DNA of 64,000 bases from Deltaproteobacteria bacterium (GCA_033763315.1 JANRKS010000034.1:288001-352000), one strand, 5' to 3'. Shown: positions 1-64,000, counted from the stretch's first letter. Program-made: numbers and translations. Notes: generated by a model from the sequence alone, not told the origin.

Positions 1-1271
1 TGCCGTGCGGCCCACAGAAATCCTCCCCAGCCATCTGTTTCGGGATTGGGGCCATCTGAGTTCCAATCCGATTCTTCAACGCCATTGCCGAAATACCGCG
101 TTAGAGACAGGCCATAGTCTTTGTTGTTGACGTAGCTTTTGTACGCTCCCACGTTGGGGCTTGCGTTGATGAAGAAGTTCAAGGCCGCGCGTGCTTCTGT
201 GAAATGTCCACTCCGTGCCAGGGCCACTATGGCGTAGTGCGCATCCCTGACCCACCCCGTGTGCCATTCACCGGGCGGCAAGCTGGCTAGAACCATGCCG
301 TAGTTTGTGCGGCCTGGAATGTTCGGTTCGCGCACTTGACCCATGCGGAGAACCGCCTCCATCTGACGCCACAGTCGCTTTTCCGCGTCCGTGCACGCAA
401 CGTTCGGGATCGGCTTGCGCCAAGCCTCCCACTCCGCTTGTGCGTCTGTTAGAACTCGGTTGGCTTGCCGGTCTGCCAACCACGCCTTCATTTTGGTGAT
501 CGTGGCCGTCACCTTGGTGGCATCGTCCACAAAACCAACCATCACGCCCATCCATCCATCCGCGCCCAAGGCCTTTTCAACGGTGGGTGCAACATCGCCG
601 GTGCACGTCAGATCGTCCGCTAGAGCTTCGCCACGAGCCACCTTCGCAAAGCCGCCGCAATCAGCGTGATCCATTCCGCCAATCGCCAAGTAGATCATGG
701 CGCCAGTGCCTGAACCCGTTTCCACGACAGCGCCTTCTTCAAGCCTCAGCTTTTCGTCCTTTGCCGGCGGATTGTCGCCAGTCCCGGCCCCCATTCTGAA
801 GTTGAGATTGAGCGTGCCGTGGGTCGCGCCGGGCGCTTTCAGTAGTGCGACCACCGCGTTGCCTTCGTAGCCAAAGGGCGCAAAGTAGATGCTCTCGGCG
901 GCTTGTCCGGACAGCGTTATAGGAGCGCGAATGATGTTGCTGTCATCAATGTATTCAGGGACCTGTGCGGTGCCGCCGCGCAGCCAACCGTTGCCCTTCG
1001 GGCCTCGGACGCCGAAGCCAACCTCAAAGGCCAAATCGCGCCGAATGGGCCCTTCACTTTGCAGGGTGGGCCCCGGTCGTAAGAACCTGTAAGGGTGCTC
1101 CAGAAAGCCCGACAGCATTTTGGTGTTCGCGTCGTAAAGCGCAAAGCCGTGGCCGTTGCCGGTGGTTAACCAGTTCCAGCTGCGCTGGTATGTGGCAGCC
1201 TTGGCAGATCCCATGGTGACTGCACAAACGACAAGAAGGACGGGAAGCCTTTGCAGCGTTTTAGATCGCAT
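1..1271 (-). CDS. Secreted glycoside hydrolase family 15-like (glucoamylase/glucodextranase-like) protein, runs off the window start
   Basis: Absent from the ORF track because there is no stop in the window. Manual translation from ATG 1271 gives MRSKTLQRLPVLLVVCAVTMGSAKAA (signal peptide) ... GMVLASLPPGEWHTGWVRDAHYAIVALARSGH ... GPNPETDGWGGFLWAAR. The WxRD motif fits (alpha/alpha)6 GH15 enzymes. Confidence 0.75.
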   Translation of the reverse strand, partial: MRSKTLQRLPVLLVVCAVTMGSAKAATYQRSWNWLTTGNGHGFALYDANTKMLSGFLEHPYRFLRPGPTLQSEGPIRRDLAFEVGFGVRGPKGNGWLRGGTAQVPEYIDDSNIIRAPITLSGQAAESIYFAPFGYEGNAVVALLKAPGATHGTLNLNFRMGAGTGDNPPAKDEKLRLEEGAVVETGSGTGAMIYLAIGGMDHADCGGFAKVARGEALADDLTCTGDVAPTVEKALGADGWMGVMVGFVDDATKVTATITKMKAWLADRQANRVLTDAQAEWEAWRKPIPNVACTDAEKRLWRQMEAVLRMGQVREPNIPGRTNYGMVLASLPPGEWHTGWVRDAHYAIVALARSGHFTEARAALNFFINASPNVGAYKSYVNNKDYGLSLTRYFGNGVEESDWNSDGPNPETDGWGGFLWAAR

Positions 1272-1330
1272 TTCGATCTGGGTAAGTGGAACGCCACGGC
1301 CAAAACAGCTCGCTCGGTTTTACTTTTTAG

Positions 1331-3928
1331 TCAAGGCAAGGCAACACGGGTCAAGATACGCAGCTCGCTGATGGACAGTCTGTTGCTCGGTACGTCGGTG
1401 CCGCCGTCCTCTGTGTAATCTGCGTAATGAGCAAGTTGCGACATATTAAAGGTCTGCAGCGCCTCTTTCACGCGGATCGAGTATGTCACCCCACGTTCGA
1501 GCTCAGCGACAGCGAAGGTGGAAGGCGTCAGCCAATCCCAGCGCCCGCGCTGCGCCACCACCACCACAGCGCCCCCCACTCGAGCGCCATCACTTGCGCG
1601 TTCGACAATTAGATCTTTGACCGCGCAAGCCACACCGGTATCCACAGGGCCAGCTCCGTTGCTCGCCACGATTTGAAACATGTGTTGGCCGCTGGCGGGC
1701 GCGACGAATGCCGGATATAGGATTTCGTCTTCGGGCGCGCCCCACCGATCAAGTACAGCGATGGTGCCCGCAGACGTCCTAACCGTCGAGCGCTGACCGC
1801 CCGTGGCCAGCAGATCCTGCACGGAAACTTGATGCACGCGCGATCTTTGGACCGTACCCCAAAAGCACACCGGCGCCGACGGGTGTGAGCGCAGGCCATT
1901 CCTGATGAAGCGCGCTTCGACCACATAGCAGTGACTGGCGGCGGCTTCGCCGGGCGCGGAGGTATCAACAAATTGCGCGGTGTCTGCTGGCAAATCACGC
2001 GCGATAAGGGCACCATCACGCCGCAGATCGTAACGAATGAGCGAAGGATTCTCCGGCGGTTTTGCGAACTCAACTTCCAGCCAGTTGCCCCGCGTCACTA
2101 CGTTGGTGATGCTAGGTGTGGCTGGCGCAAAGGTATCGTCAATTGACGTCGGTAGCGGCATGGATGGCGGCCGGGGCGCGCTTGCAGGTGCCGTGAGACG
2201 AATGACAATCCGGTTGCGTGGTGCGAACTCTGCGGCAGCCAAGGGGCGATCGCCCACGAGCACACCATTGACTGTGACAGCTGCGATTTGGTAGGCGCCT
2301 TGAACTGTGGGGTCTAGTGGAGGAAGGTCGATCACAATCGAAAGCCGGTGGCCGCGGTAGTGCAAATCCCCCAAAGCCAAAGTACGCGTCCCGGAAAACA
2401 GCGTGCGGTGGACGTTGGCGGTGACGTACGGTCGAAAGCGAACCGCGCCCTCAGAGAGTTCAAAACCGAAAAGGCTCTCTTGCACCATCGATAGATAGGC
2501 TGCGGCGGACCACAGCTCTTGACGGCCGCTCAGAATGGGTGGGCGTGGATCACCGGTGAGAAAGTCGAAGCATTCGACGTTGGACACGTTCAGTGCAGCT
2601 GCGCGAAACAGCGCGATCAAACTATTGTCCGCGAACGCGTCGTGGCCCACGATGCGCGCGGCGCGCAGAGCGTGGCCCAAGACGAACGGCCACACAGCCC
2701 GGTTGTGGAACACGGGTACGTTGCGGCTTTGGGGCCATATCACCGGTGCGCCCACAGGCCCCTGCGGATACGCAGAAAGCCGCGCACGTCCTTCTTCAAT
2801 CGGCCATACACCAGCTTCAATCGCCAGCGCCAGGCCCAAGAGATCCGTGCGACCCACGGGCGCAGGATCCACCAGCGAGGGGATAAACGCGCCCACACCG
2901 CCGGCTTGATTTTCAAAGCGGGTCGCCAGCGCTAGCCGGAGCGCCTTTGCCCACGCAGCCAAGGTCTGCGCTGTGAGGATATCACCGTGCTCTTGCGCCA
3001 GCGCCACCGCCGATTCCAACGCCTGAAGTTGCAGCACGTTGGTGGACAGTGCGTAGCTGCCGGCCACCTGTGTTGGCTCTGAACTCATCCAAGCGGGGTA
3101 TGATTGTTCGCGGCCGTTCAAAAACGTCGTTTCGCCACGATACAAGCCCAGCGTTTGATCGAAGGCGTTGGCGCGATCTTGCATCACCGTTTCAACCAGT
3201 GCGGCCTTGGCCAGAAGCGAAAATCGCTGCCGTGCCTCACCCTGCAAGAGCGCCAGGAGCCGTCGCGCACCGAGCGCCCACGTTGCGCGATCAATGGACA
3301 GGGGATAACCCCCTCCCGTGCCGAGATCTTCAACGACGGTCCTGCCAGGTTGACCGTTTGCGCGCGAAGATAGCTTGAAAAGCAAAGTGTTCTGCGCGCG
3401 CACAAGATCGAGAGCTGGGCCCGCGAGGTCGATGGCGTACCCGCTGTTTCGCGTCCACACCCAAGGCCAAGCGTCACCCGTCTTGTAACACCCTTCGGCG
3501 CCGCAACTTACGGGCGTGTTGCCCGAGGCGGGACCACTTGCAAAGTTGACTTCCAAGTCTCGCAGTTCGGCCAGAGCCAAGGTATACAGCGCATCGAAAT
3601 ACACATTGCCAGTGCGCACGAACGGATCACCTTGACGTTCTGCAACGACACGACTTGTGCCGACCTGCTCGCCAAGCCCCACCCGGACGGGCGCTGTGGT
3701 TGCCAGCGTGTAAGTGCGCTGACATGACGTACCACTGGCGACAACCGTCGCTCGCCCGCGGGCGTCTTGGATCGTCATGGACGACAAGGAGGCTTGCGTT
3801 ATAGGAAGCGTGCAATCGCGCGCACCAGTGCCGAACACCTGGGCCGTCTGTGTGTCGCAAGCGCTGACGCCGAACGCAAGACACACAATCGCCGTCATCT
3901 GTGTTCGCCGTTTGCTTCGCCCTCTCAC
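1331..3928 (-). CDS. Six-hairpin glycosidase-like lipoprotein (MGH1/amylo-alpha-1,6-glucosidase-like) with FN3-like and C-terminal beta domains
   Basis: 877-aa ORF. GTG 3928 overlaps the upstream stop (GTGA) and gives a basic n-region plus lipobox-like VSAC. Motifs TGDAWPWVWTR, REQSYP, HNRAVWPFV, YDLRRDG (FN3-like). Confidence 0.7.
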   Translation of the reverse strand: MRGRSKRRTQMTAIVCLAFGVSACDTQTAQVFGTGARDCTLPITQASLSSMTIQDARGRATVVASGTSCQRTYTLATTAPVRVGLGEQVGTSRVVAERQGDPFVRTGNVYFDALYTLALAELRDLEVNFASGPASGNTPVSCGAEGCYKTGDAWPWVWTRNSGYAIDLAGPALDLVRAQNTLLFKLSSRANGQPGRTVVEDLGTGGGYPLSIDRATWALGARRLLALLQGEARQRFSLLAKAALVETVMQDRANAFDQTLGLYRGETTFLNGREQSYPAWMSSEPTQVAGSYALSTNVLQLQALESAVALAQEHGDILTAQTLAAWAKALRLALATRFENQAGGVGAFIPSLVDPAPVGRTDLLGLALAIEAGVWPIEEGRARLSAYPQGPVGAPVIWPQSRNVPVFHNRAVWPFVLGHALRAARIVGHDAFADNSLIALFRAAALNVSNVECFDFLTGDPRPPILSGRQELWSAAAYLSMVQESLFGFELSEGAVRFRPYVTANVHRTLFSGTRTLALGDLHYRGHRLSIVIDLPPLDPTVQGAYQIAAVTVNGVLVGDRPLAAAEFAPRNRIVIRLTAPASAPRPPSMPLPTSIDDTFAPATPSITNVVTRGNWLEVEFAKPPENPSLIRYDLRRDGALIARDLPADTAQFVDTSAPGEAAASHCYVVEARFIRNGLRSHPSAPVCFWGTVQRSRVHQVSVQDLLATGGQRSTVRTSAGTIAVLDRWGAPEDEILYPAFVAPASGQHMFQIVASNGAGPVDTGVACAVKDLIVERASDGARVGGAVVVVAQRGRWDWLTPSTFAVAELERGVTYSIRVKEALQTFNMSQLAHYADYTEDGGTDVPSNRLSISELRILTRVALP

Positions 3929-4935
3929 AGCGTGTACCCCAGCGCCAAAAAGGGTTGCACCCAAAGGCCCGTCACGCGTCCCAGCTTGAGGCCGTCGATG
4001 CGCGCCTCAATGGGGCGTGCATGAGCACCGCCTTCAAGGCCAAACGCCGCACTGAACGAACGCGTGAAGCTGTAGCCCACCTGAACGAACGCTGCAGGCC
4101 CCCATGTGAAGCGAGTGGTGGTAAACCCGTTCACGTTGGCTTCTTCGGGCCGTCCCTGCAACCGCAGATACCCAGCCCGGAGGCCCAGACCGGCGCTAAA
4201 GAGAACGGCTTTCACTTCGATGAGTGGACCCACAGAGGCTCCGATCACGAACCTGTCCACACGCACTTGTCCATAGTCAGTGGCGAAAGACAAATGGGCA
4301 GCCTCGGCTTGTAGGCGTGCGTTCACGATCCGAAGGACATGCCGAGACAGCGACAAGCCCGTCGCGCCTCGTGACGTTGAATCCACTCGGCCCCATTCTT
4401 GTCCCCACGAAAGCTGCGCACGCCATGCTTGCGCTTCGGTATGTGGGCGCGGGGCGATCGCCATGACGCCTGCGGGGGCGGATGCCGTTGGTACGTCGAC
4501 GATCTGGGCTCGGGCGCCGCTCACGACAGCAGCCATCTCGACCAAGCTGAGCGCCAGCAATCTGGGACGGGCCGCCAGGGGGTATGCGTCGTGGGCCAGC
4601 TGCCGTTCCACATGTGCGCCCGTATGTGGCGCTTGCACTTTGAGACGTAAGCCGTTGGAGGCGCAGTTAACAGTGGCGATTAGGGCTTGTGGCCGGGTTG
4701 GCGCCTGCGCATCGGCAAACACCAAGGCCTGTTCAAGCGTCACGATTCGTGTGACAACGTCGACCTCAACGCCCACGCACGGATCAATCACGACGCGCAT
4801 GTCCCCAGCAGGCTCGTCGAGGTTTGCTGTTGGTGCCTGTGCCTTTGCGACACTCATCCACAAGACGACGCTTACACACCCCATGGCCGCGCCAGCAGCA
4901 CGCCGCGATCGAGCGAGCCTAAGGACTGCCCTCAC
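3925..4935 (-). CDS. Exported hypothetical protein with probable C-terminal outer-membrane beta-barrel
   Basis: Signal peptide ending AKA|QA. Amphipathic beta-strands in the C-terminal half ending FLALGYTL. GTGA coupling on both sides. Confidence 0.55.
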   Translation of the reverse strand: MRAVLRLARSRRAAGAAMGCVSVVLWMSVAKAQAPTANLDEPAGDMRVVIDPCVGVEVDVVTRIVTLEQALVFADAQAPTRPQALIATVNCASNGLRLKVQAPHTGAHVERQLAHDAYPLAARPRLLALSLVEMAAVVSGARAQIVDVPTASAPAGVMAIAPRPHTEAQAWRAQLSWGQEWGRVDSTSRGATGLSLSRHVLRIVNARLQAEAAHLSFATDYGQVRVDRFVIGASVGPLIEVKAVLFSAGLGLRAGYLRLQGRPEEANVNGFTTTRFTWGPAAFVQVGYSFTRSFSAAFGLEGGAHARPIEARIDGLKLGRVTGLWVQPFLALGYTL

Positions 4936-6047
4936 TTTACGTGGCCGAATTCACGCACCAGATCCGACCAACGTCCGTGCGGATACGTTTGCAAATATAA
5001 ACGCGCCGACGCTTCGGCTTTGAGACGTTCGCCTGCGCGCGACCACGATTGGACCTCGCGTGCCAGAGCATCTTCTGACAGAACCTGAGCGCCGTCCCGC
5101 AGGCGTGCCTCGGCAAACGCGGCGGCTGCCAACTGCGGCTGTTTGAGGTGATGCAGCAGGAGGCTGCCGGCTGTAAAAGCGGCCATCGATGAACGTGGGT
5201 CATTGCCGTGCCGCTTCCGAATGCGGTCGAGGAACCCAAGGGCTTTGTCGGCATGCCCAGACAACCGTGCCGCGTCCGCAGCCAGCAGCAGATCATCCAC
5301 GTCGTCGCGCACGGTTGCCACGCCAGCTTGTCTCAGACTGCGGTAGGCCTCTTCGTAAGCGCCTTGGGCCGCCAACGCCCGCCATGGTTGTGACCGTCCG
5401 ATGGATGGTTTGGGTGCGACGGCGGGGACGTTAACTATAACTGCAGGCGCTTCGGATACAGAAGGCAAAAACCTTCGCTTTTCGCCCGCGGCCAACGTGG
5501 TCACCGATCCATCTGCGCGCGCAACATCGGCATGGCCATCGTGAACCTCAACCCAAAGCGCCTGTGTGCTCTGCTCGCGCCACATGGTCACAGCCATACC
5601 CTGCACAACAACTTGAAAGTGCTGCGTGTGAACCTGCAACGGTCTCGCAAGCGACGTGCGTTCAAAGTGGGCGCCTCCCCTGTTGAGCCGCACAGTGACA
5701 CCTGCCTTCGTTGCGGCCATGACGACGAGTTGCGTGTTTGGGGCCACTGGCACCGCCGTCACTTCGGGCGTTAGAACGACGGTACGCGGATCAACCGCGG
5801 AGGCAACCGGTTGCGGGGGGGGGCTCCGCGTGGTGGCGGCGTTGCGAGACATGTGGTGCACAGCCGAACCTGCACACAACACCGCGATCATGGCGGCGAC
5901 GCGCTGTGCACGTTTGCGGCGGGCCTGCAACCGCTGGCGACGACGTGGAAGCGTCAAAGCATGAAGTTCCAACTGGCTTTGACTCCAGTCGATTTGGGTG
6001 GCGCGCCGTACGTCGGCCACATTCACTTTCTCTGCCGCCTTAGACAT
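4932..6047 (-). CDS. FecR-domain anti-sigma factor with C-terminal TPR-like region
   Basis: Single TM segment, FecR-like VRLNRGGAHF...VEVHDGHADV...LAAGE, and a helical C-terminus with EDALAREV...YLQTYPHGR. Lies directly downstream of an ECF sigma; ATG 6047 overlaps the sigma stop. Confidence 0.8.
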   Translation of the reverse strand: MSKAAEKVNVADVRRATQIDWSQSQLELHALTLPRRRQRLQARRKRAQRVAAMIAVLCAGSAVHHMSRNAATTRSPPPQPVASAVDPRTVVLTPEVTAVPVAPNTQLVVMAATKAGVTVRLNRGGAHFERTSLARPLQVHTQHFQVVVQGMAVTMWREQSTQALWVEVHDGHADVARADGSVTTLAAGEKRRFLPSVSEAPAVIVNVPAVAPKPSIGRSQPWRALAAQGAYEEAYRSLRQAGVATVRDDVDDLLLAADAARLSGHADKALGFLDRIRKRHGNDPRSSMAAFTAGSLLLHHLKQPQLAAAAFAEARLRDGAQVLSEDALAREVQSWSRAGERLKAEASARLYLQTYPHGRWSDLVREFGHVK

Positions 6048-6690
6048 CCGCAACCACTTCATCCATCACGGCATTGGCTTTGACCAATCGTCGCTTCACG
6101 GCGGCCAGCGAACAACCTGACAACTGGGCCACCCGTTCAAGGGGGTGCCCCTCCAAATGGCGTAGCACCCAGGCGATCCGCACGGGCACAGGCAATGTGT
6201 CGAGCGCGGCGAATACGGGGGCCAACAGCGCACCGGTTTCAGCCGAGGCGTTGGGATCGGCTAGATCGTGTTCGTCCAGCGTCTCGGTCAGGCCAAAGAA
6301 CGACTTCAATCGCCGTCGTCGCAAGCGATGACGAGCGGTTCGCACTGTGATCGTGGCCAGCCAACCGCGCAGGGCTTCGGCGCTCCGGAGCGTGGGTAAC
6401 GTTCGGTGGACCTCTAAAAACACGTCCTGCACGAGGTCCTCAAGCTCGTCACGCCTCCCCATGATGCGAAAGGCGATTGTGGCCACATAGCGGCCGTACT
6501 GCCGGAAAGCGTCGCCCGCGTCCGTCGGGACCGCCTCGCAGTCTTGCGGCGCGGCGGGCACGAGTTGCAGATGGCGCGGAGGGGAAAGCACGGCGGTCGA
6601 GGGATAGTGGGCGCAATGATCAAGATCGACTCGCACATTTTCTGAAAGCGCCTTCAAGATGGACGGTTGAGGGACTGGCGATGCAATCAC
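6040..6690 (-). CDS. ECF (sigma-70 family) RNA polymerase sigma factor
   Basis: Region 2 EDLVQDVF...LRGWLATITVR. Region 4 WVLRHLEGHPLERVAQLSGCSLAAVKRRL. The start may lie further downstream. Confidence 0.9.
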   Translation of the reverse strand: MIASPVPQPSILKALSENVRVDLDHCAHYPSTAVLSPPRHLQLVPAAPQDCEAVPTDAGDAFRQYGRYVATIAFRIMGRRDELEDLVQDVFLEVHRTLPTLRSAEALRGWLATITVRTARHRLRRRRLKSFFGLTETLDEHDLADPNASAETGALLAPVFAALDTLPVPVRIAWVLRHLEGHPLERVAQLSGCSLAAVKRRLVKANAVMDEVVADV

Positions 6691-8375
6691 TCGAACTTGA
6701 TTCCGCTGGTCGAGGACGGGTCAATGACGAAGCGGCCGACGGAAATGGCATTCTGCGCTGTGATGCGAACGCCCCCAACGGTCATGTTGCTGATGGTCAC
6801 GTTTTCTACGCGGCCACCGTTGTCGCCGCGAATCACGTTCTCTATGCCTTTGCCGGAAAGGTCGCCACCCAAAGCCTCGACAGATAACCCGCGAATGGTC
6901 ATGCCACGGATCGTCTGACCTTTTGGCGAAAACAATCCCACGGCGCGCAGTGTGGTGCCCTCCATCCGGATGTTCTCGAACACGCTGTCAGCCAGCACGC
7001 CTGTGCCCTTAATCTCAACCGTGTTGTCCCAGTGATAATTGATACCGCCATTGTTGGTGTTCGCGCTCCAAATCCATTCGGAATGGATGACGTCGATGTC
7101 AGATGCGCGCAGGCCACTGATGTTTTTCATCCACCATCCCAACTGGATGACAGGTCCGTTGTGCATGTGCCACGCAACACAGCGGCGCACGGTGCCGCGG
7201 CTCCAATACATTTTGAACATGTCATCGTTAGATTGCACGAAGCAGTCTTCGACGATGGAGCCCTCGCCAATGTCTGGGCCATCGGAGTTCCAACGCCAGT
7301 TTCCTAACATCTTGAAGTTTCGCATTTGCATGCGTAGGCCGTCTGACTGAAAGTTCCAATAAGGGGCTTCAACGATCGTGACACCATCAATGACGACGTC
7401 GGGCACGTCTTTGATCTCAAACATTTTGATGCACGTGTCCCAACACTCTCCTGTTTGGTGGAGCAGCGTTTTTTTTGCCGCCCGCCAGACAAATTTCTTA
7501 CCAGAAAGCACCCCACGACCCGTGAGATGAAAGCGGGGCCGTGGCGACACCGATAGCGCTCCATACACCACGGCGCCCCCGGCCACATACACGTGCTCAA
7601 TGCCAGCGGGCACAATCCACTCCGAAACGTCATGTGCGCCGGGGCGAAAATGCACAGCACGGGTGCCGGCCGGAGGCGCAAAGTTTGTACCCGGAGTGGG
7701 GGCATACACGCCCACGCCCTGCAGAGGAACAATGGTGGAAGCACCTTCAGGCGGATCCGCGAACAACAACAATGCATTCGTGGTCTTGCCGTCGAATTCG
7801 ACCGATAATTTCGAACCTGGCTTGCTAATCGGAATACGCAACGTGCGTTGATCGATCCTCTTTGCCACGACACCAGCGCTTAGCGGACGGACAACGACGG
7901 TGTTGAAAGTTCCCGTTTTCAGCGTCACCTCAACCTCCACCGGCTCGGACATATTGAACGTCACCCAATCCATGGATCGCCGGGGCGTGCGGTGCTCGTT
8001 GCTACCGTCATCTTCGGGATAGGGCTTCTCGGGGGCCACAGAGCGGTAAACAAATGCGGCAAGACGCTGTCCGTCCGCAAGCACGTGCACATCAAAAAGC
8101 GGCGATCCAGCCACATCGGGCGGCGCGGGGTAAACCTGTGTCGTTGCGGGCAGCACAGCGTCCGCGACGCCGCTATCGAAAGACGTTTGTTCCATGGCAT
8201 CGCGCAGGAGCGTGGTGCTCGATGCGTCAGGCTTGGGCGTGAAAGAGGCTGCATCCGCAAACGGCGATGGAACTCCCTCGCCTGCTTGCGGACGTGGCAT
8301 GGGTTCGCATCCGATGAGGAAAGCCAAGGCCCCCCACACCCAAGCGGGGGATTTGTTCGTGAACGGCACGGCCAT
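6687..8375 (-). CDS. Right-handed beta-helix glycoside hydrolase lipoprotein (GH49/GH28-like)
   Basis: Lipobox LIGC after ATG 8375. HFRPGAH...VYVAGGAVVYG, GRGVLSG, and a catalytic-type NSDG...SNDDMFK motif. Confidence 0.7.
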   Translation of the reverse strand: MAVPFTNKSPAWVWGALAFLIGCEPMPRPQAGEGVPSPFADAASFTPKPDASSTTLLRDAMEQTSFDSGVADAVLPATTQVYPAPPDVAGSPLFDVHVLADGQRLAAFVYRSVAPEKPYPEDDGSNEHRTPRRSMDWVTFNMSEPVEVEVTLKTGTFNTVVVRPLSAGVVAKRIDQRTLRIPISKPGSKLSVEFDGKTTNALLLFADPPEGASTIVPLQGVGVYAPTPGTNFAPPAGTRAVHFRPGAHDVSEWIVPAGIEHVYVAGGAVVYGALSVSPRPRFHLTGRGVLSGKKFVWRAAKKTLLHQTGECWDTCIKMFEIKDVPDVVIDGVTIVEAPYWNFQSDGLRMQMRNFKMLGNWRWNSDGPDIGEGSIVEDCFVQSNDDMFKMYWSRGTVRRCVAWHMHNGPVIQLGWWMKNISGLRASDIDVIHSEWIWSANTNNGGINYHWDNTVEIKGTGVLADSVFENIRMEGTTLRAVGLFSPKGQTIRGMTIRGLSVEALGGDLSGKGIENVIRGDNGGRVENVTISNMTVGGVRITAQNAISVGRFVIDPSSTSGIKFE

Positions 8376-8640
8376 GACTGGGTGTAGTGGCCGCTTTGCT
8401 CCCAAACGGCTCGCTCCGCTCGTGATTTTCGAGAAGACCAAACGCGTACCCTGCCAAGAAACGCCCATCAGACCGTTCTCAGCCGTCAACGCCGAAGAGC
8501 CGACCTTATGGCCGGCTCTTCGGGGGCTCTTTGTGGGGCTTATGTTTCGAGGACCAGGTCGTCAATGCAGTTGCCCGTGGGGCCACTGATCTCGACCTTA
8601 AGCAGGTTGCCCCAGCCTAGATTGACAGCCGTGCCCGTGG

Positions 8641-9135
8641 TTGACGGTGAATAGACCGTTTGCAAGCGATGTCATACCGCCCGCCGGCGTCCACGCGTTC
8701 TTCCGGCCACGCCATTTGCGGGTCACCAACGTTTACTATTTGGTGGACTGGCTGGCGCCAGACTTACGCTTGCTGTTCGGACAAGCGGGTCTGCTGCCGC
8801 TGTTTGCAGCACAGCCTCTGTTTGAGCGGGGCCAGCTTGCCGCTCCGCGGACTGCACGAATCGTCAAGCTCAGTGACTCCGAATGCAACCTCGTGAACGC
8901 GGAACTTTCAGCCATCCACGCCGAGAACGCGCGCCAGGCACCGTCGGGCATTTTTCTAAAGTCAGCGTTGCTCAAAGGCGCTTGTCACGTTGAGCCGTGC
9001 CATCGTTGGCGCCACGGGATCCCTCGAAGGTGTCACGCTGCCGCGTCCCATCTGGCAGGTGATCGATACGATTGAGGAATGGCTGGCTTCGGGATCTCCG
9101 TTTTCTGCCTCGGCCCTTGCCGAGATCACCGCGGG
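8641..9135 (+). pseudogene. Frameshifted, truncated AraC-family regulator remnant
   Basis: Cupin-like PPAGVHAF...VTNVYY. An extra base at CTCAAAGGCG (~8975) shifts the frame; removing it gives LLKALVTLSRA...IWQVIDTIEEWLASGSPFSASALAEI, the start of an HTH region, which then breaks off. Confidence 0.5.
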
Positions 9136-9174
9136 GCCGTTACGTTGGGGGCCGGCGTTAGGCTTGCGCCGACG

Positions 9175-9541
9175 TTAGGGCTGCAGCTTGTTGAGTGTGT
9201 AGTCGGCCGTTGTGTGCACCAACGTTTGATGTTGGGCGTCTCTGACCCCGGGCATTTTGAACTCGAACAACCTGGAGGCCTTGAGATCAGATAGCTCCAA
9301 AGACACGCGCCGGCGATCAGCGGCCACACGTGCGGCCAGCACTTTCACCGGCGTATGCCCTTGCGAGGAAACGCCATACGTCTTCGAGTACGGATAGAAA
9401 AAAGTGCTGCACGCCATAAGCTGCCACGTCCGCTGCCGTGTTGACATCCACATCCTTGGTGAAGATCAAATCAAATCCTCGCTTGGTGAGCTCGATGTGA
9501 TGAACCTCGAACGGCACCTTTCCGGTCCAGCTCAGCTTCAT
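9175..9541 (-). pseudogene. C-terminal remnant of a large secreted (membrane-bound dehydrogenase/beta-propeller-associated) protein, frameshifted
   Basis: LSWTGKVPFEVHHIELTKRGFDLIFTKDVD joins FYPYSKTYG...LVHTTADYTLNKL after a +1 shift in a 6-A run (~9398-9403). The 5' part is absent; the SDR gene lies immediately upstream. Confidence 0.55.
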
Positions 9542-9583
9542 GGGTCTTTCGTCCCTTGCGAATCCGGTGTTTCCGCGAGCGTC

Positions 9584-10378
9584 TTAGACGCTGTATCCGA
9601 GCCGCGCCAATGTGCTTCGATCCGGCTTTTGCCCGGCCAATTGCCCACCATCGGCCGTCAAACACGCACCGGTCACAAATGAAGCGTCGTCGCTTGCCAA
9701 GAACAAGAACAAAGGTGCGATCTCCTCAGGGCGCGCGACGCGTTCTTGTGGAATGTAACGTTCTGCAAAAGCCGTAGTGACTTCAGCGCTATCCAGTTCC
9801 GCGGCCAACGGCGTTGCTACATAGCCAGGGCACACCGCATTGACGCGAATGCCGAACGCGGCCAGTTCAAGCGCCATCGTCTTGGTGAGCAACACCAAGC
9901 CGGCTTTGCTGGCGTTGTAGTGTGCGTAACCCGATTCGCCGTCGAGACCGTTCTTCGAGGCCATGTGAACGATCGCGCCACGTCGACGAACAACCATCTT
10001 TCGCGCCACCGCCTGAGCCACGAAGAATGCGCCCGTCAAGTTGACGTCGATGATCCTTCGCCACTCCTCTTCTTCGATGTTGAGAAAGCCTGTCTCGTAA
10101 GCGATCCCCGCATTGTTCACGAGCACATCGATGGGCGCGTCATCGTCGGCAGCGTGCACGGCCGCAATCACATCCGAACGCTTGGTCACATCCACAACCA
10201 CACCTGTGACGTCGGTGCCCCCGGCTTGCAAGCTGGAAATGGCCTGGGCCAGGTCGTCCTCACGCCGGTCAAGCAAACGCAGCCGCGCGCCTTCACGCGC
10301 GAATTGCCGCGCGATTTCAAAGCCGATGCCACGCGCGGCGCCCGTGATGATGACGTGTTTGTTTTGAAACCTTGCCAT
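9584..10378 (-). CDS. Short-chain dehydrogenase/reductase (SDR)
   Basis: TGAARGIG, NNAG, YNASK, VNAVCPG motifs. Confidence 0.92.
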   Translation of the reverse strand: MARFQNKHVIITGAARGIGFEIARQFAREGARLRLLDRREDDLAQAISSLQAGGTDVTGVVVDVTKRSDVIAAVHAADDDAPIDVLVNNAGIAYETGFLNIEEEEWRRIIDVNLTGAFFVAQAVARKMVVRRRGAIVHMASKNGLDGESGYAHYNASKAGLVLLTKTMALELAAFGIRVNAVCPGYVATPLAAELDSAEVTTAFAERYIPQERVARPEEIAPLFLFLASDDASFVTGACLTADGGQLAGQKPDRSTLARLGYSV

Positions 10379-10385
10379 GGACCTG

Positions 10386-11036
10386 TCAAAACACGCCGTA
10401 CTTGGCCCACACGTCGCGTATGCGCATCCCGCTGAGGAGATCGTGGCGTGCCCCGTCTTCAAGTTTTCGTTTGCTCTTCACGAGTTCCGCCGCGTCGCGC
10501 ACGGCCGCGCGTGGAACCACCACAATGCCGTCTATATCAGCGACAACCAGATCACCTGGCGTGACTAGCACGCCCCCGACCTGCGCCATGGTTCCGTGTT
10601 CGGTCACGATGGCCCGGGCGTACGTGTCAAGCGGCGTACAGCCACGCGCGAAGGTGGGAAAGCCAAGCTGGTGGATCTGCCGCGCGTCCCGCACCAGCCC
10701 ATCAACGATGGCGCCGCGGGCACCACGACCGATTGCGCCGCAGGAAAACAATTCCCCCCACGAGGCCACCCGCAGACCTGGTTCGACGACGAACAGCGGA
10801 ACATCGCCGGGCGCTAAACCGTCAAGCGCGTTCATCTCGCCGTCGTAAGGCCGTTCCGGTTCACGGCTATCACCGATCACTAGTACTGGTCGCGCCCAGC
10901 CAATCACAACCGCTTCATCCCAAAGCGGTCGAATCGCCGGATCCATCGCTCGTTCAGGTTGTCGCAGCCCCAACTTATCAAGCGCATCGGAGACGATGGC
11001 CGATGTGGCGCCGCGGAATTCCTCAAGCAGGTCCAT
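10386..11036 (-). CDS. RraA-like / HMG-CHA aldolase family protein
   Basis: SDALD, ASWGEL, GAIVDGLVRD, PGDLVVADIDGIVVVP. Confidence 0.88.
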   Translation of the reverse strand: MDLLEEFRGATSAIVSDALDKLGLRQPERAMDPAIRPLWDEAVVIGWARPVLVIGDSREPERPYDGEMNALDGLAPGDVPLFVVEPGLRVASWGELFSCGAIGRGARGAIVDGLVRDARQIHQLGFPTFARGCTPLDTYARAIVTEHGTMAQVGGVLVTPGDLVVADIDGIVVVPRAAVRDAAELVKSKRKLEDGARHDLLSGMRIRDVWAKYGVF

Positions 11037-11037
11037 G

Positions 11038-12807
11038 TCAGTCTCCAAGCATCCAGCCACTGATGAGCCCGCGTGGCAATTCAGGCTCACGTTCGCCTGG
11101 CAGTTTGCGTAGCACGTCTAGATCGGCTCCCTCGTGCGCTTGCAACACGTGCCCGAGAAACAGTGATTCATACCCGCGGCGGTAAGCCGGTGGGTGCTTG
11201 GGCCGTGCCGCCAAACGGCGTGCAATTTCTTCGGGCGGCACTTCCAGATTTAAAGTCCCCGCTTCGACATCCAGCGCAATCATGTCGCCCGTTTGAACCG
11301 CAGCGATCGGACCACCCACCGCGGCTTCGGGCGAAACGTGCACGATCATCAAGCCATGCGAGCCGCCGCTGATCCGCGCGTCGGATAGGCGGATCATGTC
11401 CTCGACGCCCATGGCGCGCAGTTTGCCAGGCACGGGAATGTGTCCCCATTCCGGCATGCCGGGGCCGCCTACGGGCCCACCGTTCTTCAGAACAATGATG
11501 CTGTCCGGTGTGACTTCAAGATCTGGATCGTCCAGGCGGCGGTTTAAGTCCTCAACGTGCTCGAACACCAAGGCAGGCCCTGTGTGCTTAAACAAGCGTG
11601 GATCGGCCGCGCTACGCTTCACCACCGCGCCCGATGGCGCCAGCGATCCGCGCAGCACCGCGATCCCCGACACCGACGAGACCGGGTTGCTTCTGGGGCG
11701 GATGACATCGTGATCCAGTGACTTTCGCCCCGCGATGTTCTCTCGCACCGTTTGGCCGGTGATTGTTGGCAGATCCAGATGCAACAGATCTCCCATCTCC
11801 GCCATCAAGGCGGGGACGCCACCGGCGTGAAAGAAGGGCTCCAGCAAATGTTCGCCCGAGGGCCGCAGGTTCGCCAACACGGGGATGTGGGACGCGGCAC
11901 CAAAGTCGTCGAGCGTAATATCAAGACCAAGACGGCCGGCGAGCGCCAACAGATGGACCACCGCATTCGTGGAGCCGCCCACGGCCATCAGCACGCGGAT
12001 CGCGTTCTCGAAGGCGGGTTTTGTCAAAAGCTCGCTGGGCTTGGGCCCGCCGCGGGCGCCGATCTGCACCGCCAACCGCCCCGTGCGTTCAGCAAGCACC
12101 TGGCGGCGGGCGTCGACGGCCGGAATCGATGCGTTGTCGGTCAGCGTGATCCCAAGCGCCTCACCCACCACGGCCATCGACATCGCGGTGGCCATCTCCA
12201 TGCAATACCCCTGACTGCGGCACAAACTTCCCTCGAACTCGCGGTATTCGGCAACCGACATACGCCCAAGCCGCACTTCGTAGCTGTAGTGCCAAAAGTC
12301 GGTTCCCGAGCCCGCGGGCTTGCCGCGAAAGTGGCCGCTGATCTGAGGCCCGCCGGTGAGCAGTATCGTGGGAACGTCGGCGCTGGCCGCCCCCATGAGT
12401 ACCGCTGGCGTTGTCTTGTCGCAGCTCGAAAGCAACACCACCGCATCCAGTGGATGCGACTTGATCATCGATTCCACATCCATGGAAGCGAGGTTGCGAT
12501 ACATCATGGCGTTGGGTTTCATGAGCGTTTCAGATAACGACAACACAGGAAACTCAAGCGGCATGCCGCCGGCTTGAAGGACGCCGCGCTTCACCGATTC
12601 TGCAAGCGTTCGCAAGTGAACGTTGCAACCAACCAGTTCGCTCCACGTGTTGCAGATTCCGATGACGGGTCGATCGCGCAACGCTTCGTCTGAGAAGCCA
12701 TTGGGCTTGAGCCATGCGCGGTGGTTGAACGCGTTGATGTCCTCGCCGGCAAACCAGTGCGAGCTGCGCAGTTTTCGAGGCTTTCCGTCATCATCATTGG
12801 TGGCCAT
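11038..12807 (-). CDS. IlvD/Edd-family dehydratase, sugar-acid (pentonate/hexonate) type
   Basis: PVIGICNTWSELVGCN, CDKTTP, GGSTNAVVHL, GPVGGPGMPE, SDARISG, HVSPEAAVGG, RRGYESLF..HVLQAHEGAD. Confidence 0.9.
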   Translation of the reverse strand: MATNDDDGKPRKLRSSHWFAGEDINAFNHRAWLKPNGFSDEALRDRPVIGICNTWSELVGCNVHLRTLAESVKRGVLQAGGMPLEFPVLSLSETLMKPNAMMYRNLASMDVESMIKSHPLDAVVLLSSCDKTTPAVLMGAASADVPTILLTGGPQISGHFRGKPAGSGTDFWHYSYEVRLGRMSVAEYREFEGSLCRSQGYCMEMATAMSMAVVGEALGITLTDNASIPAVDARRQVLAERTGRLAVQIGARGGPKPSELLTKPAFENAIRVLMAVGGSTNAVVHLLALAGRLGLDITLDDFGAASHIPVLANLRPSGEHLLEPFFHAGGVPALMAEMGDLLHLDLPTITGQTVRENIAGRKSLDHDVIRPRSNPVSSVSGIAVLRGSLAPSGAVVKRSAADPRLFKHTGPALVFEHVEDLNRRLDDPDLEVTPDSIIVLKNGGPVGGPGMPEWGHIPVPGKLRAMGVEDMIRLSDARISGGSHGLMIVHVSPEAAVGGPIAAVQTGDMIALDVEAGTLNLEVPPEEIARRLAARPKHPPAYRRGYESLFLGHVLQAHEGADLDVLRKLPGEREPELPRGLISGWMLGD

Positions 12808-12825
12808 GATTGATCCTGTCAACAA

Positions 12826-12841
12826 CCGTACAGCTGTACGA
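12826..12841. promoter_or_regulatory. Putative operator copy 1, CCGTAC-AGCT-GTACGA
   Basis: Palindrome about 19 bp upstream of the dehydratase ATG. Matches the copies at 13818 and 23478. Confidence 0.65.
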
Positions 12842-13786
12842 TTAGCGATTTATACCACCGGTTCTGTCGGGATCAACGACTTGAGCGTCAGAATCGGCAG
12901 AAGGGGATGGCTCGATGGCAAGCGCTGCACCCGCCGCGAGCGATAAGGCGATCGCCAGCGCCTTGTAGGCCGAGAGGCTTTCGTTGATGCTCGGCCAGCA
13001 CACCGATAGCACCACCGTGACTGCAGGATAAAGTGCTGTCACGGCGGTGACGACGGCCGCTTTTCCACGTCGATAGGCTTCAAAGGACGTCCATAAACCC
13101 AGGCCCATCAAAAGGCCGTAGACGAACGCCAAGACCCAGAATGGGCCGCGAGGTGGCAGGTCCGCTGGTTGCACAGCGGTTAAACTCAAAGTTGCGCCCA
13201 CAAAGCCCATTGACCATCCTGTAAGCGCGGCTGATGCGGGGCCGTGTTTTGTTGCCACCTTCATCGATAGCCCGCTTGCGCCGAAAATGAGAAACGCCAG
13301 CGCCGCATAGGGGATCCACGCAACGATGGGACCCGACGTGGGGGAGGCGCCCTCCGCTCCGAACGCCGCCACCGCCGCGCCAAACAACAGAAAACCGACC
13401 TTCTGAACGGCGCCCAACTTCTCACGAAGAACGAGGCGAGCGCCCAGCGCGGTGACCAAGGGGTACATCGCGCACAAAGGCGTGACGAGCGACCCTTCCC
13501 CTCCAAGCGCAAACGCGTGCAGGATGGCCAAGGTGCCAAGCGCGCCCCCAAGGCCCGTGAATAATGCCCAAAGCACGCCGCCCCGGGGTGCGTGCCGAAT
13601 GCCACGGATCCCTCCTGTGACAAGCAGTGCCGTCAACAAACCCGGAAGCGCCGCCAGCTGCACGGCCAGCGGATCGGTGGGTGCGAGAGCAGGCAGCTTC
13701 GGCAACATCTGCCAAATGCCAAAAAGTCCCACCGTGGCCAGGGCATACGCCAACCAGGCCCGGTTGCGAACGGGGACGAATTTCAC
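12842..13786 (-). CDS. EamA/DMT family transporter
   Basis: About 10 hydrophobic segments in two repeats (SLVTPLCAMYPLVT / AVVTAVTALYPAVT). GTG 13786 has GGAG upstream. Confidence 0.85.
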   Translation of the reverse strand: MKFVPVRNRAWLAYALATVGLFGIWQMLPKLPALAPTDPLAVQLAALPGLLTALLVTGGIRGIRHAPRGGVLWALFTGLGGALGTLAILHAFALGGEGSLVTPLCAMYPLVTALGARLVLREKLGAVQKVGFLLFGAAVAAFGAEGASPTSGPIVAWIPYAALAFLIFGASGLSMKVATKHGPASAALTGWSMGFVGATLSLTAVQPADLPPRGPFWVLAFVYGLLMGLGLWTSFEAYRRGKAAVVTAVTALYPAVTVVLSVCWPSINESLSAYKALAIALSLAAGAALAIEPSPSADSDAQVVDPDRTGGINR

Positions 13787-13817
13787 CAGCGTTGTCTCCC
13801 GGTAGGTGCGGTCACTA

Positions 13818-13833
13818 TCGTACGATAGTACGA
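13818..13833. promoter_or_regulatory. Putative operator copy 2, TCGTAC-GATA-GTACGA, in the divergent promoter region
   Basis: Lies in the 59-bp gap between the divergent EamA and SMP-30 genes. Overlaps the perfect 16-bp palindrome ACTATCGTACGATAGT (13814-13829). Confidence 0.7.
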
Positions 13834-13845
13834 TTGGAGCCAGCG

Positions 13846-14778
13846 ATGACAAGCGCATTTCAAATTGTGGCGCAAACGGATGACCTTTGCGGCGAAGCGC
13901 CGGTGTGGGTCGATGAGCGCGAAAGCCTCGTATGGGTGGATCAGGGACGCAAGCTGGTGCGAGACCTTGCGGGTGGCACACCGAAGGTGATCGTTCGCGG
14001 TTTTGCGGCGGGAGGCATTGTGCCGGTGCAAGATGGATCGCTGCTTCTGGCGGGGCCGGATGGACTGGCGCGGCTCTCCTTGGGTGGTGTCTTCAAAAGG
14101 TTACCGCTTGATCCGCTTGGCGCGGGGTGCTGCCTAAACGACGTCTGCGTAGGGCCGGATGGCGAGCTGCTGGCCGGCGTGATGGCGCTGCGGCCGGATG
14201 GCACGGACGTAAGTCGAGCGGGGGCCCTGGTCCGCATTGAGAACAGCGGTCGGGTCCAGACACTGGATAATGATGTGATGCTTCCCAACGGTATGGCCAT
14301 GTCGGCCGATGGCCGATGGCTTTACGTTGTGGATTCGGCCCGGCGCGCGGTGTTTCGTTATGCGAGCGATGAATTGCGTGGTTCGTCTGTTAGCCGCAGC
14401 GTCTTGTGTGTTCTGAGCGCAGACGATGGCGTTCCCGATGGTCTCGCGGTGGACGCGGCGGGCAACGTGTGGCTTGCTCTGTGGTACGGAGGGCAGGTTG
14501 TTCGTGTGTCGCCGCGCGGCGAGGTCGATCTGCGCGTGCATTTGCCCTTCGCTCAGATCTCAAGCCTTGCTTTTGGTGGGCGTGATCGTTGCGACCTCTA
14601 CGTGACCACGGCCGCAGAGCCTTGGCACAGCGTGTTCGCGCCATCTCAATGGTCGGCTCTGGCGCCGCAAGGCGGTTCCCTCTTGCGGTTGCGGTGTGAC
14701 GTGCCAGGCGCTCCCGTGATCCGCAGCCGCTGGGCCTTTGGGCCCATGGTTGACTCCCCTCGAAATGACCTATCGTAG
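13846..14778 (+). CDS. SMP-30/gluconolactonase family (sugar lactone lactonase)
   Basis: CGEAPVW, LND, PNGMAMSADG, PDGLAVDAAGNVW, SSLAFGG, LYVTTA. Confidence 0.92.
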   Translation: MTSAFQIVAQTDDLCGEAPVWVDERESLVWVDQGRKLVRDLAGGTPKVIVRGFAAGGIVPVQDGSLLLAGPDGLARLSLGGVFKRLPLDPLGAGCCLNDVCVGPDGELLAGVMALRPDGTDVSRAGALVRIENSGRVQTLDNDVMLPNGMAMSADGRWLYVVDSARRAVFRYASDELRGSSVSRSVLCVLSADDGVPDGLAVDAAGNVWLALWYGGQVVRVSPRGEVDLRVHLPFAQISSLAFGGRDRCDLYVTTAAEPWHSVFAPSQWSALAPQGGSLLRLRCDVPGAPVIRSRWAFGPMVDSPRNDLS

Positions 14779-14809
14779 TGACAACTCAGACGCCAAAGGA
14801 GTTCAGGCG

Positions 14810-16501
14810 ATGCGGTTTCTTTTGTCAGCGGTGCTATGCGCGACGTTCGCGCTCTCTTTGGCGTGCACAGGGCGAATTGCAGGTGCCGGCGGCGATTGGC
14901 CCGACCATGACGGCAGCGGTGGCCAAGGCGGCGATGATGCCCAACCAGGCGGTGGTTCCGCGAGCGCATCAGACGCGTCCGTTGTGTCGTCTGGCGCGAG
15001 GCTGTCGCGCTTAACGCATTTTCAGTGGCAAAATGCGGTTCGCGATTTGCTGCGTCTGAAAGCCTTGCCGGTGGTGCCCCAGCTGCAGGCGGACGCTGTG
15101 CAAGGCTTCGACAACAACAACGCGGGGCCCGCTTTAGATGTTTCGCTTGAACTTCGCAGCGATTACGAGCAGGCATCCGAATCTATCGCTCGCGCGGTTG
15201 TCGCCGACGCCAACGCTGTGGCCGGTTTGATTCCGAAGTCAGCGCCTAGCGATTTCGAGGGCAAATCACGTGCGGTTATACGTGCCTTGGCCGAACGTGC
15301 CTACCGCAGGCCCCTGCGCGGCGACGAGGACAGTGCCTTGTGGGATTTGTTTAGCCAGGGGCCATCCTTGGTCAACAACGCAGATCGGTTCAAAGCAGGT
15401 TTGGAAGTGTTGGTCGGCGCGTTGTTGCAGTCGCCCATGTTCCTCTATCGCGTGGAACTTGGTGAGGGCGAGAATACCGATGACTTTTCGCTGACACCAT
15501 TTGAGCTTGCCACCCGTTTGGCTTTCGCGCTGACCGACACCATGCCCGATGACGAATTGTTCGAGGCCGCGCGCGCGGGACGTCTTAAAACTGCGGACGA
15601 AGTTGAACGGCAAGCCTCGCGCTTGCTGCAGTCCGGCGCGGCAAAAGCCAGCGGCCGGCATTTTCACGAGCAACTCTTTCGGATGGCCGCGTACGACAGG
15701 ATCAGCAAGGACCCGAAGTCATTCCCTACGTTTTCGCCTGACTTGCCACAGCTGATGAAAGAAGAAAGCCTTCGCTTCCTTGACGACATCCTGGCAGACG
15801 AGCGTCCGGCAGAAGCGATTCTTAATGGAGACACTTCGTTTGTGAACGCGAAACTGGCGGCGCTTTATGATGTTTCGGGATCCTTTGACGATGGCTTCAA
15901 GAAGACGACACTGAACACCAAGCAGCGGCGTGGCTTGCTTACACAAGCCGGTTTTCTGGCGGCGAATGCGGATGCGCACAACCCGGACCCCATTCACCGC
16001 GGTGTTTTCATCAGCCACGTTCTACTGTGCAAAGTCTTGCCCCCGCCGGCCATGAACGCTTCACCCGTTCCTGTGTCCGAGACCAAGACAAACCGCCAGC
16101 GGGTCGAGGCTCACACCGGCAAAGGGACGTGCGGCGCCGGTTGCCACGCAACGCTGATCAACCCGCTGGGGTATGCGTTTGAATCTTTCGATGCGATGGG
16201 CCGCTATCGAACGAAGGACAATGGCGCAGATGTAGACGCCAGCGGAGAGTACGGCGAGCTTTCAGAGGGCCCCATTCGTTTCTCCGATGGCATTGAACTC
16301 AGCGAGCAATTGTCTCATAGCCGCGATTTTCACGAATGCTACTTTGACAATTGGCTGCAATACCTGTGGGCACGTGAGCCGCACGAGGGCGATTCGGTAG
16401 CGCTGGCGGCCTCTGTGAAGGCGTCTTTGGATGGTCAAAGCGTTCGTGATGTTCTGATGGCGATGATTACCAGCCCATCGTTTCGAAGGTTCGTACGATG
16501 A
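14810..16501 (+). CDS. DUF1587/1595/1592/1588/1585 lipoprotein (copy A) with CX3CH heme-like motif
   Basis: Lipobox SLAC, Gly linker, RLTHFQWQNAVRDLL, RAYRRPL, LQSPMFLY, ELATRLAF..TDTMPD, HRG...LLC, CGAGCH..INPLGYAFESFD. Confidence 0.88.
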   Translation: MRFLLSAVLCATFALSLACTGRIAGAGGDWPDHDGSGGQGGDDAQPGGGSASASDASVVSSGARLSRLTHFQWQNAVRDLLRLKALPVVPQLQADAVQGFDNNNAGPALDVSLELRSDYEQASESIARAVVADANAVAGLIPKSAPSDFEGKSRAVIRALAERAYRRPLRGDEDSALWDLFSQGPSLVNNADRFKAGLEVLVGALLQSPMFLYRVELGEGENTDDFSLTPFELATRLAFALTDTMPDDELFEAARAGRLKTADEVERQASRLLQSGAAKASGRHFHEQLFRMAAYDRISKDPKSFPTFSPDLPQLMKEESLRFLDDILADERPAEAILNGDTSFVNAKLAALYDVSGSFDDGFKKTTLNTKQRRGLLTQAGFLAANADAHNPDPIHRGVFISHVLLCKVLPPPAMNASPVPVSETKTNRQRVEAHTGKGTCGAGCHATLINPLGYAFESFDAMGRYRTKDNGADVDASGEYGELSEGPIRFSDGIELSEQLSHSRDFHECYFDNWLQYLWAREPHEGDSVALAASVKASLDGQSVRDVLMAMITSPSFRRFVR

Positions 16502-17919
16502 AGAAATCCACGCGTCGTCAGGTGCTCAAAGGATTGGGTGGTGCCACGCTCGCCTTGCCCGCATTGGATATCTTTGAAGGCCGAGCCAAAGCGGAAGACC
16601 CGCCCACGTACGCGGTGTTCGTGGTCGCCTCGAATGGTGTCGTTCAAGATCTCGGAAGCGAGCCAGAACTTTTTTGGCCGAGCCGTCCGGGCCCCTTGTC
16701 ACGCGCAGCCTTGGAGGCGGAGCAGGGGACCCGCGCCACCGCAATGTTGGCGCGCCACGCTGATAAATTGCTTGTTGTCCGTGGTGTGAACCACGCCTTT
16801 GAATCGCGGAATACGTGCGGTCATACGTGGGGCAATAACCAGTGCCTCACGGCACAGCCAGGCTCTGAAGACCTTGATGGGCCAGCCACCAGTTTGGCAA
16901 TGGGCGAATCAATTGATTATCGGATCGCGCGCGAGAAGACCGTTTCGGGGCGTGGACCGCTTACTTTGCATGCGGGTCTGAACGCTGCCGGGGGCGACGG
17001 TTACGGAAACCCTGGGTATGTTTCTTACAAGGGCCCGAAGCAGCCCATGAGCCCTGACTCAAGCCCATGGGCGGCCTACCTTCGTCTCTCTGGTTTGAGC
17101 AATGCCGACCCTACCTTGGCGAAAATGGTGGTTACCCGCCGAAAGAGCGTTAACGACTTCGTGCGGTCTCAGATCAAAACCTTGGAGTCGCGCAAGGATT
17201 TGAGCGCCGAGGATCGGCGCCGTTTAGACGCGCATTTATCGGCTGTGCGTGACCTAGAGCTAGGAATGGCCACGACGCTCTCGCCGGCGACGGCCAAAGA
17301 AATGGAAGCCCTCGACGGTAAAGACGTGATGATGCGCGTCAAGGTCAACCTAAGCGAGAACCGAGAAGCCGTAATTCGCTTACACATGGAACTCATCGCA
17401 TTTGCGTTTGCGGGCGATTTGTTCAGATCGGCCACACTCAAGATTGGGGACAACAATGACGGGTGGCAAGCCGTCATCGATGGCGTTCAACAACCGAGCT
17501 TCCACATGATCTCGCACGGCGTGCTGGCTGACGGAGGCGATGGCCCCGTGATTGAAAACGCTGTACAGATGCATGCGAAGATTGTGCGCATCTTCATGTC
17601 GCAGTTCGGGATTTTGGCAGACAGACTGGCTGCCGTATCTTCCCCCTCAGGCTCCCTTTTGGATCGAGGCTATTGTGTGTTTGCGAATCAGGTCTCGAAT
17701 GGCAATCACGACTTGCGCAACATGCCCTATGTGATTGTGGGCAAAGCCAACGGTCGGCTCAAGACGGGGCGCTTCGTGGACCTTGGGGGCGTGCCGCATA
17801 ACCTGATGCTCAATGCCCTCCTCGCGGCCGCCGGGGTCACGAAGCCTGGTGGAGCACCGGTGGACGACTTCGGTGCCGTGTCTTTGAAGAAGGGCATCCT
17901 CACCGACTTGCTCACTTAG
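16498..17919 (+). CDS. DUF1552 (HXXSHH-type) Tat-exported protein (copy A)
   Basis: TRRQVLK Tat signal, ESIDYRIA, DRRRLDAHLSAVRDLE, FHMISH, GSLLD, GNHDLRNMP, LKTGRFV. ATGA-coupled to the upstream gene. Confidence 0.88.
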   Translation: MKKSTRRQVLKGLGGATLALPALDIFEGRAKAEDPPTYAVFVVASNGVVQDLGSEPELFWPSRPGPLSRAALEAEQGTRATAMLARHADKLLVVRGVNHAFESRNTCGHTWGNNQCLTAQPGSEDLDGPATSLAMGESIDYRIAREKTVSGRGPLTLHAGLNAAGGDGYGNPGYVSYKGPKQPMSPDSSPWAAYLRLSGLSNADPTLAKMVVTRRKSVNDFVRSQIKTLESRKDLSAEDRRRLDAHLSAVRDLELGMATTLSPATAKEMEALDGKDVMMRVKVNLSENREAVIRLHMELIAFAFAGDLFRSATLKIGDNNDGWQAVIDGVQQPSFHMISHGVLADGGDGPVIENAVQMHAKIVRIFMSQFGILADRLAAVSSPSGSLLDRGYCVFANQVSNGNHDLRNMPYVIVGKANGRLKTGRFVDLGGVPHNLMLNALLAAAGVTKPGGAPVDDFGAVSLKKGILTDLLT

Positions 17920-18235
17920 CTCCGCAAGGAGTGCGCTCGATTGGTAGAGGCACAGCGGTGAGCTGATCATGCATCGAATCGCTCCAATCGCACACGCGCG
18001 CGCCGTTATCTGGCGTACCCGACGAATGAAAAGCCCGTGGCGCGACGAAAGAAACGTGTAAAGGTAGAAGTGCTATCGCAGCCACGCTGGCCACCTCAGC
18101 TACGGATACGGTGCTCGCCAAGTCTTTGGGAATGTAGCGGCAGATGCGATCCAGTGGTTCAACGTCGCTATCGCTCAGTGCAGCTGTGGCAAACGTGGCG
18201 GTGGATAGCCGTCGTGAACCACGACCACGCAACAA
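17916..18235 (-). pseudogene. Degenerate AraC-family HTH remnant
   Basis: LDRICRYI..DLASTVSVAEVASVAA, then after a 1-nt loss (~18076) STSTFTRFFRRATGFSFVGY, a typical AraC first HTH. An in-frame stop follows. Confidence 0.6.
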
Positions 18236-18241
18236 ATGGGC

Positions 18242-19720
18242 TCACACCCGCATCAGTTGAGCAAGCGTTCCGCTCCCCGGATCGTTGTCACCAAATTTCT
18301 CCACGGGCATGCCGAACACCTGCGCGATCGACGTGAGCAGGCGGTGATGAACCACCCACTTTGCAACTTCTGGTTTGCTGCCCGGCATCGCGCCGGGGCT
18401 GGGCAACTTGATTGATTGCCCAGTTTTGAACGCAAAGTTCCCACCGCCGGCCATCCACAAGGGAAACCTGACGTGTTGATGAGGCCCAAGCTCAAGCGAC
18501 TGCAAGGTGGTGGTATCGGAGCCAAACAATACCAGCGTGTTGTCGAGAACGGTGCCGTTGCCTTCCTTGATGGAATCAAGGCGCCCGAGCAGATAGGCCC
18601 ATCGGGCTGCATACCAGCGGTCGAAGTTCTTGTGGGCTTCGATGTCAGCGGGGCGGCCTTTACCGTCCCCGACCGCGTGTGTCGTGCCGTGTTGGTCTCC
18701 GCCTGGCACAGCTTCGTCCATACCCCCATCACAAATGCCAAGCTGCAACGAAGCTGAGCGCGTGAGATCGCATGCGAAGGCCGCGGCGATAAGATCCATC
18801 TGTATGTGTACGCGGTCTTCGATCTTTGTTGGCACCGAGAACGCAGGCTTGGCGCAGCCTTCAGCGGCTGTGCCTGGCGCGGCCTGCGACGTGCCGCCCG
18901 AGGGGGCGGATGGTGTCGTTGGCGTCGCGCCGCCGCCCATCAGCTTGAGACGGTTCTCTAGGCTACTGATGCCATCGAGATGAGCGTCAACTTTCCTTTG
19001 ATCTTCACTGCCCGCCAACTTGCGCACGCGCCCTAGATCGTCCTTCACCAAGTTCAAGACGGACTGCTGCTGTTTGCGCGCGCGCTCCAAAGCACTCGTA
19101 TCAATGGGAGGAGAGGGGGTGCCGGGTGTCGGTGTGCCCGTTCCTCTGTCTGGCAACGTTGGCCCTGTGAATCCCTTGAACAGCATGTCGAACGCCGCTT
19201 GCGGGCTGCCCTGCGCTGTTACGGGCGTCTGCGCTTTGCTGAAGAACACGCCCGTGTGAGGGGCAGGTGCGCCGGCGTTCACGCCCAGGGCCAGCGACCG
19301 AAACTGCGTTTTCGCCTGTCCGTATTGGAAGTCGGCCACCGCCTGTTCAATGGACGGGCCATTCGCGAAGCTCGCCTTCTTTGCGCCCGTGAATACCATT
19401 GTCCCGCCCGACGCGTGCTCGTTGTCGTCGTTGCTAAAGAACCATTGAGGGCCGTAGAGGGCCAACCCGTCCAAGTACAACAGTTTGCTCTTCCACTGGT
19501 TCAAGGCCGTCATCGTTTCGCCCAAAGTGAAGCTGGCGCCCGAGCCCGTGGGCCAGAACGAATTCTCCAAGTATCCAAGCGGACTGAAGACTGTCAGAAT
19601 TCTCTTTGGAACGGTGGCTCCGTAAAGCGATTGCGGCAGAAACGGCGCAAGTCTGGCTGCGCCACCTGCCGCGGTGACGGCTACCAACATTCTGCGACGA
19701 GAAAGCGAAAAGGTGCTCAT
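18242..19720 (-). CDS. DUF1552 Tat-exported protein (copy B)
   Basis: LSRRRML Tat signal, GPSIEQAVA, DQRKVDAHLDGISSLE, AAFACDLTR, QHGTTH, EGNGTVLDNT, FKTGQ. Confidence 0.88.
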   Translation of the reverse strand: MSTFSLSRRRMLVAVTAAGGAARLAPFLPQSLYGATVPKRILTVFSPLGYLENSFWPTGSGASFTLGETMTALNQWKSKLLYLDGLALYGPQWFFSNDDNEHASGGTMVFTGAKKASFANGPSIEQAVADFQYGQAKTQFRSLALGVNAGAPAPHTGVFFSKAQTPVTAQGSPQAAFDMLFKGFTGPTLPDRGTGTPTPGTPSPPIDTSALERARKQQQSVLNLVKDDLGRVRKLAGSEDQRKVDAHLDGISSLENRLKLMGGGATPTTPSAPSGGTSQAAPGTAAEGCAKPAFSVPTKIEDRVHIQMDLIAAAFACDLTRSASLQLGICDGGMDEAVPGGDQHGTTHAVGDGKGRPADIEAHKNFDRWYAARWAYLLGRLDSIKEGNGTVLDNTLVLFGSDTTTLQSLELGPHQHVRFPLWMAGGGNFAFKTGQSIKLPSPGAMPGSKPEVAKWVVHHRLLTSIAQVFGMPVEKFGDNDPGSGTLAQLMRV

Positions 19721-19721
19721 A

Positions 19722-21443
19722 CTACTGCCCCCTGTAAAAGCGGAAAGAATCGCTGGCCACAAGCGAAAGGACGGCTGACTTGATGTCGCCCTTGCCGCTC
19801 AGAAACGTCTTCGTAAGGTCGTTTATAGAACACGCATCCTCACTTTGAGGGTCGCGTCCCAACGCAAACTTGATCCACTGCTGCGACATGCAGGTACGCA
19901 CTTCCGGGCTCTTCGCCAAGATGCCCGACATCTCCTTTGCGTTCGAGAACTTGCCGTCGCCTTCGATGTTCACGATTTCGCCGGATCCATCGATGTCGTG
20001 ACCGCCGCCATCCTTGGTGCGGAACGCGCCCATGGGGTCGTAGTTCTCAAACCCGAATCCGATGGAGTCCATCAATTGATGGCAGCCTTTGCACGACGGG
20101 TTTTCTTGGTGAATGCGTAAGAGCTCTTGCGCCGTTTTTGTTTCGGCGTCTGGCGGAAGCGTGAAATCAACTTTCACTGTGGGCGGAGGAACAACCTCAC
20201 AAAGCACGTCGCGACGGACCAAATGGCCCCTGTTGACGGCTCCGCGAGGTGAAAGCTGTGCGGGGTGCGACGCTAGCACCCCCGCCAACGTCAACAAACC
20301 TTGTCTCGAACCATCAGACACTTCAGCGCGACCATCATCGCTGGCCTTGATTCTGTCGCCATACACACGCGCCAGTGGCCCTTGCGGAAACACGTAAGCC
20401 CCGGTGAACATTTCTTCCACAGAGCCACTGCCCTTGGTCATCACGTAGCCGACGAACTTGCGCGGCTCCTCGGCCATCGCCTGACGCATCTCCTCAGTGA
20501 AATCGGGAAATCTGCCTGATTTGCTCACTTCAGCCGTAGTCACAGCGTCGATGCCCAGCAGCTCTACGTGAAACTCCTTTGCGACGTCGATGAACCTATC
20601 CGTGGCGATGAGCTTCTTTGCATAACTTTGTACGCCTTCGACGGTATCCAATTTGCCGTCCGCGGCTGCGGAGAACAAATCTGCGTCCGGCATCGTGCCT
20701 GTTAGGGTGTAGGCCAAGCGCGAGGCCATTTCGTAGCCATTTAGCTTGCGCATGCCGTTGTCGTCGGGGGCGCCCGCTTCCACCAGATAAAGAAAGTTCG
20801 GCGACGACAGCATGGCTTGCACCACGAGGCGGATGCCCGAAGCAAAACTCTCTTCCTTGCCCGTCATGTACAGACCGGCGAACGCGGATTTCTCGTCGCT
20901 TTGCAAGGGCCGGCGATAGGCGCGAGCGCCAAACGTTTCAATAAACCGTGTGGCGCAACGGTCTTCGCCCATCGTTTTCGTGTCACACGATAACAGCGAC
21001 GACAGATCTCCTGACGCCTTCTCGGATAGCGTTTTGGCCAAGGTGTCGTAGGCGCCCACGTCACCTTCTTCTACGGGAAACAATGCGTTTGTTTTGAACG
21101 GCCCCGTGCGCGAATCACCAAGGAGAATAGACGTGTCGGGGGCTTGCCCAAGCAGTTCCTTCACCGTGGCGGCGTATTGGCGAGCGGTTAGCCGACGCCA
21201 TCGACCGCTGCCCACCCCGCGCGATTCACACGCGCTTGGCCCCGGACCGCTGCCGCCATTGTCTACGTCGCCGCCGCCGGCGCCGCCGCGATCGTTCCCG
21301 TCACCCTTTGAGGACACCGATCCCGTGCAGCCTGCAGCCAGCGCGGAGATAGATCCTGTGGCGAGGCTGAATGCGAGAAGTTGGCGTGAGAGCCACCGAT
21401 GCGGATTCGCCGCCTGGCCGTAGCTATAGAACTTCCTGCCCAT
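19722..21443 (-). CDS. DUF1587/1595/1592/1588/1585 lipoprotein (copy B) with CxxCH
   Basis: Lipobox LAAGC, RRLTARQY, RAYRRPL, LSSPNFLY, EMASRLAY, NRG..VRRDVLC, CKGCH. Confidence 0.88.
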   Translation of the reverse strand: MGRKFYSYGQAANPHRWLSRQLLAFSLATGSISALAAGCTGSVSSKGDGNDRGGAGGGDVDNGGSGPGPSACESRGVGSGRWRRLTARQYAATVKELLGQAPDTSILLGDSRTGPFKTNALFPVEEGDVGAYDTLAKTLSEKASGDLSSLLSCDTKTMGEDRCATRFIETFGARAYRRPLQSDEKSAFAGLYMTGKEESFASGIRLVVQAMLSSPNFLYLVEAGAPDDNGMRKLNGYEMASRLAYTLTGTMPDADLFSAAADGKLDTVEGVQSYAKKLIATDRFIDVAKEFHVELLGIDAVTTAEVSKSGRFPDFTEEMRQAMAEEPRKFVGYVMTKGSGSVEEMFTGAYVFPQGPLARVYGDRIKASDDGRAEVSDGSRQGLLTLAGVLASHPAQLSPRGAVNRGHLVRRDVLCEVVPPPTVKVDFTLPPDAETKTAQELLRIHQENPSCKGCHQLMDSIGFGFENYDPMGAFRTKDGGGHDIDGSGEIVNIEGDGKFSNAKEMSGILAKSPEVRTCMSQQWIKFALGRDPQSEDACSINDLTKTFLSGKGDIKSAVLSLVASDSFRFYRGQ

Positions 21444-21559
21444 CTCATCTCCTTGGTGCGTCGATCCAACTGGATCACCAAAGAGGATGAGTTGTTTCGA
21501 TGTAGAAGGACATGGGCCGTTGGTCCCGATGCTCCCTTCCTTCAGGGGGCAATGCGCTG

Positions 21560-22198
21560 TCAGCCCGCCACGAGCCGCTCAAGCGCCTGCCGCACGAGCT
21601 TCTTGGCGCGCGCCAAGGTCATGGCACCGCCGCGCACAGCCACCTGAAAGCACACGCCGTCTATCAACGCAACCAGGCTTCGCGTTGCTTCTGTGATGTT
21701 TAGGTCATTGTGCAAAGATCCATCTTGAACGCCAGCCTTGATCAGCCGCGCGACGATCGCGTTCCAAGCGCGGTAACGGCGTGCATGCGTGCGCGCCAGG
21801 TTCGGTTCATAAACCGCGCGCGACCAAAAGGCGATCCACAGGCGCCACTGTCGCATCGTCTCCGCGTCATCAGGCAGGACGGCGTCAACAAGGGCCGTTA
21901 GGCGTTGCAGCGCCGAGCCCTCGCGGCTTTGGCGAGCCAACGTTTCCGTAAAGCGGACGGATTCTCGCTCCAACGCTTCTGCCAGCAATTGATCCACGGA
22001 GGCAAAGTGGTGCGTCACTGTGCCGAGCGAAACCTGCGAAGCCTCCGCGATCCGGCGCATCGTGGCCGACAGCAGACCCTCATCAGCGATTACGCGCGCG
22101 GCGGCCTCTAAGACCATCGATCGGCGCACATCTGCGGAATGCCGGGCCACAGGCTGGCTATCTTCGGAGGTCGTACGTGAACGCTTACGCTTTGGCAT
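21560..22198 (-). CDS. TetR-family transcriptional regulator (BetI-like C-terminus)
   Basis: AAARVIADEGLLSATMRRIAEASQVSLGTVTHHF HTH. LVALIDG in the C-terminal domain. Confidence 0.92.
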   Translation of the reverse strand: MPKRKRSRTTSEDSQPVARHSADVRRSMVLEAAARVIADEGLLSATMRRIAEASQVSLGTVTHHFASVDQLLAEALERESVRFTETLARQSREGSALQRLTALVDAVLPDDAETMRQWRLWIAFWSRAVYEPNLARTHARRYRAWNAIVARLIKAGVQDGSLHNDLNITEATRSLVALIDGVCFQVAVRGGAMTLARAKKLVRQALERLVAG

Positions 22199-22201
22199 TG
22201 G

Positions 22202-23467
22202 CTAGCGCGGGATGAGTCGAAAAGGCCTTGTCATGAAGGCATAGTAGCTGTCTTTGGGGGCAGGCGGTTTCGTAAATTGTGAGTAGTCGCCTGAGAACAG
22301 CAGCGTGCCTTGCATGCCGTCGGCGCTTAACCACTTCGACGGAATCTGCGGCAGATAGGCCACATGCTCACCTTCCCACTTCGGTTCATGATGCACCAAA
22401 GCCCAGGGGCCCCACGGGGTGGGGCCTTCAACGATCGTTAGTTGGCGCGCTCGATGCCAGGTCTTTGCTGCAACCTCGGGCATGGTTGCCAATGAATGTG
22501 GAACCACATCGCTGAAGTAGGCAAGCAGGAAGCGACCAAGCCCCGCGTTCCAGGTCATGCTCGGATGCCCAACCTTTCCCGGATCGCTCAAGATCGGACG
22601 CGCGCGAAACTCTTCGTTTGTCCATGCTGGCTCTCCGGCAACGCCAGCGTAAAACTGCCATGCGGCACGATCCAGAATGCGTTCTCGCGGCACGCGGGCC
22701 ATGAAGATGTTGTTTCCGGTTTCCCAGTTTTCATCATTCGACAACGCGTAGACATAAGGTTCCAAGTTCTTCGGAACGTCTGTGTATCCAGGCCCAAATC
22801 CAACAAAGGCCAGCCCGCCAAAGTTGGGGCCGAGAAAATATGGTGTGGACGCATCAGGAATGTTCTGCCAGGTGTTACCGGCATCATCGGAATACATGAT
22901 GCCCGCCACGCCCGCGTGCGACGACACCGCGTCCAACAACATGGTCGCGGCATCCGGCCGAATCGGGTTGTTGCTCTGCTTTTCGGTCAGTCGCCAACGC
23001 TCGTTTCCAGGAAACGAATAGTCGTAGTCATACGCCGCCACATACAACCGTTTGTCCACGGCGAGCGCACCCGAGACGTACCGAACCTTGGCCGTGTTTT
23101 GTCGCCTCAAGCCAGGGAAGCGCGAAATTTCTTCTACCTTGTGTTGGGGCGGAACACCGGAGACGCGCAATAGATGTGCGAAGTGCCAAGGGTTATCGAA
23201 GTTGTGGCCATCGTCGTCAACGACATAGAGCTCCCCGTCGGCGCCCCATGTCCACCAGTGCATGTCCGTTGCCGTGCCGGGGTATTTAAATGCCGGCCCC
23301 GTAAACTCGAAGCCGCGGATTAGCTTGCTTTTCGGCAAGGGCGGGGCGCTCACGGGCCGCGCCGGGGATGCGGCGGCGTCTCGCGTGGGCGCATGCGCGC
23401 AAAGCGACGTCAAAAGGCCAGCGGATCCATAGGTGAACGCTCTGCGATTCATATTGCGATGGGCCAT
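22202..23467 (-). CDS. Tat-exported DUF4185-like beta-propeller glycoside hydrolase
   Basis: MNRRAF Tat signal, TWGADG.LY..DDG, SDDAGNTW (Asp-box), MARVP...AWQFYAG, GPTPWGPW, PSKWLSADG. Confidence 0.7.
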   Translation of the reverse strand: MAHRNMNRRAFTYGSAGLLTSLCAHAPTRDAAASPARPVSAPPLPKSKLIRGFEFTGPAFKYPGTATDMHWWTWGADGELYVVDDDGHNFDNPWHFAHLLRVSGVPPQHKVEEISRFPGLRRQNTAKVRYVSGALAVDKRLYVAAYDYDYSFPGNERWRLTEKQSNNPIRPDAATMLLDAVSSHAGVAGIMYSDDAGNTWQNIPDASTPYFLGPNFGGLAFVGFGPGYTDVPKNLEPYVYALSNDENWETGNNIFMARVPRERILDRAAWQFYAGVAGEPAWTNEEFRARPILSDPGKVGHPSMTWNAGLGRFLLAYFSDVVPHSLATMPEVAAKTWHRARQLTIVEGPTPWGPWALVHHEPKWEGEHVAYLPQIPSKWLSADGMQGTLLFSGDYSQFTKPPAPKDSYYAFMTRPFRLIPR

Positions 23468-23477
23468 GTTGCGCTAA

Positions 23478-23493
23478 TCGTACCAATGTACGA
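23478..23493. promoter_or_regulatory. Putative operator copy 3, TCGTAC-CAAT-GTACGA
   Basis: Perfect 6-bp arms about 11 bp upstream of the first gene of the DUF4185-tetR unit. Confidence 0.7.
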
Positions 23494-23558
23494 CAAGAAT
23501 TCAACATGTGGCCCGCAGAGGCGCCTTTGCCGCACGGGGGACCTTTGGGGGGCGGCCT

Positions 23559-24956
23559 TTATTCCGCCTTGTCTTCAGCTTTGACGCGGTTGCGGCCCGA
23601 GCACTTTGCTGTGTACATGGCGCGGTCCGCACGATCCATCAAAGCGTCAATCGATTCACCGGGTTGCCACATTGCCAGGCCAATGGAGGCTGTGACCGGA
23701 ATCGCTTGTGCGTGCCCGTCATTGACGGGCAACTTCTCAATTGCCAACCGGATGCGTTCAGCTGCCACCATGCCTCCCAAAAGATTTGTGCCCGACAACG
23801 CGATCACGAATTCCTCCCCGCCCCACCTCGCCACAAGATCAACCTTGCGTGCCTCGCAGGCCAAAAGCTTGCCAAGCGCCGCCAACACGGCGTCGCCGCT
23901 GGCGTGGCCACGCTTGTCGTTGATCGCCTTGAAATGATCGACATCCAGAAGAAGCAAGCTCATGGGAAAGCCTTGCCGGACGGCCCGCTCAAGCTCGATG
24001 ACCAATGACGCTTGAAAAGCTCGCCGGTTCATGAGTCCCGTCAACGGATCTCGCGTCGCCATCCGCTGCGCTTCTTCCACGAGGGTGGCCATCCGAATGG
24101 GCCCGCCCAGCTCCCGCGCAATGACGGCGAGAAGCTCTTGGTCCTGCTTCTGCAAAGGCTCTTTGGCCGCAATCACAAGCTTGCCGATGACTGTGTCTAG
24201 AAAATTCACGGGCCAGGTTTCGGGCGCTTGGCCATTTTCGGCGTCCAGTGCGTCTTCGTCCTCCACGAGAAACAAAGGCGCGTGCTCTGGCACCTGCAAT
24301 GCCGCGCGTGCTTCGGCTTCGCAACTGGATCGCTGGCCCGGGTGGGTGTGAAGTGCGAAGCGGTTGGGCACGTCCGTTTGCAAAGCCAGCCAGCGATAGT
24401 TGACCACCTGGCAGACGAACTGGGTGAATAGATCAAAGAGACGGTCAAACGCTCCACACAGAGAAAGCGCGCGAATGTCAGAGGCGATGACTGCCTCAAG
24501 TAGCGCCGCATCAAGGTATGAAGCGATCCGGTCTCGGATGTCCATCGTTTCGCTGGGCAGCTGGCAGAAGAACGCGTCCCCCTCTGGTGTGTCTTGTATG
24601 GCGCGGCAAAGCGCGCGCACCAAGTCTCCCATGCGGCCCTTCGCCACGAACGCGCTGGCGCCGGCGCGTTCGGCCCAAAAATGGTTTCTGTGTCCCTCCG
24701 GCCCCCTCAGCACAACAGGAACGGCGCGGGTGGCGGGCTCAGCTTTCAACAGCCTGCACAGCTGAAGCCCCGATATGCTTGGCATCCACAAGTCGGCGAT
24801 CACTGCAGCAGGTGGGTTGGATAGCGCCAGGTGCGCGCCTTCCGCCGGACCTGCGCAGGCCGTGACCACATAGCCTTGCATCTTCAGGCGCTCGGTCAGC
24901 ACCTCTCTGCTGCTTTCAATCGGGTCGATGAGAATGATGGCGCTGGAGGCTCGCAC
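23559..24956 (-). CDS. Response-regulator diguanylate cyclase (REC + GAF-like + GGDEF)
   Basis: IADLWMP receiver, DPLTGLMNRR, DVDHFKAINDKRGHASGD, RKVD I-site, GGEEF, ADRAMYTAK..GRNRV. Confidence 0.92.
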   Translation of the reverse strand: MRASSAIILIDPIESSREVLTERLKMQGYVVTACAGPAEGAHLALSNPPAAVIADLWMPSISGLQLCRLLKAEPATRAVPVVLRGPEGHRNHFWAERAGASAFVAKGRMGDLVRALCRAIQDTPEGDAFFCQLPSETMDIRDRIASYLDAALLEAVIASDIRALSLCGAFDRLFDLFTQFVCQVVNYRWLALQTDVPNRFALHTHPGQRSSCEAEARAALQVPEHAPLFLVEDEDALDAENGQAPETWPVNFLDTVIGKLVIAAKEPLQKQDQELLAVIARELGGPIRMATLVEEAQRMATRDPLTGLMNRRAFQASLVIELERAVRQGFPMSLLLLDVDHFKAINDKRGHASGDAVLAALGKLLACEARKVDLVARWGGEEFVIALSGTNLLGGMVAAERIRLAIEKLPVNDGHAQAIPVTASIGLAMWQPGESIDALMDRADRAMYTAKCSGRNRVKAEDKAE

Positions 24957-25194
24957 GGGTGCCTCTTACATCGGACGAGGCGGATCCCCACTGAAGCGTT
25001 TGAGGCCTGTCCTGACGCGCGATGGGTGTTAGGCGCGTCTCCGTGGACGTGCAATCCCTCGCCGAAGGCTGCTTAGGAGGGGCCTGCCTGCTGCCGAAAC
25101 TTCACGGATTTACGCCGAGGTGTCTTGGTGTTTTGTGGCCTGGGCCGCCGCAAGCTGCAACTTGGCAGCTCACGGCGCTGTGGCGCAGATGCCG

Positions 25195-28100
25195 CTACTG
25201 AACGGTGACGTTGTCGAACGTGGTGTTTGACGAACGCATCCCCACGCCGACCTTACCGGACGTGAACGTGGAATTGACGACGTTGTTGAACAACACCGTC
25301 GTGACGCCCCCGGTGAGCGCTGTGACTTTAAAGGCATTGCCCGCCAAGGCCGAAACTGTGACCTTCACCGTTTTGCCTGCGGTTGGATACGTACCCGCAT
25401 ACGTTGCGATGGTGGCATCCACACCTGCCACCCGCTTATTTAAGGTGACGGAGTTGGCGCCCGGTGTGTTCGCGTTGCTCATTTGCAAATAGAAGAAGTT
25501 GTTCGCGTCCACGATGTTGAACGCAATTCGTGAGGCGTTCCAGTCGCCACCGGCGCCTCCATTCAGCAAATCAACTTGATAGGTGTACGGAGGTACAAAT
25601 GATTTGCCGTTGTAGTAGGACAACTGAGTGGTTGACCACGAGCTGAACACGAGTGCTTTGGACGCAGCGGAGCAGTTCGTGCTCAAGATCCACCCCGGTG
25701 CCGTGCCAGCGGTAAACGCTTCGCTGTAAGCGTTGGGGTTAGAGACAGCGCCGTAGTTTGCCGTAAACGTTGTGGCGGTCGCAGGGGCCGCGATGGTATG
25801 CAAGGCCGCGCCACCGTCGGACCAATTCGAAAATTGGTACGAACCTCCTGGCAGCGTTGCCGTAGCGGGCGCTTCAAGATCCCACTTGATGCCAACCACG
25901 CTTGCAAAGGCATAGGGCGTGGTGACGGACACGCCATCTAGCTTCAGCGGCAAGCCGCTCGGCGACGACGCCAGCGTCAAGTTCACAAGGTTGGGCGAAA
26001 CCTCGGTCACGGCTTCGGCGGAAGCGCCTTGCGAGTCTGTTACGCGAAGATGAATTAACAACGAAACATCCGTGGATTTCTCGTCGGTTTGCGAGGGCAC
26101 GATTGAACCGCTGGTGATGCCGGAGGTTTGCGGCAACGCGCTGTGTGTGTGCGTGTTGTGCCGAAACTCGATCCACCAAGTGAATGCCGATGCGGGGAGG
26201 GTGCCATCTTCTGGATCCGTTCCCGTACCCGAGAATGAAAGTGTTTGCCCAGCGTTGTATTTGGCCCCCGCCGCCGGCGTCACGATCTTGGGAACAGGCA
26301 CGCCGTTGGCGGTCACCGTTAAGGTGGCCACGGCCGTTGAGGCGGTTCCCGCGCTGTTGCTTGCCACCGCTTGGAATTGGGCACCGTTGTCGCCGATCAC
26401 CAACGCTGGCGTCGTGTAACAAGCCGATGTGGCGCCGCTGATGTTTATCCCGCCGCGCTTCCACTGATAGGTGGGCGTGGGGCTGCCCGTGGCGCTTGTG
26501 CAGAATGTGGCGGTTTGTCCAACCGATTTCGTAACGCTTGCGGGTTGTTGCGTGATGGCAGGCGCGGTGCTGCCAGCGTTGTAAGTCACGCGGTAAAGCC
26601 CCGAGGTTGAGGGCGTGTAGCTATCGCCCCGCGACAGATAGTAGAGGCTGCCGTCGGGCGCCACGTCGATGTCCACGGGATGCAAAGCGAGATTCGTCGG
26701 CGAAAAGATAACAGGTGCCGCGGTCAAGTTTGCAGGATCCAAATATTTGATCCAACCGTTGACGTGGTCGGTGAAAAAGTATTTGCCGACGTACGTTGCT
26801 GGAAACTGATTCGTCGCGGGTTGATAGAACGTGGCCCCAACCACTGATTTGCCAAAGGCGTCGCCGTCACCATGAGCGTACGTGTAAGCGGGCCCCAAAT
26901 AATCAGTGGGAATGACGGCGCCTGTGTTTCCTTCGCGATCCGGCCAGCCATAGTTGGCCTTCTTTGCAAGCACGTTGATCTCTTCCCACGTGTCTTGACC
27001 GTTGTCGTTGATGTACAACGTGCTGGTGCCAGGCTGCATGGCGCCCGTGAACGGGTTGCGCAAACCACGCGCCCAGATCGCGCGGTATTTTCCTGTGGCT
27101 GTTGTGTAAAACGGATTGTCGGTGGGAATGGTGCCATCGGCATTGATGCGCAGCACCTTGCCGAACGTGCTGGTCAACGCTTGTGAATACTCCCAGTGAT
27201 CGTTCGGCGATCCCGTTTGGATATACAGCTTGCCATCGGCGCCAAAATTGATGCCGCCACCCATGTGCGTGGTGGAGCCCGTGCGGTCATCCAATTGGAA
27301 CACCAAAATTTCGCTGCCGGCCATGGCCACATCGCCATTGGCGGTCAAGCGGCTGATTCGTGTGTGGCCAGGCGTTCCAGCCACCGCATAGAACACGTAA
27401 ACGTAATTGTTGGTGGCAAAGTTTGGGTCAAAAGCCAAGCCCAGCAAACCGTAATCCTGTGTGGAGAACACATTCGACAAAGCCACGAACGGCGTGGGCA
27501 TTACCGCCCCGTTCTTGAACACACGAATGGTTCCCCCTTGTTCCAAAACAAACACACGGCCGTCAGGTGCGATCGCCATTTGTGTGGGGCGATCAAAATT
27601 GGTTGCCACACGCGACGTCGCAAACGAACCCGTTGAAGCCGCCTGCAGGGTCAAACGCGCCCACGTTGATGTATCGGTCCAGTTGTTCGCCGTGCCAAAG
27701 GCCTGCACTTGGCCATCGCGGGGGCCGCCGCTGTCGTCATCGTTGATCCCAACGTCGAAGCCCACCTGCGTTCCGGCCGCTCCCGCGATGCCAAGGTTGG
27801 TCCATGGCACCGCGTACCTCACAGTCAAGGTGTTGCCCGAAACCGTTGCGGTCTGCAACACGCCACTACTTAGACCGTGCTGCTCAAACAGAGCGCGGCC
27901 TGATGTAACGACGAACTGACGATCAAACGAATCGTACGCTACACCACGGTTGTTGTTGGCGTCGATGTAAAGCTCAACCGAATCGTCGTCCCACAGGTTG
28001 GTGGAATCGATTGAAATGGCCGTCGTGTCTGCAAACACGGTTTCGACGCCCAGATAACCCGCGTCCCACCACACACGGAACGTGGCGGTGCCCGTAAATG

Positions 28101-28311
28101 TTCCGGAGGCAAGCTTGGATACTGCCGTTGCCGTGGTGGCGGCAGGCGCCGCTTGAATCACGCCTGCAGACACAACCGCGCCAAAGGGGGCGACGATGTC
28201 CGTGGTTACCGGCTGCTGGATGCGTTCGGGCGCGGGGTTGGTGGTGGGCTGACATGAGGCCACACAAAAGGCCCCAAGGAGCAATGCAGTTGACGTCCTT
28301 GGTTTGAGCAT
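25195..28311 (-). CDS. Multidomain lipoprotein: CBM9-like + PQQ-type glucose/sorbosone dehydrogenase beta-propeller + Ig/PKD-like + lectin-like domain
   Basis: Lipobox VASC. WDDDSVELYID...GFDVGINDDD (CBM9-like). GLLGLAFDPNF, HMGGGINFGADGKLY, GKVLRINADGTIPTDNPF, GLRNPF, WEEIN, NYGWP (GSDH). PAITQQPAS (Ig). GTDPEDGTL (PKD-like). Confidence 0.85.
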   Translation of the reverse strand: MLKPRTSTALLLGAFCVASCQPTTNPAPERIQQPVTTDIVAPFGAVVSAGVIQAAPAATTATAVSKLASGTFTGTATFRVWWDAGYLGVETVFADTTAISIDSTNLWDDDSVELYIDANNNRGVAYDSFDRQFVVTSGRALFEQHGLSSGVLQTATVSGNTLTVRYAVPWTNLGIAGAAGTQVGFDVGINDDDSGGPRDGQVQAFGTANNWTDTSTWARLTLQAASTGSFATSRVATNFDRPTQMAIAPDGRVFVLEQGGTIRVFKNGAVMPTPFVALSNVFSTQDYGLLGLAFDPNFATNNYVYVFYAVAGTPGHTRISRLTANGDVAMAGSEILVFQLDDRTGSTTHMGGGINFGADGKLYIQTGSPNDHWEYSQALTSTFGKVLRINADGTIPTDNPFYTTATGKYRAIWARGLRNPFTGAMQPGTSTLYINDNGQDTWEEINVLAKKANYGWPDREGNTGAVIPTDYLGPAYTYAHGDGDAFGKSVVGATFYQPATNQFPATYVGKYFFTDHVNGWIKYLDPANLTAAPVIFSPTNLALHPVDIDVAPDGSLYYLSRGDSYTPSTSGLYRVTYNAGSTAPAITQQPASVTKSVGQTATFCTSATGSPTPTYQWKRGGINISGATSACYTTPALVIGDNGAQFQAVASNSAGTASTAVATLTVTANGVPVPKIVTPAAGAKYNAGQTLSFSGTGTDPEDGTLPASAFTWWIEFRHNTHTHSALPQTSGITSGSIVPSQTDEKSTDVSLLIHLRVTDSQGASAEAVTEVSPNLVNLTLASSPSGLPLKLDGVSVTTPYAFASVVGIKWDLEAPATATLPGGSYQFSNWSDGGAALHTIAAPATATTFTANYGAVSNPNAYSEAFTAGTAPGWILSTNCSAASKALVFSSWSTTQLSYYNGKSFVPPYTYQVDLLNGGAGGDWNASRIAFNIVDANNFFYLQMSNANTPGANSVTLNKRVAGVDATIATYAGTYPTAGKTVKVTVSALAGNAFKVTALTGGVTTVLFNNVVNSTFTSGKVGVGMRSSNTTFDNVTVQ

Positions 28312-28433
28312 TTCTACCTGCCGCTTTTGACATGCAGGCGCCTAATGCGCCATGGCACTGTTCGCTTGTTGTGCTTGGTTAAGGCTCGCGGAATCATCGA
28401 GCTGCCTCGCCGCGCTGGCGCGTAACGCCCTTT

Positions 28434-31337
28434 GTGGCACAGTGGTTTCACCGCATGCGTGTCTTCGAGCGAGGATTGTGGTTCTGCCTTTTGCTTTGCC
28501 TCGCGCCGCGTGTTGCGCGCGGGGCGACCGCGCCACCCATGCTTGGGCCTGTCCGCGTGGACGCGCGCCAAGTGGGTGTGCGCCAGTTGGCGATCGATGC
28601 CGTCGGAAGTCTATGGGTCATCTCAGAGTCGGGTCTATGCCGTTTCGACGGCGCCGAATGGGAGTGCCCCCGCTCGTCTTGTAAGTCTTTGGTTCACGGC
28701 GATGGCCAAACGTGGGCCGCGTGTGAGCCTGGGGTCGTGTTGCAGCTTGAGGGGGAAAACATGCGGCCGCACGCGCTGCCTTCAGCGATCAAAGACGCAA
28801 ATCTTTTGGCTGTGGGTGCGGGCGAATTGTGGTTCACCGCACCTTCGGCAACGCTTTCGTGGAAGGCTCGTGAAAACCAACCGCAGCAACGGCTCAGCAC
28901 CCGAGCCACCTCGATCGCCTTTGTGGGGCCAACCGCATGGATCGCGACGAACAACGGCATTTATCAGCACACCCATCTTGGGGCCACGCTTTACAGTCCA
29001 GTTGTTGCGCACAAGCTGGCTGTTTCGCAAGGTGGGCGTGTTCTTGCGGCGGTGAAGCAGGGCACCTATGACGACATACTTGATCTCTCCAAGGCGCACG
29101 ACGGTTCATCACCATTGGCGCCGCAAATAGCCCCTATCACATCAATGTTTGTGGACGATGCGCGTGCCCTTTTGTGGGCGACGGGCGGCGGCGTTCAGGC
29201 CTTCTCTTTGAGTGACGGCGGTGCACCCTTGCTTTCTATGTCAATGCAAACGGGGTTGCCGTATCCCCTTATAGACTCACAGGTGCATGACCCGAGCGGG
29301 GCTTGGTTTGGCACGCAGCAGGGGCTGGCACAGATGCGAATCGACACGCCCATTTTCAATTTTGGTCAACCCGAAGGTATGAGCAATTACGCGGGATTCG
29401 CACTAACAACTGACGCCCAGGGCGCTTTGTGGATCGCTCAGGGCAAGGGCCTCACAAGGTACCTTCCAAGCTCGCTTGAAAATTTCGATGCTTCACCCAG
29501 CCTGGTTCACATCGATCTTCGTTCCATCGCCGTAGGCGCGGATGGCGCCATATGGTCGGCAGGCATGATCAATCCTTTGGTCAAACTCGACACGAAAAGC
29601 CGTCGTTTCGTGCGGATGCCCTTGGCGGGACAGCCAGAGCCATTGCAGATTCAAACGCTGCGCATTGGCCCCAGCGGCACTTTATGGATGGGGCTCGTCA
29701 ATGGCGGCTTGGGAAGAAAAGCGGGAGACAAGTTTGTTTCCGTATTCCCAGGTGGCGATGGTGAGAACCGCGTTCACGACGTTGTTGAGGGGACCAGCGG
29801 CACCGTTTGGTTGGCGCGTGGGGATGGCACCGTGGTTGGGCTTGATGGTGAACGGCAAAACACATACGCCGTGGCCCCCGGCGTCAACATCTTGTGCTTA
29901 CATGAAGACGCGTCGCGAACGTTGTGGGCGGGCACGGGAGGAGCTGGTCTTTACAGAATAAAGAATGGGCAAGTGGCTCGCCTCACGAAGTCGCAGGGCC
30001 TTTGGGATGATCGGGTTCACGCAATCACCGACGATGGCAAGGGCTGGCTGTGGATGTCGACCGTCACGGGCCTATCGCGCGTGGCTCAATCGCAGGCCGA
30101 GGCAGTGATGGACGGTTGGGCGTCCCGTGTGGACTCGATCGCTTACGAAGTCGAAGACGGTCTGCGCACAAACGAAGCCTCACGCGGCTTCTCGCCGTCC
30201 TCAGCCAAGGATCGCCAGGGGCGCATTTGGTTTTCGATGGTCACAGGGGCGGTCTCTGTGGATCCCCAAGCGCTGGAGCAGGCCTCTCCACCGAGCGCCG
30301 TACGCATCGACGCTTTTTACGTTGATGGCGTTTTACAAAGAGACGCGCAGCGGTTGATTCCAGTGGGGCGCGGCGCAATTTCGTTTTCATTGGCGGCCAC
30401 GGAGTTGTGGACTCGCTCGCGCACCCGCTACCGCGTTTTTTTGGCCGGAAGCAAAGAAGGTTGGCGCGAGCTTGGCAAAGAACGTCACGCCGAATACGCG
30501 AACCTTCGCCCCGGCAAATACCATTTCATTGCACGCGCCTTTTCAATTGATCGACCCGATGCTTTCGTTCAAGTGGAGAGGCGCTTCGAGTTGCTACCTG
30601 CGTTTTACCAGCGCGCTTGGTTTCTGGCTGTCTTGGGCCTCTCGTGTGCAGCGGCAGCCACGATTTGGTGGCGTAGCAAACAGCGTCGCGCCGCGAGACT
30701 GCAATCCGTCCTGATGGCCGATCGAACGCGCATTGCCCAAGACATTCACGATTCGTTGGAACAAGATCTTTCGGGGATCAAGATGCAAGTGAGCGCGGCC
30801 AGCCTTTGGATGGCCAAAGACCCTGAACGAGCCTTGCGGCACTTGGACAACGCCGAGAAGTTGGTGATTGATGGCATGGTCGACATGCGAAGCGCCATTT
30901 GGGGCTTGCGGGCCGGTTGGGTCGACACGAACGACATGTGCACGGCGCTGCAACAACGCTTGGGGCGAATCGCCGCGGCTGCGGACATTCAACTTTCATT
31001 CGAAACGAAAGGCGCCGCACAGCCGGTGGCATCCCTGGTGGCAACGCAATTGTTCTACATTGCGCGCGAAGCTGTCACGAATGCGATCAAACACGCCCAC
31101 GCCAGGCAAGTGACCGTGACGATTGATTTAACGCAAATTCAGGTCATCACCCTACTGGTTGAAGACGATGGTGTTGGATTCGCCGAGGGTGCGCACACCG
31201 GCGTGCGCCAAGGTGGCCTGGGCGGAGGGTTCGGCCTTGAAAGCATGAGAGCACGCGCGCAATTGGCCGGCGGCACGCTGGAATTAAGCACAAAGGGCAT
31301 GGGGACGAGCCTCAAGGTTGTGCTGCCGCGTAGGTAG
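28434..31337 (+). CDS. Sensor histidine kinase with beta-propeller repeats, Y_Y_Y-like domain and HisKA_3/HATPase
   Basis: Repeated DxxGxLW motifs, YANLRPGKYHF, TM segment, RIAQDIHDSLEQ, EAVTNAIKHA, VEDDGVGF, GFGLESMRARA. The start could be ATG 28455. Confidence 0.9.
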   Translation: MAQWFHRMRVFERGLWFCLLLCLAPRVARGATAPPMLGPVRVDARQVGVRQLAIDAVGSLWVISESGLCRFDGAEWECPRSSCKSLVHGDGQTWAACEPGVVLQLEGENMRPHALPSAIKDANLLAVGAGELWFTAPSATLSWKARENQPQQRLSTRATSIAFVGPTAWIATNNGIYQHTHLGATLYSPVVAHKLAVSQGGRVLAAVKQGTYDDILDLSKAHDGSSPLAPQIAPITSMFVDDARALLWATGGGVQAFSLSDGGAPLLSMSMQTGLPYPLIDSQVHDPSGAWFGTQQGLAQMRIDTPIFNFGQPEGMSNYAGFALTTDAQGALWIAQGKGLTRYLPSSLENFDASPSLVHIDLRSIAVGADGAIWSAGMINPLVKLDTKSRRFVRMPLAGQPEPLQIQTLRIGPSGTLWMGLVNGGLGRKAGDKFVSVFPGGDGENRVHDVVEGTSGTVWLARGDGTVVGLDGERQNTYAVAPGVNILCLHEDASRTLWAGTGGAGLYRIKNGQVARLTKSQGLWDDRVHAITDDGKGWLWMSTVTGLSRVAQSQAEAVMDGWASRVDSIAYEVEDGLRTNEASRGFSPSSAKDRQGRIWFSMVTGAVSVDPQALEQASPPSAVRIDAFYVDGVLQRDAQRLIPVGRGAISFSLAATELWTRSRTRYRVFLAGSKEGWRELGKERHAEYANLRPGKYHFIARAFSIDRPDAFVQVERRFELLPAFYQRAWFLAVLGLSCAAAATIWWRSKQRRAARLQSVLMADRTRIAQDIHDSLEQDLSGIKMQVSAASLWMAKDPERALRHLDNAEKLVIDGMVDMRSAIWGLRAGWVDTNDMCTALQQRLGRIAAAADIQLSFETKGAAQPVASLVATQLFYIAREAVTNAIKHAHARQVTVTIDLTQIQVITLLVEDDGVGFAEGAHTGVRQGGLGGGFGLESMRARAQLAGGTLELSTKGMGTSLKVVLPRR

Positions 31338-31375
31338 TCCGCTTCTCTTGGTGCCGGATGCCAGCTCCAGATGCG

Positions 31376-32737
31376 CTAACGCTCGTTCTTAGCGGGCACC
31401 ACGACCACCATCATCGGTTGATTCATGATGGTGGCCAGCGATTTCAAAGTGGCTTGGCCCGTTGTGGCATCAAGCGCAAAAGACATCAGATTGTTCGTGG
31501 GTTGCTTTTGGTTGGCCACAACCAACAACGTACCATCGGGGCTGATGTTGAAACCGCGCGGCTCATTGCCCACTTTGACGAAGTTGCCAGGCGCCAACGT
31601 GCCGTCAGCCTTGATCGCAAACCAACCCAGATACCCTTGCGTGGGCGTGGTGTTGGCGCCGTTGACGGTATCTAGACGGCTGGTTGTGTATAGAAATTTT
31701 CCGTTAGGGTGGACGAAGCCCTCCGCCGCGCGGCCTTTGAGCGTGTTGCCCGCCAACATCGTCTTCGCATCGGCGGGCACGGTGGCCATCAAGTTGGCGG
31801 CGCCGGTGTCCATCAGCGTGCCATCGTTCCTGTTAACCTTCAAGACGGCAACAGAATTCGCGTTTTCCTGCACGAGATAAGCGAACGTCCCGTCTTTTGA
31901 GAACGCCATGTGGCGTGGGCCCGTGTTGGGTAGTTTCAGAGGGTCAGCGCTTTTCGTCAGCTTGCCTGTGCCAGCGTCGAACGAGAATTGATACACGTCG
32001 TTGCTGGCCATGCACGGCACAAACACACCCTTGCCCGAAGGCTCAGGGAAAACGCCATGGGGGTTGTTGCCAACGGGCTTTGTGTCGCTAAGCGCGCCCA
32101 CTTTGCCATCGCTTTGCAGTTTGAAAACATCCACGCTTTTGCCGTTGAAATTGGCCACGAACAAATACTTCGCTGTTGTATCCATCACCACGTGTACAGA
32201 GGCAGGACCTGACGAGAATTCTTCGTTTAGGTAAGTGAGGGCGCCGCTTTTTTGATCCACGGAGATGGCGAACGCACGGCCAAAGCCGCCGTAGTATTCG
32301 TCGATGCCGTACACGATGTTTCCCGCCGCGTTGGCCGTAATGTACGAAGGCACCGACACATCCATCAAAGCTGCTTTTTGCAGCTGCGATTTGGGCGTGA
32401 GTGTGCCGTCCAAACCCATTTGAACAGCGTTGATGGCAGACACGTTGGCAAAGTCGCCGCCCGCGGCCAGCACCCACCATCCCGAAGGTGCGGCCACACC
32501 CGCGGCGCCTCCCATACTGCCACCGCTGCCCCCGCCTCCGCCCAAGTTGGGTTGCCCGCCTTGACCTGCGCCGCCCGCCTGCCCGCCGCCACCTTGGCCG
32601 GCCTCCGCGTCGCCACCGGCACCACCTTGTTCACCGCCAGCGCCATCACCCGGCTTGCTGCTTCCTCCGCATGCCGCGGCCGATGCGCCCAAAAGCAGAA
32701 CGAAGAGTGCAGGAAAAGGAGTGCGCGTCGATTTCAT
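31376..32737 (-). CDS. Lactonase (6-phosphogluconolactonase/cycloisomerase 7-bladed propeller) lipoprotein
   Basis: Lipobox AAAC and Gly-rich linker. PSY, LFVANFNG, NPHG, GPRHMAFS, HPNGKFLY, EPRGFNISPDG. Confidence 0.85.
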   Translation of the reverse strand: MKSTRTPFPALFVLLLGASAAACGGSSKPGDGAGGEQGGAGGDAEAGQGGGGQAGGAGQGGQPNLGGGGGSGGSMGGAAGVAAPSGWWVLAAGGDFANVSAINAVQMGLDGTLTPKSQLQKAALMDVSVPSYITANAAGNIVYGIDEYYGGFGRAFAISVDQKSGALTYLNEEFSSGPASVHVVMDTTAKYLFVANFNGKSVDVFKLQSDGKVGALSDTKPVGNNPHGVFPEPSGKGVFVPCMASNDVYQFSFDAGTGKLTKSADPLKLPNTGPRHMAFSKDGTFAYLVQENANSVAVLKVNRNDGTLMDTGAANLMATVPADAKTMLAGNTLKGRAAEGFVHPNGKFLYTTSRLDTVNGANTTPTQGYLGWFAIKADGTLAPGNFVKVGNEPRGFNISPDGTLLVVANQKQPTNNLMSFALDATTGQATLKSLATIMNQPMMVVVVPAKNER

Positions 32738-32896
32738 ATTGTTCCAGTCCGAAGGTTGTCGTTCAGTTAACGACGACTGCAGCCCTTTGGACCATGAGGC
32801 TGAAGACCTATGTCTGCTCACAGAAGGCTCGGGGCTGGGCCGCTTCCGGGAGCGGCCTCTGCCCACGTGTGGAACGCGCGTGCGCCCTTGAATCCC

Positions 32897-34171
32897 TCAC
32901 TGCGGTGGGGAGCGATCTAGAACGTCACGGATTTTCCCGAGCAAAGCGCTGGTGGTGAAGGGCTTGGCTAGGTACTCCACTGTTTTCTCGGAAAGCCCGT
33001 GTGACTCAAGCACATCGCCCGGGTACCCGGAGGTGAACACCACCTTTAGCCTGGGATATTTTTCAGACAACCGCTGGACCATCGTCACGGCGGACATCCC
33101 GGGCATGATGACGTCGGTCACAACACAGTCGATCTTTGTGCCATTGAGGGTTGCCGCCACCTGCATGGCTTCCTCGCCGCGGGCGGCCTGCAGCACACGA
33201 AACCGCGCGCCTTCAAGAATGCGTACCGTTGTTCTTCGTACCAGCTCTTGGTCTTCCACCACCAGAACGGTTTCTTCACCCCGGGGTCGAGCCGCAATGG
33301 CGGGCACCGATTCTTGTGGCAAAGGCAAGTCTTTGGTGGTGCGCAGGCGAACAACGAAGCGCGTGCCCTTGCCCAAAACTGAACTCACCTCCACCGTGCC
33401 TTCTGCCTGCTTGACGATGCGTTCAAGCGTCGCCAGCCCTAAGCCGGTGCCTTTTGATGCATCCTTCGTGGTGAAGAAGGGCTCGAAAATTCGCGCTTGG
33501 GTCGCGGCATCCATGCCTGTGCCGGAATCGCTCACTGTCAGCGCAATCCAGCCTTCGGATTCGCGTGTTGTGACGATCTCAAGACGTCCTCCCATCGGCA
33601 TTGCATCGCGTGCGTTCACCGCCAAGTTCATAACAACCTGTTCAAGCTGTGAAGGGTCTATCTTGGTGTGGCCTGCGGTGGGCGAGAGGGTCAAAACCAA
33701 TTCAACGTCAGCTCCGATCAGGCGTCGCAAGATTCGCGCGATTCCAGAGATAACAGTATTGACGTTTACAACAACAGGTTGGCTGCCGCCGGGGCGGCTG
33801 AACGTTAGAAGTTGACGCGTCAGCGTGGTTGCGTGGGTGGTGGCCTCTTGAATCACCTCTAGATCCTGCACAGCGAGCGGCATGGTCTTGAGGCTTTCAC
33901 GCAGAAACCACACGTGGTTCCCAATCACCATCAACAAGTTGTTGAAATCATGCGCCACCCCACCAGCCAGGCGACCCACAGATTCCATTCGCTGGGCGGC
34001 CCGCACCTCTTCTTCTAGGCGGATGCGTTCTTGAAGATCCAAAGCGCTGACCACCACGGCGCCCATGTCGTTTTCGTTTTCAGGGATCCGTGCGGTGAGA
34101 AACCACCGCACATGACGCCCCTTGAGGGTCTCGATCGGAATCTCGCTTTGAAAGACTTGGCTGCCACCCAT
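32897..34171 (-). CDS. Hybrid sensor histidine kinase/receiver (PAC-HisKA-HATPase-REC), probably 5'-truncated
   Basis: [51 protein letters not shown]. Only the end of a PAS domain precedes the kinase. Confidence 0.8.
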
Positions 34172-34540
34172 CACGCTGCACGCCTGCGTGGCCAACTTGA
34201 GCACCACGAGAACGAGCTCCGCGCCGCACAGGCGCGCTTGCGTGCGGCGCAAGTGGATCTTGAAACCCGTGTGGCAGAACGCACGGCCGAACTGGAAGCC
34301 ATTTCCGAGGAGTTGGAAGCGTTCTCTTACAGTGTGTCGCACGACATGAAGGCTCCCCTGCGCCACGTGCGCGGTTTCTTGCAAGCGTTCCTAGAGGAAC
34401 ATCCATCTAAGGATGAAGACATCTCGTTGGTTGAGCACTCGTTGGCACAGGCTCAAGAGCTCACAACCTTCATCGAGGGCAAGCTTCGGGACGGCCGCCT
34501 GCAACGACAGACAACTGATCGGATGGTCGCAAGTCGATAG
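34157..34540 (+). pseudogene. Isolated coiled-coil + HisKA fragment of a second histidine kinase
   Basis: [40 protein letters not shown]. No sensor N-terminus and no HATPase domain. Confidence 0.65.
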
Positions 34541-34779
34541 GCGAGGCAGATGTCGTCACCGGCACCTCGGATGACGCGGACTGAACCACAAAGGCCCTTT
34601 CTGGGGGAAAAGGGGCAGGGTCGCCTGGGAACTGCGAGATCTCTGGTGGGAGGCTGCGGATCTCCGTTGGGTCGAAAGGCGCGGCGCCAACACCCCCCAA
34701 GGCTCCCTCTTCCGCGGGTTTGCGAATAGCCATGGCCCGTCTTGCATTGGCCCTTCACGTGCAAGCCCTTGAAGATGCT

Positions 34780-36147
34780 GTGCTTAAAGCTTCAGGTTCT
34801 GATTTAGCCAGCCTGCGCATCTTCGCCGGGCTTACTCTGGTTGTGTTTTGCGCTTGTGAACCGCCGTCCAAAGGCATCTTCGGCTTTTGCTCTGATGCCA
34901 TTCCCGACGCTGGCGCCGATGCGGTTGTGCGCACGGCGCCGCTCACCTACCAACGTGACATCAAGCGCATTGTCGACGAGCGTTGTGTTCGCTGCCACCA
35001 AGAAGGCGGCATGGCACCGTTTTCGTTGGCGTCGTTCGACGACGTGTATCGGATGCGTGCGCTATCTCGCAAAGAGGTGAAGGAAGGGCATATGCCGCCA
35101 TGGTTGCCGGCGTCTTGCTGTTCTCCGCTCGAGCAAGACTGGTCGATGCCCGCGGCCGAGAAGCAGGCGTTTCTCGATTGGATTGACAGCGGCGCGCAAC
35201 CGGGTGATCTGACGGCGCTGCCTCCCACGACACCGGCCCCCGAACTTCTAGGCCGCGTTGACGTGACGGTGACCATGCCCGCGCCCTATCGTCCCACCCC
35301 GCCGCGCGCAAAAACAGATGACACACGGTGCTTCGTGGTCGATTGGCCAAGGACCCAAGATGCGTTCGTGACTGGAATGAACGTGATTCCGGGCAACCGA
35401 CGCGTGGTTCACCACCTTTTGCTTGCTGTTGTGTCGGGCAAAGATGGAAACGATTTGCGTAAACGCGAAGGCAAAGATGGGCAGCCAGGATACGATTGCC
35501 CTGGTGGCGCGTTCGGAGCGAAGGTCACGCGCTACATTGGCGGCGGCGTGGGGGGCGCCGAATACCCGCGTGGCATCGGCACCAAAGTGACTGTGGGGTC
35601 AAAGCTGGTGCTGCAGGTTCATTACAGCACCATCAACGATCCCTCAGGGCAAGCCACGGATCAAACCAGCGTGCAACTGCGTGTGGACGCCACCGCCCGT
35701 GAAGGCAAAGCGATCGTCATCACCAATCCGTTTTGGATCGCGGGTGACGCAATGAAGGTCAAGGCCAACGACGCGAACGCGGTCTATTTTTATCGCTATC
35801 GCCCCACGGTGTTTACTCAAGGCAAACGGGTGCTAATTGAAGGTGGCTCACCGCACATGCACGCGTTTGGCTCGCGGTTCTTGATGGGAATCATTCATGC
35901 CGACGGCACGCGCGAATGCATTCTTGAGATTCCGCATTGGCACTTTGGCTGGGAGCAAGGCTATTGGCTGAAAACACCGAAGCTTTTGGCGCCCAACGAT
36001 GAAGTTTATGTCGAATGCAACTTCGACAATTCAGCCGCGAATCAACCCATCATCGATGGTGTGCAATCCAAGCCACGTGACTTTGCGTGGGGCGGCGACA
36101 ACCAAGATATGTGCGCAGGGTTTCTCACCTTCACGGAGGCGCCATGA
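34780..36147 (+). CDS. Copper type II (peptidylglycine/dopamine beta-monooxygenase-like) lipoprotein with N-terminal c-type cytochrome motif
   Basis: Lipobox-like FCAC, CVRCH...MPPW, VVHH, LQVHY, PHMH, W.FGWEQ.Y, C.FDNS, DMC. Start uncertain (ORF is open from 34720). Confidence 0.78.
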   Translation: MLKASGSDLASLRIFAGLTLVVFCACEPPSKGIFGFCSDAIPDAGADAVVRTAPLTYQRDIKRIVDERCVRCHQEGGMAPFSLASFDDVYRMRALSRKEVKEGHMPPWLPASCCSPLEQDWSMPAAEKQAFLDWIDSGAQPGDLTALPPTTPAPELLGRVDVTVTMPAPYRPTPPRAKTDDTRCFVVDWPRTQDAFVTGMNVIPGNRRVVHHLLLAVVSGKDGNDLRKREGKDGQPGYDCPGGAFGAKVTRYIGGGVGGAEYPRGIGTKVTVGSKLVLQVHYSTINDPSGQATDQTSVQLRVDATAREGKAIVITNPFWIAGDAMKVKANDANAVYFYRYRPTVFTQGKRVLIEGGSPHMHAFGSRFLMGIIHADGTRECILEIPHWHFGWEQGYWLKTPKLLAPNDEVYVECNFDNSAANQPIIDGVQSKPRDFAWGGDNQDMCAGFLTFTEAP

Positions 36148-36857
36148 GTTTGCTTTGGCAACGCGCCATGGGTTGGGCCATGGCGATGTGCTTTGTGGCC
36201 TCTTGCGCTCCCGTTGCAGGGATTGGCCGTGCACGAACGTTGGGCAAAGGGCGATACGAAGTTGGCGTGGGGCCCGACGTCACAGTGGTGACCGGTCAAC
36301 TTTCAAGCGGCAAAGTTCCTTTGCCATCTGCACAACTTGTGGCGGGGGTTCGTTATGGCGTCAGCGATGATGCCGACGTTGGTGGCAAGGCGTGGGGTAT
36401 CTCGCTAGGAAAGTATCTGCTTGAAAGTTGGGGTGTTGCGGGCGAGGTAAAGTGGCAATTGCGGCGCGCGCCGTTGGAGCTTGGGCGGCGTGGCACTGAC
36501 GTCGCTTTGGGTCTGCAAGGCACGTTTCACAACGTTGTGTTGGGCGGCACTCCTGAGCGCATGCTGGGCGCTTCGATGCCTTTGCTTTTCGGATGGCGGG
36601 TGGGCGCGGCCAATCAATTGGTGGCTTCACTTCGTGTGGACTACCAAGTGTGGACGGGTGAAAGCCAAACGCCGTTGGCATTGGGGCTGGCCGGAGGCTC
36701 TGTTGGTTTCGTGTGGCAATGGACCGAACGTTGGTCTTTTATGCCTGAGCTTGCCGTCCTGTGGTCGCCCCTGTCGTTCAATGGCGAAAGCGGTGGGCAG
36801 GACAGCCGAGGTTTATCGATCCTTTCCTTGGGGCTCGGGATTCACTACCGCAGATGA
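36144..36857 (+). CDS. Hypothetical lipoprotein with beta-barrel-like strands
   Basis: ATGA-coupled to the monooxygenase. Lipobox VASC, ARTLGKG, VRYGVSD, C-terminal LGLGIHY. Confidence 0.6.
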   Translation: MSLLWQRAMGWAMAMCFVASCAPVAGIGRARTLGKGRYEVGVGPDVTVVTGQLSSGKVPLPSAQLVAGVRYGVSDDADVGGKAWGISLGKYLLESWGVAGEVKWQLRRAPLELGRRGTDVALGLQGTFHNVVLGGTPERMLGASMPLLFGWRVGAANQLVASLRVDYQVWTGESQTPLALGLAGGSVGFVWQWTERWSFMPELAVLWSPLSFNGESGGQDSRGLSILSLGLGIHYRR

Positions 36858-37018
36858 CGGCCCTGTTTGCTCGATCCCTTCAAGCGGTTCACGATGAATA
36901 TGGCCAATAGCGCGGGGATGCCGCGCATTCGTACGGAGCAATTGGGTCTCGCACTGAAGCATTAACAGGCGGCGTGTCGCGGCTCCTGCTCCAAAACCTG
37001 CTACACGAACGTGTAGAA

Positions 37019-38389
37019 ATGACCACGGACGCCCTTAACGTACTGCTTGTCGAAGATGATCCTGACCTCCGCGCGACCCTGCACGACCTGCTGCAGGATA
37101 GTGGTCACACCGTGGAGGCGCTCGATAACGGGCAAGTGGCCGCGGAACGTGCGGCGGCATCTTTCTTCGATGTTGTGCTCAGCGACGTTCAGCTTCCAGG
37201 GATGGGCGGCCGTCAGTTGTTGGCACATGTGCGCCAAACCTCGCCTGACACCAGCGTCATTCTGATCACAGGCTATGGAGACGTGGCGCAGGCCGTGGCA
37301 GCGTTGCGCGAAGGCGCCTCCGACTACCTGACAAAACCTTTCGACGTTGACGAACTGCTCAGCCGTCTTAAACGCGTGGCCGAGCGGCAGACCCTTCGTC
37401 TTGAACTTGCGCGTGCCAAGCAAGCCTTGGCCACCGGACTGCCCGAAACGAGCTTCATCGGCGACTCGCCTCCGGTGCGCAAACTTCTGCACCACATTCA
37501 TAAAGTGGCTCCCAGCGGCTCACCGTGTTTGATCGTAGGCGAAAGCGGCACCGGCAAAGAACTGGTGGCGCGCATAATTCACGAACAGAGCCCAAGGCGG
37601 GATCGGCCCTACGTGACGATCAATTGCGGTGCCTTGGCCGAGCACCTCGTCGAAGCCGAATTGTTTGGTCACGAGCGTGGTGCTTTCACCGGCGCGGACA
37701 AGAAACGTGAAGGGCGGTTTAAGGCAGCGGACGGCGGCACTTTGTTTCTCGATGAAATAGGAGAATTGCCGATGGCGGCACAAGCGAAGTTGCTTCGCGT
37801 CTTGCAGGAAGGAACGTTCGAGCCTTTGGGCAGCAATGCCACCGTTAAGGTGGACGTGCGGGTGGTGTCGGCCACACACAGAGATCTTCGCAAGATGGTG
37901 CGAGAACGCTTGTTTCGCGAAGATTTGTACTACCGAATCAACGTTGTGGAGGTCCCCATTCCGCCGCTGCGGGATCGCATGTCGGATCTGCCATTGCTCG
38001 TGCAACACTTCTTGTTGAGGCAATCGCCCAACCGGCCGCCCAACACCCTAAGCCTCGAGACGTGGAACGTACTAAAGGGGCACTCATTCCCGGGCAACGT
38101 TCGCGAATTGGGGCATGCGATCAGCCACGCCGTGATTATGGCTCAGGGTGCGGAAATTAGGCCCGAGCACCTGCCCGCCGCGATGTCGTTCATTCGGCCC
38201 GCGGCTTTAGCAGCACAGGACGAACAGATCGTGCCTCTGATGGAGTCGATGAAGAAGCACGAACGCGAATGCATTCAACGTGCGATTAACGCCAGTGGCG
38301 GCGTACCGTCCAAGGCCGCGGCTTTGCTGAAGATCAGCCCCAGTAGCTTGCAAACAAAGCTAAAGGCTCATGGTCTTGTTATAAGTTGA
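37019..38389 (+). CDS. Sigma-54-dependent (NtrC/AtoC-type) response regulator
   Basis: REC (VEDD, SDVQLPG, KPF), GESGTGKE, ELFGHERGAFTGA, FLDEIGE, FREDLYYR, FPGNVREL, C-terminal HTH. Confidence 0.95.
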   Translation: MTTDALNVLLVEDDPDLRATLHDLLQDSGHTVEALDNGQVAAERAAASFFDVVLSDVQLPGMGGRQLLAHVRQTSPDTSVILITGYGDVAQAVAALREGASDYLTKPFDVDELLSRLKRVAERQTLRLELARAKQALATGLPETSFIGDSPPVRKLLHHIHKVAPSGSPCLIVGESGTGKELVARIIHEQSPRRDRPYVTINCGALAEHLVEAELFGHERGAFTGADKKREGRFKAADGGTLFLDEIGELPMAAQAKLLRVLQEGTFEPLGSNATVKVDVRVVSATHRDLRKMVRERLFREDLYYRINVVEVPIPPLRDRMSDLPLLVQHFLLRQSPNRPPNTLSLETWNVLKGHSFPGNVRELGHAISHAVIMAQGAEIRPEHLPAAMSFIRPAALAAQDEQIVPLMESMKKHERECIQRAINASGGVPSKAAALLKISPSSLQTKLKAHGLVIS

Positions 38390-38447
38390 AGTGGCTATCG
38401 GCGCGCAGAAATGCCATGGCGGGCGTCGTCGGTGCCCGTGTGCGTCT

Positions 38448-39356
38448 TCAACAGATCCGTCCACGCTTTCCTGCCGGCCCATGGCCCACGGGATTTGCGC
38501 CCACCCACCGTTCGTCCACGGGCTCGTCGGCAAGTTGATATCGTGAGTCTGAAGACAAACGAAAATGCGTGCTGCGATTGTCCAGCGCTGCGTGTACGAG
38601 ATACATATTGAAAATAAGTACATCGCCCAACTGATAGGGCGCCGTGAGCCATCGCCCCTTCAAGCTTCGCTGTAGTTTGACAGGATTGGTGCAAAGCCAC
38701 CCGTTGAGGCCGTTGGCCGTGCGTGATTTGTCGCCAGGCCGGTTTTCGCAGTAACTGTCGACGTCGCGTTGCCCGTATCCTGCCCGTAGGCGCTGGTTTT
38801 GGTGAGATCCTTCCAAGATCATCAAGCCGCCCATATCTAGATCGATGTTAGACAGTGGTGTCCAGGCGGTGAACAGGCGCTTTGTGCCGCGGCCCATGTA
38901 GACGATGTCCGCGTGAGGCGGTGTTCCGGCCTTGGGGGCCACACAACGCAGCCAGGTGAAATCAAAGTGGCGCACCCGGCCACCCAGGAATACAGAGAAG
39001 AACGTCATCAGTGGGCCATCGACACGGTAAAGGAGCTTCTGCAGAGGCTCATTTTGCAACGCAAGGTCAGGCCGAAAATACGTTTGCGCGTTGGGGGCGG
39101 CCTCGGCCTCTTCCACCGCGCATTGATTGTTCAATAGCCCCTCGCTCGCAAGCTCATTAAGAATGTGGCGCCGCGCCGCCAATACCTCAGTTTCCAACAG
39201 CAACTTTGGCAGCAGAAGATAGCCGTCCTCATCCATCCGCCGCCTCAATTCAGCAAAGTCCCCTCGTGCGTCAGCTGAAGATCTCAATGCGCCAAACGCA
39301 TGTTCACCAGCATCGAGTGGTTGGCCGAGTGATGTCAGCGGGATCTGAGGTCGCAT
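38448..39356 (-). CDS. Phytanoyl-CoA dioxygenase (PhyH)-family Fe(II)/2-oxoglutarate oxygenase
   Basis: DGYLLLP, PPHADIVYM (HxD), GLMILEGSH, GDVLIF..YLVH, RLSSDSRYQ. Confidence 0.88.
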   Translation of the reverse strand: MRPQIPLTSLGQPLDAGEHAFGALRSSADARGDFAELRRRMDEDGYLLLPKLLLETEVLAARRHILNELASEGLLNNQCAVEEAEAAPNAQTYFRPDLALQNEPLQKLLYRVDGPLMTFFSVFLGGRVRHFDFTWLRCVAPKAGTPPHADIVYMGRGTKRLFTAWTPLSNIDLDMGGLMILEGSHQNQRLRAGYGQRDVDSYCENRPGDKSRTANGLNGWLCTNPVKLQRSLKGRWLTAPYQLGDVLIFNMYLVHAALDNRSTHFRLSSDSRYQLADEPVDERWVGANPVGHGPAGKRGRIC

Positions 39357-39514
39357 AAATCGATTTTTGACGAACGTTGCAGCGACGTCCATGCGCGGAT
39401 TGGGCGATTACTTGCGCGTTTTGGTACATCTACGTTTCAAATTATGACGGGATTTTACGTGCAATATCGCGCCTATATGTGCAAAATGGCTTCGACGGTC
39501 GCGCGGGAGAGCGC

Positions 39515-40351
39515 ATGGACTTTCGGCACGCACAAAGCAACAGCCTCGGTCGGCTGACAGAAGCCGCCCGGATCAACAACAGCCAGGGGCCGGCCGATTG
39601 GCGCAAACTAGACAAGTTTGCGTTGGTGTTCACGCTTTCTGGCACCGCGCGCTTTCGTGATGAGTTCGGCAACGACTTTCAGATGAACCGCGGCGATGCG
39701 TTGTTGCTCGTGCCTGGTGTGTCGCACGTTTATGGCCCCTTGCCCGGACACACGTGGAACGAGTTCTACGTCATTTTTGAAGGACCAATTTTTGATTTGT
39801 GGCACGCAGCAGGGCTCATCGATCCGCAAACACCGCTTTACCAATCCCCTGCGCATCATGAGAACTGGCTCCACGACCTCGAAGGCGCACGCCTAACGGA
39901 TCAAGGCCGCACTTTGGACGAAGTTTGCCGGTTGCAACTCTTCCTCGCCCGCCTCCTTGAACACCGAAACCACGGTCAGGATGCTGATGCGGATAAGGTG
40001 AAGAAGGCCTGCGCAATGCTTGAAGAAGATGTCGCTCTTCCGCTGCCGAGTGTTGCCCGCCGCTTGGGGTACAGCTACGAGTCCTTTCGCAAGCGATTCC
40101 GTGCAATCATGGGCATTTCGCCGGCCAAGTACCGAGCCGCACGCGTGATGGATCAAGCCTGCGAGCTGATGAGACGAAGCGACCAAAGCGATAAAGCCAT
40201 CGCCAGCGCGCTGGGGTTCTGTGATGAATTTCACTTTTCACATCGCTTCAAGGCCATTGTTGGCTGCTCGCCTCGGCAGTTTCGACAAAGGTCTTCGCGA
40301 TCAGGGACGCAGACAGCGGCGTCCACGAAGTCAAAGATGAGGTCACCATGA
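39515..40351 (+). CDS. AraC-family transcriptional regulator
   Basis: Cupin GDALLLVPGVSHVY. HTHs YESFRKRFRAIMGISP and LGFCDEFHFSHRFKAIVGCSPRQFR. Confidence 0.92.
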   Translation: MDFRHAQSNSLGRLTEAARINNSQGPADWRKLDKFALVFTLSGTARFRDEFGNDFQMNRGDALLLVPGVSHVYGPLPGHTWNEFYVIFEGPIFDLWHAAGLIDPQTPLYQSPAHHENWLHDLEGARLTDQGRTLDEVCRLQLFLARLLEHRNHGQDADADKVKKACAMLEEDVALPLPSVARRLGYSYESFRKRFRAIMGISPAKYRAARVMDQACELMRRSDQSDKAIASALGFCDEFHFSHRFKAIVGCSPRQFRQRSSRSGTQTAASTKSKMRSP

Positions 40352-41226
40352 GCGAGGGCAACCCACTTTCTCGTTCTTCACCCACCCTCACGATCATTCG
40401 ACATTTGTGGGGGCTCGACGGCCACTGGCGTGATTGGTTAACCAAGATCAAAGCCAGTGGCTATGCCGGCGTCGAGGGCCCGCCGCCAGCTGACTCCGAC
40501 GCGTTCGCCGCCGCCTTGCGCGCTTTGGATCTTCACTATGTGTGCCAGATTGTGACGCATGCGTCTGATCGTTCGGCCACAGGCCACTTCCAATCTTTCA
40601 AATCTCAGATTGAGGCTGCCTCGCCGCTGTCGCCGCTGTTTTTCACCAGCCACAGTGGCGTTGACATGTGGCCGCTAGATGAATCGAGGCGGTTCCTCTC
40701 CAACGCGCTTACTTATGCGGCGAAGCAAGGTTTAGACGTGAGCCATGAAACCCATCGAGGTCGCATCTTCTTCAACCCTAGAGACACCTTGCAGCTCCTA
40801 AGCGAGTTTCCCGATCTGCAGCTCACGGCTGATCTTTCCCATTGGGTAAACGTATGCGAGCGTATTCCAGACGACGCGACGCTTGGCCTTGCACTCTTGG
40901 CGCCACACATCAGGCACATTCACGGCCGCGTTGGTTACGCACAGGGACCACAAGTGCCCGATCCCCGCGCTCCAGCTTATGCATTAGAGCTTGCGGCACA
41001 CGAGCGTTGGTGGGCCGAAATTTGGCGGATCCGCATCGGCGCGGGGCAACGACAACTGACGTTGACGCCTGAGTTCGGTCCCCCGCCTTACCAGCAAACC
41101 TCGCCCTACACGGCGTTGCCTTTGGCTGATCCGTGGGATGTCAGCTTGTGGATGGCCGCACGCCTGCGCGAGCGGTTTGCACATACTTTCCCCCAGGGAG
41201 AATCGCCCCTTTTGAAAGGTATGTGA
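40348..41226 (+). CDS. Sugar phosphate isomerase/epimerase (xylose isomerase-like TIM barrel)
   Basis: GYAGVE, HETHRGR, LTADLSHW, HIHGRVG, TPEFGPPPY. Confidence 0.85.
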   Translation: MSEGNPLSRSSPTLTIIRHLWGLDGHWRDWLTKIKASGYAGVEGPPPADSDAFAAALRALDLHYVCQIVTHASDRSATGHFQSFKSQIEAASPLSPLFFTSHSGVDMWPLDESRRFLSNALTYAAKQGLDVSHETHRGRIFFNPRDTLQLLSEFPDLQLTADLSHWVNVCERIPDDATLGLALLAPHIRHIHGRVGYAQGPQVPDPRAPAYALELAAHERWWAEIWRIRIGAGQRQLTLTPEFGPPPYQQTSPYTALPLADPWDVSLWMAARLRERFAHTFPQGESPLLKGM

Positions 41227-41312
41227 CCACATTGCCTGCACTAACTGCTCATCACCGTAACGCTGCATGTGCGCCGCTTTCAGGATGACGAACGATGCTC
41301 ACTCGCGAAAGA

Positions 41313-43760
41313 TCAAAGCGCCAACGGGGCGCCATCATGTCCCACCGGCAGCTTCCAACCGTTCTTCGCTCGCGCGACCAGCCTGCGTTCGGTGGCGTCG
41401 AGCTGGAACAGGTGCAGCCACTCGTTCTGCACCAGCTCTTTGATTTTTGGATGCCTCTGCAGCACGGCGTCGATGGCCGCTTGGGAGGCCTCAATGAAAA
41501 CAGCGAGGCGCACCGGCGTGTGCACCCAACGCTCGCCATCGTGGAGGGACTGAAGTGACAGGCCGATGCGTAAATCGCCGCCGTTGCCTTCAAGCACGCC
41601 CACGTGTCCGCCCACAATGTTGTGAAGCACCTTATCGCCGCAGCCATAGCGTGCGTTGTCGACCGTGGATGCGTAATACTGAAAGTTGATCCAATGGGCA
41701 ACCACCATGGGCCCGGTCATGATGGACTCAAGGACTGCGTGGTCTTTGTCGTCGGAGAATCGGTAGTCATGCAGAAAGGCACGTCCTTCAAGATCCACAC
41801 CCCGGGTTCGCTCGCGTGGCGCGATGATCAGGCACGCGTTGCCTGCCAAGCCCCACTCAGGACGCACTTCAGCCCAGTTGCGCGCACGCTGAACCGCAGC
41901 CGCCTGCAGTTTTGCGTCTGAAAGGGCGGACAATCCGTGCCGCGCCGCCCGCTCACGGCGTGTGGCGACGCTGGCCCGACGAAGCAGCGTTCTTACTTCC
42001 ATCAGATCGTGCACCGTCGACGCGTGATGTTCGGGCAAGAGCGTCACCTCGTCGGTGGTCGTGTTGTGCAAAGCCGCAACGAACAACGTGGCCGATGGTA
42101 TTGATATGTCACGCAGCTGAAGGGCCGCGCGAACGTCGGCGTCGTTGAGCAACGCTGCCGCAGCCCGAGCGTTCACGTCGCCCCTTTGGCCACAACACGC
42201 GCCGCAATCGAGGCCCGCGGCGTGCGCGTTGTTTTGCGTCTCACTTCCATGTGCCACGAGAAGAACAAGGGGAGAAAAATTGCTTGTGAGCCCTATGGAG
42301 CGCAAAAAGTTCTCAGCCAATGGGGCACACTCTTGCGTCGAGACGGCCGTGCCGTCGACGTGGCTTGTGATCCGCGGCATACGCGTTTTGTTTTCGGCCG
42401 CCGTAAGCCCCGCATCATCATGATGCGGCGTCGGTTGATCTTTTTTGCCGAAGGCGTCGTGATAAAGATTGCCCACGAAAAACAGCCCCATTGAATCCAC
42501 AAACGCCAAACTTGAAAGCGAGCTCGATTTAAAGGCCTTCCACGCGTTGGCAGCGCCCAGACGATCCCGTCTGGTTTTCTCAAGATCCGGCGCCACACGT
42601 GTATCTGTCACGCGGTACTTCGGGGCCAAAATGCCAGGGAGCTGCGGGCGCGCGTGCGTGGCGCCGATCTGCAAGTATTCGATGGGCAGGCCGAAAAATC
42701 CGGCGGCTCCGAAGGTTTGTATGTCTTCCGCCTCGGCTTCCAACGCACGTCTGAACACCTCCGAGCGTACGTCAATGCAAAATGCCGCTTGCAACCTGGG
42801 CCGTGTCGCAGGTCGTTGCGCACTGAGGCCTTGCAGCAGGCCCGGCCGCACACGCGATAGCCATGCCAGCTCAAGCGCGCGCTGAAGAATCCAATCTTCG
42901 GAACGCGCCAGCTGCGCCGCGCGGTCGATGGCAGGCCAACTTGCCATCGCAAATCGCCATTCTGCCGCGATCGCTTCGTCACTCGACTTGAGCAACAGCC
43001 ACTCCCAGGCCAGCCGAATCGCCAAAAGCTCTCGGATATGAACATCGTCGCTGCCAGCGATCCGAGCGCTCCAGCGTAGGTAGGCACACCATGAGGCCCA
43101 GCCATTGACGTCAAGCAGAAGTGCTGAAAAATACCGTTCGCGCTCCTTGAAGGAAACCCCGAGCTCCGCAAAGCCGAGCTCCAACATTTCGTCAGGTTGC
43201 TTGGGTAAAGAGTCAAGCGCCGTTCGATACCCATGCAGATCCATGAAGAGCGCCGGCATGTGATCATGCTTGGCTTGGTTCAGCCATGTGGCGTAAAGAC
43301 CATTGGATCGAGGCACACTTACTTGCGCTTGACCGTCATCAAAATAGGACGCACACAGCCGGCTGACTCGTTCCATGACGAAGTCACGCCACGAAAGCTC
43401 GTGTTCGCTGCGCCGCAAAGTCTCAAGCACGTCGACCACCAGGGGGCGCCGGTGCGACGTAGGCTCGCGGATCCAGAAGCTGGCCAAAACATCTTCCTCG
43501 GTGATCTTCGCACCGCTTTCTTCGATGGCTTCGCGTAGATGCTCCGAGCGAAGCCTTCCTGCGCGCCACTCCTCGGCATACCAGGCGCGAGGCATCAACA
43601 AGCGCCCGCCCGAAAGTGCGGCAAGATCCCCGGCCACTTCTTGCAACGGTTTATGTGTACGCGGCCAAAACGGATTGACGGCGATAAATCGGTCAAGGGG
43701 CCACGATGGGGCGATGCTTGCGCACGCGCGCTCTACGGCTTCGTGAAGTTCGGTATTCAT
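41313..43760 (-). CDS. dabA: DabA (DUF2309) inorganic carbon pump, beta-carbonic-anhydrase-like subunit
   Basis: IAPSWPLDRFIAVNPF, AFCIDVRSE, GAAGFFG, AHGS, LDCGACCG, HNTTTD, RPEWGLA, GRAFLHDY, WINFQYYAS, GDLRIGL. ATGA-coupled to dabB. Confidence 0.92.
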   Translation of the reverse strand: MNTELHEAVERACASIAPSWPLDRFIAVNPFWPRTHKPLQEVAGDLAALSGGRLLMPRAWYAEEWRAGRLRSEHLREAIEESGAKITEEDVLASFWIREPTSHRRPLVVDVLETLRRSEHELSWRDFVMERVSRLCASYFDDGQAQVSVPRSNGLYATWLNQAKHDHMPALFMDLHGYRTALDSLPKQPDEMLELGFAELGVSFKERERYFSALLLDVNGWASWCAYLRWSARIAGSDDVHIRELLAIRLAWEWLLLKSSDEAIAAEWRFAMASWPAIDRAAQLARSEDWILQRALELAWLSRVRPGLLQGLSAQRPATRPRLQAAFCIDVRSEVFRRALEAEAEDIQTFGAAGFFGLPIEYLQIGATHARPQLPGILAPKYRVTDTRVAPDLEKTRRDRLGAANAWKAFKSSSLSSLAFVDSMGLFFVGNLYHDAFGKKDQPTPHHDDAGLTAAENKTRMPRITSHVDGTAVSTQECAPLAENFLRSIGLTSNFSPLVLLVAHGSETQNNAHAAGLDCGACCGQRGDVNARAAAALLNDADVRAALQLRDISIPSATLFVAALHNTTTDEVTLLPEHHASTVHDLMEVRTLLRRASVATRRERAARHGLSALSDAKLQAAAVQRARNWAEVRPEWGLAGNACLIIAPRERTRGVDLEGRAFLHDYRFSDDKDHAVLESIMTGPMVVAHWINFQYYASTVDNARYGCGDKVLHNIVGGHVGVLEGNGGDLRIGLSLQSLHDGERWVHTPVRLAVFIEASQAAIDAVLQRHPKIKELVQNEWLHLFQLDATERRLVARAKNGWKLPVGHDGAPLAL

Positions 43761-45328
43761 TGTCGCAAGCCGGGAGGCCACAATCGAAACGTCACACGCG
43801 TGAACCAGTCATCAATGTAAAGGCCGCTCACCAGATGCGGTTGCAGCCAGCGCGAGAACCATCCGTTCGGGCGGGTTTGCAAAAGTGATTGAGCCACATA
43901 AAGGGCAAGCAGCCCGCAGACGACAATGGTCCATTTCGTGGTCGATGCCTCCATTCCCGCGTTGATTTGCGGAGCCAAAGACTCAAACAGGATGTGCCAG
44001 CCGAAATAGGCAGCCGAGGCGCCCAACGTGAATAGGGCGGCGATGCTGAAGGTGCGTCTTCCGCCGGCGATGGCGCGCCCGAACATGGGTGCGAAGCTTA
44101 GACCCAGCAAAAGCACAAGTGGGCCCATGGCTTCGGGAAGGCGCTCCACGGGTAGCACTGTTTCAAAATAGAAGGGGGCGGCCGGAATGCAGACCAAGAT
44201 CGTGGCAGCAAAGAGGTGCCATATTCGCATGCGGGGATGGTGCAGAATGTGGCTTGCCCGCCACTGTTGCACGATCGAACCGGAACTCAAGAATGTATGA
44301 GCCTTGTAAACCGAATGTGCCAATAGGTGCAAAAGCGCCAGATGCCACGCGCCCAGCCCGCATTGAACAAGCATGAAACCCATCTGCCCAATCGTGGACC
44401 AGGCAAGGACACCCTTGATGGCCACACGTGTGGTCATCACCAACGCCGCCGTGATCGTGGTGAACAGACCCACGCCCAAAAGGATGCTTTGTGCCACGTA
44501 GGCGTGTGCCATCAGCGGAGACAAGCGGATCATCACGAACCCTCCGATGTTAACGACCCCCGCATGCAACAGCGCCGACACCGGCGTGGGCGCCTCCATC
44601 ACAGCCTGCATCCAACCGTGAAATGGAATCTGTGCGGTCTTCAGCAGAACACCGAAAACGAGCAGGCAGGTCGCAAGATGCAGCGTGGGAGGCAGCGTTG
44701 CGCTCGAACGCGCCAAATCGTTGACAACATCGATGCGCAGCGATCCGAAGGCGCCGCCGATGATCAAAATTGAGGAGACGAAGCAGGCGTCGGCGAGCCG
44801 GCTCAACAGAAATTTCTTGTGGGCCACGATTATGGCTTGGCGCCGTGTCCGGAAGAACGTGAGCAGCGAATGCAGCCCGACGTCCGTGGCAAACCAAGCC
44901 ACCACGAGCACGGCCAGGTGGTTCGACGTCACAAGCACGCTTACTGATGCCACTGTGAGCAACAAGGAACGAGCAAACCGATCAAGCTCACGCTGGCCTG
45001 CCAGGTAGGTGCGCGAATAGCGAACAACCACAAGGGCAAGCGTGGAGACCAGCACAAACATCGCACTTGAAACCAAGTCGAGCTGAAGCACGTCGTTCAT
45101 AACGGACGCAGTCGCGCGCGTGCGGGCGTCGAACCCCAGCCATGACAGCACGGGCCGAAGCGCGACGGCAAGGTAGGTGACCCCTGCGGTGGCGGTCGTG
45201 GTGACCATGGCGACCGTCAAAAAGCGATTTTGCTGACGTGACACCATGAACGCCGCAATGAAAAGGCTCGTGGGCACCAGTGCAGCAAGAAACAGGGGCA
45301 ACAGGGAAAGCAGCTCACCGCTCGTCAT
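43757..45328 (-). CDS. dabB: DabB, NuoL/MrpA-like proton-translocating membrane subunit
   Basis: RYSRTYLAG, AHKKFLLSRLAD, KTAQIPFHGW..AVMEAPTPVSALLHAG, WSTIGQMGFM, AHSVYKAH.FL. Directly upstream of DUF2309. Confidence 0.9.
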   Translation of the reverse strand: MTSGELLSLLPLFLAALVPTSLFIAAFMVSRQQNRFLTVAMVTTTATAGVTYLAVALRPVLSWLGFDARTRATASVMNDVLQLDLVSSAMFVLVSTLALVVVRYSRTYLAGQRELDRFARSLLLTVASVSVLVTSNHLAVLVVAWFATDVGLHSLLTFFRTRRQAIIVAHKKFLLSRLADACFVSSILIIGGAFGSLRIDVVNDLARSSATLPPTLHLATCLLVFGVLLKTAQIPFHGWMQAVMEAPTPVSALLHAGVVNIGGFVMIRLSPLMAHAYVAQSILLGVGLFTTITAALVMTTRVAIKGVLAWSTIGQMGFMLVQCGLGAWHLALLHLLAHSVYKAHTFLSSGSIVQQWRASHILHHPRMRIWHLFAATILVCIPAAPFYFETVLPVERLPEAMGPLVLLLGLSFAPMFGRAIAGGRRTFSIAALFTLGASAAYFGWHILFESLAPQINAGMEASTTKWTIVVCGLLALYVAQSLLQTRPNGWFSRWLQPHLVSGLYIDDWFTRVTFRLWPPGLRQ

Positions 45329-45603
45329 GCTGTGCAGCTTTTACCATGGCGGCGCGTTTTAGGCGCTAGGGGATAACGCTGGAAGGCCGTGCCCTCTCTC
45401 TTCGCCAAATTGTAGCGAACCATTAACGCGCCGCCTCGCCTGTAGGCCGAGGCAAAATGACGTTGTTGATGGACCCAAAACAATCTTGCGAGCCCCGCTG
45501 AGCCACCGGGACGCTATCGCCAAAGGGGCGCGACAATTGGCCCGCCGTTTGGCTCCTCGCGGCTGTGCGTATACGATGGCGGAGGAGGGCAGGAGTGGAC
45601 ATC

Positions 45604-47964
45604 ATGGTTTCAGCTGGGGATCCGAGATGGTCGGACGGGGTCCTTCGATTCCTCAATTCAATGTCGGAGCTGGTGGCGTGTTTTGAGACGGACGGTCGGG
45701 CGGTGTTCGTAAACACGGCCCTTGGCGAGTTTCTCGGTGTCCATGGGACGTCCCTGGTGAACCAAAGCCTGCGGTCATGGCTACGACTTGCACAAGACGA
45801 AGCTCTTTTAGACGCCTTTGCCCGCATTGTAGCCTCAGACGAAAACCAATCCCTCGACACCTTCGACGAGCCATCTCAACGGTGGTACGCCATCGTTTTG
45901 TCAAAGGTTGATTCGCTAATCTGGCTTCGGGCGCGCGATGTAACCGATGAAAAACGAGCGATCGCAAGGCTGAGAATCCTTTCAGAGGCCTCAAAGGAAT
46001 TTTCGCAAGCGATGAGCGAGGGACAGAAACCATTTCAAGTGATCGCTCGCCACGTCGCTGAACTGTTGCGCGACTTCTGTGTCATCCGGCTTCGCTCTTC
46101 AGACGGCACCAGGTTCGAGGCGCCCGTAGGCAAATGGGACGTCGACGAACACTACCGAGCGATATTAGATCAGCTGCCCGCCGTGGGGGCCGACCAGTCG
46201 ATTGGCCGCGAGGTGATTGATGGCATGAGGTCGCTGGTCTTGACTGATCTGACCGCAGATTCTGCGGCACTTCGTCTTGCGCCTTTGTCTCACAGGCAGG
46301 TGGCCACAAGTCTCGGGGTTCACAGCATTATGGTAGTGCCCCTTCGCACACAAGACCAGGTGCTGGGGGTGATCAGTGTGGCTCGCCGGAACACGGGTAC
46401 ACGCGCCGCTTTGAACGCTGACGATCTGGCGCTGCTGGAAGAATTGGCAAGCCGTGCGGCCCTCGTTGCCCATCAATGGCAAGCTTTGCATCTCTTGGAA
46501 ACAGCGCGCCGCCGGTTGACAGCCGTCAGCGATTCTCTGCCTGTGCTTGTTTGCTTGATTGGGGACGACTTGAGGTATCGCTTCGTTAACGCCACCTATG
46601 AAAAGTGGTTTGGCATTGGCAAGTCAGAGATCGTGGGCAAGTCGATGCAAGAAGTGCTGGGGCAGCAAGCGTTCAGTCGGCTGCAAGACTACGTAAACGA
46701 AGCGCTGTCCGGTCGGTCCGTCACCTTCGAGCAGCGGGTGGAATACCAGGCGGGCGGCGAGCGAGTCATCCGCGCTACGTACCTGCCCTTTGAAGTTCAG
46801 CCTGGCGTCTATCAGGGATTTGTGGGGCTTGTCGAGGACATCAGCGAGCGTTCGAGAATGGACGAGGCGCTCGTTCGCTGGGAGCAGCTTTTTCAACATG
46901 CGGGTTGGGGGATTGTGATGACGAGGTTCGATACGGGTGAAGTTGTGGCGCTGAACGCTGCTTTCGCGCGAATGCACGGTTATGGGGTGGAAGAGCTTAT
47001 CGGCACCAATCTTTTTGATGTCCTCACACCGCCGACTCGGAAGAAACTCGAAGTGGGGGGCGGCCCCGGCGATCCTGAACACTATCAGTTCGAGTCTGAA
47101 AACATCAGAAAGGATGGCAGCCACTTCGCCTGCTTAGCCGACGTGGTGGTGTTCAAAGACAAGGAAGGCACAGCCATCTACCGCGCGGCCAATTTTCAGA
47201 ACATTACCGAAAGTAAGCAACTGGAAGACGATTTGCGTGCCGCCATCCGGGCGCGCGACGAGTTTCTGTCAATCGCCGCACACGAGTTCCGTACCCCCTT
47301 GACGGCCTTGCAACTGCAGTTGTCTGCGTTGCAGCGCGATCCGGTGCTAGGGCAACAAGAGGGCCTAAAGCGCGTCAATGATCGTGTTTCCAAAGCTGTT
47401 CGTCAGGTGGGCCGCTTGACAAGCCTCATCGATAGTCTTCTGACTTTCTCAATTTTTGATGAAGAAAAGGGCCTTGAATCGCCTGAAGATTTTGATCTCG
47501 CCGTGCTCATGCGCGAGGTGGTTGAGCGCCTTGACGAAACGGCGCTTAAAGTCGGTACGAAGATCTTACTAACGATGGATAATCCAATCACAGTGCACTG
47601 GGAACGTTCGCGAATGGATCAGGCTATTACGAACGTACTCTCAAATGCCATCAAGTATGGTGCCGGCAGGCCTGTGCGCATCCAGATCGCGTGTGAAGCC
47701 GACGGTGCAAGCGTTGTCATTGGCGTGCAAGACGAGGGCATCGGCATTGGTGCCGAAGACTCTAAGCGGATCTTCGGGCGTTTCGAGCGCGCTGTATCCA
47801 CCAATCATTATGGTGGATTTGGTCTTGGCCTCTACATTGCCAACAAAGCGATCGTTGACCACGGCGGCACCATCACCGTGGACAGCGAGCCCGGCGCCGG
47901 TTCAACATTTACAATCCGGTTGCCCCGCGTGGCGAAGTCGCCAACTACGTTGGAAAGGGCGTAG
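45604..47964 (+). CDS. Cytoplasmic PAS-GAF-PAS-PAS sensor histidine kinase
   Basis: VVPLRTQDQVLGVI (GAF), FVNATYEKWFG (PAS), FLSIAAHEFRTPL, NVLSNAIKY, GGFGLGL, GAGSTFTIRLP. AGGAG upstream of ATG 45604. Confidence 0.92.
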   Translation: MVSAGDPRWSDGVLRFLNSMSELVACFETDGRAVFVNTALGEFLGVHGTSLVNQSLRSWLRLAQDEALLDAFARIVASDENQSLDTFDEPSQRWYAIVLSKVDSLIWLRARDVTDEKRAIARLRILSEASKEFSQAMSEGQKPFQVIARHVAELLRDFCVIRLRSSDGTRFEAPVGKWDVDEHYRAILDQLPAVGADQSIGREVIDGMRSLVLTDLTADSAALRLAPLSHRQVATSLGVHSIMVVPLRTQDQVLGVISVARRNTGTRAALNADDLALLEELASRAALVAHQWQALHLLETARRRLTAVSDSLPVLVCLIGDDLRYRFVNATYEKWFGIGKSEIVGKSMQEVLGQQAFSRLQDYVNEALSGRSVTFEQRVEYQAGGERVIRATYLPFEVQPGVYQGFVGLVEDISERSRMDEALVRWEQLFQHAGWGIVMTRFDTGEVVALNAAFARMHGYGVEELIGTNLFDVLTPPTRKKLEVGGGPGDPEHYQFESENIRKDGSHFACLADVVVFKDKEGTAIYRAANFQNITESKQLEDDLRAAIRARDEFLSIAAHEFRTPLTALQLQLSALQRDPVLGQQEGLKRVNDRVSKAVRQVGRLTSLIDSLLTFSIFDEEKGLESPEDFDLAVLMREVVERLDETALKVGTKILLTMDNPITVHWERSRMDQAITNVLSNAIKYGAGRPVRIQIACEADGASVVIGVQDEGIGIGAEDSKRIFGRFERAVSTNHYGGFGLGLYIANKAIVDHGGTITVDSEPGAGSTFTIRLPRVAKSPTTLERA

Positions 47965-48180
47965 AGCCCGATGTAAAGAGCGTCGTCCGCTCGACCAAGC
48001 GCGAGCGCGGAGACGCCGTGAAGGAGGGCGCCGAGTTGCGCCGATGCGTCGAATGTGCCTCCGGGGTTTGGCAGTTGGCCGACGCCGGGCGCGGGGGCGA
48101 GGCTCGGTCAAGTGATAGCCCAGCTTGAGCGGAGGCTCGGTGAGCGGCATCGGGGCACTTGTCGCCGCTCGCGCAACAGG

Positions 48181-48199
48181 TGTTGTGTCCCGCACAACA
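48181..48199. promoter_or_regulatory. Palindrome TGTTGTG-N5-CACAACA, candidate enhancer (UAS) for the sigma54 promoter
   Basis: Perfect 7-bp arms about 65-80 bp upstream of the -24 element. Confidence 0.35.
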
Positions 48200-48262
48200 G
48201 TGACAACGCAACTCGTGAGTCAAATCTCAACGGAATCGCGGCCGCCGTGACTCGGCCATGTC

Positions 48263-48278
48263 TGGCACGGCCCCTGCA
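48263..48278 (+). promoter_or_regulatory. Sigma-54 (-24/-12) promoter
   Basis: TGGCAC-GGCCC-CTGCA matches TGGCAC-N5-TTGC with one mismatch. The predicted start site lies just 5' of the riboswitch. Confidence 0.65.
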
Positions 48279-48297
48279 TAAGGGAAGAACAAGGGAA

Positions 48298-48383
48298 TTT
48301 TCCCGAAAAACGGCAAACCGCGGGCGACCGCGCGACGCAAAGCCGACGGGGCTCACTGAGCTGGCCGGGTTTCCGAAGGAGAA
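48298..48383 (+). ncRNA. c-di-GMP-I (GEMM-I) riboswitch
   Basis: GGCAAACC-GCGG(GCGA tetraloop)CCGC-..GACGCAAAGCC..CGG..GCTCACTGAGC..CCGGGTTTCCGAA shows the hallmark GEMM-I elements, in the 5' UTR of the 48389 gene. Confidence 0.85.
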
Positions 48384-48388
48384 ATCAA

Positions 48389-49735
48389 ATGACGACGCGA
48401 GCGCTTTGGCATTCACTTGGATTCTTGGTGGTGGGAGGCGTTGTCGGGTGCGGCGCGGCAGGGAACGAGGGTACATCTCTGCTGCAAGACGACCCCGTTA
48501 CACAGGGGATTACGTCTGAGAACGGCCTGTCAGCGATCAATGGTCTATCGGCCATCAATGGCCTGGTGGCCTCGAACGGTTTGATGACGGCCAATGGCCT
48601 TTCAACCATCAACGGCCTTTCAACCATCAACGGCTTGATGGCCTCCAATGGCTTGATGACCTCGAACGGTGGTCGCTCGACCGTTGAGTACATGGCGAAA
48701 TGCGCGCTGTCTAACGGCGACTACATCGACAAGCAAGACCAAAACGGCACCTGGTACCGGTATCACGGAAAGCTGGGCATTGGCACGGGTTGGAAAGGCG
48801 GAGCGTGCGATACGGCGTGCCAAGAGCGTATCAGCGCTTGCATGATGGCGCACATGAACAGCACGGGTAACCACGTGCCCATCTTCATCAACGGCGATCC
48901 GAATGTGATGCCTTCAGTGGGCATGAGCATGCCGTACCAAGCGGGCAGCGATGCTGCCATCATGGAAGGCGTGTTCATGGGCAACATGTTGACGCAAAAT
49001 CCTCCGAAAGCCTTCTATGTAAAGGGTGATGGCTTCAAGGCGAGCATTCCAGGCCGGCTCGGCGCCAGCTCGTCGAACCCCTACACCGCATGGACGGGTT
49101 ACCGGCCTGATGACTCACGCTTCTTCTCGGGTGTTGCAGACGCGCTTTGTTACCGCATGGGTGTTGGCGACGGGGAACACGAGTCTTATAGAAACTGCGG
49201 CCGCTCAGATTACGCCTACGGCCCGTACACGACGACTTGGAACTCCGTGCTCACCACGTATGTCAACCGGAACTACAACAGCACTGTTAACCAAGACTAT
49301 GTTGAACGAACGCTGAACTTTGAGGGTGAAAGCATAGGAAACAAAACGTTTAGTAAGTCGGACATCTGGACGACAGCCTACAACTTCGAGTTTCAAGATA
49401 CGGTGAGCGGCTACGCAACGGGCATCGTCGGCGTAGAAAACAGCGCGAACAGCAAGCGTCTTTGCACCGCCAACGTCGATCACATTGTGATTACGAAGAA
49501 CACAGGAGAGCCCTTTTCAGTTAAGAGCCTCAACATTAACGATCAGTACGGCAGCGGCAACGGGCGCGGCGTGAAGATCACCGGCTACGTACGTGGCAGC
49601 ACCACACCCCGCACCACCACTGTCTACTTAAATGGCGTGGTTCCCACCACCCTCAACTGGGACAATCTGATCAAAGTTGAGATCAAATCCTATGGCGGTT
49701 GCACCTGCATCGACGACTTAGTCGTAAAAACATAA
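48389..49735 (+). CDS. Myxobacterial NGL hexapeptide-repeat (GLTT-like) Cys-rich lipoprotein
   Basis: Lipobox VVGC, 8x NGLxxx, YMAKCAL, W...C...CQERISACMMAHMN..G.HVPI, EGVFMGN, extra C-terminal beta domain. Confidence 0.75.
   Translation: MTTRALWHSLGFLVVGGVVGCGAAGNEGTSLLQDDPVTQGITSENGLSAINGLSAINGLVASNGLMTANGLSTINGLSTINGLMASNGLMTSNGGRSTVEYMAKCALSNGDYIDKQDQNGTWYRYHGKLGIGTGWKGGACDTACQERISACMMAHMNSTGNHVPIFINGDPNVMPSVGMSMPYQAGSDAAIMEGVFMGNMLTQNPPKAFYVKGDGFKASIPGRLGASSSNPYTAWTGYRPDDSRFFSGVADALCYRMGVGDGEHESYRNCGRSDYAYGPYTTTWNSVLTTYVNRNYNSTVNQDYVERTLNFEGESIGNKTFSKSDIWTTAYNFEFQDTVSGYATGIVGVENSANSKRLCTANVDHIVITKNTGEPFSVKSLNINDQYGSGNGRGVKITGYVRGSTTPRTTTVYLNGVVPTTLNWDNLIKVEIKSYGGCTCIDDLVVKT
48521..48670 (+). 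repeat. Imperfect 18-bp tandem repeat encoding (NGLxxx)8
   Basis: AAYGGY-codon repeats with period 18: NGLSAI NGLSAI NGLVAS NGLMTA NGLSTI NGLSTI NGLMAS NGLMTS. Confidence 0.85.
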
Positions 49736-49745
49736 AGGGTTGTTT

Positions 49746-49789
49746 CACAAAACCAGCGGGGTCTTCACGGGCCCCGTTTGGCTTTTGTG
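49746..49789. terminator. Bidirectional intrinsic terminator between convergent genes
   Basis: CACAAAACCAGCGGGGTC-TTCACG-GGCCCCGTTTGGCTTTTGTG hairpin with A/T tails on both sides. Confidence 0.7.
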
Positions 49790-49802
49790 GCAAGCGCTCA
49801 AA

Positions 49803-51263
49803 CTAACGCTGAGAGAGTGTGAACACAGATGGTTCGTCCAAAGTGATCCTGAACGCCTCGTCATCGCGCCTCAATTGCTTGTCGGCCCGCTCACCGTTGC
49901 GGCTGGGCGTTGTGACCGTGAGGTTCCATTGCCCACTTAGCAATCGCCTTCCGAGTGGGACCTCAACAGTCATAGCGTTGTTGGCGACGCCTACCACAGT
50001 GACCCTACCTTTGTGAACGAAGGTTTGCACCGTGAGGTCGGCGTTGTCACTGGTGGAGGCCACGCGCTGGGCTCCCGGGCGAACAAAGCGATAGAGTTGG
50101 CGTTGGGCGTAGAACCTCTTCTTGGGCGCATAGACGTGATTCTCGTTGGCCACCAGGCCGTAGAAAGTCATCTGCTTGTCGTGATCATGATAATTATCGA
50201 AGGCATCCCACCAAAGGCCGGCTGTGGCGCCCATTCCCAATAGATCGAGGATGCGTTGGGTACCCTTGATACAAAAGCTTGTCCACTCGTTGGCGGCTGA
50301 GCGATCTTTGTCGTTCAGGTCGCCGTACTCGCTAATCCAGATGGGTACATCACGGAAGGCGCTGGCGCCGATACGCTTGAAGTGATCGGCGTAGCCCTCG
50401 GCCAACTGGCCGTACTGGTGTAGTGTAAAACGCGCCACCCGTTTCATCAGATCTGGCTCAGAAAAGATCGGCGAAAAATAGTCTGAACCGGCCCCCGCCT
50501 GGTCAGCGAACACGACGTTCACATCTGCCAATCCCTCACGATCGAGAGCGGTCAGCACCTCTTTCATGAGGCGTGGCGCTTCATCAGGATCCACGCGTGG
50601 TCCCTCAATCGGATAACAGTTTGTTTCGTTTAGGGGGCCGAACCATTCAAAGCGCACCTTTGCTTTGTTCCGCGCGTAGGACGCCAATGCCACAACGGTT
50701 TCGGCGAACTCGGCATACATATCGCTACGCAGATGCGAAGGACGGTTGGTGAAGAGGTGCACTGGGTTCGGCTCTTTGCGACACGTGCCAGGCACCAAAG
50801 GCTTGCCCTTGTCGTCCAACATCCAGGCGGGCACTGTGCCGCTGACGTTCAATAGCACCCGGATGCCCCGTTGATTGAAGGCACGCATGGCCGCCCAAGA
50901 GGCCTCGAATGCGGCCGTTGAAAAGCGATCATCGAACACTGACCAGTTGATGTGGTGCGGATCCCCGTCGTCGTTCTGAATTTCCCAGTCGCTTTGCCCG
51001 AACGGATCGAAGCGAACGATCGACGCACCCAGATCGTCGATCAGCAGGTCAAGCAACCGCTTTTGTGCTTGGCGATAATACACGCCATTGAAGTTGACTC
51101 CGAACCCCTCGATCGTTTGGAACCTTTGCGTCGTGTCCACTTTCACGGTGGCCGTGGCAAATTCGGCTGCAAGTCCGGTTGTTGCGCTTTTTAGGAGAAT
51201 CGCAGCCATAAGGGCGCCGATTGAAAGGTTCACGCGGCATTTTCGGCGAAACAGACTTGCCAT
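49803..51263 (-). CDS. Clan GH-A glycoside hydrolase, GH30-like, secreted
   Basis: Signal-like N-terminus, RFQTIEGFG, LNET (acid/base), FTLHQY, IWISEYG (nucleophile), RFVRPGAQRV. The true start may be GTG 51233. Confidence 0.75.
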   Translation of the reverse strand: MASLFRRKCRVNLSIGALMAAILLKSATTGLAAEFATATVKVDTTQRFQTIEGFGVNFNGVYYRQAQKRLLDLLIDDLGASIVRFDPFGQSDWEIQNDDGDPHHINWSVFDDRFSTAAFEASWAAMRAFNQRGIRVLLNVSGTVPAWMLDDKGKPLVPGTCRKEPNPVHLFTNRPSHLRSDMYAEFAETVVALASYARNKAKVRFEWFGPLNETNCYPIEGPRVDPDEAPRLMKEVLTALDREGLADVNVVFADQAGAGSDYFSPIFSEPDLMKRVARFTLHQYGQLAEGYADHFKRIGASAFRDVPIWISEYGDLNDKDRSAANEWTSFCIKGTQRILDLLGMGATAGLWWDAFDNYHDHDKQMTFYGLVANENHVYAPKKRFYAQRQLYRFVRPGAQRVASTSDNADLTVQTFVHKGRVTVVGVANNAMTVEVPLGRRLLSGQWNLTVTTPSRNGERADKQLRRDDEAFRITLDEPSVFTLSQR

Positions 51264-51281
51264 CTGACGTGTGTACGCGTT

Positions 51282-51297
51282 TGGCGCCTTTGTTGCA
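51282..51297 (+). promoter_or_regulatory. Candidate sigma-54 promoter for the DUF1592-DUF1552 (C) unit
   Basis: TGGCGC-CTTTG-TTGCA in the divergent intergenic region, about 160 bp upstream of ATG 51459. Confidence 0.5.
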
Positions 51298-51458
51298 AGC
51301 GCTAGGCGTGGCGGTTGAAGTGGTGATGCCTCGGTTGCTCACTGCGCTAAGCAATCTGCGCAGCCTTGCGTGTCTTATCCAACGACGTTGCCAAGAAGAC
51401 GAAGCGATACGCTTTGAGACGAGACGGCGGCCTGCGCTCGACGTTTCGAGGTACCCAT

Positions 51459-53195
51459 ATGAAAGCCCGACAGCCTGTGGTTCTGGGTTTGTTGTTCTGT
51501 GTGCTGCCCGTCGGGTGCATGGGGCGCGTGAGCGACCATGGTGAAGCGCTTAATGAGGGCGAGTCTGATCCGGCCGCGGGCGCCTCCGGAGGCGCCGCTG
51601 GAACATCGCCTTCGGCCGCGGGCGGTCGCTCGCAAACGCCCCCCGTGCCAGAGGTTCCGGGCCAACCATTCGACGATGGGATCGCGGGCAACTTACGCCG
51701 GCTGACCATCCGCGAGTACCGGAATACCATTGTTGATCTGCTGGGTACACCGGAGTACCTGCTTTACCCCACCGAAGGCTTCGCCCCCGACGGGCGAGCA
51801 TGGGTTTTCGAGAACAACCGCAACCTACCCACGAGCGCCGCCATCGCCTTTGACTATCTGGCGGCGGCAGAGGTGTTTGCCGAAGACAGCGTGACTCATC
51901 GTTTCGAAAGCCTGTCTACGTGCGATTTTGCAAAGACGGAAGACGCGTGTGCGAAGGACTTCGTGGTGCGCGTGGGCCAGCGCGCCTTGCGGCGTCCTTT
52001 AACCGACCTCGACACGACCGAATTCATGGCTTTGTACAAGGCAGCGCGTGCCGCGCCTGAGGCGTCATACAGGGAGGCCACGCGCGTCGTGCTGACGGCT
52101 TTCCTGCAAAGTCCCGAGTTTCTCTATCACTTCGAGGTGGGCGATGAACCTCGCGCGACCACGGCCAGCAAGACGCCATTGACCGATTACGAAGTGGCGT
52201 CGCGACTGTCGTATGCGTTTTGGTCCTCGATGCCAGACAGCGAACTGTTTGCGGCCGCGGCGCGTGGCGAGCTGCGAACGGTGGAGGGCATCACGAAGCA
52301 AGTGAATCGCATACTCGCGATGCCACACACGCGCGAAACCCTGATGAATTACTTCGCGCAGTGGCTCGATTTCGATCACACCATGGAGCTTTACAACAAC
52401 CCTGCTTATGGTGAGGTCAGACCGTTTATCATTCCTGAGATCAAGGCCTTCATACAATCCGTTGTTTTTGACGGTGACGGTCAATTGGCAACGCTGCTCA
52501 AGGCTCCCTATTCGTTCCTGAACGAGCCACTGGCGGCGATCTATGGCGTGGACGGCCTCGAAGGTGACACCTTGAAGCGCACGGCGCTTGATCCCAACCA
52601 ACGTGCCGGCCTGCTGACGATGCCTGTCTTTCTCGGCAACACTTCCAACCCCGACGGTTCGATTCGCCCGGTGATTCGGGGCAAATACGTGCGCCAGCGG
52701 TTGCTGTGCCAAGAGATGCCGCCACCACCACCCGAGGCAAACACCAAAGCCCCTGAGGTCAAAGAAGGGTCGACAACGCGGCAAAGGGTGGAGCAACACG
52801 CGGCAGATCCCTTCTGCGCTGGCTGCCACCGCCTGATGGATCCCATCGGTTTGATTTTTGACCGTTATGACAGCTTGGGCCGGTATCGGCCGGCTGGTTC
52901 TGATGGCACGGACGATCAAGGCGAGCTTGTGGCCACGGATGTAAATGGCAAGGTCAATGGTGTGCGTCAGTTGGCTGAACGCCTCAGCATGAGCAAGGAT
53001 GTGCAGGCGTGCGTGGCTTCATCCTGGTTTCGCTTTGCGCTCGGACGCTCGGGGGAGGATCCATCGGATGAGATGCCGCTGCGCGCTTTCATAGATGCCT
53101 TCGCACGTAGTGGTGACATGCGCGGTCTGTTTCGTGGTCTCTCCACCTCCGATGCATTTCGCTTCATACAAGCACCAAAGGGGCAGTGCCGATGA
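51459..53195 (+). CDS. DUF1587/1595/1592/1588/1585 lipoprotein (copy C) with CxxCH
   Basis: Lipobox PVGC, RRLTIREYRNTI.DLL, RALRRPL, LQSPEFLY, EVASRLSY..WSSMPD, RGKYVRQRLLC, CAGCH. Confidence 0.88.
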   Translation: MKARQPVVLGLLFCVLPVGCMGRVSDHGEALNEGESDPAAGASGGAAGTSPSAAGGRSQTPPVPEVPGQPFDDGIAGNLRRLTIREYRNTIVDLLGTPEYLLYPTEGFAPDGRAWVFENNRNLPTSAAIAFDYLAAAEVFAEDSVTHRFESLSTCDFAKTEDACAKDFVVRVGQRALRRPLTDLDTTEFMALYKAARAAPEASYREATRVVLTAFLQSPEFLYHFEVGDEPRATTASKTPLTDYEVASRLSYAFWSSMPDSELFAAAARGELRTVEGITKQVNRILAMPHTRETLMNYFAQWLDFDHTMELYNNPAYGEVRPFIIPEIKAFIQSVVFDGDGQLATLLKAPYSFLNEPLAAIYGVDGLEGDTLKRTALDPNQRAGLLTMPVFLGNTSNPDGSIRPVIRGKYVRQRLLCQEMPPPPPEANTKAPEVKEGSTTRQRVEQHAADPFCAGCHRLMDPIGLIFDRYDSLGRYRPAGSDGTDDQGELVATDVNGKVNGVRQLAERLSMSKDVQACVASSWFRFALGRSGEDPSDEMPLRAFIDAFARSGDMRGLFRGLSTSDAFRFIQAPKGQCR

Positions 53196-54442
53196 GTCAG
53201 CCAATCGTTCGCCGCGATCTTCTACGCATGGCTGGGTTGTCGACCATGGCCTTGCCGCTCGGCGCTTTATGCCAAAGCGCGAGGGCCGCCGCCGCGTTTC
53301 CAAAACGGCTTGTCATTGTGACCAGTGCCAACGGAACGTCGATGCAGCACTTTTGGCCAACGACGGGCGTCACGGGTAGCCGCATTCTTGAGCCTCTGGC
53401 GCCACACGCCAGCAAGCTTGTGGTGATGCGCGGCATCGACGCCGAGTCGGCGCACAAAGCGCCTGTGCCTCCAGACCATGATCCCGATTACCGCAACCTG
53501 CTTACGGGCTGGCAAGCCGTTCCTCAGGGAACCGATTATGTGATCGCTGGCATCTCCATTGATCAGCACATTGCCAACGCCGTGGGGCGCCAGACCAAGC
53601 TTGCGTCATGGCATCTCGGTGGCGGATCGCGGTTGCATAGCCGCGGCTTCAACCAGCCCATCGTTTCGGACGAGAACCCCAAAGCGGCGGTCGACCGTTT
53701 GTTTGGGGATCTGGCCATCGGTGCGTCTGAGCTCACCAAACAGCGTCGCGAGCGCGCTGCCGTGATGGACGTGGTCGCGAATCGGATGAAGCGGTTGCGA
53801 TGCCAATTGGGTGCCGCCGACCAACAAAAGCTTGATGCACATTTCGAAGCCGTGAACGATGTGCGGCTTCGCACGCAATTGGTCTTGCCCGCGGCCTGTA
53901 AAGCGCCCGCCGTGGCCAAGGATATGGATTACCCAACAACCATTCGCACCTTCATGGATTTGACTGTGGCGGCTTTGGCGTGTGACGCCACGCGTGTCGT
54001 GACCGTTGATCTCGACAATAGCCACACGCAGCATGGCTTCATCGACTACCCGGGCTTGGATGTGCCGTACCACGCAGGCATTGCCCACGATGGTAGCGTC
54101 GACGGCTTTAAGAAGGTGGCCGAGATCGAACGCTGGGTGGCCGCCCAGTTTGCGTATTTGTTGTCTCGCATGGATGGCGTCAAAGAGGGCGATAAGACCC
54201 TTCTCGACAATAGCGTTGTTGTGTGGCTAAAGGAGCAGTCCAATGGCAGCACCCATGCGCGACGAGACTATCCTGTGGTGCTGGCGGGAGGCGGCGCCGG
54301 CGCCATACGAACAGGTCGAACCCTGCATGCCCAGGGCAAACCACACAGTGGCTTGTTGATCTCCTTGGCCAACGCGATGGATGTGCCAACCAAAACGTTT
54401 GGCGATCCACAGTTTTCGAACGGGCCCCTGCCCGGGTTGTAA
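53192..54442 (+). CDS. DUF1552 Tat-exported protein (copy C)
   Basis: VRRDLLR Tat signal, SIDQHIA, DQQKLDAH, ALACDATRV, YHAGIAH, EGDKTLLDNS, THARRDYP, IRTGR. ATGA-coupled. Confidence 0.88.
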   Translation: MSQPIVRRDLLRMAGLSTMALPLGALCQSARAAAAFPKRLVIVTSANGTSMQHFWPTTGVTGSRILEPLAPHASKLVVMRGIDAESAHKAPVPPDHDPDYRNLLTGWQAVPQGTDYVIAGISIDQHIANAVGRQTKLASWHLGGGSRLHSRGFNQPIVSDENPKAAVDRLFGDLAIGASELTKQRRERAAVMDVVANRMKRLRCQLGAADQQKLDAHFEAVNDVRLRTQLVLPAACKAPAVAKDMDYPTTIRTFMDLTVAALACDATRVVTVDLDNSHTQHGFIDYPGLDVPYHAGIAHDGSVDGFKKVAEIERWVAAQFAYLLSRMDGVKEGDKTLLDNSVVVWLKEQSNGSTHARRDYPVVLAGGGAGAIRTGRTLHAQGKPHSGLLISLANAMDVPTKTFGDPQFSNGPLPGL

Positions 54443-54581
54443 CGCCGTTTTTGCCTGCAGAGCTAGTCATTTCCCGCAGCAAAAGGACGCCGTCGCCTCG
54501 GATGACTTAGCTCAACACTCGTTACATTCTATACGTGCTCATCGCGATCCATTTTCGCCTGTGGCGGCAGCAAGGATGTTC

Positions 54582-55676
54582 ATGCGCTTCCGAAAGAATG
54601 CACTTCGTGTATTGTTAACAGTGGTTATCTGGGGCGGGCTGGTTGGGCTTTGGGCGTGCGCTTCGTCAACGGAGTCCTGTAGTGGCGACTGTGAAGAAGG
54701 TGGTCAGACGGGAGAAGGTGGGCAAGGCGGCGAGGGTGGCTTTGGTTCCGGTGGCTCGAGTGAGCAAGGCGGAAAAGGGGGGAACGCCACGGGCGGCAGC
54801 GCGGCCTCAAGCGCTGGCAAAGGCGGCACACCAGCCGGTGGCAACGGCACATCCTCCGGCGGCAGCGGCACATCCTCCGGCGGCAACGCCGGCAGCGTTC
54901 CCGATGCGGGCGTCGGCGGAAGCTCACCCGATGGTGGCGCGATCAACAACGATCCGAAGTCGAAGAATTGGGTGTTCTTGCTGTTGGGGCAGTCGAATAT
55001 GGCGGGGTCATCTCCCATGGAGAAGGAGGATCAGTCGGCGCCCGCGCGGGTTTGGAAATTGAGCCGGGACAAAGTCTGGGTGCCTGGGGCCGAAGGCTCG
55101 AACATCAACCCCTACGTTAAATTCACACCGACCAACTATTTTTCTCCCCTGGGGGAAGACAGCTTGAGCCCCAGCCGAACGTTCGCCATGGATGTTCTGG
55201 CCAGCACTTCAGACGCGGCCGTCAACATCTACATTGTGAACGCCGCCGTCAGCGGTTCGGCCATCGAAAGCTGGGAACCTGGCAAAGGTGAGAATTACCA
55301 GTTCATGTTGCCCTACCTCGAGGAGGCAATGAAGAAGGGTGTTGTGCGAGGGTTCCTCTGGCACCAGGGTGAGGCAAATGGCGGGATGGCTTCGCGCACC
55401 TACGCCGATCGACTCAAAGCCATCTTGGCCGCCATTCGCGCCAAGGTTGCGGATCCTTTGCTGCCCATGGTGGCAGGCCAGGTGGGCATCACGGCCGATG
55501 GTAACGTCAACGGCGCATTGAATCTCATAAAGCAGGAGGATGCCCGGTTCGGCATCGCCTCGTGCGTGGGCCTGACAAAGAAGGTGCCCGGCGACGCTCA
55601 TTACAGCTCGAGTTCAGAACGCGAATTTGGCAAGCGCTACGCCGCCGCGTGGCTCGCAATCCAATCGAAACCCTAA
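54582..55676 (+). CDS. SGNH-type carbohydrate esterase lipoprotein (CE6 / sialate O-acetylesterase-like)
   Basis: Lipobox LWAC, Gly/Ser linker, LLLGQSNMAG, AVSGSAIESW, FLWHQGE, DAHY. Confidence 0.85.
   Translation: MRFRKNALRVLLTVVIWGGLVGLWACASSTESCSGDCEEGGQTGEGGQGGEGGFGSGGSSEQGGKGGNATGGSAASSAGKGGTPAGGNGTSSGGSGTSSGGNAGSVPDAGVGGSSPDGGAINNDPKSKNWVFLLLGQSNMAGSSPMEKEDQSAPARVWKLSRDKVWVPGAEGSNINPYVKFTPTNYFSPLGEDSLSPSRTFAMDVLASTSDAAVNIYIVNAAVSGSAIESWEPGKGENYQFMLPYLEEAMKKGVVRGFLWHQGEANGGMASRTYADRLKAILAAIRAKVADPLLPMVAGQVGITADGNVNGALNLIKQEDARFGIASCVGLTKKVPGDAHYSSSSEREFGKRYAAAWLAIQSKP
54837..54888 (+). repeat. 21-bp tandem repeat in the Gly/Ser linker (GGNGTSS GGSGTSS GGN)
   Basis: GGTGGCAACGGCACATCCTCC followed by GGCGGCAGCGGCACATCCTCC plus a partial third unit. 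Confidence 0.7.
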
Positions 55677-55691
55677 TTAGAGGAAGATCGA

Positions 55692-57362
55692 ATGCAGTTT
55701 CAACCTCGGTACATACTATGGGTGTCGGCACTGGCTGCCGCGTGTTCTGGCTCGGTGTCCGGTCCGGGTTCGGGAAATGGTGGTCAAGACGATGGCGAGG
55801 GCGGTGAGGGCGGGGGCAGCCTGCCGCCTGAAGTTGCCGAGGCGTGCTCAGATCAACCGAACGTTGGTCCGAGCAAGTGGCGACGTCTTTCCACCACACA
55901 ATACAAGAACGCGGTCACCGACCTGCTTGGCGTTGCACCGGATACAAAAGGGTTCTTGTTCGATTCCACCACGGGGCCATTCGCCACCAATACGACGCTG
56001 AATCCACAAGATGTGGACATCGCACAGTACGCTTCGGCGGCAGAGGCATTGGCTGCCAAAGCCACGGCCGATGTCAACAAGCTCATCGATTGCGATCCCC
56101 GCACGCAAACCGAGGATGCATGCGCAAACCGCTTCATCGACAACTTTGCCACGCGTGCCTTTCGTAGGCCGATCGAATCGACCGAGCAAAGCAGGCTTCG
56201 CGAGCTCTACAAGCTTGGAAAAGCGCAGAGCTTCACCGACGGCATTCGTTTGGTTTTGCAGGCCATCCTGCAATCGCCGAGCTTCTTGTACCTGGTTGAG
56301 CGCGGCCAAGGCGATGGCAAAGGCATCGTACCGCTGACCGACTATGAGGTTGCGGCACGCCTTTCGTTTACGCTCACGGCCACTTTACCTGACAGTCAAT
56401 TGCTTGCGGCTGCCAAGGACAAAAAGCTTTCAACCGCGCAAGGCCTTCGATCAGAGGCCATGCGCCTGATGAATTCGCCCCGCTTTAACGAAGCCTCTAT
56501 CACGTTTGCCACAGAGCTACTGGGCTTGCCCTCACTCACGCGCAGCGGATTTGTCACCAAATCGGGCGGCGATGCGGCCACGTTCGACGATTCGATGCGA
56601 CAGGCGATGCTGGACGAGCCGAGAAAGTTCGTGGATTACGTGATGAACAAGGGCAGCGGTACGGTGGAAGAGCTGTTCTCGGCGCCATACGTTTTTCCCG
56701 CCGGCCCCTTAACCAAAATCTACGGCCCTTCGCTTTCGCCTGATGGTGACGGACGCGCGGTGATCTCCGACGGCTCACGTCTGGGCCTGTTGAGCCTGGC
56801 TGGTGTGCAAGCAAGTCATCCGCACGTGCCCACAATTTATGGTGCGGTGGTTCGCGGCAATCTTGTCCGTCGCGAACTGTTGTGCATGACAATCCCACCG
56901 CCCAATGTGGCTGTGAAATTTGAGGCACCCCCCAATGCGAGTCAAATGTCGCCACAACAGCTGCTGCGAGCGCATCAGGACAACGACACATGCCGTCCCT
57001 GTCACGAGCTGATGGACCCCATCGGCTTTGGCCTTGAACGCTACGATGGCGTAGGAAGGCTAAAAGAAAAGAATGGCGATGGTTCGCAAGTGGATTCGTC
57101 CGGCGAGATTTTAGGTCTCGAGAACGAATACAAATTCTCTGACACACAAGAGCTTTTGAAGACGTTGGCGACCATGCCAGAAGTCAGACGCTGCATGGCA
57201 ACTCAACTTGTACGCTTCTCACTTGCACGCGAACCAGACGACGCGGATGCGTGTGCTGCACGGAAGCTGCAAAGCGTTCTTGCCGACGGCAAGGGCAATC
57301 TTCGAGACGCCATTTTGACCCTCGTCACGAGCGATGCATTTCGATATCGAAAAGGGGAATGA
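55692..57362 (+). CDS. DUF1587/1595/1592/1588/1585 lipoprotein (copy D) with CxxCH
   Basis: Lipobox AAAC, WRRLSTTQYKN, RAFRRP, LQSPSFLY, EVAARLSF, VRG..VRRELLC, CRPCH. Confidence 0.88.
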   Translation: MQFQPRYILWVSALAAACSGSVSGPGSGNGGQDDGEGGEGGGSLPPEVAEACSDQPNVGPSKWRRLSTTQYKNAVTDLLGVAPDTKGFLFDSTTGPFATNTTLNPQDVDIAQYASAAEALAAKATADVNKLIDCDPRTQTEDACANRFIDNFATRAFRRPIESTEQSRLRELYKLGKAQSFTDGIRLVLQAILQSPSFLYLVERGQGDGKGIVPLTDYEVAARLSFTLTATLPDSQLLAAAKDKKLSTAQGLRSEAMRLMNSPRFNEASITFATELLGLPSLTRSGFVTKSGGDAATFDDSMRQAMLDEPRKFVDYVMNKGSGTVEELFSAPYVFPAGPLTKIYGPSLSPDGDGRAVISDGSRLGLLSLAGVQASHPHVPTIYGAVVRGNLVRRELLCMTIPPPNVAVKFEAPPNASQMSPQQLLRAHQDNDTCRPCHELMDPIGFGLERYDGVGRLKEKNGDGSQVDSSGEILGLENEYKFSDTQELLKTLATMPEVRRCMATQLVRFSLAREPDDADACAARKLQSVLADGKGNLRDAILTLVTSDAFRYRKGE

Positions 57363-58735
57363 AGATGTACCTCAACGGAATTTCTCGTCGAAAGTTTGTC
57401 GCTGCCCTCGGTGCTGCTGGTGCGGCCAGCCGATTGGCACCGTTTTTACCTCACGCTGTCCGCGCTGAGGGCGCGCCAAAGCGGCTCTTGGTTGTGTTTT
57501 CACCCATGGGCTACTTGGAGAACTCGTTTTGGCCCACAGTGAACGGTTCCGACTTCACGCTTGGCGAAACGATGTCGGTGCTCCAGCCTTACAAGAGCAA
57601 ATTGCTTTACCCCGATGGCCTCATGGTCTATGGCGCGCAGTGGTTCTTCAAGAACGACGACAACGAACACGCTTCGGGCCAATCGATGGTTTTTACTGGG
57701 TCGAAGAAAGATGGGTTTTCCACGGGCCCGTCTGTTGACCATGCGGTTGCGGACTTCGTCTACGCACAGACGAAAACCAAGTTTCGTCACCTGGCCTTGG
57801 GCGTGAACGCCCCGTCTCCTGTGCCACATAACGCGTGCTTCTTCTCAAAAGCGCAAACGCCGGTCAATGCGCAAAACAGTCCCGCGTCGGCGTTCGATAT
57901 GGTTTTCAAAGACTGGACTCCCCCGAGCGCAGGCACGCCCATTGACACAACCGCCATCGATCGTGCGCGCAAACAAAGCCAAAGCGTCATTGACTTTGTC
58001 AAAGGCGATCTCGATCGCCTAAAGGGCGTCGCGGGCAAGGACGATCAAGAAAAGGTTGCCGCCCACTTGGATGGCATTCGCATGCTTGAGGCCCGCCTAT
58101 CCCAATCTGGCGGCGGCAGCCCTGGGGCGGCCTGCACCAAGCCGAATGCACCTTCGGGGGCCGGCTTGTCAGGGCAGGTTGAAGCACAAATGGATGTCAT
58201 TACAGCTGCATTTGCGTGTGACCTCACCCGCGTCGCCTCGCTTCAACTAGGCTTTTGCGACGGTGGCCTGGAGGAGATCCCTGGGCTCAATCATCACGAC
58301 GTGACACACGCGGTTGGCGACACCAAAGGCGCACAAACTGTGCTCGACAACCATAAGAAGATCGATCGGTGGTACGCCGATCGGTGGTTGCATTTGCTCA
58401 CGAAGATGGATTCGATCAAAGAGGGCAACGGCACGTTGCTCGACAACACCCTTATTCTCTTTGGCTCGGACACCACCACGGGGCAATCCTTGGAACTGTC
58501 CCCGCACTTGCACTGGCGGTTTCCGTTGTGGCTTGCCGGTGGATCCAATTTCGCGTTCAAAACGGGTCGCACCATCAAGTTGCCCCAGCCGAGGGGCATG
58601 GGCAGTCCAGCACAGTCTGCTCAATGGGTGGTTCACAATCGTTTGTTGACCTCGATTTGCAGGGCCTTCGGGATGGATGTTGATACGTTTGGCACCAACG
58701 ATCCCGGTAAGGGGCCGCTGACGCAGCTAGGGTAA
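57359..58735 (+). CDS. DUF1552 Tat-exported protein (copy D)
   Basis: ISRRKFV Tat signal, AAFACDLTR, HHDVTH, EGNGTLLDNT, FKTGR. ATGA-coupled. Close paralog of copy B. Confidence 0.88.
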   Translation: MKMYLNGISRRKFVAALGAAGAASRLAPFLPHAVRAEGAPKRLLVVFSPMGYLENSFWPTVNGSDFTLGETMSVLQPYKSKLLYPDGLMVYGAQWFFKNDDNEHASGQSMVFTGSKKDGFSTGPSVDHAVADFVYAQTKTKFRHLALGVNAPSPVPHNACFFSKAQTPVNAQNSPASAFDMVFKDWTPPSAGTPIDTTAIDRARKQSQSVIDFVKGDLDRLKGVAGKDDQEKVAAHLDGIRMLEARLSQSGGGSPGAACTKPNAPSGAGLSGQVEAQMDVITAAFACDLTRVASLQLGFCDGGLEEIPGLNHHDVTHAVGDTKGAQTVLDNHKKIDRWYADRWLHLLTKMDSIKEGNGTLLDNTLILFGSDTTTGQSLELSPHLHWRFPLWLAGGSNFAFKTGRTIKLPQPRGMGSPAQSAQWVVHNRLLTSICRAFGMDVDTFGTNDPGKGPLTQLG

Positions 58736-58908
58736 AGCTGAATCACGATTGGATGCAGAGCTGGGATGCCAGCCAACGCTGCTCATCGAGCCTGCCTCGG
58801 ACTGAAAAAACAGGACGCTCGGGCATAACTGCCACCGTCACCTCAGAAATGTGAGGCGACAAGTGGCCGTCTGTGGGACCTTCGGCGGCGTGTGCCACGC
58901 TTTTCGCC

Positions 58909-58924
58909 AGGCACATGTTTTGCT
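58909..58924 (+). promoter_or_regulatory. Possible sigma-54 promoter
   Basis: AGGCAC-ATGTT-TTGCT immediately upstream of the 58938 gene. Confidence 0.35.
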
Positions 58925-58937
58925 TCGGGCTCAACAG

Positions 58938-59849
58938 ATGAAGTTCATGATCAATTTTCGTATCACGTGCCTGTGTTTGTTGGCATGTGGGGCATGCACC
59001 GAGGATTCCAACGACATCGGGGAGAAACGTGACGCCGGCGCCGTTTCCGACGCCGCCACAGATTCCTCCAAGATCTCGGACGCGCAATCGGGCGACTCAA
59101 GCCCGCCTAAACAGGACGCCAGCGGTGATACCGACGCAAGCCAGTACACCGCCGTTGTGGGCGCGAGGTGTGCATTGCCCAACCGTTTGGGGGCCATTGA
59201 GGTGCAGACGGTCCAAGGCAAGCTTTACGCCTCGTCATCGGTCTTCACTGAAAAGAACCCAGGCCTCGGAAGCTGGAAAGTGCAGGACAGCGATTGTCGC
59301 TTTCACCAACAGTCCCCGCAGCCCACACCGTTTATGCCGAAACGCCCCAAAGACGCCAAGCTTGTGCTTGTCGCCAACGGGCAAGAACAAACGTTCCTGG
59401 CAGGTTCCGAGCGAGGGGAGATCGATGGCGAGATAATCCTACCGGGCCAAGCATTTTCAGGCCGCTTCTCGTGGTCGGGAGTCACCGTCTCCTTCCCGGC
59501 CATCACGGTGCCAGCGGAGCTTGTGGGGCTCAAGGGTAAACTGAAGGGATCGAGCGAGTCGCCTGAACAGCTAGACATCACCTGGGACAAGCCCAACGCC
59601 AATTCACAAGTTCACACCATTGTCCCCATCAATCACCACGCGGGGGGCGATACCTTCACCGAATGCGACGTACCTTCAAGCAAGGGAAATCTTAAAGTGG
59701 CGGGGGCGATGTTGAAGCCGTTGGCGGTGATCACAGGGCTTGAGTTTCAAGGCATCAACCACGTCCGCTTTGCAGCGGCGGAAACACCTTTAGGGTGCAT
59801 TGAGATCCAATTCTTCACGCGGTTCATTGGCATGCCGCCCGCGCCCTAG
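58938..59849 (+). CDS. Hypothetical myxobacterial lipoprotein
   Basis: Lipobox-like LLACGAC, Asp/Ala/Ser linker, Cys-containing beta-rich domain with INHH and GLEFQ. The start could be 58947. Confidence 0.65.
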   Translation: MKFMINFRITCLCLLACGACTEDSNDIGEKRDAGAVSDAATDSSKISDAQSGDSSPPKQDASGDTDASQYTAVVGARCALPNRLGAIEVQTVQGKLYASSSVFTEKNPGLGSWKVQDSDCRFHQQSPQPTPFMPKRPKDAKLVLVANGQEQTFLAGSERGEIDGEIILPGQAFSGRFSWSGVTVSFPAITVPAELVGLKGKLKGSSESPEQLDITWDKPNANSQVHTIVPINHHAGGDTFTECDVPSSKGNLKVAGAMLKPLAVITGLEFQGINHVRFAAAETPLGCIEIQFFTRFIGMPPAP

Positions 59850-59933
59850 CAGGCTTGGCATCACCCGTGGCCCACGCTGTCTGGGCCGAACGTACCCGTG
59901 GCATGGCTGCCGTTCCAAGGTCAACCCCACCTC

Positions 59934-62771
59934 CTACTTTGCAACCTGTGTTGTTCGCTGCATCACGATCGAAGGATCCAACGGATAGCGGCCGAAGCTG
60001 GCACCGTAAACCGCTAGCCCCGTAGGTCGCTGGTCGGCCACCTCAAGTCGAACCTCGAATGTGCCCGCGGCCTTGCCGCTCGCCAAGGCCTTCGCCGTCA
60101 GCGGCACTTCCAAGCGGTAACCGTACGTGCCGGCGTCCCACAACCGCTTCTCGCCTGGTTGAAAGTGCCACGAGAGGATGCCTCTGTGATCCGCTGGATC
60201 GTCTGGCAGATCGAAGCGTCCTTGAAAGTCACCGTTGATCCAAACGTTCACCGCCCCTGCATCCACATAACGGTCCGTCATGGGATAAGCGTTTTTGTTC
60301 AAGGAAGGATCGTGCGCACCCGCACCGCGCATGTAGCTGCCCAGCGCCTCTGTGTTGGTGCCACGGTCTTTGCCAAGCGGCGGGCGCGTCGATACCTCAG
60401 CCAAGAACACGGCTGCGTTTGCCATTGCGCCGCCTTTGGGCAGCGGAATCGCGTACGTGACGGAGCCCGTGCCAATGCCGGCGAATTTCTTGTCCCCCAG
60501 CACCACGTGGTGACCCTGGGAGAACTTTGCATCCTTAGCGCTGCCCACGGGTACCGTGCTTACAGTCAAATCCCGATCTCGCAGGCTTGCCTTGCCATCA
60601 GCGGGCACGACGAACGTTGTGAAATTGCGCGCCAACACCACGCCGGCCGCATCTTCAAGTGCCACCGTGAACACCGCCACCGCCCGTTCATCGGGCATAC
60701 GCACTTGCAAGGCGGGCAGCGGGCCAAACTGCCACGGCACAAACGTCAGCGGCCGCGTCGATTCGCTCCACACACGGTGGCGGGCGAGAGCATCCCATCC
60801 GTGTAGTTGTGTGCGCAAGTGAAGCTGCTTGCCGTGGCGGGCTTCGCTTTCGTAAAACGACGCCCACAAGGGCACTTGCACAGTCTCACCCGGCTTGCGC
60901 TGCTCACTCAACGTTTCACCAACCACAATGTAAATCGGCCTGTGCAGGTCGCGCAGGCTCATGCCTGGCATCAGCTCTTCAAGGCCTGTCTCTTTCGGTG
61001 TGCGATCAAAACGATAGTAGCCATTCCATTCGTTGATCACGTCGTGGTGTTCCGTGTAAAGCCAACCCGCCACCTTCGGATGCCGTCGAAAGGCATTGAG
61101 CCCCATGTGGTAATCCCAGCTCCAGTCGCAGTCACCCGTGTTGCCTTCGTAGCCCCACACGTTGCCGAACTCGCTGTTGAGCAGCGGCTGGTGGCCTTGC
61201 GTTTTGCCGGCAACGAAGTTCCAGGGCGAGCCGGGGTGCGTTTGTTCCACAACCTCCGCGATGTGCCGCTGCCAACGCGGACCAGCGAGATACTCGTGCC
61301 ACGTGTTTAGATCCGTCACCACGTGATCGCGCAGGTTCGCGCTGTTGTCCTCGATAAGCCGGGTCGGATCCAGGGCCTTGGCTTGCGCGAACACCTCTGC
61401 CACACGCGCCTGCGTGGCGGGCCGATACACCTTCTGCACGCCGTCCTTGTGCAGCAGGCCCCAGGTCTCGTTAAACAACACCCACGCAAAGATCGCAGGG
61501 TGGTTAAAGTCGCGCTCCATCATGCCCCGCATGGCCGTTGCGTGATCGCGAAACATAGCGTCGTCCGGATCGCCCCAGGCGTTCGGCACATCCGCCATGA
61601 TCAAGACCCCTAGTTTGTCGGCCCAGTAAAGCTTGCGCGGCAGGGGCACCTTCACGTGCACGCGCATTGTGTTCAGCCCCAGGCGGCGCGTGCGCTCGAC
61701 ATCTTCGCGAATGAAGTCGTCCGATGGAAAGGTGTAAAAGCCCGTGGGGTGATACGCCTGATCAAGGACCATTTGCAGATAAACGGGTTTACCGTTGAGC
61801 GCCACGTAAGGGTGCCCTTGCGTCGGCAAATCGACCACGCTGATCGTGCGCATACCAAAGTAAGTTTTCACCACATCTGCAGTGCGGCCCTCGGGTGCGC
61901 TCGTCACTTCGCAGGTGTATAGATGCGGATCTTCTAGAGTCCACAACCGTGGGTTGGGTACATCAAGCACGAGCGATGCCTCTTTTGCGCCCACGGGCAC
62001 CGACGTCAGCGTGTGCAGTTCACCGCAGGTCAATGTCACTTGGCATGGCTCACGCGTCGCCTCTTGCAACCGCACCTGCAAGCGCACGCGTTCGTGCGCC
62101 GGTTCTGGATAGAACGCGATCCGCTGCACCGGCACGGGGCCCCGCGCTTCGAGGTAAGGGGTTTGCCAAATGCCACGAGCCTGCCCATAGCCCTGCTTGC
62201 CTTCGAGCTTGAAGGCCCGCGGGGCGTCGTCAACGTGGATCACCAACACATGCTCGCCGGCCCCGAACTGTGTCAGCTCAAACTCGAAGGGTGTGTAGCC
62301 GCCCTCGTGTACGCCAAGCTTTTGGCCATCGAGCCACACCGTGGTGCGCCAGTCGCTGGCGCCGATTACGAAGAAGACTCTTTGTCCTTCCCACGCCCCA
62401 GGGATCGTTATTCGCTTGCGATACCAAGCATAGTCAGCTTGCCCTTCGACGCCCGAAAGCGGGGCCGCCCACGAAAACGGCACCATGATGCTTCGATCAA
62501 AGGCCGCTCCTCCTCGAAACCACTCGTGCGCTTCACCTTCATTGGCCGGGTCAAGCGCGAAATCCCAAACACCATTTAGGTTCACCCAGCGCTCGCGTTC
62601 GAAATCAGGGCGCGGGTGTTCGGGCAGCGGCTGCGCCCGCGACACGGTTGCACGAGCATCGGGCAATGACGCCTGCGGTGCAGGGAGCGCCGTCCGTGCC
62701 TGCGGCGGAGTTGAAGTGGCACAGGCCGCCAGCGCGACCGCGTAAACGTAGAGCCAAGGGGGGCGGGTCAT
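59934..62771 (-). CDS. Glycoside hydrolase family 2 lipoprotein
   Basis: Lipobox LAAC, EHPRPDFER..WVNLNGVWDF, HEGGYTPF, GIWQT, YFGMR, LDQAYHP, RDFNHPAI..W.LFNE.WG, NSEFG. Confidence 0.9.
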   Translation of the reverse strand: MTRPPWLYVYAVALAACATSTPPQARTALPAPQASLPDARATVSRAQPLPEHPRPDFERERWVNLNGVWDFALDPANEGEAHEWFRGGAAFDRSIMVPFSWAAPLSGVEGQADYAWYRKRITIPGAWEGQRVFFVIGASDWRTTVWLDGQKLGVHEGGYTPFEFELTQFGAGEHVLVIHVDDAPRAFKLEGKQGYGQARGIWQTPYLEARGPVPVQRIAFYPEPAHERVRLQVRLQEATREPCQVTLTCGELHTLTSVPVGAKEASLVLDVPNPRLWTLEDPHLYTCEVTSAPEGRTADVVKTYFGMRTISVVDLPTQGHPYVALNGKPVYLQMVLDQAYHPTGFYTFPSDDFIREDVERTRRLGLNTMRVHVKVPLPRKLYWADKLGVLIMADVPNAWGDPDDAMFRDHATAMRGMMERDFNHPAIFAWVLFNETWGLLHKDGVQKVYRPATQARVAEVFAQAKALDPTRLIEDNSANLRDHVVTDLNTWHEYLAGPRWQRHIAEVVEQTHPGSPWNFVAGKTQGHQPLLNSEFGNVWGYEGNTGDCDWSWDYHMGLNAFRRHPKVAGWLYTEHHDVINEWNGYYRFDRTPKETGLEELMPGMSLRDLHRPIYIVVGETLSEQRKPGETVQVPLWASFYESEARHGKQLHLRTQLHGWDALARHRVWSESTRPLTFVPWQFGPLPALQVRMPDERAVAVFTVALEDAAGVVLARNFTTFVVPADGKASLRDRDLTVSTVPVGSAKDAKFSQGHHVVLGDKKFAGIGTGSVTYAIPLPKGGAMANAAVFLAEVSTRPPLGKDRGTNTEALGSYMRGAGAHDPSLNKNAYPMTDRYVDAGAVNVWINGDFQGRFDLPDDPADHRGILSWHFQPGEKRLWDAGTYGYRLEVPLTAKALASGKAAGTFEVRLEVADQRPTGLAVYGASFGRYPLDPSIVMQRTTQVAK

Positions 62772-62840
62772 CGTGTGGAACGTAACATACGAGCGCATGC
62801 TGAGCCGCGCGGAGATCCGAGACAGTGTTATGCTCGGTAG

Positions 62841-64000
62841 GTGTATTTTCCTCGGCTTTCCCTTGCGTTGGCTCTCGCCTTCATAGGTACCAAGGCGGCG
62901 GCGGCCAGCGACGCTTTCGTTGTGCAGAGCTCGTGGCACCGCACGCAAAAGGTGTTCGCTCTTGAACAAACGGACGATGGTGTCCTATGGGCCGGCACTG
63001 ACGGCGGGTTGATACGTTACGACGGCAGGGATTTTGTGACCCTGACCTCCTCGCAGCACCCGGAGTTGCGGAGCAACGTTGTCACATCGTTGTGGAAGGA
63101 CGCGGATGGGGCCCTTTGGCTAGGCCTAGACGACGGTCAAGGCGTTGCGCGTTTGTCCCAAGGGCGCGTTGAATCCATAGACACAGGAGACGCGCTTGCG
63201 GGCAAGCGTGTGCTTGCCCTCGTGGCCAGCGGTTCGCGCTTGTGGGTGGGGACTTCAGCGGGCCTCTTCCAGGTCGATGTAGGGAGAAAACCCGTTTGCC
63301 GACAGATGAAGGAAGTGGGCAACGTGGCCGTGTCCGCTATCAAGCCTGTTGCGGACGGAAGTTTGTGGGTGGGGGCGCAAAGCGGTCTGTTCAAAGCGCA
63401 GGGCAACACCTTTACGCGCACTGGTAACTTCGGTCCCATCCAGGCCATCACCGCGGACCATCTCGGAAATGTGTGGGTTTCGGACGCTGAGGTTGGCGTT
63501 TATAGAATCACCCGCGCAGGTGAGGCGACTCTGGCGATGGCCACGAACGCCGCACATTCGGGTGGCGCTGGATTCACAGCGTTGGCAACCGATGGTAAGG
63601 ACAACGTGTGGGTCGGCTGGGAGGGAGGCTTTGGCAGGCTCGCGGAAGGCGAGCTGGCGCAGGTGTTCTCGAACGGTTTGTCGACCGTGGCGCTGCTGCC
63701 CGATCGCGAAGGGGGCGTGTGGGTGGGCACGTTCTGGGGCGTCGTTATACGTGTGTTTCGCCCGCGGGTAAGAACGGAAGTCCACGCGGCCGGCGACGAG
63801 CCCAAGGTCGTCTTCGGTTTGGCCGCAGACAAGCAAGGCGCGCTTTGGCTTGCGCAGGTTAAGTCCGTTGTGAAAACGACACCGACCGGCATACGTCGTT
63901 ATGAATCCGGAAAGGATTTGCCCACTTGGTGTCCACGCAGTCTCTATCCAGCCCGAACAGGCGGCATGTGGCTGGCCACCTGTGACAAAGGATTGTTTCG
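62841..64000 (+). CDS. Beta-propeller (two-component regulator propeller) sensor protein, runs off the window end
   Basis: Not in the ORF track. GTG 62841 gives MYFPRLSLALALAFIGTKAAAA (signal) ... QTDDGVLWAGTDGGLIRYDG, KDADGALWLG, DHLGNVWV, DREGGVWVG repeats. Confidence 0.8.
   Translation, partial: MYFPRLSLALALAFIGTKAAAASDAFVVQSSWHRTQKVFALEQTDDGVLWAGTDGGLIRYDGRDFVTLTSSQHPELRSNVVTSLWKDADGALWLGLDDGQGVARLSQGRVESIDTGDALAGKRVLALVASGSRLWVGTSAGLFQVDVGRKPVCRQMKEVGNVAVSAIKPVADGSLWVGAQSGLFKAQGNTFTRTGNFGPIQAITADHLGNVWVSDAEVGVYRITRAGEATLAMATNAAHSGGAGFTALATDGKDNVWVGWEGGFGRLAEGELAQVFSNGLSTVALLPDREGGVWVGTFWGVVIRVFRPRVRTEVHAAGDEPKVVFGLAADKQGALWLAQVKSVVKTTPTGIRRYESGKDLPTWCPRSLYPARTGGMWLATCDKGLF

Follow-up and report, generated by a model that had tools for sequence, protein, structure and literature searches.

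Here we show that a lipoprotein with a haem motif (protein A) and a twin-arginine DUF1552 protein (protein B), encoded side by side four times in the stretch of deltaproteobacterial DNA analysed here (64,000 nucleotides; hereafter the window), are co-inherited and diverge together throughout the host genome. On the evidence of a structural model, DUF1552 is an alkaline-phosphatase/sulfatase-superfamily fold. As regards function, the pairs belong to the already-described yet uncharacterised PSCyt3/PSD + DUF1552 family, which we propose here to be an enzyme module; the best explanation, put forward tentatively and as possible rather than probable, is that they are metalloenzymes of the periplasm, each specific to a substrate and partnered by a tethered haem protein. 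The pairing itself is already published, and what is added here is the genome-wide census, the co-divergence of the partners, the fold of B and the enrichment of regulators.

Modules that combine PSCyt/PSD proteins with DUF1552 (and DUF1501) have gone unexplained for some two decades, and the DUF1552 family by itself comprises ~15,000 clusters at 50% sequence identity (E ≤ 1e-10). Knowledge of their chemistry would close a large gap in the understanding of periplasmic processing by myxobacteria, planctomycetes, verrucomicrobia and acidobacteria. The literature searched agrees with the preliminary description of this DNA in assigning no function to either family. The PSCyt3 and PSD domains were reportedly defined in Rhodopirellula baltica, by Studholme et al. 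in 2004.

The location of PSCyt3/PSD genes next to DUF1552 is stated in the supplement of He et al. (2017, mSphere, PMC5615132, Text S1), and the available portions of that paper also propose a carbohydrate role for PSCyt genes and describe CBM-fused homologues. The pairs reported here share with those of He et al. the identical domains and domain order, the adjacent DUF1552 gene and the proposed link to carbohydrates, but differ from the set in those portions in that the host is a myxobacterium rather than a member of the PVC group, and in that A is a lipoprotein with one haem motif and no fused CBM. The scale of the expansion (about 111 pairs, 5.2% of the genome), the linkage to regulators and the fold of B go beyond the same portions of text.

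Two further module types are known. Kamneva et al. (2012, PMC3542564), in the accessible part of their report, describe PSCyt1/PSCyt2/PSD1 + DUF1501 modules in Planctomycetes and Verrucomicrobia, where a haem-motif protein is followed by a Tat-signal protein, duplication has occurred repeatedly and carbohydrate-binding domains are sometimes fused. The present host shares this type, with 11 DUF1501 genes and one such module abutting an A–B pair. Both of its partners fall into Pfam families other than those of A and B, and homology between B and DUF1501 is weakly supported by sequence, through a common C-terminal motif block (hhalign probability 47%, E 2e-4, 75 columns). In Proteobacteria, DUF1800 + DUF1501 pairs of a helical and a Tat-signal protein lie near sugar-related genes, according to the extract available from Goncalves et al. 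(2016, PMC5122149). No DUF1800 was detected in the 91%-complete host genome; the PSD2 region of one A protein in the window (A4) gives a sub-threshold match to this family (25.3 bits, cut-off 26.1).

Results

Four A–B pairs and their neighbours in the window

The first pair consists of A1 (14810-16501, plus strand), with the Pfam architecture PSD3-PSD5-PSD4-PSCyt3-PSD2, the lipobox LSLAC and the haem motif CGAGCH (a CX3CH form), and B1 (16498-17919, plus strand; Pfam 152 bits), which has an RR signal and keeps the conserved His/Asp set. The second lies on the minus strand and joins A2 (19722-21443; the same five domains; haem motif CKGCH) to B2 (18242-19720; 180 bits; RR signal) across a 1-bp gap. 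On the plus strand again, A3 (51459-53195; A1-type architecture; CAGCH) is followed by B3 (53192-54442; 190 bits), and A4 (55692-57362; likewise of A1 type; CRPCH) by B4 (57359-58735; 191 bits; RR signal); A4 and B3 are the proteins modelled with AF2 below. The A1/B1, A3/B3 and A4/B4 junctions are ATGA overlaps.

All five A domains (PF07626, PF07637, PF07631, PF07627 and PF07624; PSD4 is DUF1592) exceed the Pfam gathering score in all four A proteins, the lowest value being that of PSD3 in A2 (26.3 bits, cut-off 23). B1 to B4 match DUF1552/HXXSHH (PF07586) at 152-191 bits (cut-off 30) over nearly all 307 profile positions. The putative haem attachment site, CXXCH in A2, A3 and A4 and CX3CH in A1, sits at the C-terminal end of PSCyt3, and the His clusters of the four B proteins (HMISH, HGTTH, HAGIAH and HHDVTH) align to the near-invariant H294/H299. 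The preliminary description had placed four pairs here, each a lipoprotein gene followed by a Tat protein gene, with three ATGA overlaps and a single 1-bp gap, one haem-c motif per lipoprotein, and an RR signal and His cluster in every partner; open reading frames, Pfam matches and coordinates bear it out on all these points.

An SMP-30/gluconolactonase gene without a signal peptide (13846-14778, plus strand; Pfam SGL E 9e-52) ends 31 bp upstream of A1. A TetR regulator gene (21560-22198) and a DUF4185 gene (22202-23467), both recognised by Pfam, lie upstream of A2 on the same minus strand, and a SASA (CE6-type) esterase ORF (54381-55676, plus strand; Pfam SASA E 3.7e-36), with a likely start near 54576 and its stop 15 bp ahead of A4, occupies the space between pairs 3 and 4. 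These neighbours had all been named beforehand and were recovered, and the scan of 42 window ORFs likewise agreed that no TonB-dependent or ABC sugar transporter is among them. The gene formerly called GH30-like (49803-51263, minus strand, divergent from A3) is present and encodes a secreted 486-aa protein with a signal peptide, but its glycosidase matches are weak (GH59 and Glyco_hydro_cc, E ~0.006). Downstream of B4 lies the gene of a ~300-aa lipoprotein (58938-59849, plus strand) with a lipobox-like N-terminus and no Pfam match. Two sensor kinases of the Reg_prop/HisKA_3 type, identified by Pfam at 28434-31337 and at 62841-64000 (both plus strand; the latter of 990 aa and running off the window), are members of the kinase family that is enriched near pairs. 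Around the two pair regions, scans predicted neither promoters nor terminators in greater number than in shuffled sequence.

A and B form a gene unit throughout the host genome

The host genome (7.6 Mb, completeness 91%) is myxobacterial by its named nearest homologues and holds 121 A (haem-protein) genes and 131 DUF1552 (B) genes, together 5.2% of its DNA. An A gene lies directly upstream of B on the same strand at 111 of the 131 B genes, with a 4-bp overlap at 47 of these 111 junctions, and four further pairs have the reverse order, B then A. Pairing clearly exceeds chance genome-wide. Four pairs in the window are not remarkable for this genome, since 101 bins of that size hold 0.97 pairs on average and seven of them at least four. 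Copy number ranges from 1 to >76 across eight genomes of the host's family.

Sequence identities among A paralogues follow those among B paralogues (r = 0.67 across 110 pairs; 500 permutations reached 0.14 at most), and the nearest paralogue is concordant for both partners in 46 of the 110. Of the obligate two-subunit envelope complex suggested earlier, what stands is the obligate co-inherited gene unit, to which the 111 adjacent pairs, the 47 overlaps and this correlation all attest. The envelope location put forward with it was upheld as a prediction, with a lipobox Cys in 117 of 119 aligned A paralogues and an RR motif in 120 of 131 B paralogues. BLAST clustering of the 366 genes within two positions of pairs revealed no family present at most pairs that could be a third component, and a scan of 105 flank proteins at E ≤ 1e-5 detected no ankyrin family; no fused or otherwise lengthened form of B came to light in a search for such proteins, which is weak evidence.

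Protein A is a tethered lipoprotein with one putative haem site

At the sequence level, A is shown to be a lipoprotein with a predicted flexible tether of ~50 residues and one putative covalent c-type haem site. A haem motif is present in 121 of 121 A genes (112 with one CXXCH, 3 with CX3CH only, 5 with two CXXCH and 1 with both kinds), the Cys-Cys-His triad is invariant across all 119 aligned paralogues and all 64 public homologues, and the host encodes cytochrome-c maturation genes. There is no conserved distal haem ligand, since the best other His is retained by 73 of the 119 paralogues and Met nowhere reaches 50%, a pattern that would be unusual in a plain electron-transfer cytochrome.

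The AF2 model of A4 (556 residues, pLDDT 91) is all-alpha. Taken whole, it had no Foldseek match in the PDB at E ≤ 0.001, and a wide VIA search reached a maximum Z of 5.7, to a small helical bundle over residues 107-201; no clear match for A, SusD included, emerged from these whole-model searches of solved structures. A sequence search of solved structures with A4 gave nothing relevant, and an ESM Atlas search returned the same family alone.

Protein B has the predicted fold of sulfatases and alkaline phosphatases

The AF2 model of B3 (pLDDT 90.5) gave 52 Foldseek matches in the PDB at E ≤ 0.001, with probabilities of 0.97-1.00 among the matches listed, and these include sulfatases, the LtaP lipoteichoic acid synthase, YejM/PbgA and TAB5 alkaline phosphatase. 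In VIA comparisons, residues 33-416 of B3 scored Z 15.8-17.1 against sulfatases, NPP phosphodiesterases and MCR-1, the best match (Z up to 17.1) having an rmsd of 3.8 Å over 253 residues. Searching the sequences of solved structures with B3 and with the B profile gave nothing relevant. Pfam finds DUF1552 alone in B, and no redox cofactor or redox-type domain was detected. Export of B in a folded state through the Tat pathway is predicted from its RR motif, and the host genome encodes TatC.

Residues of catalytic type are strongly conserved among 127 aligned B paralogues: H355 in 127, H299 in 125, H294 in 124, D124 in 121 (Glu in 4 more), H96 in 117 and D339 in 112. The CxPxR motif, which reads CAPSR and CTPSR in the host's two sulfatases, is absent from B, where a His stands in its place in 117 of 127 paralogues. 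H96 is followed by the spacing H-x7-L-T-G, as the CxPxR cysteine is by C-x7-[LM]-T-G in the two host sulfatases, and hhalign of the B profile against these two enzymes gave one local alignment, with H96 on that cysteine, at a non-significant E of 0.34. From the motif spacing and this non-significant alignment we infer that H96 probably occupies the formylglycine-cysteine position. Also absent is the Asp-Asp after the first beta strand (ADD and GDD in the host sulfatases), in whose place B has Pro-Asn/His-Gly (Asn in 49, His in 29 and G48 in 118 of the 127 paralogues).

Relative to S1 sulfatases, NPP and alkaline phosphatase, B thus shares the predicted overall fold (Z 16-17, 240-270 aligned residues) and, with the host sulfatases, the L-T-G helix motif spacing, but it lacks CxPxR and the Asp-Asp, has no detectable sequence similarity to solved structures, and differs by its obligatory haem-protein partner. 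To our knowledge, every characterised member of the alkaline-phosphatase/sulfatase superfamily is a hydrolase, transferase or mutase, and B could likewise hydrolyse or transfer phospho-ester, sulfo-ester or similar groups on glycan-derived substrates, with Ser/Thr122 as nucleophile, A as anchor or specificity subunit and the haem in a structural or regulatory role. The superfamily usually places its nucleophile at a helix N-terminus, and alkaline phosphatase, NPP and the phosphoethanolamine transferases are models for a Ser/Thr nucleophile; position 122 of B, occupied by Ser in 98 of 127 paralogues and by Thr in 27, lies in the B3 model at the N-terminus of helix 123-131. The hydrolytic character of the superfamily speaks for such an activity, as does the scarcity of sulfatases in the host (9 PF00884 genes, of which 2 look, from length and N-terminus, like soluble ~500-aa sulfatases with CxPxR), which leaves room for another esterase family. 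Esterase genes also adjoin pairs: 3 of the 105 flank genes carry PF00756 but none of the 113 controls does, and SASA occurs in the window. A purely structural role would hardly account for a haem motif kept in every A paralogue, however, and the metal ligands that sulfatases draw from Asp-Asp are replaced in B, so that we consider an ester hydrolase or transferase a serious candidate but a somewhat unlikely one.

Regulators are linked to the pairs more strongly than carbohydrate genes

Genome-wide, pairs are strongly linked to NarL-type regulators, propeller kinases and the Cip1-like family, more so than to carbohydrate genes. Half of the GerE-type regulator genes (19 of 38) are located no more than 5 kb from an A or B gene (background 15.6%, p 8e-7). 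Within two genes of a pair, where the background is 6.7%, we found 10 of the 29 propeller sensor kinases (p 1e-5), 9 of the 16 Cip1-like genes, which resemble polysaccharide lyases (p 2e-7), and 9 of the 48 genes for ECF sigma factors (p 0.004). Carbohydrate-type domains occur in 14 of 105 flank genes and in 6 of 113 controls, an enrichment of ~2.7-fold (one-sided Fisher p 0.03) on a category list drawn up after the data were seen. The earlier claim that pairs are tied to carbohydrate genes holds to this modest extent, weaker than the link to regulators, and the CAZyme enrichment foreseen around them was checked in the host genome alone, with that p value and that post hoc list.

The pairs might also form a general, duplicated envelope system of no carbohydrate specificity, concerned with scavenging of P/S-compounds or metals or with redox or peroxide chemistry, in which case the CAZyme neighbours would reflect a CAZyme-rich genome. 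The slight carbohydrate enrichment fits such a system, as do neighbours that include di-haem peroxidases (2/105), AhpC/redoxin (2/105) and kinases; of the 105 flank genes, 39 match no Pfam family and many of the rest encode kinases, regulators or housekeeping functions. The variable copy number is what an accessory, niche-dependent system would be expected to show, and the available text of He et al. (2017, PMC5615132) reports an inverse relation between PSCyt density and glycoside hydrolase density (r = -0.62) in Verrucomicrobia genomes. Against it stand the Cip1-like genes, more than half of them close to a pair, Laminin_G_3 in 3 of 105 flank genes, the linked propeller-type sensor kinases, and CBM-fused homologues, both P0166, which carries a CBM2 domain, and those in the accessible parts of He et al. 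(2017, PMC5615132) and Kamneva et al. (2012, PMC3542564). We judge a system of this general kind unlikely.

In Bacteroidota, polysaccharide utilisation loci are marked by SusC/SusD pairs with hybrid two-component or ECF regulators. The A–B genes resemble them as a marker pair in some hundred copies, often with its own propeller kinase, NarL regulator or ECF sigma factor and with glycan-active genes, but the likeness is one of genome logic only, as no TonB barrel or SusD fold was found in A–B, which consists of one enzyme-like and one haem-motif partner. Neither protein matches the TonB-dependent receptor families of Pfam, and B is an alpha/beta fold by its model, which speaks against a SusC/SusD pair proper. 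Non-catalytic glycan capture, with A as a surface glycan binder and B as an inactive scaffold, would suit a helical lipoprotein of ~550 aa on a long tether, an expansion of paralogues with dedicated regulators that recalls polysaccharide utilisation loci and a genome with only 10 TonB-dependent receptor genes, but it is very improbable given catalytic-type B residues constrained in 112-127 of 127 paralogues, a B modelled as a soluble alpha/beta protein and not a channel, the invariant haem motif of A, and nothing in the pair able to carry a substrate across a membrane. The SusCD-like reading in the preliminary description is unsupported because B has a predicted sulfatase-type fold with conserved catalytic-type residues, and is no barrel or porin.

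Discussion

Under the metalloenzyme explanation that we tentatively favour, B would be the catalytic subunit, with a metal site on a sulfatase scaffold and a His replacing the formylglycine nucleophile. A would dock on B, and its haem would exchange electrons with the metal site of B or with the respiratory chain, making the pair a small redox enzyme of the periplasm. The ~111 paralogous pairs may each act on a low-molecular-weight substrate of their own, in many cases one released by polysaccharide breakdown; many pairs adjoin sensor or regulator genes of their own. Against this explanation weigh the hydrolase, transferase or mutase character of all the characterised superfamily members known to us, the failure to detect a redox cofactor or redox-type domain in B, the poor conservation of any distal haem ligand in A, the modest carbohydrate enrichment, the inverse relation to glycoside hydrolases in Verrucomicrobia, and the placement of H96 by motif spacing and a non-significant alignment. 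A metal/haem sugar oxidoreductase, the other reading offered in the preliminary description, is a candidate at most, as none of the results points to redox chemistry in B or to a sugar substrate. Two-subunit periplasmic dehydrogenases with a cytochrome-c subunit are known, as in the SorAB and FccAB types; compared with these, B has no recognised redox cofactor domain and its predicted fold is unlike those of known flavin or molybdenum enzymes.

A more specific arrangement, in which a joint active site at the A–B interface sets the haem beside a His-ligated non-haem metal, is conceivable because the haem of A would have no conserved sixth ligand and B has four near-invariant His and acidic residues, though we regard it as a long shot. 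If true, a hydrolase fold deprived of its nucleophile would have become a periplasmic oxidoreductase of a new kind, and the hundred-fold expansion of paralogues would represent one enzyme per substrate, each with its own sensor.

The host genome offers handles for finding inducers, in the form of pairs with their own NarL-type regulators or propeller sensor kinases, and a defined set of residues for mutation (H96, S/T122, D124, H294, H299, D339 and H355 in B; CXXCH in A). A CBM2-bearing DUF1592 protein has been detected in a wheat-straw metasecretome, as listed in Table 1 of that study (PMC6004670).

Results

The four pairs belong to a module repeated throughout the genome

The four pairs in the window, each consisting of a gene for a predicted haem-motif lipoprotein (A) and a gene for a twin-arginine DUF1552 protein (B), are real and were accurately observed: ORF listing and translation reproduced exactly the coordinates of the preliminary description, and every lipobox, RR signal, haem motif and His cluster that it had reported was found in the translations. 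ATGA overlaps join A1 (14810-16501, +) to B1 (16498-17919, +), A3 (51459-53195, +) to B3 (53192-54442, +), and A4 (55692-57362, +) to B4 (57359-58735, +), while a 1-bp gap separates A2 (21443-19722, -) from B2 (19720-18242, -). Pfam assigns A1-A4 the domain order PSD3 (DUF1587), PSD5 (DUF1595), PSD4 (DUF1592), PSCyt3 (DUF1588) and PSD2 (DUF1585), all above cut-off, and B1-B4 score 152-191 bits against DUF1552 ('HXXSHH'). One of the haem motifs is CX3CH (CGAGCH) and the other three are CXXCH. Kinship within the window is limited to pairs 2 and 4 (A 48%, B 62% identity), and the nearest relative of every window pair lies outside the window in the same genome.

The module to which these four pairs belong is already published, though uncharacterised, and is extremely abundant in this genome (7.63 Mb in 40 contigs, 91% complete). 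Pfam finds 130 DUF1552 matches, and profiles from our own alignments, run on every ORF of at least 90 aa at a threshold of 60 bits, recover 121 A and 131 B genes, with A followed by B on one strand in 111 cases and the reverse order in four more (C29:114565-117717, C6:150853-153932, C24:18167-21159 and C22:132357-135859). Together the A and B ORFs total 398,718 bp, or 5.2% of the genome. Since 64-kb bins hold 0.97 pairs on average and seven of 101 contain at least four, the number of pairs in the window is unremarkable for this genome. Within the same family, eight other genomes carry from 1 to at least 76 DUF1552 matches (E <= 1e-20), and four genomes from other families of the class carry 0 or 1. 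Among 1.84 billion representatives, 15,066 clusters (50% identity) match the B profile at E <= 1e-10, the best 150 of them all being 392-473 aa in length. The genome also contains about ten divergent, solitary DUF1552-like genes (500-570 aa, 123-152 bits by our profile) with no adjoining A gene, such as C16:155808-157370, C26:111184-112686 and C5:45875-47452; no neighbour family common to them was found.

At the level of sequence, the pair behaves as a co-inherited, translationally coupled unit. A 4-bp overlap joins A and B in 47 of 111 pairs, with a gap below 40 bp in most others. Pairwise A-A and B-B identities correlate over 110 pairs (r = 0.67; at most 0.14 in 500 label permutations), and in 46 of the 110 the nearest A paralogue and the nearest B paralogue sit in the same other pair. 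The paralogues are old, A proteins having a median identity of 29% and B proteins one of 25%.

Protein B has a predicted alkaline-phosphatase/sulfatase fold

Modelling and conservation together show B to be a predicted exported protein of the alkaline-phosphatase/sulfatase fold with a strongly conserved set of His and Asp residues. The AlphaFold2 model of B3 (67-sequence alignment; mean pLDDT 90.5) gave 52 Foldseek matches in the PDB at E <= 0.001, including sulfatases, the lipoteichoic acid synthase LtaP, YejM/PbgA and the TAB5 alkaline phosphatase, and VIA-align matched 240-272 residues to sulfatases, NPP phosphodiesterases and MCR-1 with Z 15.8-17.1. Sequence search of solved structures detected no relatives of this type. 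In an alignment of 127 paralogues from this genome, numbered as in B3, the most conserved positions are H355 (127/127), H299 (125), H294 (124), D124 (121, with E in 4), G48 (118), H96 (117), D339 (112, with E in 7) and C264 (111), followed by S122 (98, with T in 27), H217 (94, with Y in 19) and E348 (71, with D in 19). B1-B4 all have H96, S122, D/E124, H217, H294, H299, D339 and H355; the segment from H294 to H299 corresponds to the His clusters of the preliminary description. By analogy with the known superfamily layout, we infer that the conserved residues would form one site.

The spacing and the alignment of H96 give B the look of a sulfatase-type scaffold whose covalent nucleophile has changed to histidine. 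L-T-G lies at +8 to +10 from H96, the same spacing as from the formylglycine cysteine in the genome's two soluble sulfatases (C-A-P-S-R-A-V-L-M-T-G and C-T-P-S-R-Q-S-M-L-T-G), and the sole hhalign local alignment of the B profile with these two proteins, at a non-significant E of 0.34, places H96 on that cysteine. The Asp-Asp that follows the first strand in sulfatases is replaced in B by Pro-Asn/His-Gly. Over the C-terminal motif block, hhalign aligned B with four DUF1501 proteins of this genome at a probability of 47% (E 2e-4).

Protein A is a predicted tethered lipoprotein with an invariant haem-attachment site

By sequence, A is predicted to be a lipoprotein on a tether, and its haem-attachment site does not vary. 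The haem motif is present in all 121 A genes, and C434, C437 and H438 are kept in all 119 aligned paralogues. The lipobox Cys is found in 117 of the 119 and is followed by Thr in 54, by Ser in 39 and never by Lys or Asp; a low-complexity linker (median 51 residues) precedes the first conserved R-[RK]-L motif in the 66 paralogues in which that motif was matched. Two Cys pairs, 134/144 and 398/501, are conserved. No further conserved His or Met was found in A, the best candidate being H428 (73/119) and every Met column lying below 50%, so the sixth haem ligand either varies between paralogues, is lacking or comes from another source. The genome encodes three Cytochrom_C_asm-family proteins and one tatC. 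The A4 model (64 sequences; pLDDT 91) is nearly all helical; searched whole, at 556 residues, it had no Foldseek match in the PDB at E <= 0.001, and in a wide VIA search its best hit was a small helical bundle (Z 5.7).

Pairs often adjoin dedicated regulators and lectin- or lyase-like genes

Gene content around the pairs was compared using 5,741 genes called by codon-usage scoring, a crude set that reproduced the window genes but missed the lactonase gene. Pair flanks comprised one gene on each side of 60 random pairs of the 107 outside the window (105 proteins after exclusion of 15 A/B genes), and control flanks the genes on both sides of 60 random adjacent gene pairs, less 5 A/B genes and the last locus (113 proteins), one control locus sitting among pairs on contig C16. 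Response regulators with a GerE domain occurred in 8/105 pair flanks and 0/113 controls (one-sided Fisher p 0.0025, as for the next two comparisons), and proteins with no Pfam family at E <= 1e-5 in 39/105 and 22/113 (p 0.003). The claim that the pairs are embedded in carbohydrate loci held modestly for this genome: carbohydrate-type domains were found in 14/105 pair flanks against 6/113 controls (p 0.034), under a category list drawn up after the results were seen. The pair-flank cases were GH9, Cip1-like (two), pectate-lyase-like, SASA, Laminin_G_3 (three), G8/CEMIP, PA14, 3-keto-disaccharide hydrolase, GSDH (two) and DUF1565; the control flanks contributed GH28, a weak GH5, amylase, GH3, rhamnosidase and Cip1-like. 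Counting PF00756 esterases as well gives 17/105 against 6/113 (p 0.008).

Wider neighbourhoods show that pairs often adjoin dedicated two-component and ECF regulators and lectin- or lyase-like genes. Of the 38 GerE matches, 19 have an A or B gene no more than 5 kb away, a proximity shared by 15.6% of the remaining genes (p 8e-7). Among BLAST families of the 366 genes that lie no more than two positions from a pair (background 6.7%), the linked families were the Reg_prop/Y_Y_Y/HisKA_3 sensor kinases (10/29, p 1e-5), ECF sigma factors (9/48, p 0.004) and a 16-member Cip1-like, polysaccharide-lyase-like family of ~330 aa (9/16, p 2e-7; for example C2:45152-46144 and C40:221640-222632), six of whose nine pair-linked genes lie directly upstream of A. 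A kinase of the Reg_prop/HisKA_3 type is found within three genes of 17% of pairs versus 2.4% of random gene pairs. No third-component family present at most pairs was found among these 366 genes, and the 105 pair-flank proteins, scanned at E <= 1e-5, included no ankyrin protein.

Two members of the 29-member kinase family (~970-990 aa) lie in the window, at 28434-31337 (+) and 62841-64000 (+, continuing past its end). A row at 4932-8489 (-) holds a GH49-like gene, an ECF sigma factor and a FecR-like anti-sigma; the latter two are a second type of dedicated regulator adjoining a glycan-active gene. The carbohydrate neighbours named in the preliminary description were mostly right, namely SMP-30, DUF4185, TetR and SASA/CE6, the exception being 'GH30-like', for which there are weak glycosidase matches only. 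The SMP-30/gluconolactonase gene (13846-14778), whose product is cytoplasmic, stops 31 bp short of A1; A2 has DUF4185 and TetR genes upstream on its own strand; and the SASA/CE6-type esterase gene that separates pair 3 from pair 4 stops 15 bp short of A4. Divergent from lactonase-A1-B1, the set at 9584-13981 (-) encodes an SDR, an RraA-like aldolase, an IlvD/Edd-type dehydratase and an EamA transporter; together these genes look like a sugar-acid route.

Possible functions of the pair

A full-text literature search found no functional study of DUF1552, PSCyt3, DUF1501/DUF1800 or DUF1592/DUF1588/DUF1553/DUF1549 proteins, and He et al. (2017, PMC5615132), in their remarks on the module, state that nothing is known of its function. 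The present analysis adds a fold and a residue map for B, the lack of a conserved distal ligand in A, evidence that the partners diverged together, the linkage to regulators and the modest CAZyme enrichment; these sharpen the question of function and provide testable residues and regulators.

Our tentative reading is that the pair may be a redox enzyme, in which B would be catalytic and metal-binding, A would dock on B, the haem of A would take part in the chemistry, and substrates would be diverse and partly glycan-derived. For the sister module, PSCyt1/2-PSD1 with DUF1501, electron transfer was proposed by Kamneva et al. 2012 (PMC3542564). A lesser possibility is that B is a hydrolase with a non-redox partner. 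A function not tied to carbohydrates is somewhat less likely still. He et al. report that, across Verrucomicrobia genomes, PSCyt genes are denser where glycoside hydrolase genes are sparser (r = -0.62), and the same paper suggests carbohydrate metabolism from fused carbohydrate-binding modules. Alessi et al. 2018 (PMC6004670, Table 1) list a CBM2-bearing DUF1592 protein among those detected in a wheat-straw metasecretome, and our homologue search returned a CBM2-fused homologue of A (P0166). Goncalves et al. 2016 (PMC5122149) describe DUF1800-DUF1501 operons adjoining bacterial chitin synthase genes. Non-catalytic glycan capture, the SusCD-like role suggested in the preliminary description, is very improbable. 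The likeness to Bacteroidota polysaccharide utilisation loci is one of genome organisation only, neither A nor B resembles SusC, and whole-model structure searches found no resemblance of A to SusD.

Other features of the genome and window

Whole-genome counts were 10 TonB-dependent receptor matches, 9 Sulfatase-domain genes and 11 DUF1501 genes; DUF1800 was not found in the 91% complete assembly. At one locus (C34:20548-28059) an A-B pair, with a Laminin_G_3 gene upstream, is immediately followed by a PSCyt1-PSCyt2-PSD1 gene, placing modules of both types back to back. In the window, a lipoprotein gene at 48389-49735 (+), without a Pfam family, encodes an N-terminal run of 'NGLxxI'-type heptad repeats and is one of an 11-gene family in this genome, three members of which are near A-B pairs. 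The 475-aa product of 34720-36147 (+) matches weakly a cbb3-type cytochrome c and both halves of a copper type II (PHM/DBH-like) monooxygenase (E 0.003-0.014); it is possibly a haem-copper monooxygenase-like fusion. In the middle of the window, at 41313-45328 (-), lies a gene pair for a DabA/DabB-type inorganic-carbon transporter.
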